From: Ginglymostoma cirratum
Taxonomy: Eukaryota
DNA length: 64,000 bases
NCBI GenBank assembly: GCA_024137785.1
Contig: JAHRHZ010000018.1
Location: 15,103,471 to 15,167,470 of the forward strand
Direction of reading: 5' to 3'
The stretch's first letter is position 1; the number at the start of each line of letters is the position of its first letter. The notes under the pieces are model-generated. The model made no database searches, was not told where the DNA came from, and saw nothing but the letters and a program-made list of their open reading frames with translations. Shown piece after piece: positions 1 to 64,000 of the stretch. The position numbers and the translations under genes were made by a program.

Positions 1-322
1 TGCCGGCTTACCATCAAAGAAGTGTGTAGCCACCTCACTTCCTCAACCCACACTCAACAAAACATTGGCACTCAGTGGGAGACCATTCATCATCTCTTTT
101 AGTGACTGTCAAATTCTGGAATGATGGGATACACTTTCAAACTCCCTATTAGTTTAATGCTGGGTCAAATAACTTTGTTCTGTTCAGAGCCCATTTAAAG
201 CAGTGCTTTCAGTTCTGGGCAACACGTCAGTAAAGATGTTTTTACAAAAGTGTCAACATGATTTACCAGTATAATTATGGGGGATCCAGGGTAAAATTAA
301 GGATTGATTGCCTTGCACATAC

Positions 323-796
323 CAGTGGTCCTCAGACTGGGATCCTTAGACTTCGTAGAGACTTCCCACTAAGTTCACAAAATAACTGAGTGTCAGAGGA
401 GAAAGGCTTAGTGCCAAAAGGCAACAGCAGAGTTGTCATGTGCAGAGCTGAATGGACTTCGTTGTTTCATGTGGAAGGGAGTGCTGAGAGTGGCATGAAG
501 ATCCCCTGGTAGACCCAGTAACAAGTCTGGTGATGGATGCCTAGTGGGTTAACCTTGTTCAAGAAAAGGGGAGCTTTTTTTTAAAACTAAATGTTTAAAT
601 ATTTCTGTGCAAGGAGAAGCAGGCATACCCATCTCACTGATGTCTGCAAATAGATAGATATTTTCTTAGAAGCAATTTCAAAACACTTCACATCAGTGCT
701 TTCATATTAAGTATTATTTGAATTTAAAATGAAGATTGTGTGATTACTAATGCATTTGAAAGGAAGATCTTCAATCTAGTAGTCTGAAAACCATTG
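323..796. mobile_element. old hAT/Charlie-like MITE
   Basis: Imperfect TIRs CAGTGGTCCTCAGACT (323) and AGTCTGAAAACCATTG (781-796); right flank TTTTAGAA resembles a Charlie target; left TSD not conserved. Confidence 0.5.
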
Positions 797-869
797 TTTT
801 AGAATATCACAACCTAGTCTCAACCAAGATACTGACAGATGCATGTCTTTCCCTTCTCTCATTATGTAT

Positions 870-1045
870 CATGTGGAGGTGCTGGTGTTGGACTGGGATG
901 GACAAGGTCAGGAGTCAGATGACACCAGCTTATAGTCAAAAGGTTTATTTGAAATCACAAGCTTTGAAGTGACTTCACCTGACAAAGGGGCAATGCTCCA
1001 AAAGCTTGTGATTTCAAATAAACCTGGTGTTGTCTGACTTCTGAC
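870..1045. mobile_element. Penelope-like terminal hairpin insertion (family B) with decayed hammerhead motif
   Basis: Inverted arms ~908-966 / 1001-1047 plus ~37-nt unpaired tail; 12-bp TSD CTCATTATGTAT (858-869, 1046-1057); TCAC-CTGACAA-AGGGGC AAT GCTCC-AAAAGCTT-GTGA at 975-1011. Confidence 0.75.
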
Positions 1046-1706
1046 CTCATTATGTATGAATACCAGAATTACTTATATAGCTACTGATTAATATTCCAAT
1101 AAGTCCAATGTGCCCTTACAGAAATCAGCAGACATCAGTTTCAGGTAATAGTTGACTGCACCCATATGACTATTGATACACCCCACAATGAGCTCCCTAC
1201 CTTCATGAACATAAAAGGCTTCTGCTGTTGACTGATTACCACTGACGTAGTATACAGATACAAAATCCACACTTGTCCAGAGAGCACATAGATCCAGAGC
1301 CTTGGAACCATTGGATCATCACTGACCACATATTAAACTGGTCAAATAATGTGTTTGCTGCCTTGATATGTCAGAAGACTTTGCAGTAATAGGCAGATTT
1401 ATCAGAATTAAGCTTTTTGACTTTGCAAGTAACTAATTGTACAGGCTTGCTGTAGAATCCAGTGAATATTACATTACAAGTTGTCAGCACACTACCTTAA
1501 TGCACTTGAGGGTTCAGCAACAACTCCAGTTACCTCCCCAAACTAACTAACATTCAACTCCTGTCCATGTGAACCTTTGATATTTCAATCTGACACTCTC
1601 TCCCCCCTCAAACAAACATTGCCTGATTTCCCCATTTTTCCACACAAATAGGAAATACAGGATATTTTAATGATCTTTCAATATTTTCAATAGCTGCCTG
1701 AAAGAA

Positions 1707-2048
1707 TGATTGAATCCCTACAGTGTGGAAACAGGCCATTTGGCCCAGCAAGTCCAATCTGCCCCTACAAAAGCGCATCCCACCCAGACCTATCCCTCTA
1801 CCCTTACATTTTCACATAGCTAATCCACCTAATTTACACACCCTTGGGCACTACGGGCAATTTAGCATGGCTAATCCACCTAACCCGCACATCTTTGGAC
1901 TGTGGTAGGAAACTGGAGCACCCGGCAGAAACCCACACAGACATGGGGAAATTGTGCAAAGTCCACACAGACAGTCAACCGAGGGTGGAATCAAACCCAA
2001 GTACATGGCACTGTGAAGCAGCAGTGCTAAGCGCTGAGCCACCATACC
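1707..2048 (-). mobile_element. tRNA-derived HE1-like SINE
   Basis: Minus strand shows A-box TGGCTCAGCG and B-box GGTTTGATTCC, ending in a CR1-type tail (CCTGTTTCCACACTGTAGGGATTC). Confidence 0.85.
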
Positions 2049-2125
2049 GGTTGATGACCATTTTAGATAACATCCTTGTAGATGTCTTTGAAGTTAATAA
2101 ATTGAATAAAAGGAAAAGGAAATAC

Positions 2126-2300
2126 CTATGATCGCCCCCAAGAATGACACAGAGCCGGCCATCTGCTTTTACTTTGTTTACAGCTTGAAATAATTTTGCG
2201 TTTGCTTTCCCCACGGTCCTTGGCATTTTGACAGTTCCGAATGGTTCATCTTTCGGCTCATCTTCAAATGTCAAATTACCATAGTCCTTCAGGTCACAAC
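2126..2300 (-). CDS. ARG1: arginase (ARG1-type) coding exon 3
   Basis: AG/GT-bounded 175-bp exon: (G)CDLKDYGNLTFEDEPKDEPFGTVKMPRTVGKANAKLFQAVNKVKADGRLCVILGGDH(S); GGDH Mn-ligand motif; lacks the extra residue of ARG2 in this exon. Confidence 0.93.
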
Positions 2301-3020
2301 CTTGAAATGTAAAAATGGAAGGAAATTGTGTGTGGTGGGCAAGATAAATGCAAACCTACTCAATCAAGTACAATTTTAGGAATCAGTAAATAATCTATAA
2401 AAGCCCTTAGAGTTCTCAGTAAAGTGCATCTATAGGTGTTGTGAACAAATTTTAGAAACCGGTAAAGTCACAAGTTAAATGTTCTGTGCTGGACTGACTA
2501 GTTGGAATGTGAATACTGACTTCAAAATCCTGTGCCACAGGTGGGAAAAATAACAGACAACCTTCCAAATATCTGGTCCTAACACGGTATTTCCAGCTCA
2601 TGGGACACTGTCCGGTGATGATTTAAATTTACTTAACTCTGATAGCTTTGTAATTAAAGTATTCTCGTTTATGTCATCTGGTCCCAAATATGAAGTATGG
2701 CCATGTGAATTGTGTGTTTTATGTGCTTTATGAAAATGATATGATACAGTATTTAATAAATTTCAGTCGTAACATCTAACAACAGGACACCTTATATTAT
2801 AGTCTTTATAATAGCCAGGCAAAATAACTTGGCCTTTTCTGGACCTTTACAATTTACCACCTGCTCAAAGCTCAAATGTTCAGTTTTATCACTGGAGTTA
2901 GCCAAAAATTTACACTCAATCCCAATTAATAGCCTCATTTCAAGCAAATTTAAAAGTGAATTCACCCAAGCCCCCTTCAACAGCACCTTCCGAACCCATT
3001 ACCACCACCATCCTGGCATA

Positions 3021-3188
3021 GGCGGCACGGTGGCTCTGTGAATAGTCCACAGATGTGCAGGTTCGGTGCATTAGCCGTGGGAAATGTAGAGTGACAGGGA
3101 TAATGTAGGAGGTGGGATGTTCTTCGGAAGGTCGGCGGACTCGATGGGTCGAATGGCGTGCTTCTGCACTGTAGGGATTCTGTGATCT
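3021..3188 (+). mobile_element. internally deleted HE1-like SINE
   Basis: GGCGGCACGGTGGCTC head fused to SINE body and CTGCACTGTAGGGATTCT tail. Confidence 0.7.
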
Positions 3189-3231
3189 CAACGGACAATG
3201 GCAGCAGATACATCATCATCATCATCATCTG

Positions 3232-3408
3232 CAAATCCAAGCCACACGCCATTCTGAACTATATCACCGTTGCTTTGGGTAACAATCCTTTGAGTCTCCC
3301 AGAAAGGTGTGCCAATGTGGACTGCAACGGGTCAAGAAGGCAGCGTGCCACCACCTTCTGAAGAGCAATTAGGATAGGCAATAAATGCTGGCCTAGCCAG
3401 TGACGTCC
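3232..3408 (+). mobile_element. 3' end of second LINE family (L2/CR1 group)
   Basis: Tail CACCACCTTCT...GGCAATAAATGCTGGCCTAGCCAG shared with the copies at 19585-20090 and 32580-33450. Confidence 0.65.
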
Positions 3409-4080
3409 TTTCAATTTTACACTTCCACAAGCCACACGGAGTTCAACAATTTCAGGTCATAAATGCCATCATTCCAGACAGCAGCTGTTAATAATGATTG
3501 CCATTTACACCTCCTTTAGAACAATATTTGCTTTCTTATCCTGTTCGCCGGGCACTATCATCCATTTTGTTACTTAATCTCCCCTGCCTTCCACTTTACC
3601 AGAGGCCAACTTTTTCCTTCTTTCCTTTCCTCTTTACCACTGTGCTTATTTTGAAAACCGATTACCTCTAACTTTTAGTGACTCTGAAAGGTCACCACCC
3701 TTTTTTTTTTGAGTTGTTCAGAATCATCTAACATATCTATTCACCGCCGGTTTAAAAGTTTCATTTTTGTTTTGTTTTCAATTTGAAGAGGTAATGCCTA
3801 TTTGAATATGATTCAGGAACTGCTCGTTAAAAGTGAATAAAAAGGCTTTCAGAGTAATTTTAACTTGTGACTTTTCTTTGTAATGTGAGTGCAGGATTTC
3901 AACCGTCCCCTCTTTGTAGGTACGGTGGATCGATCGCAAAGATTTTGTACGCGCTTTAGGACACGCAAACATATATATTCCCAGCGCAAACTGAAAATGG
4001 AAAAGTTTCCGATCATAACTTGTTGACCTTTTCGGAAATGATTTCAATATTTACGTTCGAATGACTCTCCGAATTATTAC

Positions 4081-4153
4081 CTCCAGCCTGAAGCGCAGTC
4101 AGCAGTCCAGATCTTCTTAAAGCGTCTGGTCCCGTTTTTACACCCTCCTTTCC
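4081..4153 (-). CDS. ARG1: arginase coding exon 2
   Basis: 73-bp exon, TAG| acceptor and |GTAAT donor: GKEGVKTGPDALRRSGLLTALQAG(G), aligns with human ARG1 [25 protein letters not shown]; phases match exons 1 and 3. Confidence 0.92.
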
Positions 4154-4254
4154 CTATAGACATGCATAAGGAGCTTACAGTAAAACAGAAAATAAAAGAG
4201 CCTTTTAAAAATACGGTTTTTCCGAACCCTAACTAGCGCATTCGCACAGCATAC

Positions 4255-4362
4255 CTGTCCCCTTGATAACGGTGCTCCAAGGATTCCTATTTTGTGGTTA
4301 AATCTTCTACAGATGATACTGACACCCTGTTTTAAAAGAATCATTCCCTTTCCGGGTAACAT
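4255..4362 (-). CDS. ARG1: arginase coding exon 1 with N-terminal extension
   Basis: ATG at 4362; MLPGKGMILLKQGVSIICRRFNHKIGILGAPLSRGQ|GTATG; the IGILGAPLSRGQ motif and phase-0 intron after GQ match vertebrate arginases. Confidence 0.92.
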
Positions 4363-4700
4363 CTTGCTTCTTGGTTTCTAACAGACGAACTTCAAACTAT
4401 TAATAGTTTTTCGCTGCGAGTAATTTACTGTTTGCAGATTATAATTGAATTAACACAGATATCCTCTAGCCGACAGGAGAGCTTTATCGTTGGTGAGTAT
4501 AACTGAAGTAAACACACATAATCGGAATTATTATAGACAAATCTGCACACTGTGCACGGATTGGTTACATGGGTGATGTGTCACAGCAACACTAGGGATA
4601 TAGCCTGAAAACGCCGCCCTCCCTCAATAACACAATCATACGGTTGCTATTCAGCTTGACGAATGACATAAAGAGCTACAAAACCAAAGTCTGTGGATAC
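4363..4700 (-). promoter_or_regulatory. putative arginase 5'UTR / proximal promoter
   Basis: CCAAT on minus strand (4560-4564), GC-box-like CGCCGCCC (~4612-4619), TATA-like TTATAA (~4439-4444), locally raised CpG. Confidence 0.4.
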
Positions 4701-4701
4701 C

Positions 4702-7476
4702 CAGAGATCGTAGGAACTTCCGAAGCTAGAGTCAGAGATAACACAATGTGTTGCTGGATGAACACAGCAGGCTAGGCAGCATCAGAGGAGCAGGAAAGTT
4801 GACGTTTCGGGTCTGGACCCTTCTTCGGTAATGGGGAAGGGGGCTCTGAAATAAAGAGAACGGGGTAGGCGATGATAGAAGGTGGACAGAGGAGTAGATA
4901 GGTGGAGAGCAGACGGACAGGTCAAGGAGGCGGGGATGAAGCCAGTAAAGGTGAGTGTAGGTAGGGGGTTGAGATGGGGGTTGGTCAGGGACCAGGAAGG
5001 GCGGGTAGGTGGGAGGGAAGTAGGACAGGTTGAGGAGGAGGGAATGAAGCTAGTAGGTAGGAAGTGGGACTTGGGGGGGGTTGGTCAGTGAGGTGGGAGG
5101 AGCTGATAGGTGGGAGAAAAGACGGACAGGTCAAGGAGGTGGGGATGAGATGGGCTGGTCTTGGGATGCGGTAGGGGGAGGGGAGATTTTGAAGCTTGTG
5201 AAGTCCACATTGAGACCATTGGGCTGCAGCGGTCCCAAGCAAAATATGAAGTGCTGTTCCTCCAGCCTTTGGGTGGCATCGTTGTGGCACTGGATGAGGC
5301 CCAGGATGGACATGTTGTCCAAGGAGTCGGAGGGGGAGTTGAAGTGGTTCGCGACTGGGAGGTGTTGTCATTTGTCATGAACCGAGCGTAGGTGTTCCAC
5401 AATGTGGTCTCCAAGCCTCTGTTTGGTTTCCCTGATGTAGCAGAGGCCACATTGGGAAAGAAGGATACAATATACCACATTAGCAGAGATAACAAGATGT
5501 GGAGCTGGATGAACACAGCAGGACAAGCAGCATCATAGGAGCAGGAAAGCTTGACGTTTCAGGCCTAGACCCTTCATTTTCTGATGAGGGGTTTCAGCCC
5601 GAAACATCAAGCTTTCCTGCTGCTATGATGCTGCTTGGCCTGCTCTGTTCATCCAGCTCCACACCTTGTTATCTCAGATTCTCCAGCATCTGCAGTACCT
5701 ATTATCTCTGATACCACATTAGCAGATGTGCAGGTGAATATCTGTTTAATGTGGAAGGTATTCTTGGGGCCTGGGATGGGGGTGAGAGGGGGAAGTGTAG
5801 GGGCAGGTGTAGCACTTCCTGCGGTTGCAGGGAAAAGTGCCGGGAGTGGTGGGGCTAGTGGGGAGTGTGGAGCGGACGAGCGAGTCAAGGAGAGAGCGAT
5901 CTCTCCAGAAGGCAGATAAGGGTGGGGAGGGAAACATATCCTTGGTAGTGGGGTCGGATTGCAGATGGCGGAAGTGTCGGAGAATGATGTGTTGAATCCA
6001 GAGGTTGATGGGGTTGTACATGAGGACCAGGGGAATTCTGTCTTTGCTGTTATTGTGGGGAGGGGGTGTGAGGGCTGAGGTGCAGGGAAAGCGAGAGATG
6101 TGGTCGAGGGCGTTTTCAACCACTGTGGAGGAGAAATTGCTGTCCTTGAAAAACGAGGACATCTGGGCTGTCTGGGAGTGGAATGCCTCATCTTGGGAGC
6201 AGATGCGGCAGAGGCAAAGGAATTGGGAATAGGGGATGGCATTCTTGCAGGAAGGCGGGTGAGAGGAGGTGTATTCTAGGTAGCTGTGGAAGTCGATGGG
6301 CTTGAAGTAGGTATCAGTTTCCAGGTTGTTACCAGAGATGGAGACAGAGAGGTCTAGGAAGGAGAGAGAGGTATCGGAGATGGTCCAGGTGAACTTCAGG
6401 TTGGGGTGGAAGATGTTAGTAAAGTGGATGAACTGTTCGAACTCCTCGTGGGAGCCCAAGGCAGTGTCGATACAGTCATCGATACAACGAGGAAAAGGTG
6501 GGGGATGGGGCCAGTGTAGCTGCGGAAGAGGGATTGTTCCACATATCCTACAAAGAGGCAGGCATAGCTTGGGCCCATGTGGGTACCCATGGCCACCCCC
6601 TTTGTCTGTGGGAAGTGGGAGGAGTTGAAGGAGAAGTTGTTATGGGTAAAGACGAGTTTGGTTAAGTGGATAAGGGTGTCGCTGGAGGGGCGCTGGTCGG
6701 GCCTGTGGGAAAGGAAGAAGCAGAGGGCTTTTAGACCATCTGCATGGGGAATGCAAGTATATAGGGACTGGACATCCGTGGTGAAGATGAGGTGTTGAGG
6801 ACCAGGGAATCGGAAATTTTGGAGGAGGTGGAGGGCTTAGGTGGTGTCACGGACATGGGTGGGGAGTTCCTGGACCAGCGGGGAGAAAATGGAGTTGAGA
6901 TAAGTGGAGGTAAGATCAGTGGGACAGGAGCAGGCAGAGACAATGGGTCGACCAGGGCAGTCAGGTTTATGGATTTTGGGAAGGAAATAGAAACGGGCGG
7001 TGCGGGGTTGGGGAACAATGAGGTTGGAGGCTGTGGGTAGACGGTCACATGAGGTTATGATGGTCTGGGAGATGATGTTTTGGTGGTCAGAGGTGGGGTC
7101 ATGATCAAGGGGGTGGTAGGAGGAAGTGTCAGAGAGTTGGCGCCTGGCATCGGCGATGTAGAAGTCAGTGCGCCATATCACAACTGCGCCTCCTTTGTCC
7201 ACGGGTTTTATAGCGAGGTTAGGGTTGGAGCAGAGGGCTGCATGTTCTGTGGGGGAGAGGTTGGAGTGGGTGAGAGGAGTGGAGAGGTTGAGGCAATTGA
7301 TATTACGATGGCAGTTGGAGATGAAGAGGTCGAGGAGGGTAGGAGGCTTTGGGGTGGTGTCCAGGAGGAAAGGGTGTGTTGGAGGTGGGAATAGGTGTCA
7401 GTAGAGGGGTGGTTAGGTTCACGTTTAAAGAAGTAAGCGTGGAGGCAGCGCAACAACTGTTCAATGTCCAGGCGTG
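4702..7476 (-). mobile_element. 5'-truncated Penelope-like element, Neptune type (RT + Cys linker + GIY-YIG), frameshifted
   Basis: DKGGAVVIW, FYFLPKIHKPDCPGRPIVS, AMGTHMGPSYACLF, RCIDD, SFLDLSV, HPPSCKNAIPYSQF, GTFPCNRRKCYTC linker, NVVYCI...CYI-ETK, HFNSP; terminal repeat with hammerhead-like motif at 4801-4828. Confidence 0.92.
5487..5710. mobile_element. Penelope-like palindromic mini-insertion (family A) nested in the GIY-YIG region
   Basis: ~90-bp inverted arms meeting at ~5578, ~35-nt tail, 15-bp TSD ATACCACATTAGCAG (5472-5486, 5711-5725). Confidence 0.9.
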
Positions 7477-7799
7477 AGAGTATTCATTAATGTTCGAGTG
7501 GAGGGGGATAATGGGATACTCAGCAGGTCTGACAACGTTTGTTGGAGAGGAGTTAACATTAGGACAAAGATCCTTTATCAAAATGTGACATGAAATTATG
7601 TCATACCAATGTTGTGTTATCAGTATGACTAATGGTTGCCAACCAATCAACATACTCCACTAAAACCCAAGCAAAATAATTTGAAGGATGGAAATCTGAA
7701 CGAAAAACAGAAAATGTTGGAAATGATCAGCCAGTCAGCAGCATCTGTAGCAAGAAGAATAGAATTAACACTTCAGATCAGTGCCTTTTCATCAAAGGA

Positions 7800-8150
7800 A
7801 ACAGCCATTGATCCAATAGCTGATCTGATAATACTGAACTCCACTTTCCAGCCTAAATTCCCATAACCCTTGATTCCCTGATAGATTACAATCTGTTCAT
7901 TTCAGCTTTGAATATATTTAATGACCCAGCCTCCATTGCTCTCTACCTTAAAGAATTCCAGATTCACTACCCCTTGAGAGAAAAATACCCTGCTCAGCTC
8001 TGTCTCAACAGGGGAACCTTTTACTCCATTGCTAATTACATCCTTTATAGTAGACTCTTCACATTTTCCCAATGACAGATGTTAATCTAATTGGCTTATA
8101 CTTACACACATTTTGTCTCCCATTTTGAACAAGAGTATTACATTGGCAGT
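7800..8150 (-). mobile_element. CR1 LINE 3' fragment (old)
   Basis: Similar to the CR1 3' region at 45555-45960 (AAAGAATTCCA, CCCTTGATTCC motifs). Confidence 0.6.
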
Positions 8151-8154
8151 CATG

Positions 8155-8283
8155 AACCTGCAGCTTTTTGGGTTATTAGGAACCTAACTTTCCCTGAGGC
8201 ACCAGATACTAAAACCTTTCAAGAGTTGATGGGTTTAGTTAAGCAATATTTATGACACCATGCCTCCCCTAATTTTGAGACGC
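8155..8283 (+). mobile_element. Gypsy gag fragment
   Basis: Reads PAAFWVIRNLTFPEAPDTKTFQELMGLVKQY, typical of Gypsy gag N-termini. Confidence 0.5.
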
Positions 8284-8620
8284 CAACCAGACATCCTAAT
8301 CTGACCTAGTCCCACTTGTCAGCATTTGGCCCATATCCCTCTAAACCTTACTATTCATATACCCATCCAGATGCCTTTTAAATGCTAGAATTGTACCCAC
8401 CTCCACCACTTCCTCTTGCAATTCATTCCACACATGTACCACCCTCTGTGTAAAAAAAGTTCTCCGTGGGTCTTTCTAAAATATTTCTGTTCTCACCTTA
8501 AACCAATGCCCTCTAGTTTTGGACTCCCCTGCCGTTGGAAAAAGATCTTGGCTATTCACCCAACCCATGGCCGTCATGATTTTTAAACCTCTTTAAGGTC
8601 ATCCCTCAGTCTCTGATCTT
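8284..8620 (-). mobile_element. CR1 (HER1-like) LINE 3' end
   Basis: Near-identical to reverse complement of 17180-17500 (ESKTRGH...WN.LPEEVV...GYGPNA). Confidence 0.85.
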
Positions 8621-9179
8621 CCCAATTTCTGTGGTGCATGTTCTGCCAAAACCAAAAAGAAGAACATTTGCTGAAGGGAAATGTTATTACTGCTGGAAAG
8701 AATCATAGCAAAGGAAAAAGTGCCAGAAGCAATCAAGGTAGATGTTAGCAATTAGGAGGGCTACAACATAGTTAATTTGTAACTCCTAGCATTCCCTAGT
8801 CAAGAAAGCCCAAGGCAAACATATCACAGAAGAATTTTACTCCAAAGATAAAGTTGACAAACCAGAAACAATCAAAAGGGAGTGGAAAAAGTGCAATCAG
8901 TTTCATAAAATGTAGAATGGCATCTGCTTAGTATGATATATGAAGCAGAGTGTAAGGCAGATACTACTATTAAATTTAGTATTCAGTGGTCTACTAGACC
9001 TTATTTGTTACTGGTAAATGTGTGAGTACTTTATTTCTAGTTTATTTAAACTCAATATGGTATTAAAAGCTGAAACCAAAGTAATAATACTGACATGCAA
9101 AGTATCAGATGAGTAACTACTGCAAATGTGGGAGGGTTTGAAGGAATTAATTGGGAAAGTGAACCAAAACATAACATTT

Positions 9180-9411
9180 GATTTGATTTATTATAGTCAC
9201 ATGTACCTAAGTACAGTGAAAGGCTTTGTTTTGCAAGCTGTACAGGCAAATCATAGCAAACAAGGACATACAGATCATAGGTGCTTATACAGAGTGAGGC
9301 ATACAGGTTACAGCTGCACAGGAGATGTGCAAAGCAAGATCAACAGTATTTGAAGTTAGAGAGATCATTCATCAGTCTGATAATGGCAGGGAAGACGCTG
9401 TTCTTGAACCT
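9180..9411 (-). mobile_element. L2-like LINE 3' tail
   Basis: TTTATT...GTCACATGTACC...GTACAGTGAAA tail pattern and GTTCTTGAACCTG; a related plus-strand tail occurs near 12390-12445. Confidence 0.45.
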
Positions 9412-9587
9412 GAGATAACAAGGTGTAGAGCTGGATGAACACAGCGGGCCAAGCAGCATCAGAGGAGCAGGAAGGCTGATGTTTCAGGCCTAGACCCTTT
9501 TCTGAAGAAGGGTCTAGGCCTGAAATGTCAGCCTTCCTGCCTTCCTTATCTCAGATTCTCCAGCATCTGCAGTTCCTACTATCTCTG
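9412..9587. mobile_element. Penelope-like palindromic mini-insertion (family A), right arm partly deleted
   Basis: Arms meet at ~9500; CTGAAGAAGGGTCTAGGCCTGAAATGTC at 9502-9529; same tail as the 5487 copy; no TSD found. Confidence 0.85.
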
Positions 9588-10159
9588 TAAGGAAGCATCG
9601 GTTAGAAACATTATGGGATTGGCTCCCCCTAATGGCACTGTGTGGTGTAGTACTGCCACACAGGCAAAATTATGCTATGTCTGGCCTGTATTCGTCTTAC
9701 TTGGGGAGCAATTGGGTAGGGACGGAAATATTAATCATGGTATGTGAGTTATCTGTGTCCAAGTTCTGCTGTCAGAGAGAAAGCAGACAGAGATATTGAG
9801 TGAAGACAGGATCAGATATTGACAGTGATGACCTTGTCCAGATTTATGACTCTGTCCTACTCCTATTGTCTTCCTGTGAATTATACACATTAAGTCATGG
9901 TGCACCAGAAAGATGATGTCATCTGAAACTATTTGCAATTAGAAAACCAGGTACTGGTAATTTGATACAATTAATATGATGAAACTGTTGGCGAAAGAAA
10001 CAGAAGAAAAAATTCAGAGAATGGAAGGAGGCTGTACAATCTGTCAAGTACATGCTGTTGCAATGCAAGAGAACTCAGCTGGTCCCAGACCTTTGCTCTT
10101 TCCCTGTAACTCTACAATTTTCTTCACTTCAGTTGCTTATCCAGTTCGATTTTTATTTT

Positions 10160-11550
10160 CATTCATAGAATGTAGGTGTTGTTGAATTGGCCAGCATTTA
10201 TTAACCACCCCTAATTACCCACGAGAAGGTGTGTTGAATGTGTGAACAGTCGACAGGACTGTTTCTGCCGTTGTCTTTTCCGGTACCTAGGTCGATGCCA
10301 GGTGATCCGTCTAGTTTCATTTCTTTGAAACTTTGTAGCAATCAATACAACTGAATGGCTTGCTAAGCCATTTCAAAAGACAGTTGAGAGTCAACCGACA
10401 TTGCTGTGGGTCTGGAGTCACATAAAGGCTAGACCAGGTGAGGATAGCAGATTTTCCTTCCCTGAAAAACATTAGTGAACCAAATAGGTTTTTCCGACAA
10501 TGATCTCATGGTGATCAGTAGATTCTTAATTCCAGACTTTGTTTTTATTGAATTCAACTCCCATCATCTTTCGTGATGTGATTCAAACACGGATCCTCAG
10601 AACATTAACTGGGTTGCTGGATTAATAGTCTAGCGATAATACCACTAGACCATTGCCTACTTTCAACCACTGCAGTCCATGTAGTGTAGGTACACCGTCA
10701 ATGCCCATTACAGAAGGCGTCCAAGGATTTTGACCCAATAAAGTATGTAGGATGGTGATTGCCTTGGAGGTGAACTTGCAGGTGGTTGTATTCCCATGTA
10801 TCTGCTGCACTTGTCCTTCTAGATGGTAGTGGTCGTGGGTTTGGAAGGTGCTGGCTACGGAGCCTTGGTGAATTTCTGAGGTGCATCATGTAGATTGTAC
10901 AAACTTCTGCTACTGAGCATTGGTAATGAAGAGACTGAATGTGGATGTGGTACTAGTAAAGCGAGCTGCTTTGTCCTGGATAGTGTCAAGCTTCATCAGT
11001 GTTGTTGGAGCTGCACTCAACAAGATAAGTGGGAAGTAATCCATCGCACTCCTAACTTGAGCCTTGTTGATGGTGCACAGGCTTGGGGAGTCAGGAATGA
11101 GTTACTTGCTGCAATATTCCTAGCCTTTGACCTATTCTTGTAATCATATTATTTATATGACAAAACCAGTTCAGTTTCTGGTCAATGGTAACTCCCAGGA
11201 TGTTGATCATGGGGCATTCAGTGTTAGTTATGCTATTGAATGTCACAAGGCAATATTTGGATTCTGTCTTGTTGGAGATGTTCATTGCCTGCCACCTGTG
11301 TGGTGCAAATGTTACTTGCCACTTTTCAGCCCAAGCCTGGATATCGTACAGATCTGGCTACATTTGAACATGAAATTTTTCAGTATCTGAGGAGTGGACA
11401 ATGGTGTTGAACACTGTGCAATCATCAGTGAACGTCCCCACTTTGTACCTTATGATGATGGAAAAGTCATAGATGAGGCATTGAAGATTGATGGGCCAAG
11501 GACACAATTTAAGGAACTTCTGCAGCAAAGTCATGGAGCTGAGATGACAT
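10160..11550 (-). mobile_element. second LINE family, RT C-terminus and tail, interrupted by a SINE (~10335-10660)
   Basis: INILGVTIDQKLNW.CHIN...GQRLGIL; nested tRNA-like SINE matches 35195-35525 and 49886-50163. Confidence 0.8.
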
Positions 11551-11559
11551 ACATGAACT

Positions 11560-11700
11560 AAAAATAGGAAGTTATGCAGAAACTTGGCAGGTTTGGCAGT
11601 ATCTATGGAGAGAGAAACATAGTTTACATTTCGAGTCTGATGTGACTCTTCTTCAGATTTATCTCAGATTTCTAGTTTCAAAGTACTTTGCTTTTATTTA
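11560..11700 (-). mobile_element. Penelope-like terminal fragment with hammerhead motif
   Basis: Minus strand CTGAAGA-A-GAGTC ACATCA GACTC-GAAATGTA (11656->11625); perfect 5-bp stem II. Confidence 0.65.
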
Positions 11701-12559
11701 ATTCTTACTTCGATTAAATAAAATTCAATTAAATTAAGTGCAGGTTGGATAAACCGGATTGGCAAAATTAGTCTAGAAATAATTGAGGGTATCTATGATA
11801 ATTTAATGCCATCAATATGTTCAAAAGCTATTGTAGACTCAGAAATAAGTAATGGTCAAATTTAATGTTCAGTTTGAAGGGGATAAGTTTGGTTGTAAGA
11901 CTAGTGTTTTAACACCAAATAAGGACACATATCAGTATGAAGGTACAGCTGGATAAGATGAACTGGGAAGCTATGTTTAAAGATAGAGCGATAGCGATGC
12001 ACTGGTGGGCTTTTAACACTTGGCGAGATGGTGGCCTAGCCTGGCCATGCAGCCAGGGACTCCTGGTTATGGTAGGCCCAGGACAGGGACTCCAAGCATC
12101 AGCATGGTGGCAGCTAGCAGCAGCAGAGCCGGGAGCTCCTGGTTGCTGGTGAATGTGGGTCCAGCATAAGACCCAGCATCGGCGGCTTGTTGGCAAACTG
12201 CACCCCAGCAATGAAGAGATGGCACCTGAAGAGTGGTGACTCCAACGTTGGTGTGTCCAGCACAGGTGTCATTGGTCAGACAGCTTAGGACTCATGGTGG
12301 AAATGGTGGAATAAAGATGGATTTTCTTTCAGCTTTATCTTTTTATACTTTTTATTCTTAAACTACACAAATAGTGCCGGATTGTGGCAACACTGTATTT
12401 TACTGTATTGTTCATTGTAGACTACAAGTGGCAATAAATCATCATTTGTTCATTCTTAACCCTGTGAGAAAGAAAGACTCTGAGAAGGACCCATCATTTG
12501 TAGCCGACATTTTAAGGATGGTATCAAATTGAAATGAACACTGTACCAATTCTGTACTT

Positions 12560-13275
12560 ATCCAGCCATTGGACAGGTTTTAAGGGCCAGCAAAGAATGA
12601 CTAAATTATAATAAGGAGGCAGTATGTAGAGTATGAGAGAAAGTCAGAAGTCACACGACCCCAGGTTATAATCCAACAGGTTTATTTGAAATCACAAGCT
12701 TTTGAAGCGCTAATCCTTCATCAGGAGAGAAAAAGCTGACTAGTAATAGAAATTTTAAAAATGAGTTTCTACAAGATTTTAAATAGGAAAATAGTAACTA
12801 AATGTTTGTACTCTAGATAATGGAAAACAAGGAAATAGTGGAGACATTAAACAAATATTTTGAATTTGTCTACACTTTAGAAGTCCTATAAAAGTTTCCA
12901 CCAACATTTGAAAATCAAGAGGTAAAAGGGAGGGAGGAACTTAAAATAATACCATCATCAGGGAAAGGGTACTGAGAAAATGGTCGAATCTAAAGTGTGG
13001 CAAATCCCCAGAGGCATTGGCTATCATTTTCCAAAAGTCCATAGATCCTGGAAGCATCCCAATGGATTGGAAATTAGCTAACATAATACCATTTTGGAAC
13101 AAAAAAATGGTGAGAAAGTATACAATAAAGAATGCTATTCAAAAAAGTGTCCAGGTTAGAGAGACAGGACAGGTAGAAATAACTGTTGATAAAGCATACT
13201 GTGTTCTAGACTTCATTAATAGGGACATAGAGAACAAGAGAAAGTAAGTTATGTTGAACCTACAAAAAACACTAA
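12560..13275 (+). mobile_element. old CR1 ORF2 fragments, containing a PLE half-arm at 12643-12724
   Basis: MAIIFQKSIDPGSIPMDWKLANIIP and KAYCVLDFINRDIE; PLE family-B arm flanked by 8-bp TSD GAGAGAAA (12635-12642, 12725-12732). Confidence 0.7.
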
Positions 13276-14326
13276 TGTTGTGATCCCAGTTTAGAGTTAT
13301 GATCCCAGTTGATACTATTCTTGGACAAGTCAGATCCCAGACTGAAACCTGACTTGATAAATCATGTCTTTTTTTGTTTTAACAATAAAACAAACTTTAT
13401 CATGCAAAGAAATGAAAATAAAATCAAATAACCAAACTATTTGCATAAGGTTAAAGATTTCAAAACACACGGCACCCCATTACAATACTCATATAGCGAA
13501 AAGAGAATTCCCCTCTTTATCACATATGGGGTTTGACTTGGAAGTGGCTTCAATTCCCAAGTCTTGAGTATCTGATTACATCTTCCTTGAATCTTCATGC
13601 AACCGAGCTTAGACTTTTTCAGCTTCAAACAACCCCTTCAGGATTTTAATCAAATACTTCTGGTCTGGAATTTTAAAACTAAACTCCTTACCTGAGGCAA
13701 CCTATATTTTAACAGTTATAAACCATTTATTTTAATCAAGGGCAGCTGTTTTACACATCCAGCTACAGAAATATTCACAAGTTAATCATTAAACCCCTTC
13801 AGACACAAAGACCAAAACCCACATGCCACTGCCACTGCCACAAGTCCAAACTCAAATAAATTATAAATAAAATACATATAAATCTTATGCCTCACCTCCC
13901 TACAGAAGAGAATGAAAATGTATATTTAAGAGGCATTTTCATTACTCATCAAAAATTATCTTAACACCATAACTATATCACATTAGTATAGCAAGGACTT
14001 AAATAAGTCCATGGACATCACGTCACTTGGTGTCCTTGATACATGCTCTCAATAAAGCATCCACTATAAAATGTAATGTTCCAAGCACATAAGTGTTACT
14101 TAAATTATCTGGTTATTGAACAAAGCTCTACAGAAGTAATTATAAGGGCGTGTCTTGAAATGTTTCCCAAAATAAAATCAATAGATTGTGATCCAGATAA
14201 ATAACAGTATCTTCCACATTGTTGGTGATGTATATTTCAAAGTGATGTAAAGACTCAATGTTTCTTTTCCAATTGCTGAATGTTTTTATTGTAAAGTAAG
14301 AGGTAAAACCAACCCAGTATTACCAG

Positions 14327-14415
14327 ACAAGGTGTAGAGCTGGATGAACACAGCAGGCCAAGCAGCATCAGAGGAGCAGGAAGGCTGACGTTTCGGGCCT
14401 AGACCCTTCTTCAGA
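14327..14415 (-). mobile_element. PLE family A half-arm with intact hammerhead core
   Basis: Minus strand CTGAAGA-A-GGGT CTAG GCCC-GAAACGTC (14414->14387). Confidence 0.85.
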
Positions 14416-14417
14416 CT

Positions 14418-14580
14418 ACAGGGCTGCTGTCTAATTAGAGAAAGGCGATGCTGATGGTTTAACCTGAAGGTCACCATGCTTCAGGTGAGGGGAGATGTTG
14501 AAAAGGAGAATCCTTTGTGTTAACCTAAGGAATTGAACCCACATTGTTGGCATCACTCTGCATTACAATCCAACTGGCCT
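14418..14580 (-). mobile_element. third tRNA-derived SINE-like fragment
   Basis: B-box GGGTTCAATTCC on minus strand (~14529-14540). Confidence 0.5.
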
Positions 14581-17029
14581 GTTATTTTTGACATGCAGTC
14601 AATTGGTTTGAAAAACAACTGATGGGCCTTTGGATCCCCGTCTCACTATCTTGCAGAAAAACTGATTTTTGAGAAATAGTACATATCCAATTCACTTAAT
14701 GCGGTCCTCCAATCTTGGACCAGGATATTAGCCCATTTTCATCACCATATTGACTTGGCAAAAATCAATACAATATCTTTGTGACCAATCCAGTTTTAGC
14801 ACTGTCACAATAGCTGAACTCCAGGTACTACAATTCAGTTCAATAATGTCATTGTCCATTATGAACTTAATCCATTCCCTTACTTGAGCCAATCAGGCTA
14901 GTTAGCGTCTGTAAGGGTGTTGATTTATCAGTAACATATACCCTATATTAATATCAGCCAAACTGTTTTCTTGGCTTATTCCAAAAAAAATTAAAATTCT
15001 GTAATTCATAAATTACTTCAATAGATTACTGGAAGAAATACATGATGCTAGCTAACTTCTTAAGCACCTCCGCATTTTCCAGTCTGATTGTTGTAGGGTC
15101 AACTTTTGAGTTTTCACAGCTGATTCATTCTCCAGTTATTCTGCTATGACCTGTTGAGGTAATGTGCCAGAATTTGAATCCTGCTATTCACATAGTCTGT
15201 ACAAAAGTTAAAGATTTTATCAATTCAGACATGGGTTGATGGAAAGCACAGACCAGTTTTCTGTCCTGAACAAGAAATAGAATTCACTAAACTAATTAGA
15301 CTCTAGCTACAGGTAAACAGATATGAACTATCTAATAATAACATAATATATAATACTACTTCAAAACTCTAATCCCTCTATGAACTCCTTTGCACACAAA
15401 TACAGGCAGATAAACAGACAGGGTAAAATAGATTTAAGGTAGAGGATAGAAACTGGAAGGTCAGTTCAGAAATCTTTTATTCCCAGGTTCTGTTGTTGAG
15501 ATCATCCTTACAACTTTTCTGCTGTTGACCAGCATGTTGCTTCAATTTCATTCCTCCAGGTGCTCCCACTCACTCACAAAAAGTCTGGCCTATCAATTAA
15601 AAGTCACAGCAATTGTTGTAGGAAAGATGAACTGGTTTTCTTCAGGTTTATAGTGAGTTTTGACTGTGGAGACTAGAGAGACCGTTCCTGAGTTAGGGAA
15701 GGCTGAACTCTTCTTTCTATAATTGTTCCTAGCTCCAAGCTATTCAATTATCGAGAACAAATCACTTAGTTGTTGGCAGAAAAAAAAGCTCTCTATTTTC
15801 AATAACTGCTCACCAGTTATCTTTTCAGTATGTCAACTACACTACATAAAACTTAAATGATTGAGTTTCTTTTTGATTTGATGATATTTAGCGAACCTTG
15901 CATTTCCAGATTCCTGAGAGACAGACAACAATACTAACTCCCTGTCTTCAGCAACAAAATTTGAATTTCAATTTTTTTTATGTTAATCACTTTTCAAATG
16001 CTTTTTAGACAACTTAAAAGCTTTGGTCAGTTTTTCTGAAATTCAAGACATTGGCTGGAAGTGTGGTTTCTGAGCTTTTTTGGTTTATCAATTTCTCTTC
16101 AATCAATTCAAATGGTCCTTTCACACCATGTCCATACATTAGTTCAAGAAGATTCAATCCTGTGGAGGCATTAGGAGAATCCCTAAAGGCAAATAGAGAC
16201 AATATAATTCCAGTATTAGTCATTATGACGTAGTTGACAATAAGTTCTAATCATGGTCTTCAAAGTTTGCTGCCATCTTTCCAATGTACCTTAAGATTAT
16301 GGGTGATAAACAGAAGATGTAAATTGTTTTATTCCAAACTAATTATACTTTCTTTGAATATTTGTGAAATAAAATTTGAAACTTGACCTGATCGTATTTA
16401 TTTGGGTAATCCATATCTTGTAAAAGATTGATCTAACTTTTCCACTGCCAATTTTCGCAGTAATTCTTCCTATAGGCATTGCCTTCGGACATCTTTTGGA
16501 AATGTATATAGTCATTCAAAGATATTGATTTCCATTCTTGATTTTACACAGTGGTCCTATATAATCTATTGAGACCCTGCTAAATGGTTCTTCAAAAGCT
16601 GGTATTGGAATTAAAGACACACATTGATTGGAGGGTTGGAATTTCCTCACTGCCTGATGTATATGGCTTGTCTGACAGAATTGACTACACCTTTATGTAG
16701 TCTTGGCCATTAAAAATGGTTTAACATTTTAACCTTTTTCCTAGTACCTAAGTTAACTCCCATCAGAATTTTGTGAAAAATTACAAAATTTAATTATGAT
16801 ACTCAGTTGAAACTACCAGCTGGACCACTGCCCACGAGAACCTGTAACTACTGAGTTCTGTTTTTTTGTTGCTTGATCAACATCATATTTCACACTTTCC
16901 CTTTGATTTCATGCTCGTCAACTTCATGAACAAGTCTATTATGAGATAATTTATCGAATGTCTCTTGACAATCTACATATATCACATCAAACTCACTACC
17001 TTTTTTTAACCAACTTTGGTATCTTAATC

Positions 17030-17544
17030 ATAATTCTGGTTTCCCTTCTATAGAAAGGATGTTGTTAAACTTGAGAGAGTACAGAAAAGATTTGCAAGGA
17101 TGTTGCCAGGACTGGAGGGTTTGAGCTATAGGGAGAGGCTGAATAGGCTGGGGCTGTTTTCCTTGGAGTGTTGGAGGCTGAGGGGTGACCTTATAGAGGT
17201 TTATGAAATTTTGAGGGGCATCTATAGGGTGAACAGCCAGGGTCATTTTACCAGGGTAGGGGAGTCCAAAACTAGAGGGCATAGGTTTAAGGTGGGAAAG
17301 GAAAGATTTGAAAGGGACCCAAGGGGCAACTTTTCATGCAGAGGATGGTGTGTGTATGGAATGAGTTGCCAGAGGAAGTGATGGTGATGGGCACAGTTAT
17401 ATCATTTAAAAGACATCTGGTCCAAAATGGGGAGGAATATGGGCTAAATGCTGGCAAATGGGACTAGTTCAGTTTAGGATCTGGTTGGCATGGATGTGTG
17501 GATTAAAGGGTCATTTCTGTGCTGTAAAGCTCTATAACTCTATG
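17030..17544 (+). mobile_element. CR1 (HER1-like) LINE 3' end
   Basis: MLPGLEGLSYRERLNRLGLFSLECWRLRGDLIEVYEIL; ends in (ACTCTATA/G) repeats. Confidence 0.92.
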
Positions 17545-18125
17545 ACCCAAATTGGCTCCAAAGGCCAGTTCAAACTGGTTGCAAATGCTCCTGAGTCTGC
17601 GCACTGACAGCAGATCCAAGCAGAAAACTGCAATGTCATCCATGTACAAAGAGGCTTTGACCTGCAGGTCTCCATTGCCTGGAATAGTCACTCCTCTCAG
17701 GCTTGCATCCTTCCAGATGGACTCAGAAAAAGTTTCTATATAATACACAAACAAGGCAGGAGAGATTGGGCAGACCTGCCTGACTCTAGACCTGATTGGG
17801 ACTCTTTCTGATTCTCACCTGTTGATTGAGACTTCATTACTGATATTGGTGTAGAATAGTCAGATTCAATTGAGGATTCACTCCCCACAGCCTGTCTCTC
17901 ATGTACATGTACGATATCCTCTAAAAGGTCTTCTCCTGGTCCAGGCTGATGATATAGGCATATAACCCCCTGTCCTACATGTAAACGATTGTATCCCTGA
18001 GGAGTGCGAGGTTGTCAGAGATCACTCTACCTGGTACAGCACAGGGTTGGTTGGGGTGAATCACCGATCACAGAGCAGACCTGGCCCGGTTGGCGATGAC
18101 TTTGGACAGGATTTTGAAATTGGTG
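17545..18125 (-). mobile_element. Tx1/L1-clade LINE RT fragment
   Basis: KILSKVIANR, IHPNQPCAVPGR, GVRQVCPISPALF, VKASLYMDDIAVF, FELAFGA. Confidence 0.85.
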
Positions 18126-18384
18126 AAATTGGTCTCCAAATCTAATTTCTTCTTTCTTGCCCTCTCCACTTGTATATAACGGTGGTGATACCTTTCCTCA
18201 TGATTTCCTCTGGATTTGCCAGAAGCCCACTGTTGTGCTCCTCCAGCAGGTGGTGGCCAATCAAGTCCTACAGTGCTGAAAAACAACTCAGTCAGTAAGC
18301 TGTCACTTCTGGGAGTTTTATTTTTACAGTCTACATGCACCACATCAATCTCATTATCCTTTTCAACTATCTTTGTTACTTCAT

Positions 18385-18875
18385 CACAATTCTGGTCACC
18401 CTTCTATAGGGATGATATTGTTAAACTTGACAGGTTGCAGAAAAAAATTACAAGGGTGTTGCTGGGTCACAAAGGTTAGAGTTAGAGGGAGAGGCTAAAT
18501 AGGCTAGGGCATTTTTCCCTGGAGTGTTGGAGGCTGAGGCCTTAAAGAGGTTTATAAAATCATGAGGGACATGGATAGGGTGAACAGCCAAGGTCTTTTT
18601 CCCAGGGTAGGGGAGTCCAAAGCTAGATGGCAAAGGTTTAAGGTGAGAAGGGAAAGATTGAAAAAGGACCTGAAGGGCAACTTTTTCACACAGAGGAATT
18701 GGTGGAGGTGGGTACACTTACAAAATTTAAAAGGCATCTGGATGGGTATTTAAATAGGAAGGGTTTAGAGGAATATGGGCCAAATGCTGGCAAATGGGAT
18801 TAGGTTAGATCGGGATGTCTGGACTGTGCAGACGAGTTGGACTGAAGGATCTGTTTGTGTTGTATTACTCTATGA
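18385..18875 (+). mobile_element. CR1 LINE 3' end
   Basis: QFWSPFYRDDIVKLDRLQKKITR...VGESKAR; same tail as the 17030 copy. Confidence 0.9.
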
Positions 18876-19370
18876 CAAAATAAAAAAAATTCAAATTAGT
18901 TCAAACATGATTTCCCTTTAAAACTGTGCAGGCTTTCCATTTTTAATCAGCATTTATTTTTGCAACAATTAATTGTTGTCATGATTATCATCTTTAACAA
19001 CTTTCCTACCACCAAGGGTTAAATTAAGTGGCTAGCTGTTGCTGAATTTATCCATATGTCCTTTTAGAACTTAGAACCGTAGAAAAGCTCAGTTCAGAAA
19101 GAGGCTATTCTGAGCTAACTGAATAAACTAGATGCCTCAACCACCAAACTTAGCAGTAGATTCCAGACACCAACCATTGAGTAAAAAAACTTTTCCTTTT
19201 GTCCCTTCCAATACTCCACCAATCACCTTAAATCTGTGCCCTCTCAATGGAGTGAAGCCAATGTAACATAACTATATCTTATTTGGCACAAATGCCATCT
19301 ATTGATTGAAAACTGTTACAACAGGCCTGCATTCTTTAATAGACCAGCTTGGAAGTGATTGAAACTCAGT

Positions 19371-19509
19371 CCTCAGATCCAGTCCTGAAGAAGGGCAATA
19401 CGTGAAACATTGATTGCTGCTTTCCTCCAGATGCTGCCTGGCCTGCTGTGTTCTTCCAACCTCCTGTTTGTGTACCTTGGATTCCAGCATCTGCAGGTTT
19501 TTTGTCTCA
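19371..19509 (+). mobile_element. PLE terminal mini-insertion (family C) with decayed hammerhead
   Basis: CAGTC-CTGAAGA-AGGGCAATACGT-GAAACATT-GATTG; 9-bp TSD AAACTCAGT (19362-19370, 19510-19518). Confidence 0.7.
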
Positions 19510-19584
19510 AAACTCAGTAAACGACTGATACACTGAAGAGCAAAGTGAAAAAAAGCAACAAAGCAAAAGATTCATTGATACAAG

Positions 19585-20090
19585 ACACAAATCAGGAGCA
19601 GGATAGAATATTACCCATTTGCTTGGACAAGCGCAGCTCCAACAACGTTCAAGAAGCTTGACATCATCCAGCACAAAGGAACCCGCTTGATTGGCACCAC
19701 ATCCGCAAACATTCAGTCCCTCCACTACCGATGCTCATTAACATCAGAGTTTATCATCTACAAGATGCACTGCAAAAATTCACCTAGGCTCCTCAGCCAG
19801 CGCCTTCCATAACCGTGAACACTGCCACCTAGAAGGACAAGGGCAGCAGATACATGGGAACAATTCCCATTTCCAAGCCACTCCCATCTTGGAAGTGTAT
19901 CGGTGGTCTTTCATGTTGCTAGGTCAAAATCCTGGAACTCTCTCTCTAGAGGCATAATGAATCAAACTAAACCAAATTGACTGCAGTGGTTTAAGAAGGC
20001 AGCTCACCACCACCTTCTCAATGGCAACTAGTGATGAGAAATAAATGCTGGCATGGGCAGCAATGGACATATCCCATGAATGGATAAAAA
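19585..20090 (+). mobile_element. second LINE family 3' end
   Basis: AAPTTFKKLDIIQHK-type ORF2 end and AATAAATGCTGG...ATCCCATGAATG tail. Confidence 0.8.
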
Positions 20091-20149
20091 AATGAATGAA
20101 CAAAAAACCAAGGAAAACAAAAAAAAAGCAAACAATCCTTACTATTTTT

Positions 20150-20489
20150 TCATAGAATCCCTACAATGCAGAAAGAGGCTGATTGGCTCATCGAGTCTGC
20201 ACCGACCCTCCAAAAGAGCGTCTGAGCCAGACCCACACCCACCCTATCCCCATAACCCGATATTTACAATGGCTAATCCATCTAGCCTGCACATCTGTGG
20301 ACATTACAGGGCAATTTAGCATGGTGAATCCATCTAACCTCCACATCTTTGGACTGTAGGATGAAACTGGAGCACTCAGTGGAAACACATGCAGGGAAAA
20401 CATGCAAACTCCACACAGTCACTCAAGGCTGGAATCAAACCTGGGTCCACCTGGAACAGCAGTTCTAACTACTATGCCACTGTGCTGCC
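20150..20489 (-). mobile_element. HE1-like SINE
   Basis: Homologous to 1707-2048. Confidence 0.8.
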
Positions 20490-23400
20490 ATTTATTTCTT
20501 AATAAATTATTTACAACGAGAAAGGGAAGGCAAATAGTTACTTCTGAATTGGGAGCAAAATATCTGTTTACTGAATTACAGCTATTCAAGCAACATAGGC
20601 AGCTGTATTTCACAGATCTAGCAATAAATGATCCTAAGAAATCTCTAAAAATCTTATGTGCTGTTGACAAGATAGGCTTCACAGAATTAATATGTCTATT
20701 GTTTCTATGACATTAGAAGGATTCACAAAAGATCTGCAGAGTACCTGAAGACCAGCTTAAGGTAAGAATTAACTTGAGAATTAACAGGTCCTAACTCATG
20801 TCACACTGTCAATAACACCAAAAGTTTATTGATGAGCTTGTTGCAAGATATCACAACAAAGGATATAAGAATGATGTCTCTGAAGAAGAACTCTCAGAAC
20901 AGCACATAGAATTAATCGTCCCCTCTATATCAATTAAGACCATCAAGGAGCAGCTTCTGAGCAAGAAAATGAACCATATCATTAATGTATTAATATCATT
21001 AATTGCTTGAAAATGGACATCTGCTTGAAGTCATAATCACAGGCCACCAATTAGATACAGCCAACACTATTGCCACAGTCAACAAATTGCACCAAACCTA
21101 AAAGATCCGTAACAGATGTGGATTGGTGTACCTACCCAAAAGCTGTCCAGCTTTCCTTCATGTCTGCAAATCATGTGACACAAAAAGGATATTGGGAACA
21201 TGCAGGATATTTGCTTTCAAAATTCAATCTAGACTGCAAAGCAAAACATAGGTGACCAACAAGATCACCAAAACACTGGCAGCAAGGCAAAGTTACACAA
21301 ATGTAGATGTATTGATGAAGTGCATAGTGAAATAAGTGAAAGGCAAATTAATCCTCAGGTGAACATTTCTGAGGCACAGTTCAACTCCTTTACTAAAGTG
21401 GTATCTTATGCTAAATGTGTATTAAATTATATAGCAATTCAAGATACCCGTTGTGGCTTCCATTGAGTTGAGATTTTTAGGTTTACAGGATTCAAAGAAT
21501 AGATTGGTGAGGAAAATGAATGTCATGTTTTACGAGTATGAGAGTCATAGATTGTATGAGAGGAGTTTTGCATTTCTACATGTGGGGATTTTGATCATGA
21601 GGGCCCACATTGCTATGTGTTGTTTATGCAATGGAGACAGCCAAACCAAACCAGCCTTTTTACCTCTGCATTTGCAGCACAGAAAAATTAAAACCTTCAA
21701 AGACCTTCAGAATTGACCCCAATGATTCTTCTGAATGACCAATTTTAGACTCTGCAAATAATCAATTCTGAACACCAGTTTGTATTTAAAAAAAGACTTA
21801 GCAATTTAATATCAATACAGTAACTTTAGCAGAGTAAACTTAAACAACAAAATAATTTAATTTGTCTATGAAAAAGCCCAAAAGTCTTTGTTGTCTGCCC
21901 CATTCACACAAAAGACAGATCAATAAACAAATACAGTTAAGGAATAAATAATAATATAAAATAACAAAACTAGCTAGATTACTTATGTGGTTTTTACAAT
22001 GTGTTGCTTCAACGGTATAGATGATGGTTTCTTGGTTGATTTTGTGAAGATGTCGATCAGGGTCACCTTTACAGTTCACTTAGATAAAGGCAGCAATGCT
22101 TATAACTTAGTTTTCTTTTCTCTGAACTTCTACGATATGCTCATGGGAGTTTAGGCAGGTAAATTTCAAGTCTTCATGCAGTTGCACCAACAGTTAGATT
22201 CCTTTTTCCCAGAAAATACAGGTCAAAACCCAGTTCAAACTTTAGCCCCTCTTTAACAGACTGATCATCTCTTCCACAATGCCCCAATTAGCATTTAATA
22301 TGTCATCTGCTTGAAAATAAGGTCTTTTCCAGACTTGCTGGAACCAATCCCCAAGTACTGACATCATTAATGGCCATATTCTGCAATCTGTTTAAACCAA
22401 CTGCTCTTCCCTAGTGATGAAGCATCTGCAGGACCTCTAGATCAGGAATGAACCTGCAATTAACTTCCATGCCTGACCTCATGAATAAACAAAAGCTTGT
22501 TTGGTCTATTCTCCTTTTAACACACTCTGTCACCCACAGTTCAAAAGTCATCTTTAGCTCATAGCTTCCAATTCACTGCTCCAAGTTAAAAATTAATGAA
22601 AGAATAAAATAAAAATAATTAAAAACCAGCGAATGTTCTAACCGTATCCAAATGCATGCCATTCACCAGTTGACAGTTGCTATTTCTGCCTAAGCTCCCT
22701 GACCTGCAGTTTTAATGTACCTTAACAGATACCTGTAATTAATACAAAATAAACACAAATTTATAAGAAACACCTGATGCAAGTATTTAGCAAATTGGTT
22801 GTTTGACATATGTGGTTGTGACAGTTGCACAAAAAAGCATCCCAGTGAAAAGAGTCAACAGATATCACTGGATGTATTTACAGTACACAATTCACAATAG
22901 CTACAGGCCACTTTTCAAATGTAACAGTCCCACATATTGTAATGTAAACTGTCAGATCATGTGTAGCAACTGTTTTTGTTGCAAGTAGCTTTAGGGAACT
23001 ACATTAAAAATAATATAGTTATAATGTTGGTTTTCCAAATTGAAAACATGACCTAGTTACGAAGCCACACTTGAAAAACATGTCATATAACAATAGAAAG
23101 GAGTTTGGTATATTTTTCCAAAAATAAAATATGTTTATAATTACTTAGGAGAAAGACAATTTATATAATGCCTTGGTGTATAGGCTGTTATAACTGAGGT
23201 TGAAGGTGTCTTTCTCTAGTTCCACAGTTCCACAAAATATATTTAAACATTTTACTCATTTACTGATATAGCTAATTGTATTTGTTCTACGTTATATTCT
23301 ATTAGATCTATGTTAGTTTCAGAATAAAATATCTGTTAACCAAATTTTTTATCAAACAATAAAAATATTAATTTATTTTAACAAGACTTGTTCAACAAAA

Positions 23401-24710
23401 ATGCAAAGCTGATTAATGCACAGTTTGAAATATGAAATATAAATATTGAAGGTTCCAAAAAAACCTAACGCACACTCAGAGGTTCATGAAAAACAAAAGA
23501 AACTTTCTTTACATGGATCAACTTTTTATAAAAGTACTTTGGCCAAATAATTGTTAATTCTTGAAGAAAAAGGATAGAATATGAAATATTCCAAATACAT
23601 TCAGTCTCACATCCTAGTGTATGTCTGTGAGTGTCACTGGACAAATACTGTGGTCACTGGGATTATTTAGAAGCAATCCATTCAGAGAATAGAGAAAAAA
23701 TCTTCCACAAGTTTCTCAGAAAAATCATAGCATCAGGTTTCCACGTCTCACACGTTGAATGGTTTTTCTAAAAAGTTAGGAAAGAACGAGTTAGATGACT
23801 TTCTTCTTAGGCTATCCAATTGCCTTTTCCAAACAATATCCAAAACAATTCAAAACATCTGACAGCCATAAATCCAGAAATATTACTTCTCTTGTAAACG
23901 TGTCCAAGAAGTTTCATAGTATGTCAGGCTCTAACTGTTTATTTGTCCGTTCCAGTAAGTTTTTTTTAAATGCCCAGTAATCTTTTATGAAAAAAGCAAA
24001 TTCATGGTCTCCACAGTCTTTCAAATTAACGAAATTTCACAATCTTTTAAACAAGAGTCCTCAAAAAATACAGATGCACCTTCATTATAATGATTCTAAA
24101 AAATAGTACATTACAGCACAGGAACAGACCCTTCAGTGCATCATATCTGCATCTTTAATTGTGAAGTTTGAAACTCGTGCTACAATGCTGATATGGCTCA
24201 AGTTCATGAGTTAAATTAATAGTCATGACTTCTTTTGATCAATATTTATACACCCAGTGCATCAATATTCTCCATCAGCCCTATTACTGTAATTTTCTTT
24301 AACTTAATATTTTAAGTTGAGCTTAGATTCCTATTTTGGATGGGTCATGCCATTTCTTGTTCTGACTAATATTGAGGAGATGAGAGACAATTTTCCAACA
24401 GCTATAGATATAATAATCTATTATTTTAGAACCATATTTAGTTAACTGTTGCTAAAATATGAAACTTTGATATTGAAATGTATCACTAAACATGTCCTAT
24501 ATCCTTTATGAATCTTTACAACATAGAATTATATACAAATGAGTTTATTAAATACCAAAAAAAATCCAAATGTTGATAATTGCCATTCATAGTTTCTACA
24601 CAGAGCCATTAGTTTAACCAATGTAGAGGAAATCTTTGGCCCTGCTAAGAATATTGCCGTAAAATGCAGTGGTTGTAAATTGTATAAAATAATAGGAGGC
24701 AAGGAAAGCA

Positions 24711-25335
24711 CAGAATCACAGAATTGTTACAATACAGAAGGAGGACATTTGGCCCACTGTGTCTCCAACGGCTGTCTGAATAAGTACTTCACCTTATGTT
24801 GTTCTTCCCATAATCAAACATGTTCATCCTTTTCAGATACTAATCAAATTCTCTTTTGAATGCCTCAATTGAATGTCTCCATGTTCTCAGAGAGCACACA
24901 AATCTTAACAACTCACTGTGAAAATGTTTCTCCTCATACCTCCATTGCTTCTTTTGCGAACTACTTTAAATATGTACCCACTCTTCTCAATCATTCCATA
25001 TGTAGAAAGAGTTTTTCTGTATCTACTCTGTCTAGAACGTTCAGCTTTTGAACAATTGTGTCAAGTGGAAAACAGTCACAACTTTGTTAATTTAACGACG
25101 TAACTGAAGCTCTTTACGCCTGAAACCATTCTCTTGAACCTTTTCTACACAACTTCTAATGCCTTTACATTTTTTGTAAAGTGTACTGGCCAGACTAGGT
25201 GCAGAGCTCCAGTGTTTTGTAGAAATTTACCAAAATCTACTTGCTTGTGTATTTTGTGCCCTTATTGGTGAAGTCAAGGATATTGTATGCTTTATTAATT
25301 GCTCTCTTAACATGTCCTACCACCTTCAATGACTA
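24711..25335 (-). mobile_element. old CR1 3' fragment
   Basis: CACAGAATCACAGAAT tail repeats and decayed ORF2 end. Confidence 0.6.
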
Positions 25336-26269
25336 ACCCTCACCCTAACCCTATGCACACACAGAAGCAAGTATTGCAAAATGCACAAGCATATGAATTC
25401 ATCTGGAACAGTTAATGGAATGGCTTTCTTGGTAGTTTTATGATTTAACTCTTCTATCCCTGAGCACTATTCCCTGCACTCGAGGAATCTGACTTGTCAG
25501 ATAATTCTGTAAGATATCAGCTACTCAACCTGAGACAGTTAGTTTTCAGCCTAAGATGGCAACATTGAATTAACTCATTAAGTTCTTAGAAGCGCTTATA
25601 ATACACATTCCTTTGTAGTGGTGGCAGTTAATCCAGCCAAACCATCTCAGATGATACTAATGGGCACAGCCATATTGTGTGCCAATAACAATTTTCACAT
25701 TCACAAGTCAGGAGAGTTATTTCTCCTCTGATTCTGGAGAGATCGATAACTTTTTTAAAAAATCTGAACTTCCAGTTGATAGATGAAAGGATGGGATGAC
25801 AATATTTCATGCATATTTTTAGTGCAACAGACTAGAAGCACTATTGATTAAACACTATTACTGTGGGCAACATCTACTTAAACTACAGTCCAGAACATTC
25901 TCCTTTTACTTTTAACACAACCGAAAAACTCACTTACAATGAGCTCTGAGTAGTCATTTGATTTTCAATTTCCAGTCTTAAGTCATTCTTATCTCTCAAT
26001 GATTAACCTCTGCTCTGTTTCCTTCCCTGTCTTTAACTCTAGAACTGTCTCTCATGGTGAGGGTTTTTCCTGGCAAATCTCCCTCCAATTCAAGCTTGAC
26101 GAATTTTCCTGCCTGATTTCGAATGTTTGCCAGACTGATACCTGGAATTGGTGAGTTGTATTATGAGGAAAGCTAGGCTTGTATCTACTGAAGGTTAGAA
26201 GAATAAGAGGCAACTTGCTTGAAGCAAATAAGATCCACAGTGGTCTTAACAGGGTGGATATGGAAAAAT

Positions 26270-27053
26270 TGTATCAGAGATAAAAGGTACTGCAGATGCT
26301 GGAGAATCCGAGATAACAAGGCGTGGGGCTGGATGAACACAGCAGGCCAAGCAGCATCATAGGAGCAGGAAAACTTGACGTTTCGGGCCTAGACCCTTCA
26401 TCAGAAATGGGGGAGGGGAAGAGGGTTCTGAAATAAATAGGGAGAGAGGGGGAGGCGGATAGAGGAGTGGATAAGTGGAGAGGAGGCAGACAAGTCGAAG
26501 AGGCGGGGATGGAGCCAGTAAAGGTGAGTGTAGGTGGGGGGGTAGGGAGGAGATAGGTCAGTCCAGGGAGGACGGACAGGTCAAGGGGGCGGGATGATGT
26601 TAGTAGATAGGAGATGGGGGTGGGGCTTGAGGTGGGAGGAGGGGATAGGTGAGAGGAAAAACAGGTTAGGGAGGTGGAGATGAGCTGGGCTGGTTTTGGG
26701 ATGCGGTTGGGGGAGGGGAGATTTTGAAGCTTGTGAAATCCACATTGATACCATTGGGCTGCAGGGTTCCCAAGCTGAATATGATTTGCTGTTCCTGCAG
26801 CCTTCGGGTGGCATCACTGTGGCATTGCAGGAGGCCCAGGATGGACATGTCGTCTGAGGAATGGGAGGGGGAGTTGAAATGCTTCGCGACTGGGAGGTGC
26901 AGTTGTTTGTTACGAACTGAGCGCAGGTGTTCCCGCCTCTTCGACTTGTCTGCCTCCTCTCCACTATCCTCTCCTCTATCCATCCTCTATCCGCCTCCCC
27001 CTCTCTCCCTATTTATTTCAGAACCCTCTTCCCCTCCCCCATTTCTGATGAAG
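26270..27053 (-). mobile_element. 5'-truncated Neptune-type PLE (family A) with inverted 5' segment
   Basis: GIY-YIG C-terminus EHLRSVRNKQLHLPVAKHFNSPSH...LGTLQPNGINVDF; 26931-27053 is an inverted copy of ~26395-26505; 14-bp TSD GGATATGGAAAAAT (26256-26269, 27054-27067). Confidence 0.92.
26373..26408 (-). ncRNA. minimal type-I hammerhead ribozyme motif (best preserved copy)
   Basis: ATTT-CTGATGA-A-GGGT CTAG GCCC-GAAAC-GTC|AAGT: complete core, stem II, palindromic ACGT stem III, GUC cleavage triplet, weak 4-bp stem I. Confidence 0.75.
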
Positions 27054-29869
27054 GGATATGGAAAAATGTTCCGTCTTGTGGGAAATTCTAGAATGAAGGG
27101 GTCACCATTTAAACTTAAAGTTGTCTATTTAAAACAAAGATGAGAAGAATTTTGTTTTTCTCACTGAGGGTCATGAGTGTTTGGAACTCTCTTACTCAAA
27201 AGGCAGTGGAAGCTGGATCTTTAAATATTCTTAAGGCAGAGGTGCATAGATTTGTGTTAAGCAAAGGATTGAAAGGTCATTAAGGGTAGGCAGGAAATTG
27301 GAATAAACAGAACAGCCATGATCTTATTGACTGGCAGAGCAGGCTTCACAGGCTGAGTGGTCTGCTGCTCCTAATTTGTATGTTTATACATTGTACAACG
27401 ATTTAGCAAGCTATTAAAATAATAAATTATGAATTTCCTCAGATGTGCTGCTACTCCACTGCTGAAACTTCACCAGTGCAAAAATCTTGTTTAAATATAT
27501 ATGGATATATAAACAGGGTTTCTGTCATATTTCTAGTGAATGTACAGTGAAGAGTAGAAATATTCCTGCGGAAATTCCCAGCTTCAAACTTGTCTTGTTC
27601 TCTTTTCTGATACAATCTAAGTAGAGTGTACAATATCTATGAAAAATAAGATAAGGCCCTGGCTTCCTATAAAAAGTTGAAATTGCTTGTCAAGCTGATT
27701 TTCAAAAATGTTTTCTCTTTAATGCCTGAGATCTCTGTTGCATGTATTGACACATTACTGTGCAAGAAACCAAATATGGAAACTCTTGTGTAGGCTAAAT
27801 GAAGAAACATGATATGATTGAATGAAAAATGCATCTCCATCTGCCTGGAAGCTCTGTACAAAGGCCTTATTGAAATCTCAGCTGTAAAGACATGTTGTTG
27901 CATCAATTTCAGATATAAGTCATTCAATTATAATTGGAAACAGCCGTATTGATAAAGTTTTGTGGAACTTCTCCTTGTTCCAGAAGTGACAAGAACTGCA
28001 AATCAAAATACAAATACAGTCAATTTCAAAAGTAAATTAAAGAAAAACTTTGTGTCATATATCTTATAGGAGGTGGGTTCATTACATTTAAGGCTGAGTC
28101 TTTTGTACACTTAAATATGGTGACTTAAATGTACAGTGACAGTCACGTTATGATAGTATAAGTAATATGACATATGAAATATTTTTCCATGATGTTATTT
28201 ATGTTTTTTATTTACTTTTCCTTACGTTTCTAGTATTTAGGATTCAGCATTTGATAGAAAGGGAAGCAGTTGCTTGACCCAGTGCTCCTGCTGAGTCTAC
28301 TCTGTAATTATCCACAAAGAGGTGAATGAACAATTTTATTTGTCGCCATATTTCTGATCCCAGTTTATAAAGTTGTATCCGTACTTTATTATTACCCCTC
28401 AGGTTCGAGGCACAAGTACTTAAACTATTTGGACATTTTTTTTACTTTTCTATGATATAGTACCAAAGTATGCAGAATCCATTGGAGTAACAAATGTACC
28501 ATAGCTGGAGTGAAATCATATCAGAAGAAAAATAGAAAGGATATTCGCTCCTGATTTCTGTTCAGTAATCTTCAAAGAGAACAGATTCAGTTTTGTCCTC
28601 AATGACGGAATAATCTGATGATTCTCATTATCTAGGCTTACATTTACAGTTTATTTCTCATTGACTGGCAACAACAATTTGGTGTGGGTGGCCAGTTAAC
28701 CATGTATCACTTTATTACCTAAAAGTGCAGAATGTTTTCCCAACAGAGGCTTCGGAATGGCAAACTATGAAAGAGTTGTAAGCTTGTCCACAGGCTTTGT
28801 AATTAGTATATGTAAAGTTATGCATTTAGGCATGCATCATTAGGCCATGTCTTTATGTCACTGCAACCAAAATCCTGGACCCCACTATACATTAAGCTCC
28901 TAGTTCGCCATATACTTGGCCCCTGGTATGACACTAAAGTATTAACTAAGCTAACCACTCATGATAGTGTAAAGTTCGCACATTTCTGCACAGGCAAATG
29001 GAATGTGAAAGGAACAGTGCTCCCTCCCAACCAATGTATGTATAAGATCTAAAATTACCATTATTATTCCTAATGTGTAAGATCTGCAGATAGTAAGAAC
29101 ATTTTAAAAAGCCTGCTTGTATATTAGTTACCAGTGACAAATTATTCACAAGCTTTATGCATAGAATTTAATAGTCATGGTGGCAGGCCCGTCCATCAGC
29201 TGGCAAGCCAATGACAAATCAACCGTGGTCATTCCAGGTTGTCCTTAACCAAAATAATGTGAATCAGGCACTCATCTAGTTGGAAATGCATCTTCGCTGT
29301 CTTCAGGGTGGATGCCCTGCCTCCAAGGGCTGCTGACCAACCATAGGAAACCCCTCTGGGAGCAGAGGCCACTGCTTGTACTCCTGTAGGATCATTTGTG
29401 GAGCCCTGGAGTAAAGATTGATGAGATGGGATTACAGAGACCAATTGAGTGGCCCCATCAGTGAGGTTAGTTTAAAGAATAGACAGGAAATTTCCAAAGT
29501 GGGTATCTCTTGCAGCCAGTAGGCCTCTCCATTGGGCATGGGCTTCCCAAATAGGAGGGTTCCTGACTTCCCACACCCAAGTCACAGACATATTCACTAC
29601 ATGTTAACTGATGGGTTGTCAATATGTTAAGGCCCCGCAGTGCTACAGCAGTGGTAGGATCAGACCCTTAAGTAGCCTCTGGATGGAAAATCTGTCCTTG
29701 AACATTTGCACTTCAAACTAAATCAGGAAAAGTTGGGAAAGAGACAGGGACTTCACACTGGAAGTTCCTTTTAAAATATATGGCCCTTGCCATACCTTCC
29801 ACCCTGATAATGGAGAAAAAAAATTAGTTAAATTAATAGCTAATAATTTATTAATAAATAATCAATGAC

Positions 29870-30615
29870 TGAGAATTGCAATAAAGGGAGCATTTTCAGG
29901 AAGGCAACCTGTAAATAGTGGAGTGCCACAGGGAACAGTGCTGGAGCCCCAGTTACTTACAGTATACTTTAATGACTTGGATGTACTGTCATCAGGTTTT
30001 CAGATAACACTAAAATAAGTGTGAAAGCAAATAGTGGAGATGACACAAAAAATCCATAGACAGATTAATTGAGTGGGCAAAGCCTTGCCAAATGGAATAT
30101 AGTGTAGGTTATAACTTTTTCAGGATGAATAAAACAGTTGCATATTAGTTAAATGGGGAAGGACTGCAGAAAGCTAATGGATTTGGGGGTCCTTATGCAT
30201 GAGTTGCAAAAACTAACATCAGCAGGTAATAGGGAAGGCCAATGGACTCTTGGTCTTTATTTAAAAGGGAATGGATATTAAAGTAGGGAAGTCTTGCAAA
30301 AACTATACAAGGCAGTAGTGAAACCACACCTAGAATACTGTGAATAGTGTTGGTCCCCTTATTTAAGCAAAGGTATACTGTCAATGGAAGCAATCCAGAA
30401 AGGGTTAACTAAGTTGAGCCTTCACTTGCTGTTATTTAGAAGTATGAGGAGGCAAATCATATAAGATGTTGAGACATATTGAAACTTATTGAAACAGATA
30501 AGGTTCGTGAGGGCTTGACAGGGTAGATACTGAGAAGTTGCTTTTCCTTATGGGACAGTCTATGACCAGAGGGCATAATTTCAGAGCAAGAGATTGCCCA
30601 TTTAAGTAAGAGGTA
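29870..30615 (+). mobile_element. CR1 RT/3' region (resumes at ~31975-32100)
   Basis: SGVPQGTVLEPQL, FSDNTKI, LYKAVVKPHLEYC. Confidence 0.85.
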
Positions 30616-30616
30616 A

Positions 30617-31970
30617 GGGCTGAATCTTACAGTTTTTTGGCTAAATGCAAGTCTTATTGAGTTTAGTGCAGCAATTCTTACCATAAGGCTGAGCAAGCTA
30701 TCTCACCAAACTTGCTGCATTAATTGCCATTGCCAGCCCAGTGGCAAGTTTCACATCCAATTTCCACTCCATCTTACCGTGTGTCTTTCCCGGAACAACT
30801 TATTACTCACCAGGTATCTGTCCTAAAACCAGAATCACTTATGTTGTTCCACCCTTGCGAGTCCACTGCATGCCTGGAAAAGTGCTGGCATCAGGCAGCT
30901 GCCTATCAGTTTCTGGGGACTGAGGAGAGATTGCATAGAATGGAAATTGGCACCATGGTTCTCCAGTAGGAACTTGGTTGATGATGGTGCAAAGAAGGAC
31001 CATCCTCTTCCCAGAGTACCACAGGACGCAAAGACACCACACCACACCACGGAAATCACCACCCAGGTTTGAGCCATCTCAAGGGTATGGGCTGCAGTGC
31101 AGCAAGAAGGTCAACAACCTCCTCTACTCCACCAGTATCAGTGCCATACTGTGCTCTCTGTTACTTCACATTTGTTCTATGTCTGCCACCACAACACACC
31201 TCACTCCAAAGCTCCTGACACCTGTTCTGTTGCATGCAATATCTTTGCTCAATTGCTTTTGTTCACCCCCATCCTCCTACATCATTAACTCTGCATCCTT
31301 ATATTCTGCATTCTCACTACCGCGAAACACCTTGGCACCTTTCCCCTCTTATCCATCAGCATTAATAACCATGCCACCCACCTGCATCCTATTCATTTTC
31401 CACCTCCTTTATGTCATTACAGGAAAAGATACCCCCATACAGGAAGAGGACTGGGACCTCTTCGCAACTAAGTGAGTACCACATGTCATTGCATTGAAAT
31501 GCTGACATTAATCTTATAATTAATTATCTTGTATTACACACCACTTGTAACCAGTGGTCTTGCTGGCTTCTGTCTCTTGTGTTTTACAGGTGCAGCCAAT
31601 ATCTCAAATAAACCTGCAGAGGGCCACCTGTCGCTCCAACAGGATATGGCCCCAATCTCTGCAGATGGCAGTGTCCAGGGTCTGGAGGAAGCATTTACAA
31701 ATTTGTCTCTTGGAACCCACATCAGCTCCAATACTGAATAGTGGCATGGTCAATAAGTGAACTGAATGTGGGTTTAGAGACTGCTCTCTAACTCATACTA
31801 ACTGATGCACAGATGTGTGTACATAGCACTGACTCACCCCAACACCTTAGGCTCCCCCCAACTTTAGCACTGCTTGTTGTTCAGATTGCTATATTCACAA
31901 GAGTGTACATGTCCGGCGGTTCCCAGCAATGATAGTACCAGTGATAGATGTGGTCACAATTGTCAGTCTC
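30617..31970 (+). mobile_element. Harbinger-like element fragment with Myb/SANT-like ORF remnant
   Basis: TIR-like GGGCTGAATCTTAC after TAA; VQRRTILFP...QCSKKVNNLL; downstream CAG|GAAAAGATA exon-like piece. Confidence 0.55.
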
Positions 31971-32579
31971 TCAGGGTATCAACGGATATATGGGGAATGG
32001 GCAGGAAGTGAATTGAATCCCAAGATCAATCATGATCATATTGAACAACAGAGCAAATTTGATAGGCCCTATCTTCTACACCTACTGCTGTCTCTTGTGT
32101 CCTTGTGGCACTGACTGAGACTGGTTAACTCAGCACAGAATGGAAATTGAACCCAATATCCTCAGCCTATATGTTTCAAAGCCATAATATTTAACTTTGA
32201 GTCAAAATATTTTTATGACTAATTGACTTCTTGAGAGCTGTATCAAACTATAACATGAGATTTATAACATCTTGGATCAAAAACATCAAAAGCCAAGTAA
32301 GTATCCTTGCAACCAGGCTCTGTGCTGATAACACTGCAATACAGATTTTTTTTTAAAATCAAAATACACTATTCAGTGGAATACTGAGATCAATTAGCAG
32401 CCAAACGCATCAATTATGGGTTTTATTCATACAATATTTATGAAATCAAGTCCTAAAATCAGTGATAGTACACAGAGAGGGTCAATTTTGCAGGACCTAG
32501 GTTACTGTGGGCATTGGTCACAACCATCCTTCCTTTAATGGGAGGGTGGACAATGCAGCACGATAGTGTCTTTGTTTTT

Positions 32580-33450
32580 TTTGTTTACTTGTGTGATATC
32601 GGCTTTGTTGGTTGGCACAGCATTTATTGCCCATCCCTGGTTGCCCTTGAGAAAGTGGCGGTGAGCTTCCTACTTGAACTGCTACAGTTCTTGTGCTCTA
32701 GGTAGACCCATAATGCCATTAGGGAGGGAATTCCAGGATTTTGTCCCAGCGACATTGTAGGAATGGCAATATATTTCCAAGTCAAGATGGTGAGTGCCTT
32801 GGAGGACAACTTGCAGGTGGTTGTATTCCCATGTATCTGCTGCCCTTGCCCTTCTAGATGGTAGTGGTCATGAGTTTGGAAGGTGCTGTCATAGGATTAT
32901 TGGCTGTGTAGTGCACCTTGTAGATGGTACACTCTGCTGCTGATGTTGGTACTTAGGTAACTGAATGTTTGTAGATGTGATGCCAATCAAGCAGGATGTT
33001 TTGTCCTGGATGATGTCAAACTTCTTGTTTTTGTCGTGTTGTTGGAGCTCCACTCGTCCAGGCAAGTGGGAAGTATTCCATCACACTCCTGGCTTGTACC
33101 TTGCAGATGGTGGACAGGCATTGAGGAGTCGGTGGGTAAATTACTTGTAGTAGTATTCCTAGACCCACTCTTACAGCCATTGTATTTACATGGCAAGTCC
33201 ACTTCATTTTATGGTCAACAGTAACCTCCAGGATGTTGATTATGGGGCAATCACTCTTGGTTATGCCATTGATTGTCTAGAGGTGATGGTTAAATTCTCT
33301 CTTGTTGGAGATGTTCATTGCCTGAGATTTGTGTGGCATGAATGTTGTTTGCCACTTTTCATCCCAAGCCTGGATATTGTCCAAGTTCTAGGACACTGCC
33401 CTAAGGAACTCTTATAGAGATGTCCTGGAGCTGAGATGACTGACCTTCAA
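32580..33450 (-). mobile_element. second LINE family 3' part
   Basis: PQCLSTICKVQARSVMEYFPLAW; tail shared with 19585-20090. Confidence 0.8.
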
Positions 33451-34179
33451 GGCCCTACAGGAGGCAATTACTTTAAACGGGCATTTTCACAGCACAAGCT
33501 GAAGGCATGTGTAATCATATTACCTTGCATGTGAAATACATGCAGTACCCAACTTTGTGCGATACAAATCCTGCTCACAAGCAATCTTGACCAAATCATT
33601 GGTCAGTGCAGATCATAATCATCCTTCTGAAGCAAAAGCTATTACAGAAGGTCTTACCCATGGGTCATAAGTCACAAATATAATTTAAGATCTCAAAAGC
33701 TGCACAAATGGGCAGATTTCCTCTTGCTTTGAACTGTACATGCTCGCTAACGTGCTGTTGTATCCAATTCTACCTTTCTTGGCTGATGAGGGAATGGAGC
33801 TCGCAGGGGTCAAGGTATCAGGAGTCAAATAGCACTTACAGAGTCCTACAGTATTTTTGCACTGTGGCTTCTGCTGCGTTAATCGCAATAAGGTCCCTCT
33901 GTCAAAGATCTCTGTAGAAGCATTGCAGACCCTCCAGGTCCCACTGTATGGAGGACTTTGCTCAACCATGATGCGAGTGATGTATGTGCTGACTGCTTAT
34001 GTTACATAGGGCCTATTCCGTTTTTGATTTTCTCCAGACAGGTTCATTGGAACCGTGACCAATGGATCCAAGCTCAACACGGGCTATCATCACTATTGCT
34101 TCAGTACAACAAAGGCTCAGGGAATGGAGGAGGAAAAGAAGCACCAGTAATTCCAGGACCAGCAGTAACCTCCAGCAGC

Positions 34180-35170
34180 TGCTGAACAGCTTCCACATGA
34201 AGAAATTGCAGCTGAAAGTCCTTTTCGAATGCACAGGAAACACAGTGGAGGCTCTTGATGCCATATTCTCCAGATGAGTGAGGCACAGACTGCGGAAGAA
34301 CCAGGACGCTGTCACAGAAATATGCCAACTACTGGAGTGGGTCCTGCAACCTGAAGGGATAGGTGGCAATCCTATCCCAATGGTTGTTAAGGTTACAGCT
34401 AAACTAAACTTTCATTTAACTGGCTGCTTGCGAGAATCCATTAGGAACTGGTGTAGGATCTCACAAGCCTTGGCTTGCAAATGTATCAAGGCTGATACTG
34501 ATGTAATTTGTGCCAGATCTGATTGCTTCATCATTGTTCCCTGTGCTGATGTCAGTGCTGCAGCCTGGGAAGAAGGCTGTGCCAACATGGCTGGCTTCTC
34601 CCAGCTACAGAACATTACTGACTATATACACAGCATGTTGAGGGAACCATTTCATAATGTGATTGACCATCAACAGAAATGTTTCCATTCTATCAACTGA
34701 CAAGTCATCTATGATCATCAGTACCACATCTTAGAATTGTGCAGCAGGTACCCTGGGACTTGGCATGATACCTATATCTTTGAGAACTCCCATATTTCTT
34801 CTTAATTTCAAGAGGCATATGTCTTACAAGAATGGTTACAGGGAGACAAAAGCAACCATGACTGATGACCCCATAAAGCAACCTAATGACTGAGGCTGAG
34901 CATAGATGCAATATTCCCCATTCTGTAACCAGGGCCATCATGGAGCAAACAATAGGCCTCCTAAAGTTGTGGGTCTGATGCTCAGACAGTTGGAGGTGGT
35001 GGTGAGGGGCACATGCAGTATGGGGGAGAGAGAAAGAGAGAGAGAGTGCCTTGCAGTACAGTCCAGACAGAGTATGCCCCACAATTCTAGTGAGATGCTC
35101 TGCACAACTGGAAAAAGTAGAGGTGATGCAATGGGCTCTAAAAAGCTGGGAGAATGGCAGCAGTCTCTTG
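34180..35170 (+). mobile_element. PIF/Harbinger (HARBI1-like) transposase remnant
   Basis: VKVTAKLNFHLTG...ISQ...AGFSQLQNITDYIH...KCFHSIN*QVIYD...YPGTWHD...LMTP; TIR-like GTAAAATTTAGCCT at 36258-36271. Confidence 0.75.
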
Positions 35171-35194
35171 AGAAGAAAGATGAGGATTTTTTAA

Positions 35195-35525
35195 AATTCA
35201 TTCATGGGATGTGGGTGTCACTGGCTAAGCAGCATTCATTGCACATGGGCAGTTACAAGTCAACCACATTGCTGTGGCTCTGGAGTCACATGTTGGCCAG
35301 ACCAGGAAAGGATGGCAGTTTCCTTCCCTAAAGGACATTAACAAGGGATGGGTCTTTTCCCCCCAACAGGCAGCAATGGATTCATGGTAATCATTAGACT
35401 CTTAGCTCCAGATATTTATTGAATTCAAATTCCACCATCTGCTGTAGTGGGATTTGAACCCAGACATTATCTGGGTTGCCAAATTAACAGTCCAGTGATA
35501 ATACCACTAGGCCATCACCTCCCCT
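35195..35525 (-). mobile_element. tRNA-derived SINE (family 2)
   Basis: GGTTCAAATCC B-box on minus strand; core GTGACTCCAGAGCCACAGCAATGTGGTTGAC; ends in the tail of the second LINE family. Confidence 0.75.
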
Positions 35526-36552
35526 ACTGAGCAGGAGGAATGTCACCTTCTAGATAGAGCACTGTAGCATCAGCACAACAACCAGACAGAATTTAATTGA
35601 TGCCCAGTTTCATTAGATGTGATCTGGGTGCATTGATCATTCATTGACTGTAAACTTGTTGCTGGAAAGGCAAGCAGTCCCTCTACTTTTTTTGTTTGTT
35701 TCTCCTTTGCTGTTTTTGATGGATCAAAGTGTACATTTGCAACTGTTTGAAGCTTTCCAGTGTGTGATAATCCCAATGAGAAGATATTAGACTATGCTGA
35801 CTATCAGGAATCTGAACCATAAGGAAGTACTCCCTTAGACAGACTTCTAAGTTAGGATGATGCTAAGGAAGGGTATTCTTTGTAGCTCAGTTCTTAAATA
35901 CATTTACATATGTGCACCTGTATTTACAGCGAACTATCAGCCGTTCCAACTATGTGTCCTGAGAAATGTTTCTTTTTAGTTCTCCTCCCAATACATGCAT
36001 CGTGAAGGACAGCTCCTGGTTGGTAGCTCTTGACCTAGTGCACAACTGATGTTTAAAAATGGTGCTAGTGCTGGAAACCTGGGAGGTTCTAGTAGTGGTG
36101 AGTACTTCCATCACTGCTGAGCTCATGATAGTACAAGCAGGGTGTAAGTAGATGTATGGTGCATAGGTAATGAGGCAAGATTATGAGAAAATTGGGTAGG
36201 TCCACAGAGAGCAACCGACCGCGAAATTCCCTAAACTTGACACTTAGACGATTTCTGGTAAAATTTAGCCTTCTGTCTTTGCTCTTGCCTAAAGAATTTT
36301 ACACCACTAATTCTGATGAAAATTCAATAACCTGAAATATAAACTCTGTTTCTCTCCATACATATGTTGCTTGGCCTTTTCAGCACTTACTTGAATTTGA
36401 TACTTATATGTTCTCATCTTAAGTTAAAAGAATGATTGAAAAGCAAAAAGAATCAGTTTTCAATCTACTCATTTTGCGAAGATTGTAAACAAGCTTTTAG
36501 TTTTTTTTAAGATAACCATTTAAAAATTTAAAAAGAAACAACAGATTAAGAT

Positions 36553-37149
36553 GAGATAACAAGCATGGGGCTGGATGAACACAGCAGGTCAAGCAGCATC
36601 ATAGGAGCAGGAAAACTTGACGTTTCNNNNNNNNNNNNNNNNNNNNNNNNNNNNNNNNNNNNNNNNNNNNNNNNNNNNNNNNNNNNNNNNNNNNNNNNNN
36701 NNNNNNNNNNNNNNNNNNNNNNNNNNNNNNNNNNNNNNNNNNNNNNNNNNNNNNNNNNNNNNNNNNNNNNNNNNNNNNNNNNNNNNNNNNNNNNNNNNNN
36801 NNNNNNNNNNNNNNNNNNNNNNNNNNNNNNNNNNNNNNNNNNNNNNNNNNNNNNNNNNNNNNNNNNNNNNNNNNNNNNNNNNNNNNNNNNNNNNNNNNNN
36901 NNNNNNNNNNNNNNNNNNNNNNNNNNNNNNNNNNNNNNNNNNNNNNNNNNNNNNNNNNNNNNNNNNNNNNNNNNNNNNNNNNNNNNNNNNNNNNNNNNNN
37001 NNNNNNNNNNNNNNNNNNNNNNNNNNGGCCTAAACCCTTCATCAGAAATGATGAAGGGTTTAGGCCCGAAACGTCAAGTTTTCCTGCTCCTATGATGCTG
37101 TTTGACCTGCTGTGTTCATCCAGCCCCATGCTTGTTATCTCGGATTCTC
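36553..37149. mobile_element. young PLE family A palindromic mini-insertion spanning an assembly gap
   Basis: Near-perfect inverted arms with apex GAAA at 37044-37048; 14-bp TSD CAACAGATTAAGAT (36539-36552, 37150-37163). Confidence 0.88.
36627..37026. other. assembly gap (400 N)
   Basis: Run of N. Confidence 1.
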
Positions 37150-38024
37150 CAACAGATTAAGATCGCGGTTTTTATTACATCACCTAAAAATTGCAGTTAT
37201 CTTTATATAGTGTTAGCATAATTGTAGCCTTCAATTACACAAACGACTTCAATTAATGATGAATTAATCCCAGAGGTGACTGTATACAAAGACAATGGAG
37301 AGATGTACTTTACAAAGCATCAAAAATTGTGTCTATTTGTCTCATGTGCAAATATATATTTTCACCTAGCAGTTAGAAAGCATTTATTGCTCACTCCTCA
37401 TTTTGGTTTTTGTTTTGGCTGTTTTTACAAATGCTATTGATGGGTCTTCATGTTAGCTGTAAATCAAAACTGTAACTTGTGGCTACATAGTTTGACCAAT
37501 GGTTCTCATGGAACACAAAGATACATTCCCTAATGCATAGTAGTTGTTCATCTTTTTGTTGTAGTACTCTTTATCCTTTCACCTTTGAGCTCTGTTTGCC
37601 AACAAGCCAAGAGCTATGATAATACAGAATAAAGATTAACCCCATTTCTACTGCTCCTGCTGATAAACCACGTCCAAACTGCATAATTTAATTAATCTCT
37701 TGAGGTGGACCAATAAACACATAAATAAGCTATTCCCTGTTGTGCCCAATTGCTTGATCTGTAGGAGCCTTTATTGGTTCCCCATTGTCTATTTTAAGTA
37801 ATAGCTTTGACATCATATCTTTCTGCTTCAATTTTCACCTTCCCACTTCTCCAGTTCAGTAGTAATCCATGTTGGGACATGTTTATTCAAGTATTATCAA
37901 CCTTTCAGCACCTCATCCTACCAAGTGACTATCCTTTGTAATTCAATGTCATTGGGCTCTTCCAGCAAGCTGATGTAACATTGGGACTCCATGCTAACTT
38001 TGTGTAATCTCCAATTATGCGCAA

Positions 38025-38241
38025 TTTTACACAGAGAGTGGTGGGCATGTGGAATGCGCTGCCAGCAGCGGTAGTGGAATCAGATACTTTAGACACTTTT
38101 AAGTGACTCTTGGATAGGCACAGGGAGGATAGTAAAATGTAGGGTATGCAGGGTAGATTGATCTTAGTAGGATAATAGGTCGGCACAACATCGTGGGCCG
38201 AAGGGCCTGTGCTATGCTGTACTGTTCTATGTTCTATGTTT
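38025..38241 (+). mobile_element. CR1 3' end
   Basis: FTQRVVGMWNALP...; (GTTCTAT)n tail. Confidence 0.85.
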
Positions 38242-39334
38242 TAAATGTGATTCAATAATAGCAGTCTGAAGTTGGAGAGTTCTCTGGCTCAAAGGTACTG
38301 AAGTCAATGACAGCATCCCAGTGTATGACTGAGACTGAGATCATGGTATTATCTAGTATTTAATACCTTCGGCATCTGAAGAAATGTGGCTTTTGTCTCA
38401 TTAACTTGAACTGATCACTATTACAATTCACAGCTACTTGCGTCCAGCTGACACTCTGATAAATATACAGAACGAAGTTTAGTCTATTGGGAAGGATAAG
38501 GAGTTACAAAGCAAGGGGAAGTTGTATTTTCTCTGTTCAAAACCAGGGAACAATCTTATTTCCTTCAGCCCTACAAAAGAAATAAAGCAACTTATCTAGA
38601 GGGCTCAGTATCCCAATCCACTTGAACTGGTAGGAAAATCATTTTGATTCCAATATTCACACCAAATTAATTAGCACCTATTAGGTATTGACAGATATTT
38701 TGTAAATTGTTCATGATTATTAGTTAAAGTCGGATATGATATTAACCAGTGAGGTTTCAAAATAACAAATAACCCGAAACATATTAGCACAAGCCTGACC
38801 AACATGCTTAAACTCTCCCTCCCTACATGAATGATATTCTGCTCAAATTTTGGATTTTTACAAGACAAAATCCACAGATATTGGGAAAATAAACAATGTT
38901 AAATTATTGTTTACGATATTATAGGAGCTCCCTGTACTGCCCTACTGAGGGTTTACATGGAACTGAAACCTTATGCTTTGTTTTAAACAGGTTGAAAACA
39001 GAGGTGCCAAAATAAACACCAGACTTTTAATTTGTGTGATCTTTTCTGAGGTAGGTTTGCAAGCCAATTCTTTATTTAATATGCAAGTTATTTGACACTA
39101 CCAGAGAAACAGTGATATGTAGAGAGACTGATGAGGCAGCTTAGTAAATAAGCAATAAGATCCTGATCAATGTGTCATTAATCTCAGTTAACTAAAGGTA
39201 TTGGATCCTGTGACTTTCAAAATAAAAGAAGTAAAGGTAATGCATTAAATATGGCTTGGAGCGGATCTCGATAAAGGTGACAACAGTGATACTAGAACTG
39301 GCCTCAACTTCCCTGGGCTGGAGACAAGACTGTC

Positions 39335-39444
39335 CCAAAATGTCAGCTTTCCTGCTCCTCTGATGCTGCTTGGCCTGCTGTGTTCATCCAGCTCTACACC
39401 TTGTTATCTCAGATTCTCCAGCATCTGCAGTTCCTACTATCTCT
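39335..39444 (+). mobile_element. PLE family A terminal fragment
   Basis: Starts in the 3' half of the hammerhead motif; possible 8-bp TSD ACAAGACT (39324-39331, 39447-39454). Confidence 0.8.
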
Positions 39445-42400
39445 ATACAAGACTAACGGGTCTGTTTCCATGCTGTATAATTCTGTGACTCTATGACTCT
39501 AAATACTATGGCCCATTGCCCCAGACTCTCTAAGCAGAACATTTCCAAATGAGAATGGCTCAGCACCCAGATTGATATCTCCATAGCCCCCTGTCTGGCA
39601 TAGTAATAGTCCCCAGACTCATTGCATTTGACCAGCAGACTGAACATGGCCCATCCAAGGACAGGGATCCATAGACACTGGTAGAACCAAGCACCTGATT
39701 GACTGTGTCCAATTACCTGTGGCGTAATTGAGCAAGCCCATTGACTAACTGTGCCAGTACCCCTCTGTGGTTCTCCCTTCACCCAACTAAGAGTGCTCCC
39801 TTTGATTTTCACACATTACCATTTACTTGAAGCATATGCATTGTGTCTACTGCTTAAGACATTGGCACATGCTGCAGGTATGAAGTTGATGTAGTACAGT
39901 GGTACATGGCAACATGTCCACCCCTTCGACTGTTGAGTGTTCAGTGCTTGCCATTGTGACAAACTGCCTGACTCTTCCTCTGCACTAAAAAATAATGCAA
40001 GTCATATATATTGACAAATTGTAACTGTTCTTTGAAAAACCAGCATGTTAAAGAGCAATGTCACCCACACAGAAGTTGGCAATGTGTACATCAGTGCTTT
40101 TTGAGTGACTTCTAAGAAAGCAACGTGTCCCTCACACAAGCTGGCAGCCACTAAGTAATCACAATATGAGTCAGCACTAAAAAAGTAAGCTAAGAGGTAT
40201 TAAATATATTCTGCACAGATGCATGAAAGCATCTTTGTGAGCACACAAAGTAAATTGACCAAAGCATTCAAATTGTAGGTGGCCCTGAGCAGCAAATGAA
40301 AGTATTGGAGGTCTGGAGTGGTCTGAGAGTTGATTCATGACAATGTGATGAAGCTGGTGGTTTGCTGATGCTGCCTTGCAGAGACAAAAGGCTAAGGAGG
40401 ATATTGTCCATGAAATATGCACAGTGTTTGTCCAACACATCCTCTGATGCTGCCTGACCTGCTGTATTCCTCCAGGTCCACACTATGTTGTCTCTGATTC
40501 CAGCATCTGCATAGTTCTTGCTTTCTCTGAAGAAATAGTTGGAGATGGCTGGGTCAAGCATTCAGTGATCTGCAGTGCCAGGTACTTACTCTGACTTTCA
40601 TGTCTGGAATTTGCACCATTTTGTTTACTGGGCAAGGAGAGGAGAACTGAGTCATGTATAAATAAGGTGAGTTGTGATAATAATGAGTTACAAATACAGG
40701 TAAAAATAAGGTAGTCACTACTCAACGGTGAAATTCTAAAGTCACTATTTATGGTTTAAGGAAAACTTGCAAACATTTTCTCTATGTTGAGATTTGGACT
40801 TTTTTTCATTCACTCTATGTTTTCCCAGTTTTCTCACCATTCCTCATGCCACACCAGGGAGGAGAAAATCATTCATCATTAGTTGTGTCAGAAACATCCC
40901 TTCTTTTTGTTTTCTGAGACCTCTTCAATGCAGCAACATTATTTTACAGGTTATCTGCCCATAACAGCTATCAAATATGAACACATCTATAATCTATGAG
41001 ATTTAATCATCACTTTGAGACTAAATATCCTGGAGATAAATCTCATCATTTTGCCCTAACTTAGATGAAAGTAGAAAAGATTTTACACTTGCACAGTTTG
41101 TTAGAAGGACAGATGAATGAAAACTGGAACATAGAAAGGTTAACTCCCCTCTTGAATGCTACAAACCACCATTCTTTCTCCCAGATCTTTCCCACTTTCC
41201 AAGAAACAAATATCCTTTGCCTTTGGATCAATTCTATTATTTTTCCTGCTTCCCATGCCATTTCTGCTCTACTAATTTATGCATTTTAAAAATTTAATTA
41301 AACATAAGTAGCATAGTATTTTATATTCATTTATATTACTTTAAATTTTCTTGCCATCTATACTTTCCTAAAATCTCCTGAATCTCTTTGTAGTTTGCGC
41401 TGTAACAGTGCCTTGTATGTTGACCAGTTTTTAATATACTTGATTTCAGTTCAAACACAAGACAATCTGTCGTGTGCACTACTGGTTAAAAGCTGTAGCA
41501 GCTGCATTTTGGAACTTGACTCATTAGCAAGTACAAAATGACAGGCCTAGATATGGTATCTGAAGAGTAGGGTCACCTTCTTTCTGAAACAACATTTCCA
41601 AGATCACCTGCTCAGCAGTACAGCATACTCAAGTTTCACTGCATCATAACATTCTGTGCATGATTAGACTGGCACTGAGTCTAAGACATTCTCAAGAGCA
41701 TTTTATCATCCTTACAAAAACTGTTCATACTTGCATCTATAAATTTTTGCTGCGATTCCTACTTTCACCAATGATTCTTCACTTTAAAAAATTGTCCATA
41801 GATTTTTCCAATGGCTTATGGTTAAATGCATGATGTGGTACAGAACCAAACTTTGGAAGCGCCAGGTTTCCATCTCTGGTTTGTTTTGTTAATTGATGTA
41901 AATTAAGTTTAGTTGTGATAGCAAAGCAGTTAGCCTAAGCATCCCTTAGCCAGTAAGGGCCAAATAAAAGGATTTTTGCTTTTGATCAATATTGTTCCCT
42001 ACAGAAAGAGAATAATTGATTGTCAGATGAGAAAAGATTAGGGGTTATATCCCATGATTTCAAATAGCCTACCGATATTCACTGTCTGGACTCACATGTA
42101 GATTGGTTCACTTGGGTATGGTGATGGGCATCCATCATTGTTTTTGGAACTATACCCCAGCCAAAATGTACTTTCTTGCTATTTAAGAAATTAAGGCTAT
42201 ATGTGTGGCCTAGCCAAGGTTTTTTGTTTAATTGAACGTGTTATTAGACTACAGGTCTACAAATAAACCTGTGATTGATGTTAAATAACTAAGAGAAACT
42301 AAGAGCTGGTTAGGAAATCCAGGCATATATTTTTTTAGTCAGAGTTTTACTTTAACTCTCATTTCACAATTCCAGACACACTTATTACTTGTTCCCCATA

Positions 42401-45125
42401 TACACATCCAGTCAAATTATGACCCAATTGTTCCTTAATAAATATATCATCTGTCCCCTAGCTCTGGTTGATCTCAGGCATCCCTGCCAGACCCTACTAC
42501 ATGGTGACAAATTCACATTTTCTCTTTTAAATAAATATATAAATCATAATAATGAAAAAGCCCAACAAAATAGTAACATATTGTCCAGAACGACAACAGA
42601 CTATTCTCAATCTTCTTTTAGAGTCCATTAGCATTCCAGAATTCCTTTTAGAGTTTCTTAGAGCTTGGTCTTTTCTTCATAGAACAATTAGATAGCTGAT
42701 TGCAGTTATCCATCCATTTCAATTTGGAGGTTTCTGCATTCTCCGCATTTGTTTTAAAACTGCAATATTGATCCTCAGTCTTTTTTCATTCACCTATTTT
42801 GTTGAATGTGTTATCCTAAAGTGACTTATTCAGAAATTTAGAGCAGAACTAGGTAATTCAGCCCTTCAAGCCTGCTCTGCCATTCAATAAAATTACAGCT
42901 GATCTGTCTGTGTTCCAAATTCCAACTTCTTATCTACACCAGATAACCTTTGAGTCCTCTAACTAACAAGGATCTATCTATCTCCACCTTAAAAATGTTC
43001 AACGATTCTGCATCTACTGCCCTAAAACTGAGGGTTCCAAAATCACTCAACATTGTGAGAGAAAAATGATTCTCTTAATCTCTGGCCTAAAAGAGTGGCC
43101 ACTAATTCAAACCATAGCACTCCATGGTATTGCTGTTGAATCTCTTTTCAGAATTTCACCAAATATTTTTACTAAGTAAAACTTTGTAACTATCCCTTCA
43201 ATAAGAGTGAGAGTTTCATCACTTGGCTATGTTTTCCTACTCTTCTGATCTTTTTTCTCTTTCCATGCTAAAAAGCAACATTTACCTCCCTCTCCCAAAA
43301 GAAAAATTATAAAAACCCCCTGCATCTGAGAACCCATCACAGAGATTTGCATAAGAAGAATCACAAAAAATAAAGGTTCCAATGATGTACCAAGCATGGA
43401 AATATCGAAATGCAATACATCATTTTTGTATTTCTCAATGTTTTGGCCCCCAAATACTATCACCCACCTCGGGAATTTTCATGTCATATTTAGTTCCAAG
43501 ACCTCAAAAACTAGTCTTGTTTGGGAGTCCAGCTAATTCAGCCACCCAATTAGGCTTTGCAATTTCTCTATTACTGTTTGAAAGCTGCTGCATTTGTTTC
43601 ATGCAGCCCTACTTTGACTAAGCAATGGGGCTGACATTTTCTAAGTACTTTGCTTCAGTCACTGAAGCAAAGTAACAGTCAATGCATTCTGCCTAATTTC
43701 CAGTCAAATGTACTCCAAAGTCCCACGAATCCTGACTTCCAATTTCAAATTCCATTTCAAGTCTGTTCATAACAATGTTTTCAAATTCACTGCTCCCATC
43801 CACAAAATATCATCCACATACATCATAAAGATGCCTGAAAGCTGCAATCCCCAATTCTTCAGGATCTGCTTTCAACAGGGGCAGGCTGATTTTAATAAGA
43901 CCAACCTTACTGAGAAGTACAAAACGAGAGACATTGTTAGGCCATATTCAGATCTATTTAACTTTTATATGGTCCCTACAGTGTTTGGCACCTCTTTTGG
44001 AGGGTGAAGAAACATTTCGCTTTAGTGTTGATCTGCCTGCAGAAATGTAGCTTTAATATCAATTGATCTACTTGCCCAGGTATTTGTTGCTAACAAAGCC
44101 AAGAAAATCTTCAAAATTACTTTTCCTACTGTACACTGAATCTTGATCCCCAGCTTTTCTTCAAAAACCTGTGCTACTAACTTCACTTCAGCCTGATAAA
44201 TCTCATTTGGAGACACATTTTCCACGCATATCCACTGATGTGACAGGACTGGCTGACCTCTATCTGGCACTTCTGGGTATACTTTCCAGTTTTGTGTGTT
44301 TTGCTGTTTGGCATATTTGTGGCCACTTAGACTTTCCTATTGTATAGGCTTCTATTCTTGTGGTATTCCTGGTCTGTACTGTATTTCTTGGTCTTATTAA
44401 GCTACGCCCTCTATCTTATATTCTGTCTCTTTCTGGACATTGCTGTTTGATCTCTTTTCCATAAGTAGGATTCCTTCCAACAGTTCATGACCTCTTTTTA
44501 GGAAAATGTTCACTCCCAGAGCCACTGTCTGACTGTATGCTGCATTTTTGTCCTCCATTTATATATTTCATGTTCATAATCCATAACCTTAACCTCGTGT
44601 CATTCATTATGCATTCAACCAGTTGTTATATTTTCCAGTGGCCTTCTCTGCTCTATTTAATAAAGTCACATTTTTCCATTGACTAACATTTTCAGGTAAA
44701 TATTTGACTTTTAGCAGTTGTACTTTGAGACTGAAGCCTCATTTTTTATCATCAGTACTTATCTGTTCTTCACGGGCAAACTGGCTATTGTGACAGTCTG
44801 ATCCTCGTAGCAAGAGCTTGCCACAAATGGGCGTGAGAGGTACCTGGTTCCTTATCACTTTCCATAACTCCTTTAGAATTTGCAACTTTGTTATCCATAC
44901 CCAGCAATTGTGAAGCATGCACCAAACATTTCAGTTTCCATGCTGTGTAATTATTATTTTTCCATTTTTACCAATAACCCTTCCTGGCCGTCTCCAGTCC
45001 ATAAACCCCTCCCTTTCATAATAAGCCACCTCCCTTTCCATAATAACCCACATAAAGCTGTTTTTTAATGGCTTTGCGTTATGTCATAAGCCTTGCTAAA
45101 TTCATTCTGAGTCATTGGCTTTAAT

Positions 45126-45465
45126 GGGACAGTACAGTGGCTCAGTGGTTAGCACTGCTGCCTCACAGCGCCAGGGACCCAGGTTTGACTCAAGCCTCGA
45201 GTTTGTACATTCTCCCTGTGTCTGCAAGGTTTCCGCTGGGTGCTCCAGTTTCCTCCTACAATCCAAAGGTGTGCATGTTTGATGGATTGGCCATGCTAAA
45301 TTGGGCATAGTTTTCAGGGATGCGTCGATTAGGTGTGTTAGCTATTTGAAATACAGTGATAGGGTTAGGGGATGGGCTTGGGTGGGATGGTCTTCAGAAG
45401 ATCTGTGTGGAGTTGTTGGGCTAAATAGCCTGTTTCCACACTGTGGGGATTCTATGACTCTATGA
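45126..45465 (+). mobile_element. HE1-like SINE
   Basis: GTGGCTCAGTGGTTAGCACTGCTGCCTCACAG head; TCTATGACTCTATG tail. Confidence 0.88.
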
Positions 45466-45554
45466 AAGTCTTTCTGCATTAGTGCAATGCATTCAAATGC
45501 TCTGAAAAAATAAAGCTAATTGTAATCCTTCCCATGCTGGGGCTGATCTCTTAC

Positions 45555-47030
45555 TAAGACCATAAGACAAGATGTACGAGCAGAATTAGGCCATTCAATT
45601 CATGAGACTGCTCCGCCATTTAATGAGGTCACAGTCGGTCTGATAATCTTCAATTCCATTTTCCTGCCTTTCCTTCTAACCCTTGATTTCCTTGCTGATT
45701 AAAATTATGTTTAGCTCAGGCATGATTATAATTAATGACTCAGCTTCAGCAGCCCTCTGCACTAAAGAATTCCACAGATTCATTGCCCTATGAGAGAGGA
45801 AATTCCTTCTCATCTTTGTCTCAAATGTGCAACCACTTATTCTGAGATTATGTCCACTAATCCCAGGCTGTCCCACAAGAGGAAACAATCTTTCTGCATT
45901 TATCCTGTCAAGCCCCTTAAGAATCTTACTTGTTTTAATAAGGTGCCTCTCATTCTTCTACTCTCCAATGAATGCAGGCTGAATCTGTGCAACATCTCGT
46001 GAAGGCAGTCCCTCAATACCCCACACACCAGGCCTTGTTAGCACATGGTCTGCCATGACACACTACCTATTGTTGGCCTCTAACAGTCCACATTAACAGC
46101 TATTCACCCTCCCACCCATATTGTTATCCATTCCTTTGTCTGTCCGAATGTTCTTATCTCTCTTTGGGCTCTATCCCCACCTATCATTTACTCCTTAGCC
46201 CCTACCCCCACCCTATCTTCTGCATATAAACTGACATTTTCCTATCTACCATCAGTTCTGAGGAAGGGTCACTGGACCCAAAATGTTAACTCTGATTTCT
46301 CTTCACAGATGCTGCTGGACATGCTGAGCTTTTCCAGTAATCTCTATGTCTTGGGCTTCAAAACCTGACATCAACCTGGCAAACCTGGTCTGACTGCCTC
46401 CAATGTGAGTATGTCTTTCCTTGGATAAGTCACCCAAAACTGTTCACAGTCTTCCAGCTGTGGTCTGACTAGTGCCTTGTATAGTTGTAGCAAAATCTCC
46501 CTTCTTTTATACACCACTCCCTTTGAAATAAGGACAACATTCAACTTCCCTTCCCCCATTACCCACTGAACTTGGATGCTAGCTTTTTATGAGACATGGA
46601 TGAGGACTCCCAAATGGCTTTCTGCAGTCTTTCTCCATTTAAATAATATTCAGCTCCTCCATTCTTCCTTCCAAATTGCATAACCTCACATTTTCCCACT
46701 TTACATTCCATCTGCCAAGTTCACAGCCATTCACTTAACCTGTCTAAATCTCTCTGCAGACTCTTTGTGTCATCCTTATCATTTGCCATCCCACTGATTT
46801 TTGTTTAATCCACAAAAAAATGGCTATAGTATATTCATTTTCCTCATCCAGGCTATAAATATATATTGTAATTAATTGTGGCCTCAGCACTGATCTCTGT
46901 AGCACTCCATTAGTTACAGGTTGCTATCCTGAAAATGCTCCTCTTATCCCAATAATCTGTCTTCTATTAGTTAGCCAGTTCTCTATCCACAACATATACC
47001 TCCAACACTATGGGCTTTATTCTATTGAGT
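45555..47030 (-). mobile_element. CR1 RT/3' region with nested PLE 3' end (~46020-46350, +)
   Basis: LLQLYKALVRPQLEDCEQFW; MFPLVG...LWNSL; nested AGTT-CTGAGGA-AGGGTC ACTG GACCC-AAAATGTT-AACT. Confidence 0.85.
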
Positions 47031-47799
47031 AGTGCTGATGTAATTTTTGGATTCCTGCTAAAAATCTAATTGATGTGGACCATATACTTTGATTATCTGC
47101 AGCAAATTCTTTGCGTGAACAGACCTTACTAGTGAAGACAATAATTTATAATTTGGCTGATCTGCCAAAATATTATGAACTATTTTATCTGTCACTACAA
47201 GGTTCATTTCATACACCATATTTCTGAAAGAACATTCTACTGTTGTATTCATAATTTGTTTAAATTTGCACACCTATCTCTAAATTCATCATTAGCAAAT
47301 TCAGCCCATTATCAATGAGAAATGTTATCAATGGATAGATTACTTTGGCACAGTCTAACAACTTCAATGCCAGTACATACTGGAAAGTTTCCAGCTGGTA
47401 TTTCTGCAATTTTGTATGTAATCTATGAAGTTCCGTTACGTACTCTTCTATGGAACCACTTTGTCAATTTCTGGAATGGTCTGAATTGGGCTGCCTCATG
47501 AATAACGATTATGTAATCTTTTTGTTTGTTAAAATTAATAATTTACCCAAATCTTCATCCATCTCCACCCATCAGGCCTACTTCTGAAAAAGTTATTTAT
47601 CTTGCTTTAGCATGGTAGAGAAGATGTTAAGGCCACTCCTGGTTTCTACTTCAGTTAAAAAAAAAGTAACTCAGTTACACACAGGTATCTTATTCCTCCA
47701 CAGCTTACAAGATTTGCATTCAGAAAACAGAGGTGGGTAATCAGACCCCAATATTTTACATATATGTTTAACCATATTTCTGAGGTTTTCTTCAACTTA

Positions 47800-48133
47800 G
47801 AGTCATAGAATCATACAGCACAGAAACAGACCCTTTAGTCCAACTTGTCCGTGCCGACCAGACATCCCAATCTAACCTAGTACCATTTGCCAGCATTTGG
47901 CCCATATCCCTCTGAACCCTTCCTATTTATATACCCATCCAGGTGACTTTTAAATGTTGTATGTGTATCTGCCTCCACCACTTCCTGTGGCAGCTCATTC
48001 CACACACACACCACCCTCTTCATGAAAAGGTTACCCCCCATGTCCTTTTGAAATCTTCCCCCTCTCACCTTAAACTTATGCCCTCTAGTTTTGGAGTCCT
48101 CCACCGTAGGAAAAAGACCTTGGCTATTCACCA
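47800..48133 (-). mobile_element. CR1 3' end
   Basis: SKTRGHKFKVRGGRF...WNELPQEVVEA...GYGPNAGKW. Confidence 0.9.
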
Positions 48134-48699
48134 TATCTTGTTGGTTCAGATAATGCTTAGCTTTCAATCTTTGACTTACAAGCAGCCAACTATCCTCTGC
48201 TACCATCAGTAAATACCAGAGATCAAATGCTGGTTAGACATTCTGGGTATAATCTTTTATTTCTACTTACAATCCATAATCTTCAAACAAACTGATTACT
48301 TTGTTCCCTAGTTCATGTGGTCTCAGCAGGTAGATCCTACAAGATGTTAGCAATTAATTGCGTATGAAATCTTGTTCTAGAGTCTTCCTATCTGGGGATC
48401 CTGATCCCATACTGGTGGTGAGCCCTAATTTCCATAATGGAGATTAGTACAGTGAAACCTCTGTTGTAATGTGTGATGTTCTTCAATATGGGATTTCCTG
48501 CCTAAAAGTTTGGAAAAACAATTTTACAAATCAGTTATCATTTTCAAATTAAAAACATTGCTGATATTTTAATAAGAAGGCTGCCTGAAGTCCTAATTCC
48601 AATGTAGTATGGTAGGGACAGACGAGATCAATAAAATAATTAATTACAAAAGAAAGTTGTTCTATTCATAAAAAACAGAACAAGTGCAATCTGTCTAAG

Positions 48700-49870
48700 T
48701 CCTGCTCCGGCAGCCTACTTGCAAGCATCAGCAAAACAATGGAAGGTGTCATTAATAATATTATCAGATACACTGATGCTTCATTTGGGTTTCACCAGGA
48801 CCACTTGACGTACAGCCTTGGTCGAATGATGGACAAAGGAACTGATCCCAAAGGTGAAGTAAGAAAGACTTGACAAGGCAGCATTTGACTGAGTGTGGCA
48901 GCAAGGAACTTTTGTAAACAGGAATGAAAGGAAAATCTCCTCATTGAATGGAGGCATATCTACAGAAAGGAAGATGGTTGTGGTTGTTGTTCACGAATCA
49001 CTTCAACCCACGGCATCAATGCCGAAGTTCCTTAGAACCATGATCTAGTTTCAACCATCAGTATATAGGTATCACTGACAAGGCTAGCATTTATGCCCAT
49101 CTGCCCTTTCTCTTGTGAAGACGACAATGAATTATCATGAACTGCTGCAGCCCATATTTTAAAGTACTATCATAATAGGAAATTTCAGGATTTTGACTCA
49201 GCAATACAATTATACAGGTAAAAAAAAGGGTGATAACATACAGAAGACTTAAACAGATCCAGGCTTAGGCTGATAAGTGACAAGTAATATTTGTACCACA
49301 CAAGTGCCAGGCAGTGAGCATGTCCAAAAAGACAGAATCTAACCATTGAGCCTTGACATTCATTGGTATTTCTATCTGAGAATTCTCCTGTGATCAATAT
49401 CCTGGAAGCTACTAATCACTAGAATCTTAACTGGACCAGCCATATAAATAGTGGCTACAGGACTGGATCAGATGTTTGTTATACCGGTTTGAGTGAAGCA
49501 CGTCCTCAGTCCTCAAAACCTTTCCACCTTCTACAGAACATAAGTCAGTGGTATGATGAAGTACACCCATGTACCTTTGTAAATACTATACCAGCAACAA
49601 TCAAGAAGCTCAATATTATCCAGAATGTAACAATCCACTTGTTTGGTGCATCATCCACTATCTTAAACATTCACCTTCTCCACTATCAACACAATATGGT
49701 TGTAATGATGACCATTTAAAGGATGTATTGCAGCAACTCAAAGGCTTCTTTGACAGCAAACTCCCCAAATCACAGCCTCTACAATATAGAAGAACAAGGA
49801 TGCCAATGTGCATTGGAACATCACCACCTATACTTTTCCCTCCAAGTCACAGACTACCCTCATTTGAAAA
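48700..49870 (+). mobile_element. old copy of second LINE family
   Basis: FGFHQDH, KAAFD*VW, INILEAT...LNWTSHIN, PATIKKLNIIQ. Confidence 0.7.
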
Positions 49871-49885
49871 TATTTTTAAAATATA

Positions 49886-50163
49886 TTGGGGTGGCAGTGG
49901 CATCATGGTAATGTCACTCGACTAGTAATCCAGAACACTGGACCAATATTCGGAGGACATGTGGTCAAATCCCACCATCACAGATGGTGAAATTTGAATT
50001 CACTACAAATCTGTAATAAAAAGCTGGTCTAATGGCAACTATGTGAGCCCTGTTTATTGTTGTAAAAATCCATCTGTTCACCGTATCCTTTAGGGAAGGA
50101 AATCTGTTATCCTTACCTAATTGAGTCTACATGTGACCCCAGATGCACAACAATGACTCTTAA
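49886..50163 (+). mobile_element. tRNA-derived SINE (family 2)
   Basis: Homologous to 35195-35525 and 10335-10660. Confidence 0.7.
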
Positions 50164-50164
50164 G

Positions 50165-51225
50165 CAAAATAAAACAAAGAACTGCAGAAGCTGGAGATCT
50201 GAAACAAAAACAGAAATTTTTGGAGAAACTCAGCAGGTCTGGCAAATCTGTGGGAAGAGGCCAGAAATGTCAGCTTTCCTGCTCCTATGATGCAGCTTGG
50301 CCTGCTGTGTTCATCCAGCTTTACACCTTGTTATCTCAGATTCTCCAGCATCTGCAGTTCCTACTATCTCATAAGCAGAATTAACATTTTGAATCTGATG
50401 ACTCTTCATCAGAACTTTTAGCAGCTAGGAAAACGTGGTGTTTATGCTGAAGCTGAACTTTATTGGGTGGGGGTGAGCGTGTTGGAGTGATGGACAGATT
50501 AGCAGCTAGGTGAAGACAGAGCCCAGAAAGACAGAGATATAAGAGGGGTGGATAAACAAGGTGATTTTGGATAGCAGGCCAGGACAGAAGAAAAGCTGAA
50601 TAAGTGATATTAAAAGCTAAGAGCATGAGAAAATGAGTGAGCTGAACTGAATGCAATCCATATAATGAGATGATGGGCCGAGGAGTATGTGAGAATGGAT
50701 AACTGTGCTAAATGCAACAGGACCAAGTGTGGGGTGGGTAAAAACATGGAAGGATGGAGTCAGGGTCTGAAGTCAGTGAATTTGATGTGAGTCCTAGAGG
50801 CTACAGTGTCCCCAGGCTGAAAATGAGAAGCTGTTCTTTGGGCTTGTGCTGAGGCTCATTGGAAGATTGCAGCAGGGCTGGAACAGAAAAATTGGTGTGT
50901 TGAAGTGGCAGGCAACTAAAAGCTTGGAGTCATTATGGTGGACAGAAAGTAAGTGTTCTGCAAAGCAGGCACCCAATTTGCATTCATCTCCCCAGGGCAG
51001 AAGAGACCACATTGTGAACAGCGAATACAATAAAGTAGATTGAATGAAGTACAGGTGAATCGCTGCTTCACCTGAAAGGTACGTCTGGGACGTTGGATAG
51101 TGAGGTGGGGCGTAAGTAAATGGGCAGGTGTTACAACTTCTGCAATTGCCTGGGAAGGTGCAATGGGAACATTAGGAGATATTAGGAATGGAGGAGGAGT
51201 GCACCAGAGTGTCCCAGAGCGACAC
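50165..51225 (-). mobile_element. older Neptune-type PLE 3' end (family D) with a family A tail nested at ~50261-50370
   Basis: TFQVKQRFTCTSFNLLYCIRCSQCGL; FAEHLLSV...VACHFN; AGTT-CTGATGA-AGAGTC ATCA GATTC-AAAATGTT-AATT. Confidence 0.8.
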
Positions 51226-52239
51226 ACTCTTCTATATTATCACTTATTCAGCTTTTCTTCTGTCCTAGCCTGCATCCATTATCACCTTTTTTGCCTATCC
51301 GCTCATCTCCCTCCACCCCACCCCCATCCCCTGACCCCTAACCTGACAGCAAGGTGTACCTTAAATGCACAGACTAGAGTTCAGGAAGATGGCTCACCAT
51401 CACCTACTCAAGGGAAAGAAGGGATTGGTAATATTTCCTGGGCTTGTCTGTGATACATATTTGCTGTGAATGAAAAAATTAATTATACTAAAACATATTC
51501 AACTGACCTATGCTCTGAGGAAATGATCTTCCCTTCTTTTTCAATATTGTCTACAGACTCAGCAATAAATGCTGTCAGTTTCACTCATGCCCTCCATCTT
51601 GTGCATTAACTTTTTTTTTGAACTGATGATGGTTTGCCTGGTTTGGCCAATCTATTCCCAGACATTCGACGGGACATTACTTTGACTGTCTTCTAGGTGT
51701 ATGAAACTGAAACTGGCAGCTAAAAATAAACTACATTCAAATTGATATTTTTAAAAAGGAACTGGTTCACTAAGCTGCATAAGTTGCATGGATCTGAATT
51801 GATTTTATCATCACTTTAAGACACATTTTGTATTGAAAATTGGATATGAGATGTCCAAATCGAATTCAACAAATAAAACAAATCGTAAGAACTCTTAAAC
51901 TTAATCCATTGCATTTCCTAACTGCCTCAGGCATGCACATGGTGGTTGCCTACAGTGTCTCAATGTGAGTCCTATGAGACTAAGGCAACCTTTATTTCAC
52001 AGCAACATCATTCCAAAATCTTTTGCTGCTGCATCAGCAACCTGAAGTTGCATCTTTTATGTTGCGATTAGACATTAGAAGAACTTGGGTAAAATTCACA
52101 TACGTGCTGCTATTCAGAGATATAGCATCATAATTTAAGTATATTGCTATCATATAGCCAGTACTGCTCAACAGTGCAAAATTGTAGCCACTAATTTGTA
52201 AGAAAGCAGATTTTTAAATAAAGTCAGTGAGTTCTTACC

Positions 52240-53050
52240 TCATCTTCGTCCACACCTGGTCATCAGAAGAAGTGCAAATTGTCTAAGAAGGGCTTTCAGA
52301 ATGGAGGTTGGGACCCCAGATGGCGTCATGAGGTGAAATTATGGGGCTGCGAGCTCCAATACAGTAATAGTCATTGATGAGCTCCTCCCACTTTTGCCCA
52401 ATGTCACAGGTCTTCTCTTCCATAGTGCGTGCTCTCAGTTTCCATCAGGGGCCATGACAAAGTTCAAGCCTTAAAATGGGATCACAGTAAAAAAATCATT
52501 CAGAAAGTATAGGCCTGGAAGCCTTTGTCATGAGGACTCCCTGAAGCTGTAACACACAGACTACCCTGGAGCCGTCACACTCTCGAAGGTGGATGATTAC
52601 CATCATTTGCTGTGAACAGATTCTTTCACATAATCTGCTGACTGTAACACACTGTCCAATATGATCCCCCAGTACCTATACTAATGTCAGTAGTTCCTCA
52701 GCAAAATATATTTATAAACTGCAAGATCCGAACAAGCTGCTGGTCAGCAGTCTCTTCACCTGAAATAAAACGCCTTTAAACAATCCTCCAACCAAAGTCA
52801 TCTGTTCACATGTGCCTTATGTATTACAGAGTACATGGTCTCTGCCCCACCTCATTCACTAACTTTCCTGGTGTTGACTTTCTGTTGGTGGAAATTGTGA
52901 ATAAGGGAGCATGCTGCAAGGTACCGGTGTTAATGAGTTCTGCTTCATCGTCTTGCTCTTGTACATCTGTAAACAAAGTTAGAATGGTTTCTAACTCATG
53001 TCATTACTTCCTCGTTTCTGACACTCCAGAAGGCTTCTCTTACTCTGACC
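52240..53050 (-). mobile_element. highly decayed LINE RT C-terminus (possibly Vingi/RTE-like)
   Basis: YWGIILD and ...LMTRCGR-like remnants in broken frames. Confidence 0.35.
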
Positions 53051-55479
53051 TGCAAAGATCAACCCCAAAAAAGGATGGGAGGCCTCATCTTCAGCAGCCC
53101 CCATGCCTTTTGTCATCGCTATCTTTTAGCCATTATGGACTATCTTTTTCTTGAAAAATAAACCCAAATGTCAAAATGACCCTTTGTTCCTTGACACGCA
53201 CAAAACCAAAGTATCAAAATCCACCCTATAATGGGTGCAATGACAGATGTGTGCTACAAGCAATTTCATTTGATGGGAGGCTTGTGTGGAAAGAATGCAG
53301 ATAAGGATGTAAGTCAAGAAACATTTCCAAGTTCTCATAGTGGTGTAAAGGCAAAAGTGTTACATGATGAGCAATGATGCTTATCAGTTCAAGCAATTTA
53401 TTATTTTATGAGGGGAAGGTCATTATGAGGACAGACATGCTTAACACAGTGAATTCTTAGAAGTTATACATGGCTATTTTTCACCTTAGCAGTCATGATA
53501 TGGTTATGAAACTTCTTTTTCTAGCACCGAGTGACCGTATATGCAGTATTTTCTTAATGCTTGTTACTCTGACCATCTCCTTCTGCTGGCCCTGAGTAGT
53601 TCCACTTGGCAGCTCACCACCTATCTGTTCCAATGATGGCATTCTTTCACAACTTATCCTTTTGTAGCAGTGCATTTTCTTTACTATTTTTAACAGGAAA
53701 CAGTCACTGCCCACAGTGCCAGCATGTATTCTCAATCCTTAGTTGTTCTTGAGAGAATTGTGGTTGGGCTTATTTTGGATAGTTGCAATCCATACAGTGA
53801 CAATACTCCAACAATGCTGTTGGGAGAGGATTTCTCAGATTTGGACTCAGCTACAATTGAGAAATGGTGATAAAAGACCAAATCAGGATAGTGTGTAACC
53901 TGGGAGAGAGTTTGGAGCTGTTGGTTTTCCCAATCACTTTTGATCAGAGAGGTTTTTGATACGATTTATTCTTTTGGCAATTACCTCAAGGACAGATAAA
54001 AATGGTTCTAGTTTTAGTACTTGTGAAAATGCTAAGTACGTTTCCAGCTACAGGTACGTTGTTATTGTAAAATGATTCACAATCATTGGATGAGACTAAA
54101 TGAATTATTACTCATGATCCCTGCAACTGAATTCTCTATTTCTATTTTCATGTGCATTGTTTTAAACACAGCCAAAACACAAATTAGAATGAGACATAGC
54201 TTTGCATAACATGCTGTCAAATACAGAATGCATTATGAAGCCCTGTAGGATAAAATGTACAGCTCCTCTGACACTGATCACAATCGTATGTGATATCTGA
54301 GTCTGTCCAATTCCGTAATATAGATCATTATGTCATTGATCCTCCTGACAGATACTGAATGGAAAAGCTTAATTTACCTGGAATGTGAGATTTGCACTGA
54401 TTGCATCATTTAACTTGTTACAGTTTGATACATGGATGAACCACTGAAATGGATGTTTCAGCACAGCGTCTAGATTTATGTTAAAATATTGGAAATAAAG
54501 CAGGAAATTCAGATTTTGAGATCATAGACCCAAACTGGTAATCTTGCAATTACAACAGTTTTGAAAGAAAGAAAGAAATCTGCATTCACGAGCAGAGATT
54601 TTTAAAATTAGTTGTAAAGAATCATGGTGAACTTTGGCATGTTATTTCTCCCATTTCCATTAATTAGCAAATACTTCAAATAAACAATGAATCCTGATGA
54701 TATCAGACTTTGACATATACCTCAATCCTTAAAATATGCAGTCAAAAATTTAGTAAAGTTTTGGCAAAAAGGTACATTTCTTTCTTTTTGGTATTATAAA
54801 GTACTGGTTTTCTTCTTATTATTAATTCTTCTCCGAGCTGTATGATGTCTAAAGAAAGGGGCTGGCATATCAGTACAGCATCCCTTGTGAATGATAAAAA
54901 GCAGCATCCAAGGTGACCTTGTGCCGCTTTGTGCAGTAGACTACGCTATTAATTGCCCAGTACTAGAATGTTTGCTAAAATCATGTGATCTAATTTGCCA
55001 GCCAATGGTTGCTAATTCCCCTGATAGAGTTCCCCATTCTGAGAACTGAACATACATCAGTGCTGAGTGAGTGTAGCAGCGTTTTATAAAGTGGTGATTG
55101 CCTATAACAGCACTGATATTGATTCAACAGTGATCTAATACTTCTTGTACCCTTGGACTAAAACATTAGAATTGGTTCAAAAAGAATAAAAAAGCTCACT
55201 TGAGTGTCTGCAGGGATGTTCCTACAGTGATTTCTTTATTTCTCGACCCTTCGGATCAGAATTCTCCCATGTCAGAATGCAGTTTGAAAATAGGACAATG
55301 ATCATGTTTCCGTAAATTTTCCTGAAATAAGCTCTTTATTGAACAGTGGCAGTGTCCCCCAAACTGAGGTGCTGCAATGATTTGACGTCCTCCAATATCA
55401 TTCAACATGAGATTAACTCACAGCACACAGGCTAAGTTTTACAATTTATCAGCTGAATCAGTACATTTACTGATATGAT

Positions 55480-56205
55480 AAGCCACTTTGGTAGGAAAAA
55501 TAGAAAGGCAGCCTTGTTCTCTTGAAGTAAATGGGTTCGTATTCAAGGAAATTTTAATGTTGTTGTACATGAATTCCAGGAAGCTGAAATAGAGGTATAG
55601 TAAGGGATTGGGAGGGCAAATGATTTGTTAGCCCTCATTTCAAAGTAGTTGGAGTGTTAAGAAAGTCATACTGCATTATTTTAAGGTTTACTTAGACCCG
55701 ACTTAGAGCAATGCGTAGAGTTTTGGCTTCCTTCCCTAAAGCGGTATGTATTTGCCTTGGAGATGGTGCAGTGAAGGTTCAGTAAATTGATTCCCCAGAT
55801 GAATACTGTAGTTTGAGGAAGAATTGGGTGTAATCAGCCTATATTCTGTAGAATTTAAAAGAATGAGAGATGATCAAATTGAAATTTGTGAAAATCTTAG
55901 AACATTTGACCAAATAGATGCTGATAAGCTATTCCTTGAGACCGGGAAATCAAGAATTAGGGTTCTTGGTGTCAGAGTCAAGAATCAGCCATTTTGGGTC
56001 TGACATGAGGATAAATTTCTTCACTCAGTGTGTTGTGAATTTTCGATACCATATGAAATCAATACATGTTTGGACTCCAATTGACTCAACAGAGATAGGA
56101 ATATAGTGGGAAATGGATTGGAAGTCATTAGCAAACAGTCAACATCTTATTGAATGGGAGAGCAAAGTCAAGGGGATATATTGCCTTAATGCGCTCCTAT
56201 TTCCT
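55480..56205 (+). mobile_element. old CR1 3' region
   Basis: LRPDLEQCVEFWLP, RMRDDQIE, MRINFFTQCVVN. Confidence 0.7.
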
Positions 56206-59181
56206 CCCTTCGTAGAAAAATGGGAAGGCACCTCTTCTCAATTCAATGTAATATTTCTCAGCCATTTTCAATGAAGAAAGAGAAGAGAGCAAGTAGGTGG
56301 GTTTAAGGTTTGTTTGCCAGCTGGCATCACTGAATGACTGAAAACAAGTCCATGCTGATCTCAGTTACTGGGTGATAGTGGAAAAATATTGTCTTCGGTT
56401 CATGCTATTTAATATTTCACTTCAACTGTATGACTAATAGTGTCCTCCATAGTTTGCTTTCTCCCCACACAGCTAATATGGAAACCAACTGACATGAGGG
56501 TGATAGGTTTGAGCTCAGTTCTGAGCTGGGTTAGTCCCTCTAGCCTGCATGACAATCAGCTGCCACTTTTAGCTTCAGTTATGTGAATTCTGGAATAGGA
56601 GGAAGGGTTGGGACAAGGGGGCTACTAGGTGGGTGGGGTTGCAAAATCAATTGGGATTTATCTTCTTATTGAATAAACCCTGTTGGAAAGTGCAAGTGTG
56701 CAGGCTTGGGTTTGAGGACTAGATCTGGCATCCATGAAAAATATTTTGATGATGCAGGACTGTTAGAACCACATGTCAACGTTGCTGTGAAATTAACAGG
56801 GAATGATAATTTGGCTTTATACTGCACTATGGAGATGGGTAGAGGGGAGACTTATCTATAGGGGAAGCCTCCGAAAACATGAACTATTGCCCTGTTTCAA
56901 TTCCATTTGTATGCCTTGAATGCAACAGCTGTCTTGTTGCTCCTCATCTATGAAAATATTGGATAACGGTAGATCATAATGGCTAGAAGTGTACTACAAT
57001 CTAGCTCAGTCCAGGCCGCGCCCAGTTTCTATACGCACGCATTCTGCAGCTGATGTGAAGAATCATGACTAACTCTTCCCCTCTCTAATTCAAGTTCACT
57101 GAGGCCGGTTGTAAAGATCCAATTGACCGGACAGACTGAGCGAGTTCAAGTAACCGAAGTTACTTCTGGTGTGTATGGTAAAGCAATGTACCGGACATTG
57201 TTTTTACTGTAAGAGAAGTTCGCATTATTAAATTCAAAACTGTTTTAAGGATTACCATCAGTCAATGGAGTTTGGCTCCAGTGGTAATAATGGAACTGGG
57301 AACAAAGCAGTCAGATTTAACTGCGCATGCCTCAAAAATGTACCTGAATTATTAAATTCCCAAGATACGCATTCCTTGTATAATATTACCAACAATTATA
57401 ACTGTGTAATTCGATAACTTTATGTAAATACTCTATATACTGCTGTTACTCAATAAGTCATTAATAGTGACTTTGGAGCGCGAGTACTTAACTATACAGA
57501 ACACACTCACTAATGGCGCCTTCCTTAGCTTTATAAAAAGAGTGGTCAATTATCCAGTCATATTTTCTTTTAAAATATATTTGAACTAATATTTGTTGGC
57601 GGAGTAATACACACTTGATGCGAGGCCATTTCCCGTGATTTAGATCAGTAAATGAAATGTGTGTTTAGCCTTCTAACCCACTGGAGCTTGTTGTTAATGT
57701 TATAACTACCGTAGACTGTATGGACCCCATCTAATAAGGAAGTGTCGGCCTTATAAATCTCTATTAAAATTAGTCGTAAAGGTAATCTTACCGCAGCCCA
57801 AATAAATACTTTGACTCGATTCTATTTATACCCACGCACTCTTCTTCAGAACTTGTTCCAACTCCTAAAACATTAATCGAATTTCCTTCAAAATGTTACT
57901 TCTTAAAGACTTTCAGAAAACAGACTGTTTAAAAAAAAAAAAATCAAGGCTTCAACTTTTAAAACTTATTATACGATTTGAAGAATAATGCTTAAACTAA
58001 TCGGAATCCAACTGTAAAGTCAGCTCCACAAAGCAGTGTCTTGGTGTCAATTACCCGGCTAGAATGGAAACTTATGAGGAAATCTGAATACACACCTATT
58101 TATATCTCTATAATGGACAAACAGATATAGAGTTAGAAAATAACATAGATAAATAGACACGTGCATAAACAAACAAAGATACACAACGATTGCAAAGCAA
58201 AACACGTACAAATGGATGTTTGCAAAGAAAGAAACTTGCAGATCAATGAATGTTAAAACACTATGGCCTTAAATATGAAGCTGACTGAAAAGGAAAAATT
58301 ACCAGAAACTTTATTTTTCATTCAAATCGTGTGACCTTTTTAAGGGAAACTTTTTCTGACTATAGGAAGCATTTAAATATGTAATTAAAATATTAGATAG
58401 TTATGGCATAATTGCAGTGTTAATGCAGTCATGTCTATGTAACAATTTGTGATTGTGTTCGTTGTCTGCCTCTGTGTTGCTGTAAAGTGCTAGTTGTGTA
58501 GTAACATCACTCCATGTCGTGGCTCTGTCATTGCTTAAGGTCCATAGTAAGAAATGTTTTGAATGACCTATTTTGGGAGGAGTGCTGTGATTGTGCGTCA
58601 TCAGAAAATTCAACACTCTACCAACTCCTAACATTTATAAATGTGATTTGAAGTAGCATTTCAACTTCTCAAAGAAAACAAACCGAACTGAATTAATTGC
58701 TCTATTTGTTCTATTAATATAATGATGTTCTATACAATATCCAAATTTAAGGTGAATCGAAATCAACAGAGCGGTTACAACGTCTGTGTATGACATGCTG
58801 GAGAAGAAGTGAAATGTCTCTTTGAAATGAGACTGGGTCAGTTGCACTCCATGTTAAGTACAATTACTGTTAGCAAAGTTAAATACCAGTACAATGAATA
58901 AACGATATTAAGTTATTTGCAGTCTAATTTCTCAGTGAAACGTTTAACGATCTTTAACATTAGAGGAAAGAGAAACATTTATAGTATCTCGCCTTGGTGC
59001 AGTGATAAATAACTACCTTTTCATTTAATAAGCAGATTAGTATTAGAATCAAGTATTTCCTTAAATTTGGTACATACATTTATAACGTCCTGGCTTTCAA
59101 GGCATGGCCAATTATGTGTGTGCGCTTATGATCCCTCTCCTATGAACGTATATGTGTGTGTGGCTCCTCTCCAATGCATAT

Positions 59182-59368
59182 AGTACTGCCGAAAAAAGGG
59201 ACACAGTCGAAGCTTTTCCTCCTGCAGTCACCAGACCAATTCACAAGAAATTCTAAAGTAAAGGGAAACCCGTCATTTGTCTCTTGCCGTTACTTTGGCA
59301 TTCTTGTGAATTATCCTGACGAGGGCAAGATGAAAAGCTTTTGCAAAACGTGTCTTTTCAGCAATACT
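59182..59368. repeat. old inverted-repeat element with hammerhead-like motif in each arm
   Basis: Arms ~59182-59250 / 59301-59368 (AATTCACAAGAA vs TTCTTGTGAATT); CTGACGA-GGGCAAGAT-GAAAAGCTT at 59316-59340. Confidence 0.6.
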
Positions 59369-59899
59369 TACGTTATGTACCACCAAACAACTATTTATTT
59401 GTTTATATGTATGTGGTTCTCTATCCCATGTACTTCAATTATGCCTAGGCCTCACACTCAGCTAATTCGATAAGGCAACATTTCGCTTTCAGGGCCATCT
59501 TTAAAATTTACAGTTACGCTGCATGAATAAAACCCACCTTGCCTTTCGTGGCATACACCCCTCCATTTAACTTTAACTTTCAGTATGCAGTTTAGAATCA
59601 GTGCGGCAGACTTGCTTCACTGTGATCATTTCCTTAAAGGTAGCCCAGGGTTTTCCTGGATACCAGTTGGTATTTGTGATTGTAGCATGTCAAGTTGCCA
59701 AAACCGTTTTAATTTTAAGTTTTAATTCGTCCTCACAGTGTGCACTCTCGTTCCTTATTTTGATTTTTTTTGCTCAATATCACAAGAGGAGATTGAAACT
59801 CGTACCACCTTGTGATCCTGCGGAGCTCATGCATTGCAGCTCAAAGAAGCTGCACACACCTTTTGTAGTTCATTGGGTTAAATCCTAGTGGGCATTTTT

Positions 59900-61106
59900 A
59901 TAAAAACTAAGCGAGAAACGGAAACGCAAAACCATTTGTTTCCACCTGTTTAGTCAACTTGCCGATCACCAGAGAGCGAAAGGACTCCCGCGGATCCCAC
60001 CTTTCAATTTCTATGCTCACAACGGACCAGTTCCTATGTTATTTGCTGTTTCTGTGCATTTGGGAAATGAACATCGATTTCCCTTTTTATTTGACATTTT
60101 TTAAAAAATATAAAGCAAAGGCACAACCCTTCACCATCAATAAGTGATTGTTAAAAAAAAAACACAGCTGCACTGACCCATGACCGACCGTTTTTAATGA
60201 GCGTCCGAACCGCCACTTCCTCGTCCCAATTAGCACTTAACAAAGACTTATCCCCCCAGCGCTGCTCTGGCGTGTTTCACTTTGTTTTTCTTCACTGGCC
60301 TTTCCTCGACTGATTGTTAGCTCTGCCCACGAACACTTTCTTCACGCAGCACACCAATAAACTTCTTTGGGACCACTGCCCTGAAGGTGAAGATTTTCCA
60401 CTTCCAGTATTTAAGAAGGTATTTCTGAAACTGTGGCCCAGAAATGACCACGAATCGAATTGTTAACCGCGAAATCTCCGACAGAGAGCGAAAGGTGTAA
60501 CAAGAGACCCCTCCCCGAACGAAAACTATAAACGTGAATGTGATTGAACTATCCCTGACCAGTGTTTATACCGTCAGCATCCAGCACTCGCCAGTGTTTC
60601 AAGTCAAAAACATAGTCAAGCAACGAATGACACAAAGGTGCGGGGAAGTCAGTAATGGATCGATTTACCTGCATGGCCCGGTCTCCACTTGGTTTCTCTA
60701 ATCCACCGCCCAGACCGTGGTGATCATTTCCAAATCAGTTGTTGAGCGCAAGTAGGTACACGGCATCTTTAAAACTGATTGACTGGGAAAGAGGCGGGTT
60801 AAAAGCGTCTTCTACTCAAACCCGATTGGATCTGTCTGGGAGAGAGAGAGAGAGACAAAGAAAAGGAACTGTTTGAAAGTAACTTACTGACAGAGGCGTT
60901 GCTTTTGGTCTCCACCTCGCGTCCCTCCCGCCCCCGAGTGAATCACCTGCTCTGGTACAGGTTGTACCGCTCTCTCCCTCACCTCTCGCCTGTCACATTG
61001 CTCTAACACCGCCGCGCTCCCTTTGACCTCTCTCCCTCTCTCTCTCTCGAAATTATTCCAACCAGGAAGAGAGGCGAAGATTGGAACAAAAAGGAAAGAG
61101 CGTGTG
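59900..61106 (+). promoter_or_regulatory. CpG-rich promoter / 5'UTR of FoxG gene
   Basis: CpG clearly enriched relative to the window, no recognisable TEs, ATTGG at ~60825, GA tract ~60840-60855, GC-box CCCGCCCCC ~60927. Confidence 0.55.
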
Positions 61107-62216
61107 ATGTTGAACATGGGAGATCAGAAGCAGCCGAAAATGGTCCCAAAGTGCACCTCCTTCAGCATCAAGAGCTTGCTGCTCCCTGAAGCGGCTCAGC
61201 AGCAACAACAGAGTGACAGTAACCAGGGCAGCAGAGTCGGGGACTCCGAGCTCAAAGCTGACTTTAAATACCAGGACAGCCCGGAGACACAGCTCGGCCC
61301 CGCTGAGGAGGAGGAGGAAGACGAACACAAAAAAGGCGAGAAGAAACACGGCAAATATGACAAGCCGCCGTTCAGCTACAACGCCCTGATCATGATGGCA
61401 ATCCGGCAGAGCCCGGACAAGAGGCTCACCCTGAATGGCATCTATGAGTTTATCATGAAGAATTTTCCTTACTACAGGGACAACAAGCAGGGCTGGCAGA
61501 ACTCTATCCGCCACAACCTCAGCCTCAATAAGTGCTTCGTTAAGGTGCCCCGGCACTATGATGATCCGGGCAAAGGCAACTACTGGATGTTGGACCCTTC
61601 CAGCGACGATGTGTTTATCGGCGGGACCACGGGCAAACTGCGGCGGAGATCGGCCACCTCAAGAGGCAAGCTGGCTTTCAAAAGAGGGCTTCGCCTCTCT
61701 CCGTCCGGCCTGGGCTTGATGGACCGGGGTAACCCTTTGTATTGGCCTCTGTCCCCCTTCCTGTCCCTGCACCATCCCCACAACAGCCTCAACTACAGCA
61801 GCGCTGCCTCGAGTTTCCTGAACCAAGCTCCCACTTACAGCTCCTTGCTTTCCGGCTGTGGGGCTGGCGTCGATCAGATGGCTGGCGGGGACCTCTCTCA
61901 CCCGTTGTTAAGGGGATCCGTACAGTGCGGTTTGACCAACGGATACACGGTGAACCCTTGCTCTGTGAGCTTGCTGTCCGGCCAGACTGGCTACTTCTTC
62001 CCATCTCTCCATCACTCGCAGTCAGTGCAACACCAGAACGGAACGGGCATGGGCAACCCTGGCGCTCCATCCAGCTCTCCCCCAGCAGCTTCACCCCTCA
62101 TCACCGAAACCCTCAGACCGTCTCTGTCCACTTTCCCGTCCGGACTCGCCGCTGGATTTACCAGCTACCTGTCACAGCAGAACGGAGGGGCTGCTAGCAA
62201 TTCGTTTTTGCACTGA
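61107..62216 (+). CDS. forkhead box G family transcription factor (FoxG1 paralog, FoxG2/FoxG3 type), single exon, 369 aa
   Basis: MLNMGDQK N-terminus, eh1-like FSIKSLL, FoxG forkhead [18 protein letters not shown]...[57 protein letters not shown]-terminal SNSFLH. Confidence 0.95.
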
Positions 62217-62588
62217 TCTAGGCCCAGGACGTGACAGTAGGTAGCAAACAATGCTATGCAAAACTACAGCTGCACCTTACTTCAGGAAATCTGTGCTGAT
62301 ATATCCTCTAGATTATTATACCTGGTTTTAGACGAAAAATGACTCTTACATGCTGTGAGAGAAAATAATCATTTAATAATTCCCGAGGCTGTAGTTTCAT
62401 CCTGTAGTAATCATAATGTCGAAGGTACCTTGCACACGTGCTGCTGCAACAACGAAAAAAAAATGCTCCTGCCTCTTTTTATGTTTTAATTGCAAAGGGA
62501 GAAAAAAATGCAACCGGTTTGCTTTGCAATATTAACGTGGCACAAAGGGAAAACGTTACCTTTAGTCTGAACCGCGGACTTCTCTTTA

Positions 62589-62595
62589 ACCAAAG
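62589..62595 (+). promoter_or_regulatory. miR-9 7mer-m8 seed match in 3'UTR
   Basis: ACCAAAG in AU-rich context. Confidence 0.45.
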
Positions 62596-62872
62596 GTAAC
62601 ACTTGCATAATCTAAAATATTATCGAAACATTTGGAGTAAGTTTGTTGTTTTTCTGCTTTTGTGTGTTCAACACTATTTATTATTTATAAAGATGTACAT
62701 ATATGTATTTATAATTTAATAAGTTGCACAATAATGTCTCCTTAACATTGTAGGTTATTTAATTCTCTTGTGCTAATTAACTTGGAAGTAGTAACAAATA
62801 TGGTGACATTTTATTTTTCGCTTTCTGAAATGGTTGCATCATTCCTTTCATTCATCTCTATAAAAGCGCCTT

Positions 62873-62878
62873 AATAAA
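62873..62878 (+). terminator. candidate polyadenylation signal of FoxG gene
   Basis: First AATAAA seen after the stop codon, following the AU-rich TATTTATTATTTATA tract (~62675-62689). Confidence 0.45.
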
Positions 62879-64000
62879 CACAGACAAACAGGGGTTTCTA
62901 TAAGATTGGACCGCTGTGAAATATTTATTTCCTCTTCGAATGATCGTAGTCTTAAAATGCCGGCTCCTTGTTTGCACTGCTCAGGACTTTTTCCCCGAAA
63001 TATTTCAACAGAGACGGATAAATATGACCACAAGTTTCACATGTGCTTCATTTTTGGCGTGTGTGTGTGCATTGCAATGTCTTCAACACATTGAAACAGT
63101 GTGTTCGAACTTGAAAACAAAATTGCGAAAACTTTTTTTTTGGGCGACTCAGCCTGTTAAGGATTTCCTCAAAAAAACGTCTGGTTTGATATTTTGAAAG
63201 GGCAGAAGCCTGTTTCCGAAACTTGACTTATTTAAGTAGGTTGTTTTGATGGCAAGGCATTTGATTGGAGGCGAGAATCTTTATGAAAGCGATGATCTTG
63301 CTGGAAGTGTGAAATTGTATGGAGTTATAATGTGTGCCAAGACGAAGGGAGTGACAGAATTCCTCAGTCTGAGCGTCTGTAAAATTGTACATAGTCGCTC
63401 AGAGAAACACGTGTCGCCTCGCCTACATTAGACGGAGCATGCATTTTGGTTGTAATGTGGCCGAAGCTTCATGTCGAATACGATTTGCCCTGCAGTTTCT
63501 CTTCAAATTTTGTGTGTACAGTTTTTGTCATAACTGAAATCCGAGCTCCTCCGTTATAAATGTTCCCAACTCGGGAAGGAAGTTGTTTTGAGATTAATTT
63601 GAAACTGATGGAGTGAAGCAGACGCAGATCGAAATTGGGAAATACATTAGATTGAGCGGGAAGTTATCTATTCATCCCAGGCAATGACTTCCACGCAGTC
63701 CCACCGTTCAGCTATATGTTTAAGTGTTGTTGCTGAAGGTTTTGTTTTCTGATCGGTTTGCCAGTCAGGGTGGACACGAATCTCTCTGTGTGTCTCATTT
63801 CGCTCAGAGCTGGGAGTCCCTCCTCCCTCCCTGCTCCGTGCACTGAGGATGGTAAACATAGGGATTGATGCAAAACGTTGCTGACAGGACAAGTCTGAGG
63901 GCGAGCAGAGAGAAACCAGCAGAAGTCTATCTTGGTAGCTCCCGGTTATCCTCGTAATACTTCCGGGCAGACCATTGCTGAGGCGAAGAAACAGTAATTA

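Follow-up and report, generated by a model that had tools for sequence, protein, structure and literature searches.

Minimal type-I hammerhead motifs in Penelope-like terminal repeats of Ginglymostoma cirratum: mostly decayed insertions, probably copied from uncut RNA

Hammerhead-like motifs recur throughout a 64,000-nucleotide stretch of the Ginglymostoma cirratum genome (contig JAHRHZ010000018.1, positions 15,103,471 to 15,167,470, assembly GCA_024137785.1; referred to here as the window, in which all coordinates are given). They are in our judgement probably minimal type-I hammerheads lying within the terminal repeats of Penelope-like elements, dispersed as short and mostly decayed insertions that are likely to have been copied from uncut element RNA.

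An initial annotation, made from the letters alone, had named 14 sites, and all 14 were located in the window sequence, one of them legible only in part. At every coordinate there is a CTGANGA-like box, a remnant of stem II and a remnant of GAAA-(CG/GC)-T-H, and the stem arms that had been quoted are present; the list therefore stands, with one position corrected in that the motif placed at 37044(-) exists but lies at 37045(-), where it is partly legible. Core boxes and palindrome are intact at 3/14 sites, namely 26404(-), 14414(-), where the 5' arm of stem I is gone, and 59316(+), in which the stems are broken. Only at 26404(-) are the core, a 4-bp stem I and a 4-bp stem II all intact. CpG-type damage is seen in most of the named sites. 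The catalytic G12 has been hit by such a change (G12A) at 979, 12724, 46258 and 50412, the first of which carries G8A besides. Other core lesions are U4C at 4828 and C3A at 37048, and the palindrome has suffered G16.2A at 5581 and 19385 and C15.2U at 9502 and 11656.

Family A accounts for several of these sites. A 5'-truncated and frameshifted Neptune-type element of this family (4726..7514(-)) was delimited by tblastn and by blastn against the genomic copies L186 and L232, and comprises RT (6508-7477), thumb and linker (5658-6384), endonuclease (5158-5487), a pyrimidine-rich 3' UTR and then the terminal repeat; its RVT_1 match (E=0.006) is below the cut-off. The 3' terminal repeat contains the U4C relic (4801..4828(-)). 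Nested in the endonuclease region is a fold-back family A mini-insertion (5488..5710) with its G16.2A motif at 5581-5608(+) and a 16-bp duplication at 5472 and 5711. Further fold-back insertions of family A lie at 9400..9590, with a C15.2U motif at 9502-9529(+), and at 36547..37153, where the C3A motif (37048-37075(+)) is accompanied by the partly legible 37045(-) copy and a 14-bp duplication is found at 36539 and 37150. A young insertion at 26270..27053(-) consists of an endonuclease C-terminus (26693-26971), 3' UTR, terminal repeat and a short inverted arm whose motif (27045+) ends after 11 nt, with a 14-bp duplication at 26256 and 27054. Here lies the window's only fully intact minimal hammerhead (26377..26404(-)), with stem I ATTT/AAGT, stem II GGGT/GCCC, the palindrome ACGT and a predicted cut after GUC. 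At 14387..14414(-) the core and stem II of a family A motif are intact; this copy begins at -1, so that the 5' arm of stem I is flanking DNA. A coreless family A end fragment (39328..39445(+)) begins inside stem II.

Family B is present as a relic at 979..1007(+) (G8A, G12A), which retains stem I TCAC/GTGA and is the right arm of an inverted pair with a partner tail at 882-969(-), and as a relic at 12696..12724(-) with G12A and a damaged stem II. To family C belong an element remnant at 50190..51116(-), with an endonuclease piece (50789-51116), a G12A motif (50383-50412) and a tail split by a family A fragment (50252-50372(+)); an end at 46223..46351(+), with TATAAA and TCAGTT upstream and a motif at 46258-46287(+) carrying G12A and C15.2U; and an old end fragment at 7689..7794(-) (nhmmer E=1e-12). 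Relics of family C type lie at 11625..11656(-) (stem II GAGTC/GACTC, C15.2U, stem I broken) and, older, at 36313..36341(+) (nhmmer E=2e-5). Family F has left a relic at 19385..19411(+) with G16.2A and a damaged stem II, and two old family E ends form an inverted pair at 59181..59393, in which the motif 59316-59341(+) keeps its boxes and the palindrome AAGCTT with broken stems. The estimate of about five families is supported (A, B, C, E and F; family D is absent from the window). With a threshold of E 3e-5, HMMs of the families, those of E and F being seeded partly or wholly from the window copy, recovered 24 end-fragments from the window, and the core is spanned by 16 of them. All 24 are singles or inverted, and no head-to-tail tandem units with the motif were met among them. 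The pieces at 7689-7794(-), 36313(+) and 59181-59269(-) and several tail-only pieces had been missed by the earlier reader.

A strict descriptor applied to the window returned four box matches, two of them with a stem II of at least 4 bp and one also with a stem I of at least 3 bp; the means at the same three levels in 200 dinucleotide shuffles were 0.21, 0.005 and 0, and no shuffle exceeded 3 at the first level or 1 at the second. Matches to so short a pattern might nevertheless arise by chance, and some results are in keeping with this: an Rfam scan placed no hammerhead family over the gathering threshold and none at E<=10, ten window copies folded as single strands about as stably as shuffles (z -1.9 to +0.45), and in a 13-copy MAFFT alignment of window copies covariation was not above shuffles (pair counts, 215 and 370 of 500). 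For 26404 the core is base-paired to the region of the cut in the best predicted fold (-9.3 versus -4.0 kcal/mol for stems I and II) under a folding model that ignores core contacts. Chance is however hardly credible as an explanation. It is refuted by a reversed-pattern control, in which two genome-wide core-box patterns, neither of which demands stems, gave 140,906 and 8,398 matches (about 149,000) compared with 1,134 and 155 (about 1,300) when reversed, and by stem pairing at the level of families.

With CpG decay allowed for, all six family majorities show the core boxes CUGANGA and GAAA..UH in order, together with a palindromic 15.2/16.2 or small palindromic helix III (ACGT in A, C, D and F, AGCT in B, AAGCTT in E). 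Across these majorities, which were collected on the core alone, 23 of 24 stem I positions are Watson-Crick (1/720 permutations, in a test that includes the related families A, C and F); for C, B, D and E alone, 16/16 are paired (1/24 permutations). To judge from their sequences, A, C and F have a common tail and look like one lineage. The permutation test covered stem I, and compensatory changes in stem II were read from the majorities. In the family F majority stem I reads CAGTC/GACTG and stem II reads GGGT/ACC(C), and in that of family E stem I reads TTGTC/GACAA; a guessed exact pattern for family E had found one locus only and a DNA search then recovered the family. The proposal that stems covary around a fixed core consequently holds among family majorities but not among the window copies, in which shuffles were not beaten.

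The annotation had also read the motifs as minimal hammerheads of type I in Penelope-like repeats, with a stem III that is palindromic. This is upheld, with a link to an ORF for families A, C and F. The order of a full family A element is motif, 130-nt leader, ORF (RT, CX4CX2C linker, GIY-YIG), 3' UTR and motif again. The likely ATG lies ~170 nt after C3, which places the motif in the 5' leader. A same-strand family A motif was found downstream of the ORF at 23/25 RT loci. In the 1.2 kb upstream, a same-strand endonuclease is present for 38/178 A copies and 20/200 C copies (a few of the C matches being neighbouring A copies), against 2/176 and 4/199 downstream, and the link is seen at 3/14 family F loci; for C and F it concerns the C-terminal part only. 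GIY-YIG is over the Pfam cut-off, relatives carry PF00078, PF26215 and PF01541, and in L186 the DKG, the linker CNHRKCYTC and the C/C/H/H residues of the endonuclease are all legible. Insertion 3' ends fall near +94 and +128, and head-to-head pairs are frequent, with target duplications. Direct or inverted pLTRs, a tail within the 30-40 bp range and target duplications are all found; of 12 window insertions tried, three have duplications of 14-16 bp, three have matches of 8-9 bp and six have none.

No ORF was found for family B in 30 sample copies or four long loci (3-kb stretches), nor for family E in nine sample copies or 16 loci, the matches at those 16 loci being A copies or one weak match; these B and E loci are all short or old. 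It could be argued from this that B and E are independent non-autonomous elements or retrozymes spreading as short units, the more so as a chondrichthyan is reported to carry retrozymes in tandem (bioRxiv 10.64898/2026.07.22.740005). We consider this unlikely. B copies have at least 300 nt in common upstream of the core, with starts that vary, both families make the same head-to-head pairs as A, and there is no tandem unit array among the 24 window fragments. The architecture of the B and E loci fits EN+ Penelope-like elements and the Neptune-type ORF likely also belongs to them.

The breakpoints of individual copies bear on the template from which they were made. The 5' ends of 119/296 copies (59/179 A, 60/117 C) fall at -8..0, where the rate per base is 8-30 times as high as on the two sides, and 72/179 A and 41/117 C copies start between +1 and +50. 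Only 5/296 lie within 1 base of the predicted cut, where about 7 would be expected (upper 95% bound, 3.5%), and A, C and B copies show no cut-site footprint, an excess under about 3% being beyond resolution. In family B the -8..0 cluster was not seen (3/16). That starts are many immediately ahead of the motif and very few at the cut suggests that the elements are likely copied from uncut RNA. Long A copies have TATTTAT at -35 in 25/42 cases and CCATTT in 35/42. In family C the majority has TATAAA at -33, as read off the majority line (the A/T pattern used required a seventh A/T), and TCAGTT occurs in 11/16. One locus, L130, consists of two joined pieces, both ending at -5, inside one duplication. 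The extra G expected of a cap is present in 6/9 C copies (p about 0.01) and 3/7 A copies (p 0.24).

The pre-core cluster might instead stem from RT stalling at the pyrimidine tract or stem I, from microhomology joining or from nicking of element DNA. [quoted passage not shown] Such an origin is quite unlikely, however, in that family C has AGTT yet the same cluster, TATA-like and initiator-like motifs are spaced as in a promoter in A and C and, to judge by eye, in F, and the breakpoint rate drops to 0.003-0.004 per base upstream of -8.

The initial annotation had taken one motif per 5 kb as a sign of a very large load of potentially self-cleaving sequence. One per 4-5 kb is the density with relics counted (300 core-spanning fragments in a 1.228 Mb readable sample), whereas across the genome there is one intact core box per 29 kb and 1/14 window sites fits the full descriptor. 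Signs of cleavage in vivo were looked for and not found, so that the data give no support to a large store of self-cleaving RNA at work. The accompanying claim of CpG decay fares better. All boxes are intact in 46/100 family A and 8/86 family C copies, rising to 75/100 and 39/86 when CpG transitions are forgiven. G12A is about as frequent as the tolerated C11.1U (23 versus 13/100 in A; 28 versus 26/86 in C). Of 12.9 million reads from one poly(A) RNA run, 52,727 belong to the family, which is mostly a passenger in other transcripts; the reads continue into unrelated sequence in 89-93% of cases. This unstranded run showed no pile-up of ends at -4 or the cut site and no clustered ends, a weak test; no splice-type joint was seen among the 15 joints listed per RNA search, and a second run gave fewer than 500 reads.

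That the ribozyme regularly cuts the template RNA, and that dispersed intact copies form a large active load cutting host transcripts, is thus improbable. In its favour are the number of intact core boxes, the 29/63 box matches in the first 1.2 Mb that also have a stem II of at least 4 bp and a stem I of at least 3 bp, the abundance of reads and the cleavage of the PAc motif once its protein is added (PMC11167929). Set against these are the scarcity of starts at the cut, the lack of RNA end pile-up, and the fact that 61/107 classed A copies fall in subfamilies with at most two contiguous stem I pairs. Fold-back pairs place the motifs on opposite strands and hence do not allow dimerising within one RNA. 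In vitro, cleavage was not observed for a single min-HHR (PMC4209133), nor for 8/9 Xenopus dimers (bioRxiv 10.64898/2026.07.22.740005).

For copying from uncut RNA we propose the following course. Transcription would be driven by a TATA box that lies in an upstream copy's 3' UTR and would begin four bases ahead of the core, at an A, as predicted from the motifs. Inside this RNA the element's RT may start near +94 or +128, which has been shown in vitro for Anolis Poseidon, and then run back to the RNA 5' end to give stubs of 100-135 bp; longer copies would result from read-through into the second repeat. Selection on the few master elements would maintain the hammerhead fold. Cutting would probably be rare, as a dimer or with the element's protein, and would strip the cap upstream of the ORF. 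Copies would decay neutrally after insertion. A more far-reaching version, which we put forward only tentatively, holds that there are some million hammerhead-bearing Penelope ends, some 100,000 of them with intact core and stem II, that breakpoints record a capped start at the first stem I base and an uncut template, and that the hammerhead may be a brake on expression and not a step in transposition, subfamilies with a crippled stem I having still been amplified. Tens of thousands of young copies offer a countable record of template RNA starts and cutting, one that agrees with the single in vitro study. The copies outnumber the published vertebrate counts found by a factor of ten or more, and the majority of them are dead.

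Earlier work had described the motif, the element that hosts it and the way it is dispersed (Cervera and De la Pena 2014), as well as the motif's weak activity, the two sites at which the RT starts and the use of RNA that is unprocessed (PMC4209133; PMC11167929); the role of the hammerhead in endonuclease-bearing PLEs is still called unclear (bioRxiv 10.1101/2021.04.23.441226). A literature search over main texts, few of them from subscription journals, brought up only a review that mentions a shark solely for the origin of the name; a shark count may be in print, and sharks are not named in the available part of PMC4209133. The min-HHR of metazoan PLE pLTRs described there share with the present motifs the type I topology, G10.1-C11.1, palindromic 15.2/16.2, an extra base between A9 and 10.1 (here in A, B, C, D and F), a stem I of 4-5 bp, several consensus families with compensatory changes, and mostly single dispersed copies with close pairs on opposite strands. 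They differ in number (about 149,000 here, by a pattern without stems, against about 4,000 in coelacanth and 9,000 in Xenopus), in the stem II of 4-5 bp seen here in A, B, C and F, and in the several abundant A subfamilies here with weakened stem I.

The ORF resembles that of the Neptune clade of EN+ PLEs (bioRxiv 10.1101/2021.04.23.441226) in its RT followed by a C-terminal GIY-YIG, DKG, CX2-5CxxC linker and CCHH-type residues, and the insertions do so in their partial tandems, inverted 5'-truncated copies and 30-40 bp tail (34 nt here); this assignment is by motifs, Nematis has the same linker, and the ORF is seen for A, C and F only. Non-LTR retrozymes (bioRxiv 10.64898/2026.07.22.740005), reported in a chondrichthyan, have a type I motif related to pLTRs but are tandem arrays, unlike the dispersed singles or inverted pairs of the window. 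TATA-like and Inr-like motifs are likewise found in the pLTRs of Adineta vaga Penelope elements (PMC3846280), and these and D. virilis Penelope (PMC2377424) between them also provide cases of a downstream copy transcribed from the 3' UTR of an upstream one and of inverted pLTRs with target duplications; the D. virilis promoter is TATA-less and internal, and in the available parts of both papers insertion 5' ends are not mapped to the start site. Further parallels come from PAc (Frangieh et al. 2024, PMC11167929), in which two RT start points give the tail, extension of both strands fits the head-to-head pairs, unprocessed RNA is the main template and no RNA-seq ends lie at the cut site; its ORF starts at stem II, whereas the family A motif sits in the 5' leader.

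All 14 window coordinates at which the initial annotation had placed a minimal type-I hammerhead carry the motif or a damaged version of it, although the site given as 37044(-) lies at 37045(-) and is only partly readable. A strict descriptor returned four box matches in the window, two with a stem II of at least 4 bp and one of these, 26404(-), also with stem I; the corresponding means in shuffled sequence (n=200) were 0.21, 0.005 and 0. The catalytic G12 is altered at sites 979, 12724, 46258 and 50412, U4 at 4828 and C3 at 37048, G16.2A is found at 5581 and 19385 and C15.2U at 9502 and 11656, and sites 14414 and 59316 retain the boxes, not both stems. No hammerhead family was matched in an Rfam search of the window, and profiles of the families built from a genome sample recognised 24 end-fragments in the window, 16 of them core-spanning. 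As had been suggested, most of the damage falls on CpG positions. G12A is at least as common as C11.1U among inserted copies, which therefore give no sign of being maintained in active form. At 26385-26396 and 14395-14406 stem II and its CTAG loop are almost self-complementary, so that a 12-bp duplex between two RNAs is predicted (-33.8 kcal/mol), a possible aid to, or competitor of, the helix III dimer. At 14385-14414(-) the cut-site UCAG of the AGC subfamilies could pair with the core CUGA in a predicted inactive hairpin.

Six families are distinguished, their copies having been gathered by core and stem II without use of stem I. Family A has the stem I left arm ATTT, stem II GGGT/GCCC and a right arm of AAGT, AAGC, AACT, AGCT or AGCC; C has stem I AGTT/AACT and stem II GGGTC/GACCC, and F (window site 19385) stem I CAGTC/GACTG. 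The tail downstream is common to these three, which seem to form a single lineage. Family B combines stem I TCAC/GTGA with the palindrome AGCT, E (window site 59316) TTGTC/GACAA with AAGCTT, and D, found in the genome sample and absent from the window, has TGCA/TGCA. The stem covariation claimed from the window holds across the family majorities, where 23 of 24 stem I positions are Watson-Crick (matched by 1 of 720 permutations, with A entered as its best-paired subfamily) and C, B, D and E alone pair at 16/16 (1 of 24 permutations), but not among 13 raw window copies, which showed no excess over shuffles. Subfamilies with two or fewer contiguous stem I pairs hold 61 of the 107 classed A copies. 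Family D (stretches L045, L052, L078, L109, L123, L126 and L148) has a stem II of 6 bp and, upstream, a divergent endonuclease (33-40% identity). An A fragment is nested in a C tail at window 50190-50416, with comparable nesting in stretch L119; perhaps related ends are targeted.

In the 4.36-Gb assembly one 29-base family A motif has 31,147 exact matches (control 0); core boxes with ACGT have 140,906 (control 1,134) and those with AGCT 8,398 (control 155), giving one set of boxes per 29 kb with no stem requirement. A non-random sample of 160 10-kb stretches (eight blocks distributed over six contigs, two of them adjoining the window; 1.228 of 1.6 Mb readable) contains 472 fragments; 300 of these span the core (one per 4.1 kb), and the boxes are intact in 69. 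Of the 63 box matches in the first 1.2 Mb of this sample, 42 have a stem II of at least 4 bp and 29 have in addition a stem I of at least 3 bp. The earlier figure of one motif per 5 kb is thus a density of relics. Extrapolated to the whole genome, relics would number about one million, and copies with core and stem II about 100,000.

Other features of the window include a single long ORF at 60942-62216(+) that encodes a forkhead domain (Pfam, E=9e-40) and that we take to resemble FOXG1, and an arginase exon at 2125-2310(-), two more exons of which lie in the same orientation beyond the left edge of the window. The first arginase exons should lie to the right of 2125-2310, and the nearest motifs may thus be intronic. 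Further repeat fragments at 8343-8696, 10751-11350, 17004-17381, 17503-18860 (with an RT match at 17503-17814), 32618-33383 and 47820-48233 are probably LINEs.

The window RT fragment gave 109,083 first-look candidates genome-wide, 132 of which were scored; in 23 of the 25 RT loci retrieved, the ORF is followed downstream by an A motif on the same strand. A same-strand endonuclease match no more than 1.2 kb upstream was found for 38/178 A, 20/200 C and 2/12 D copies and for 0/30 B and 0/9 E copies; the corresponding downstream counts were 2/176 for A and 4/199 for C. Such upstream matches occur at 3 of 14 F loci, and none was found near four long B loci. The link between motif and ORF is established in this way for families A, C and F. 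ORF remnants are present in the window at 4726-7514(-), 26270-27053(-) and 50190-51116(-). The ORF ATG likely lies ~170 nt after C3, and in three loci the tail runs on into the 5' region of the element itself. Among named relatives, those from Stegostoma and Chiloscyllium score best and further ones come from rays and Rhincodon, which is consistent with an elasmobranch host.

Of the aligned copies, 179 of 207 in A and 117 of 223 in C qualified for reading the 5' end (score at least 60, identity at least 85%, flank readable). Relative to the core, 59 A and 60 C ends fall at -8..0, 72 and 41 at +1..+50, 15 and 3 at -94..-9, 29 and 9 further upstream, and 4 and 4 beyond +50. The per-base rate is 0.064 for A and 0.093 for C in the -8..0 cluster, compared with 0.008 and 0.007 downstream and 0.004 and 0.003 upstream of it. 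No excess of starts was seen within one base of the predicted cut (A 4 vs 4.3 expected, n=179; C 1 vs 2.6, n=117), the upper bound there being 3.5%; for B, 3 of 16 ends lie at -8..0 and none of the 16 at the predicted cut. A single insertion at 3733-4432(-) of stretch L130 consists of two joined pieces of the element's 5' end, each ending at -5, is flanked by an 11-bp duplication and looks like a template jump. In long copies a TATA-like motif lies 29-31 bases upstream of an A at -4, which itself falls within an initiator-like CCATTT or TCAGTT, both terms being used in their customary definitions. Family C shows an enrichment of non-templated G at -5 (6/9), family A none (3/7). In one unstranded poly(A) RNA run with the same species label, 52,727 of 12.9 million reads match the A end, 89% of reads on that end continue into unrelated sequence, and the 5' ORF region is covered ~30-50x less than the repeat. 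Read starts or ends did not pile up on the A end in this run, a weak test because such libraries capture ribozyme ends poorly. We propose that transcription would start at -4, that uncut RNA would serve as template and that master elements would cut rarely, in a dimer- or protein-dependent manner.

The hammerhead motif is already known from PMC4209133, which describes its place in the pLTRs of Penelope-like elements, its massive dispersal and also how weakly active it is. TATA-like and initiator-like motifs also occur in the pLTRs of A. vaga, according to a section of PMC3846280. The ORF of genomic copy L186, with its DKG, CX4CX2C linker, CCHH-type residues and a GIY-YIG domain that scores 22.7 bits in Pfam (cut-off 22.6), is like Neptune and Nematis, for which the same features are given in bioRxiv 2021.04.23.441226. 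The 3' ends of A concentrate near +94 and +128 and so define a 34-nt tail, which resembles that of PAc, the Poseidon element of Anolis carolinensis, whose RT has two start sites according to an excerpt of PMC11167929.

What the first reader, a model, noticed from the sequence alone, without database searches (positions are those of the whole stretch)
5472..5725. Palindromic PLE mini-element with a 15-bp TSD, inserted into a PLE of its own family
Seen: a 224-bp insert made of two inverted ~90-bp terminal-repeat arms plus a ~35-nt unpaired tail, flanked by ATACCACATTAGCAG. Removing it restores FTCTSANVVYCI of the host GIY-YIG domain. The same layout recurs at 9412-9587 and 36553-37149, always starting at (G)AGATAACAAG. 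Established: Penelope elements have inverted pseudo-LTRs and a short optional tail. Inference: these are stereotyped non-coding hairpin products, either a retrozyme-like non-autonomous family or a default abortive TPRT outcome. Transcribed copies would form long dsRNA with hammerheads on both strands.
Basis: partly seen in the sequence, partly recalled or inferred. Interest (0 to 1): 0.7.

Follow-up and report, generated by a model that had tools for sequence, protein, structure and literature searches.

The report
Hairpin-shaped stub of a Penelope retrotransposon
This is a real 224-base hairpin made of two head-to-head copies of the end of a shark Penelope-like retrotransposon, likely a dead, severely truncated insertion of an already described layout rather than a new self-copying element, and mainly useful as a footprint of how these elements integrate.

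Summary
The 224-bp insert (5487-5710) has two ~92-nt inverted arms, a 35-nt tail and a 15-16-bp target-site duplication, and it interrupts the GIY-YIG region of an older Neptune-type PLE whose best protein relatives are from carpet sharks. Two similar hairpins exist in the window but are less uniform than stated: B has an internal deletion and no duplication; C has a 400-N gap and a ~10-nt tail.

The 'non-autonomous family' reading is not supported. The three hairpins belong to three subfamily types, two of them closest to non-hairpin copies, and a hairpin clade is rejected (AU p=0.0017). The three apices differ. Each hairpin keeps the hammerhead CTGANGA motif on one strand only.

Best reading: independent, extremely 5'-truncated insertions of the published layout (inverted pseudo-LTR, tail, TSD). 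They were likely made by priming reverse transcription from both nicked strands and joining the two short cDNAs. Not found in the papers I read: all six arm ends lie within 12 positions at the hammerhead's 5' edge, and long TSDs go with inversion (3 of 4 versus 0 of 6). No genome-wide test was possible.

The parts
5472..5486 (.). Target-site duplication, left copy (15 nt; 16 with the shared A at 5487)
   Evidence: duplicated host codons SANVV align to P0001 on both sides
5487..5577 (-). Tail-less arm: inverted copy of the PLE 3' terminal repeat. Its inner end stops at position +4 of the hammerhead core, so it lacks CTG
5578..5583 (+). Apex spacer (template positions -2 to +3), present only in the tailed arm; 0-nt overlap with the other arm by exact matching
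5578..5675 (+). Tailed arm: sense copy of the PLE 3' terminal repeat
5581..5608 (+). Minimal type-I hammerhead-like motif (CTGATGA, stem II, GAAAC). The triplet reads ATC where most copies read GTC, so it is likely decayed
   Evidence: no Rfam hammerhead hit in the window at E<=1; motif definition from PMC4209133
5676..5710 (+). 35-nt PLE tail; at least 2 and up to 4 further template bases overlap the start of the right TSD copy
5711..5725 (.). Target-site duplication, right copy
4702..7480 (-). Host: older, frameshifted Neptune-type PLE (RT about 7477-5875, Cys-rich linker, GIY-YIG region to about 5155, terminal repeat with tail 4702-4830)
9412..9587 (.). Hairpin B: same polarity as A, ~40-nt deletion in the tailed arm, full tail, no long TSD
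36553..37149 (.). Hairpin C: 400-N gap inside the left arm, ~10-nt tail, 14-bp TSD at 36539 and 37150
26275..27055 (-). Copy D: 780-bp 5'-truncated PLE with tail and a 124-nt inverted 5' arm ending inside the hammerhead; TSD 14 bp exact
14327..14415 (-). Single-arm copy S14, 5' end at position 0 of the hammerhead core; closest relative of hairpin B
39338..39444 (+). Single-arm tailed copy S39
50258..50370 (+). Single-arm tailed copy S50, inserted in the terminal repeat of a second PLE family

Best explanation
The insert is two head-to-head copies of the 3' terminal repeat of a Neptune-type Penelope-like element between a duplicated 15-16-bp target site, likely formed in one integration event in which both nicked target strands primed short cDNAs that were then joined at their inner ends, leaving a likely dead copy. 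Steps: (1) inferred from the TSD: the element's GIY-YIG endonuclease nicks the two strands 14-16 nt apart. (2) Inferred by analogy with the anole PLE in vitro, which cuts and extends both strands and starts RT at two sites separated by the tail: one strand primes at the tail end and the other at the tail-less site (GAGATAACAAG on the + strand), on template RNA from the same source subfamily. (3) End positions shown, cause inferred: both cDNAs stop after ~90-135 nt at the 5' edge of the hammerhead motif, next to a C-rich tract (an RT stall point or the RNA's 5' end). (4) Junctions shown, mechanism inferred: the two ends are joined with 0-2 nt overlap and gaps are filled, giving hairpin + tail + TSD. 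(5) Shown for this window: such hairpins arose separately in at least three subfamily types and do not form a lineage. Landing in an older copy of the same family is likely chance.
For: Anatomy and TSD. Independent origins: diagnostic columns group B with single arm S14 (2 of 68 mismatches) and C with ORF-bearing D (3 of 75), with A apart. AU test p=0.0017 against a hairpin clade, and 0 of 200 bootstrap trees group them (10 rows, B's deleted right arm and two old fragments left out). Apices differ: inverted arms end at +4, +7, -4 and tailed arms start at -2, -2, +2 relative to the core's C. Single arms start at 0, +15, +18, and two older fragments at about -5 and +41. For two template passes: in C the left arm holds template positions -4 to +1 that the right arm lacks, and the right arm holds ~10 nt of tail that the left lacks, so neither can be a plain copy of the other. 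TSD >=14 bp in 3 of 4 inverted copies versus 0 of 6 others, Fisher p=0.033, post hoc. Literature: PMC11167929 reports that both strands are cleaved and extended, a predicted dimer, tail = distance between two RT start sites, and uncleaved RNA as the main substrate. PMC3846280 reports inverted pLTR + tail + 9-10-bp TSD, and a nested insertion into another Penelope.
Against: Only 3 hairpins in 64 kb; no genome-wide sample. B has no TSD. The two arms of each hairpin share their subfamily type, and C's arms share 3 private variants against D, which fits a single template and fold-back as well as two transcripts of one source. A and B alone are compatible with fold-back, since the tailed arm contains the other arm entirely. 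The argument from C relies on joining its halves across a 400-N gap (supported only by its TSD). PMC11167929 found initiation at sites not homologous to the cut DNA, whereas A, C and D show 2-4 nt overlaps with the target. One short, tail-bearing, TSD-free copy near A's type was not found in the window, so A's source subfamily is represented by A alone. PMC8557442 attributes the tail to endonuclease resolution rather than to two priming sites.
Confidence: 0.6

Rival explanations
1. Fold-back: one cDNA primed at the tail end stalls at the hammerhead, folds on itself, copies itself back, and is resolved by the endonuclease at the tail-less site. The hairpin is still an independent dead insertion; only step 2 differs.
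For: In A and B the tailed arm contains the other arm entirely. Arms within a hairpin share variants. The template has a weak quasi-palindrome at the apex, with a predicted cDNA stem-loop of -2.6 kcal/mol. PMC8557442 calls the tail most likely a product of endonuclease resolution.
Against: In C each arm has sequence the other lacks. Exact apex overlaps are only 0, 1 and 2 nt, little for self-priming. The predicted stem-loop is weak.
Confidence: 0.27
2. A self-propagating palindromic non-autonomous element (retro-MITE or retrozyme-like), with a separate hairpin master in each subfamily.
For: 3 hairpins in 64 kb with the same polarity and the same tail-less end; apices within 12 positions. pLTRs suffice for mobilisation in trans (PMC3846280). 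PLE-derived non-autonomous elements exist (PMC8557442; bioRxiv 10.64898/2026.07.22.740005).
Against: No two hairpins share an apex or a subfamily type; clade rejected. No tandem direct units. One core motif per hairpin, largely paired in A's predicted stem. Arms run ~25 nt 5' of the hammerhead cleavage site, so they were not copied from a self-cleaved RNA.
Confidence: 0.1
3. Assembly fold-back artefact or post-insertion rearrangement.
For: C spans an assembly gap; PMC8557442 notes that inverted PLE structures trouble short-read assemblies.
Against: A is gap-free. Its arms differ at ~10 of 92 positions (an artefact would be near-identical), and its TSD duplicates host codons exactly as in an intact relative.
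Confidence: 0.03

Closest known systems
Canonical EN+ Penelope-like element insertion with 5' inverted pseudo-LTR, tail and TSD (e.g. Pen2a_Av, PMC3846280; general scheme in PMC8557442)
   Same: Inverted 5'-truncated copy next to a sense copy, 30-40-nt tail on one arm only, TSD, nesting in another Penelope in opposite orientation; a tandem copy without inversion lacked a TSD.
   Different: No ORF or direct pLTR between the arms; TSD 14-16 bp rather than 8-10; Neptune-type rather than Penelope/Poseidon; recurrent apex at the hammerhead's 5' edge.
Opposite-strand pairs of minimal hammerheads 100-700 bp apart in Schistosoma, ascribed to truncated PLEs (PMC4209133)
   Same: Short head-to-head PLE terminal fragments centred on the minimal hammerhead.
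   Different: Here the arms meet inside the motif, so only one strand keeps the core; that paper gave no TSD or apex analysis in the parts I read.
Poseidon element of Anolis (PAc) in vitro TPRT (PMC11167929)
   Same: Two RT start sites separated by the tail; both strands cut and extended; short cDNAs covering the hammerhead region.
   Different: Different clade; inverted genomic products were not reported in the main text; AT-rich ATT preference not evident at A, C or D.
Animal non-LTR retrozymes (bioRxiv 10.64898/2026.07.22.740005)
   Same: Non-coding, derived from PLE pLTR, carry a type-I hammerhead, similar size range.
   Different: Retrozymes are head-to-tail tandem units with at least two complete hammerheads; this is head-to-head with one decayed core.
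L1 twin priming (recalled; only a search listing seen)
   Same: Second target strand primes a second cDNA; the two are joined by microhomology inside a TSD.
   Different: L1 gives an inversion of non-overlapping RNA parts; here the same region is copied twice.

Membership tests
EN+ Penelope-like element (host copy 4702-7480) | PLE-type RT followed by C-terminal GIY-YIG endonuclease in one ORF | tested here: met
   tblastn of P0001/P0005/P0006 maps RT then endonuclease region in order across frameshifts. Pfam gave only a weak RVT_1 hit (E 0.006) and no GIY-YIG hit on the decayed pieces; relative P0016 carries PF00078 and PF01541.
Neptune clade | Cys-rich domain between RT and endonuclease (definition from PMC3846280) | tested here: met
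   Host reads CNRRKCYTC at that position, as P0001 does.
Neptune clade | Phylogenetic grouping with named Neptune RTs | not tested
   No named Neptune reference sequence was available from a tool.
PLE insertion architecture (hairpin A) | Terminal sequence is the element's 3' terminal repeat | tested here: met
   80.5% over 113 nt to the host's 3' end, 91% over 133 nt to D's 3' end.
PLE insertion architecture (hairpin A) | Inverted 5'-truncated copy, 30-40-nt tail on one end, TSD | tested here: met
PLE insertion architecture (hairpin A) | Minimal hammerhead motif in the terminal repeat | tested here: inconclusive
   Core CTGATGA, stem II and GAAAC are present, but the triplet reads ATC; Rfam gave no hit; cleavage untested.
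Non-LTR retrozyme | Head-to-tail tandem units, at least two with complete hammerheads | tested here: not met
   Arms are inverted; none of 4 TRF arrays lies in a hairpin; one core per hairpin.
Non-LTR retrozyme | Self-cleaved circular RNA in vivo | not testable with these tools
   No RNA data.
Non-autonomous TE family (MITE-like) | Copies share fixed internal structure and form a clade | tested here: not met
   3 of 3 apices differ; AU p=0.0017; window only, n=3.
Non-autonomous TE family (MITE-like) | High genome-wide number of near-identical copies | not testable with these tools
   No eukaryotic genome collection was available.

The most novel reading that the evidence does not exclude
Each wave of this shark PLE spawns its own hairpin master that is transcribed and re-inserted by the PLE enzyme: a palindromic, protein-free retroelement (a retro-MITE), with the hammerhead fold acting as a programmed reverse-transcription stop that sets its size.
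Probability: 0.1. Interest if true: 0.65.

Novelty: new member of a known kind. Interest (0 to 1): 0.32.

Why it matters
How PLEs make their inverted structures is named as an open question in PMC8557442. If these stubs are as dense genome-wide as in this window (3 in 64 kb), they are a large natural dataset. Each records the nick stagger (TSD), both priming sites and the cDNA stop, enough to decide between double priming and fold-back by computation alone. They also matter practically: they can be misannotated as MITEs or structured RNAs, and one sits on an assembly gap. As an element in itself, the locus is likely inert.

Tried and rejected
Rfam scan of the window at E<=1: one chance hit, no hammerhead family. 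Pfam on host pieces: no GIY-YIG hit.

A scan of bacterial/archaeal genomes for stray copies gave 3 loci, each matching only the 19-20-nt seed, i.e. chance.

Two protein searches with a stop-free 72-codon frame across A's apex, meant to sample mis-predicted proteins from other hairpins, failed. One found nothing; the other found 4 hits, all with 5-8 matched stretches; the 3 that I read were unrelated tandem-repeat proteins.

The bacterial promoter/terminator scan was irrelevant and empty. The hammerhead pair count had helix I columns placed by hand out of register, so that part is void; stem II was 88.6% paired with no covariation above shuffles.

A search for B's empty site among window repeats found no other copy.

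Rejected: targeting of its own family. The host covers ~4% of the window, so at least 1 of 7 younger insertions landing in it has probability ~0.27 (hand calculation). Also rejected: my early impression of 2-nt microhomology at every apex (exact values 0, 1, 2). The four loop differences between A's arms are not evidence of two templates, since no other copy shares three of them.

Full report
Observation. The repeat ATACCACATTAGCAG(A) begins at 5472 and 5711 and brackets a 224-bp insert, 5487-5710. The 15-mer occurs nowhere else in the window, and 0 of 3000 random flank pairs of the same geometry reached 15 nt; 1 reached 14. The insert consists of arms 5486-5577 and 5584-5675 (92 nt, 89% complementary), a 6-nt spacer and a 35-nt tail. 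Its RNA fold is -150.5 kcal/mol, better than 200 of 200 shuffles. Leaving out the insert and one repeat copy gives an open frame. The whale-shark protein P0001, which reads FTCTSANVVYCI there, aligns its SANVV on both sides of the insert, which confirms the duplication independently.

Host. The flanks are a decayed element on the minus strand, about 4702-7480, with RT, a Cys-rich linker and a GIY-YIG region in order. The best of 21 protein hits are from whale shark, zebra shark, a stingray and a bamboo shark (75-61% identity), so the window is likely from a carpet shark (inference). The Cys-rich linker is the Neptune criterion given in PMC3846280; I did not build a tree with named Neptune sequences. 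The host's terminal repeat differs from every other copy at 10-15 of ~75 columns: the same family broadly, but an older copy and not A's source. A's tailed arm is opposite to the host.

Family census in the window. BLAST with the insert finds ten loci: the host end, hairpins A, B and C, a 780-bp copy D with an inverted 5' arm, single arms S14, S39 and S50, and two older fragments (19.4 kb, 40.4 kb). B lacks ~40 nt of its tailed arm and has no flanking repeat over 5 nt. C has a 400-N gap, a ~10-nt tail and a 14-bp TSD. D has a 14-bp exact TSD, and its inverted arm ends inside the hammerhead rather than at GAGATAACAAG.

Family or independent events. Over the 75-column core, B's left arm differs from S14 at 2 of 68 columns, C's left arm from D at 3 of 75, B from C at 12-13 of 75, and A from these at 5-10. 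A tree of 10 rows (B's deleted right arm and the two old fragments left out) joins C with D at 98/97 support. It needs 3 label changes for 'hairpin' (shuffled mean 3.6; 197 of 500 shuffles as low) and rejects a hairpin clade at AU p=0.0017. The group was named before the tree, but after I had seen the alignment. Relative to the C of the hammerhead core, the inverted arms end at +4, +7 and -4 and the tailed arms start at -2, -2 and +2, with overlaps of 0, 1 and 2 nt. So the apices cluster within 12 positions but are all different. S14 starts at 0, S50 at +15, S39 at +18, and the two old fragments at about -5 and +41. The cluster is therefore a truncation hotspot shared with non-hairpin copies, not a hairpin signature. 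With n=3 this does not exclude a separate hairpin master per subfamily.

Hammerheads and RNA. A minimal type-I motif (definition from PMC4209133) is present on the + strand of A and B only. In C the CTGATGA core is on the - strand, next to the gap, and the + strand lacks the first C. A's triplet reads ATC instead of GTC. In A's predicted hairpin most of the core is paired. Rfam found no hammerhead in the window. The arms extend ~25 nt 5' of the expected cleavage site, so the template was uncleaved RNA (inference), as in the anole element in vitro. Arginase coding exons lie on the minus strand at about 4255-4344, 4080-4155 and 2110-2290, so A is ~1.15 kb upstream of the start codon. An upstream non-coding exon or another transcript cannot be excluded.

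Mechanism. PMC11167929 shows a PLE protein cutting and extending both target strands and starting RT at two sites whose distance equals the tail, and it predicts a dimer. The simplest reading of hairpin + one-sided tail + long TSD is that each nicked strand primed one cDNA, one at each start site, and that both stopped near the hammerhead's 5' edge and were joined. Two local facts favour this over fold-back. In C each arm has template sequence the other lacks. And TSDs of 14 bp or more occur in 3 of 4 inverted copies but 0 of 6 others, whose longest flank repeats are 5-9 nt (Fisher p=0.033, post hoc). Against it: C's halves are linked across a gap, B has no TSD, A and B fit fold-back, arms within a hairpin share variants, and PMC8557442 ascribes the tail to endonuclease resolution. 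Why cDNAs stop there is not shown: a stall at the C-rich tract or ribozyme fold, or the RNA's 5' end. In Drosophila Penelope the start lies 46 nt before an intron whose end maps to the hammerhead, so a start exactly at the motif is not established.

Comparison with the known. An inverted 5'-truncated copy, a one-sided 30-40-nt tail, a TSD and nesting in another Penelope are all published (PMC3846280; PMC8557442; PMC8969392). So are opposite-strand hammerhead pairs 100-700 bp apart ascribed to truncated PLEs (PMC4209133). Retrozymes are defined as tandem direct units with at least two complete hammerheads (bioRxiv 10.64898/2026.07.22.740005), which is not met. I found no description of ORF-less PLE hairpins with an apex hotspot in ten searches. 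The library lacks most subscription papers, including the two main PLE reviews, and Repbase/Dfam were not searchable.

What I saw of each paper: PMC11167929 parts 1-2 of 4 (main text and start of methods); PMC3846280 parts 1-3 of 5; PMC4209133 parts 1-2 of 4; the bioRxiv preprint part 1 of 5 plus passages; PMC8557442 and PMC2377424 passages; PMC8969392 passages and supplement passages. L1 twin priming is recalled.

Verdict. Interest 0.32, mainly because a genome-wide census would directly test how PLE inversions arise.

Noticed in passing
window 60942-62216 (+): Single 424-codon frame with a forkhead domain (E 9e-40) that looks FoxG-like (label recalled), possibly one of the extra FoxG paralogues of sharks.
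   Followed up: partly
window ~2110-4344 (-): First three coding exons of an arginase gene; the host PLE ends ~360 bp upstream of its start codon and points towards it.
   Followed up: partly
window 50170-51330: A second PLE family copy (endonuclease remnant 50789-51231) also carries an inverted 5' arm (50554-50612 vs 51235-51292), and copy S50 is inserted in its terminal repeat.
   Followed up: partly
window 26932-27055: D's inverted arm matches D's own body exactly apart from an 11-12-nt indel, and its outer end shares 2 G with the TSD, suggesting second-strand priming at a non-canonical site by microhomology.
   Followed up: partly
window 36627-37026: The only assembly gap in the window (400 N) sits inside hairpin C; the flanking sequence suggests only ~2 template bases are missing.
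   Followed up: partly
window 5584-5608: An ATG overlapping the hammerhead core lies 25 nt before the expected cleavage site in subfamilies reading CTGATGA, similar to the 26 nt reported for the anole element; subfamilies reading CTGAAGA lack it.
   Followed up: no
window 941-1025: Unrelated short element with a perfect 25-nt inverted repeat and 35-nt spacer (I12).
   Followed up: no
window 11656 (-) and 41560 (+): Two further minimal-hammerhead-like motifs with stem II outside this family; the 11.6-kb one resembles the second PLE family's end.
   Followed up: no
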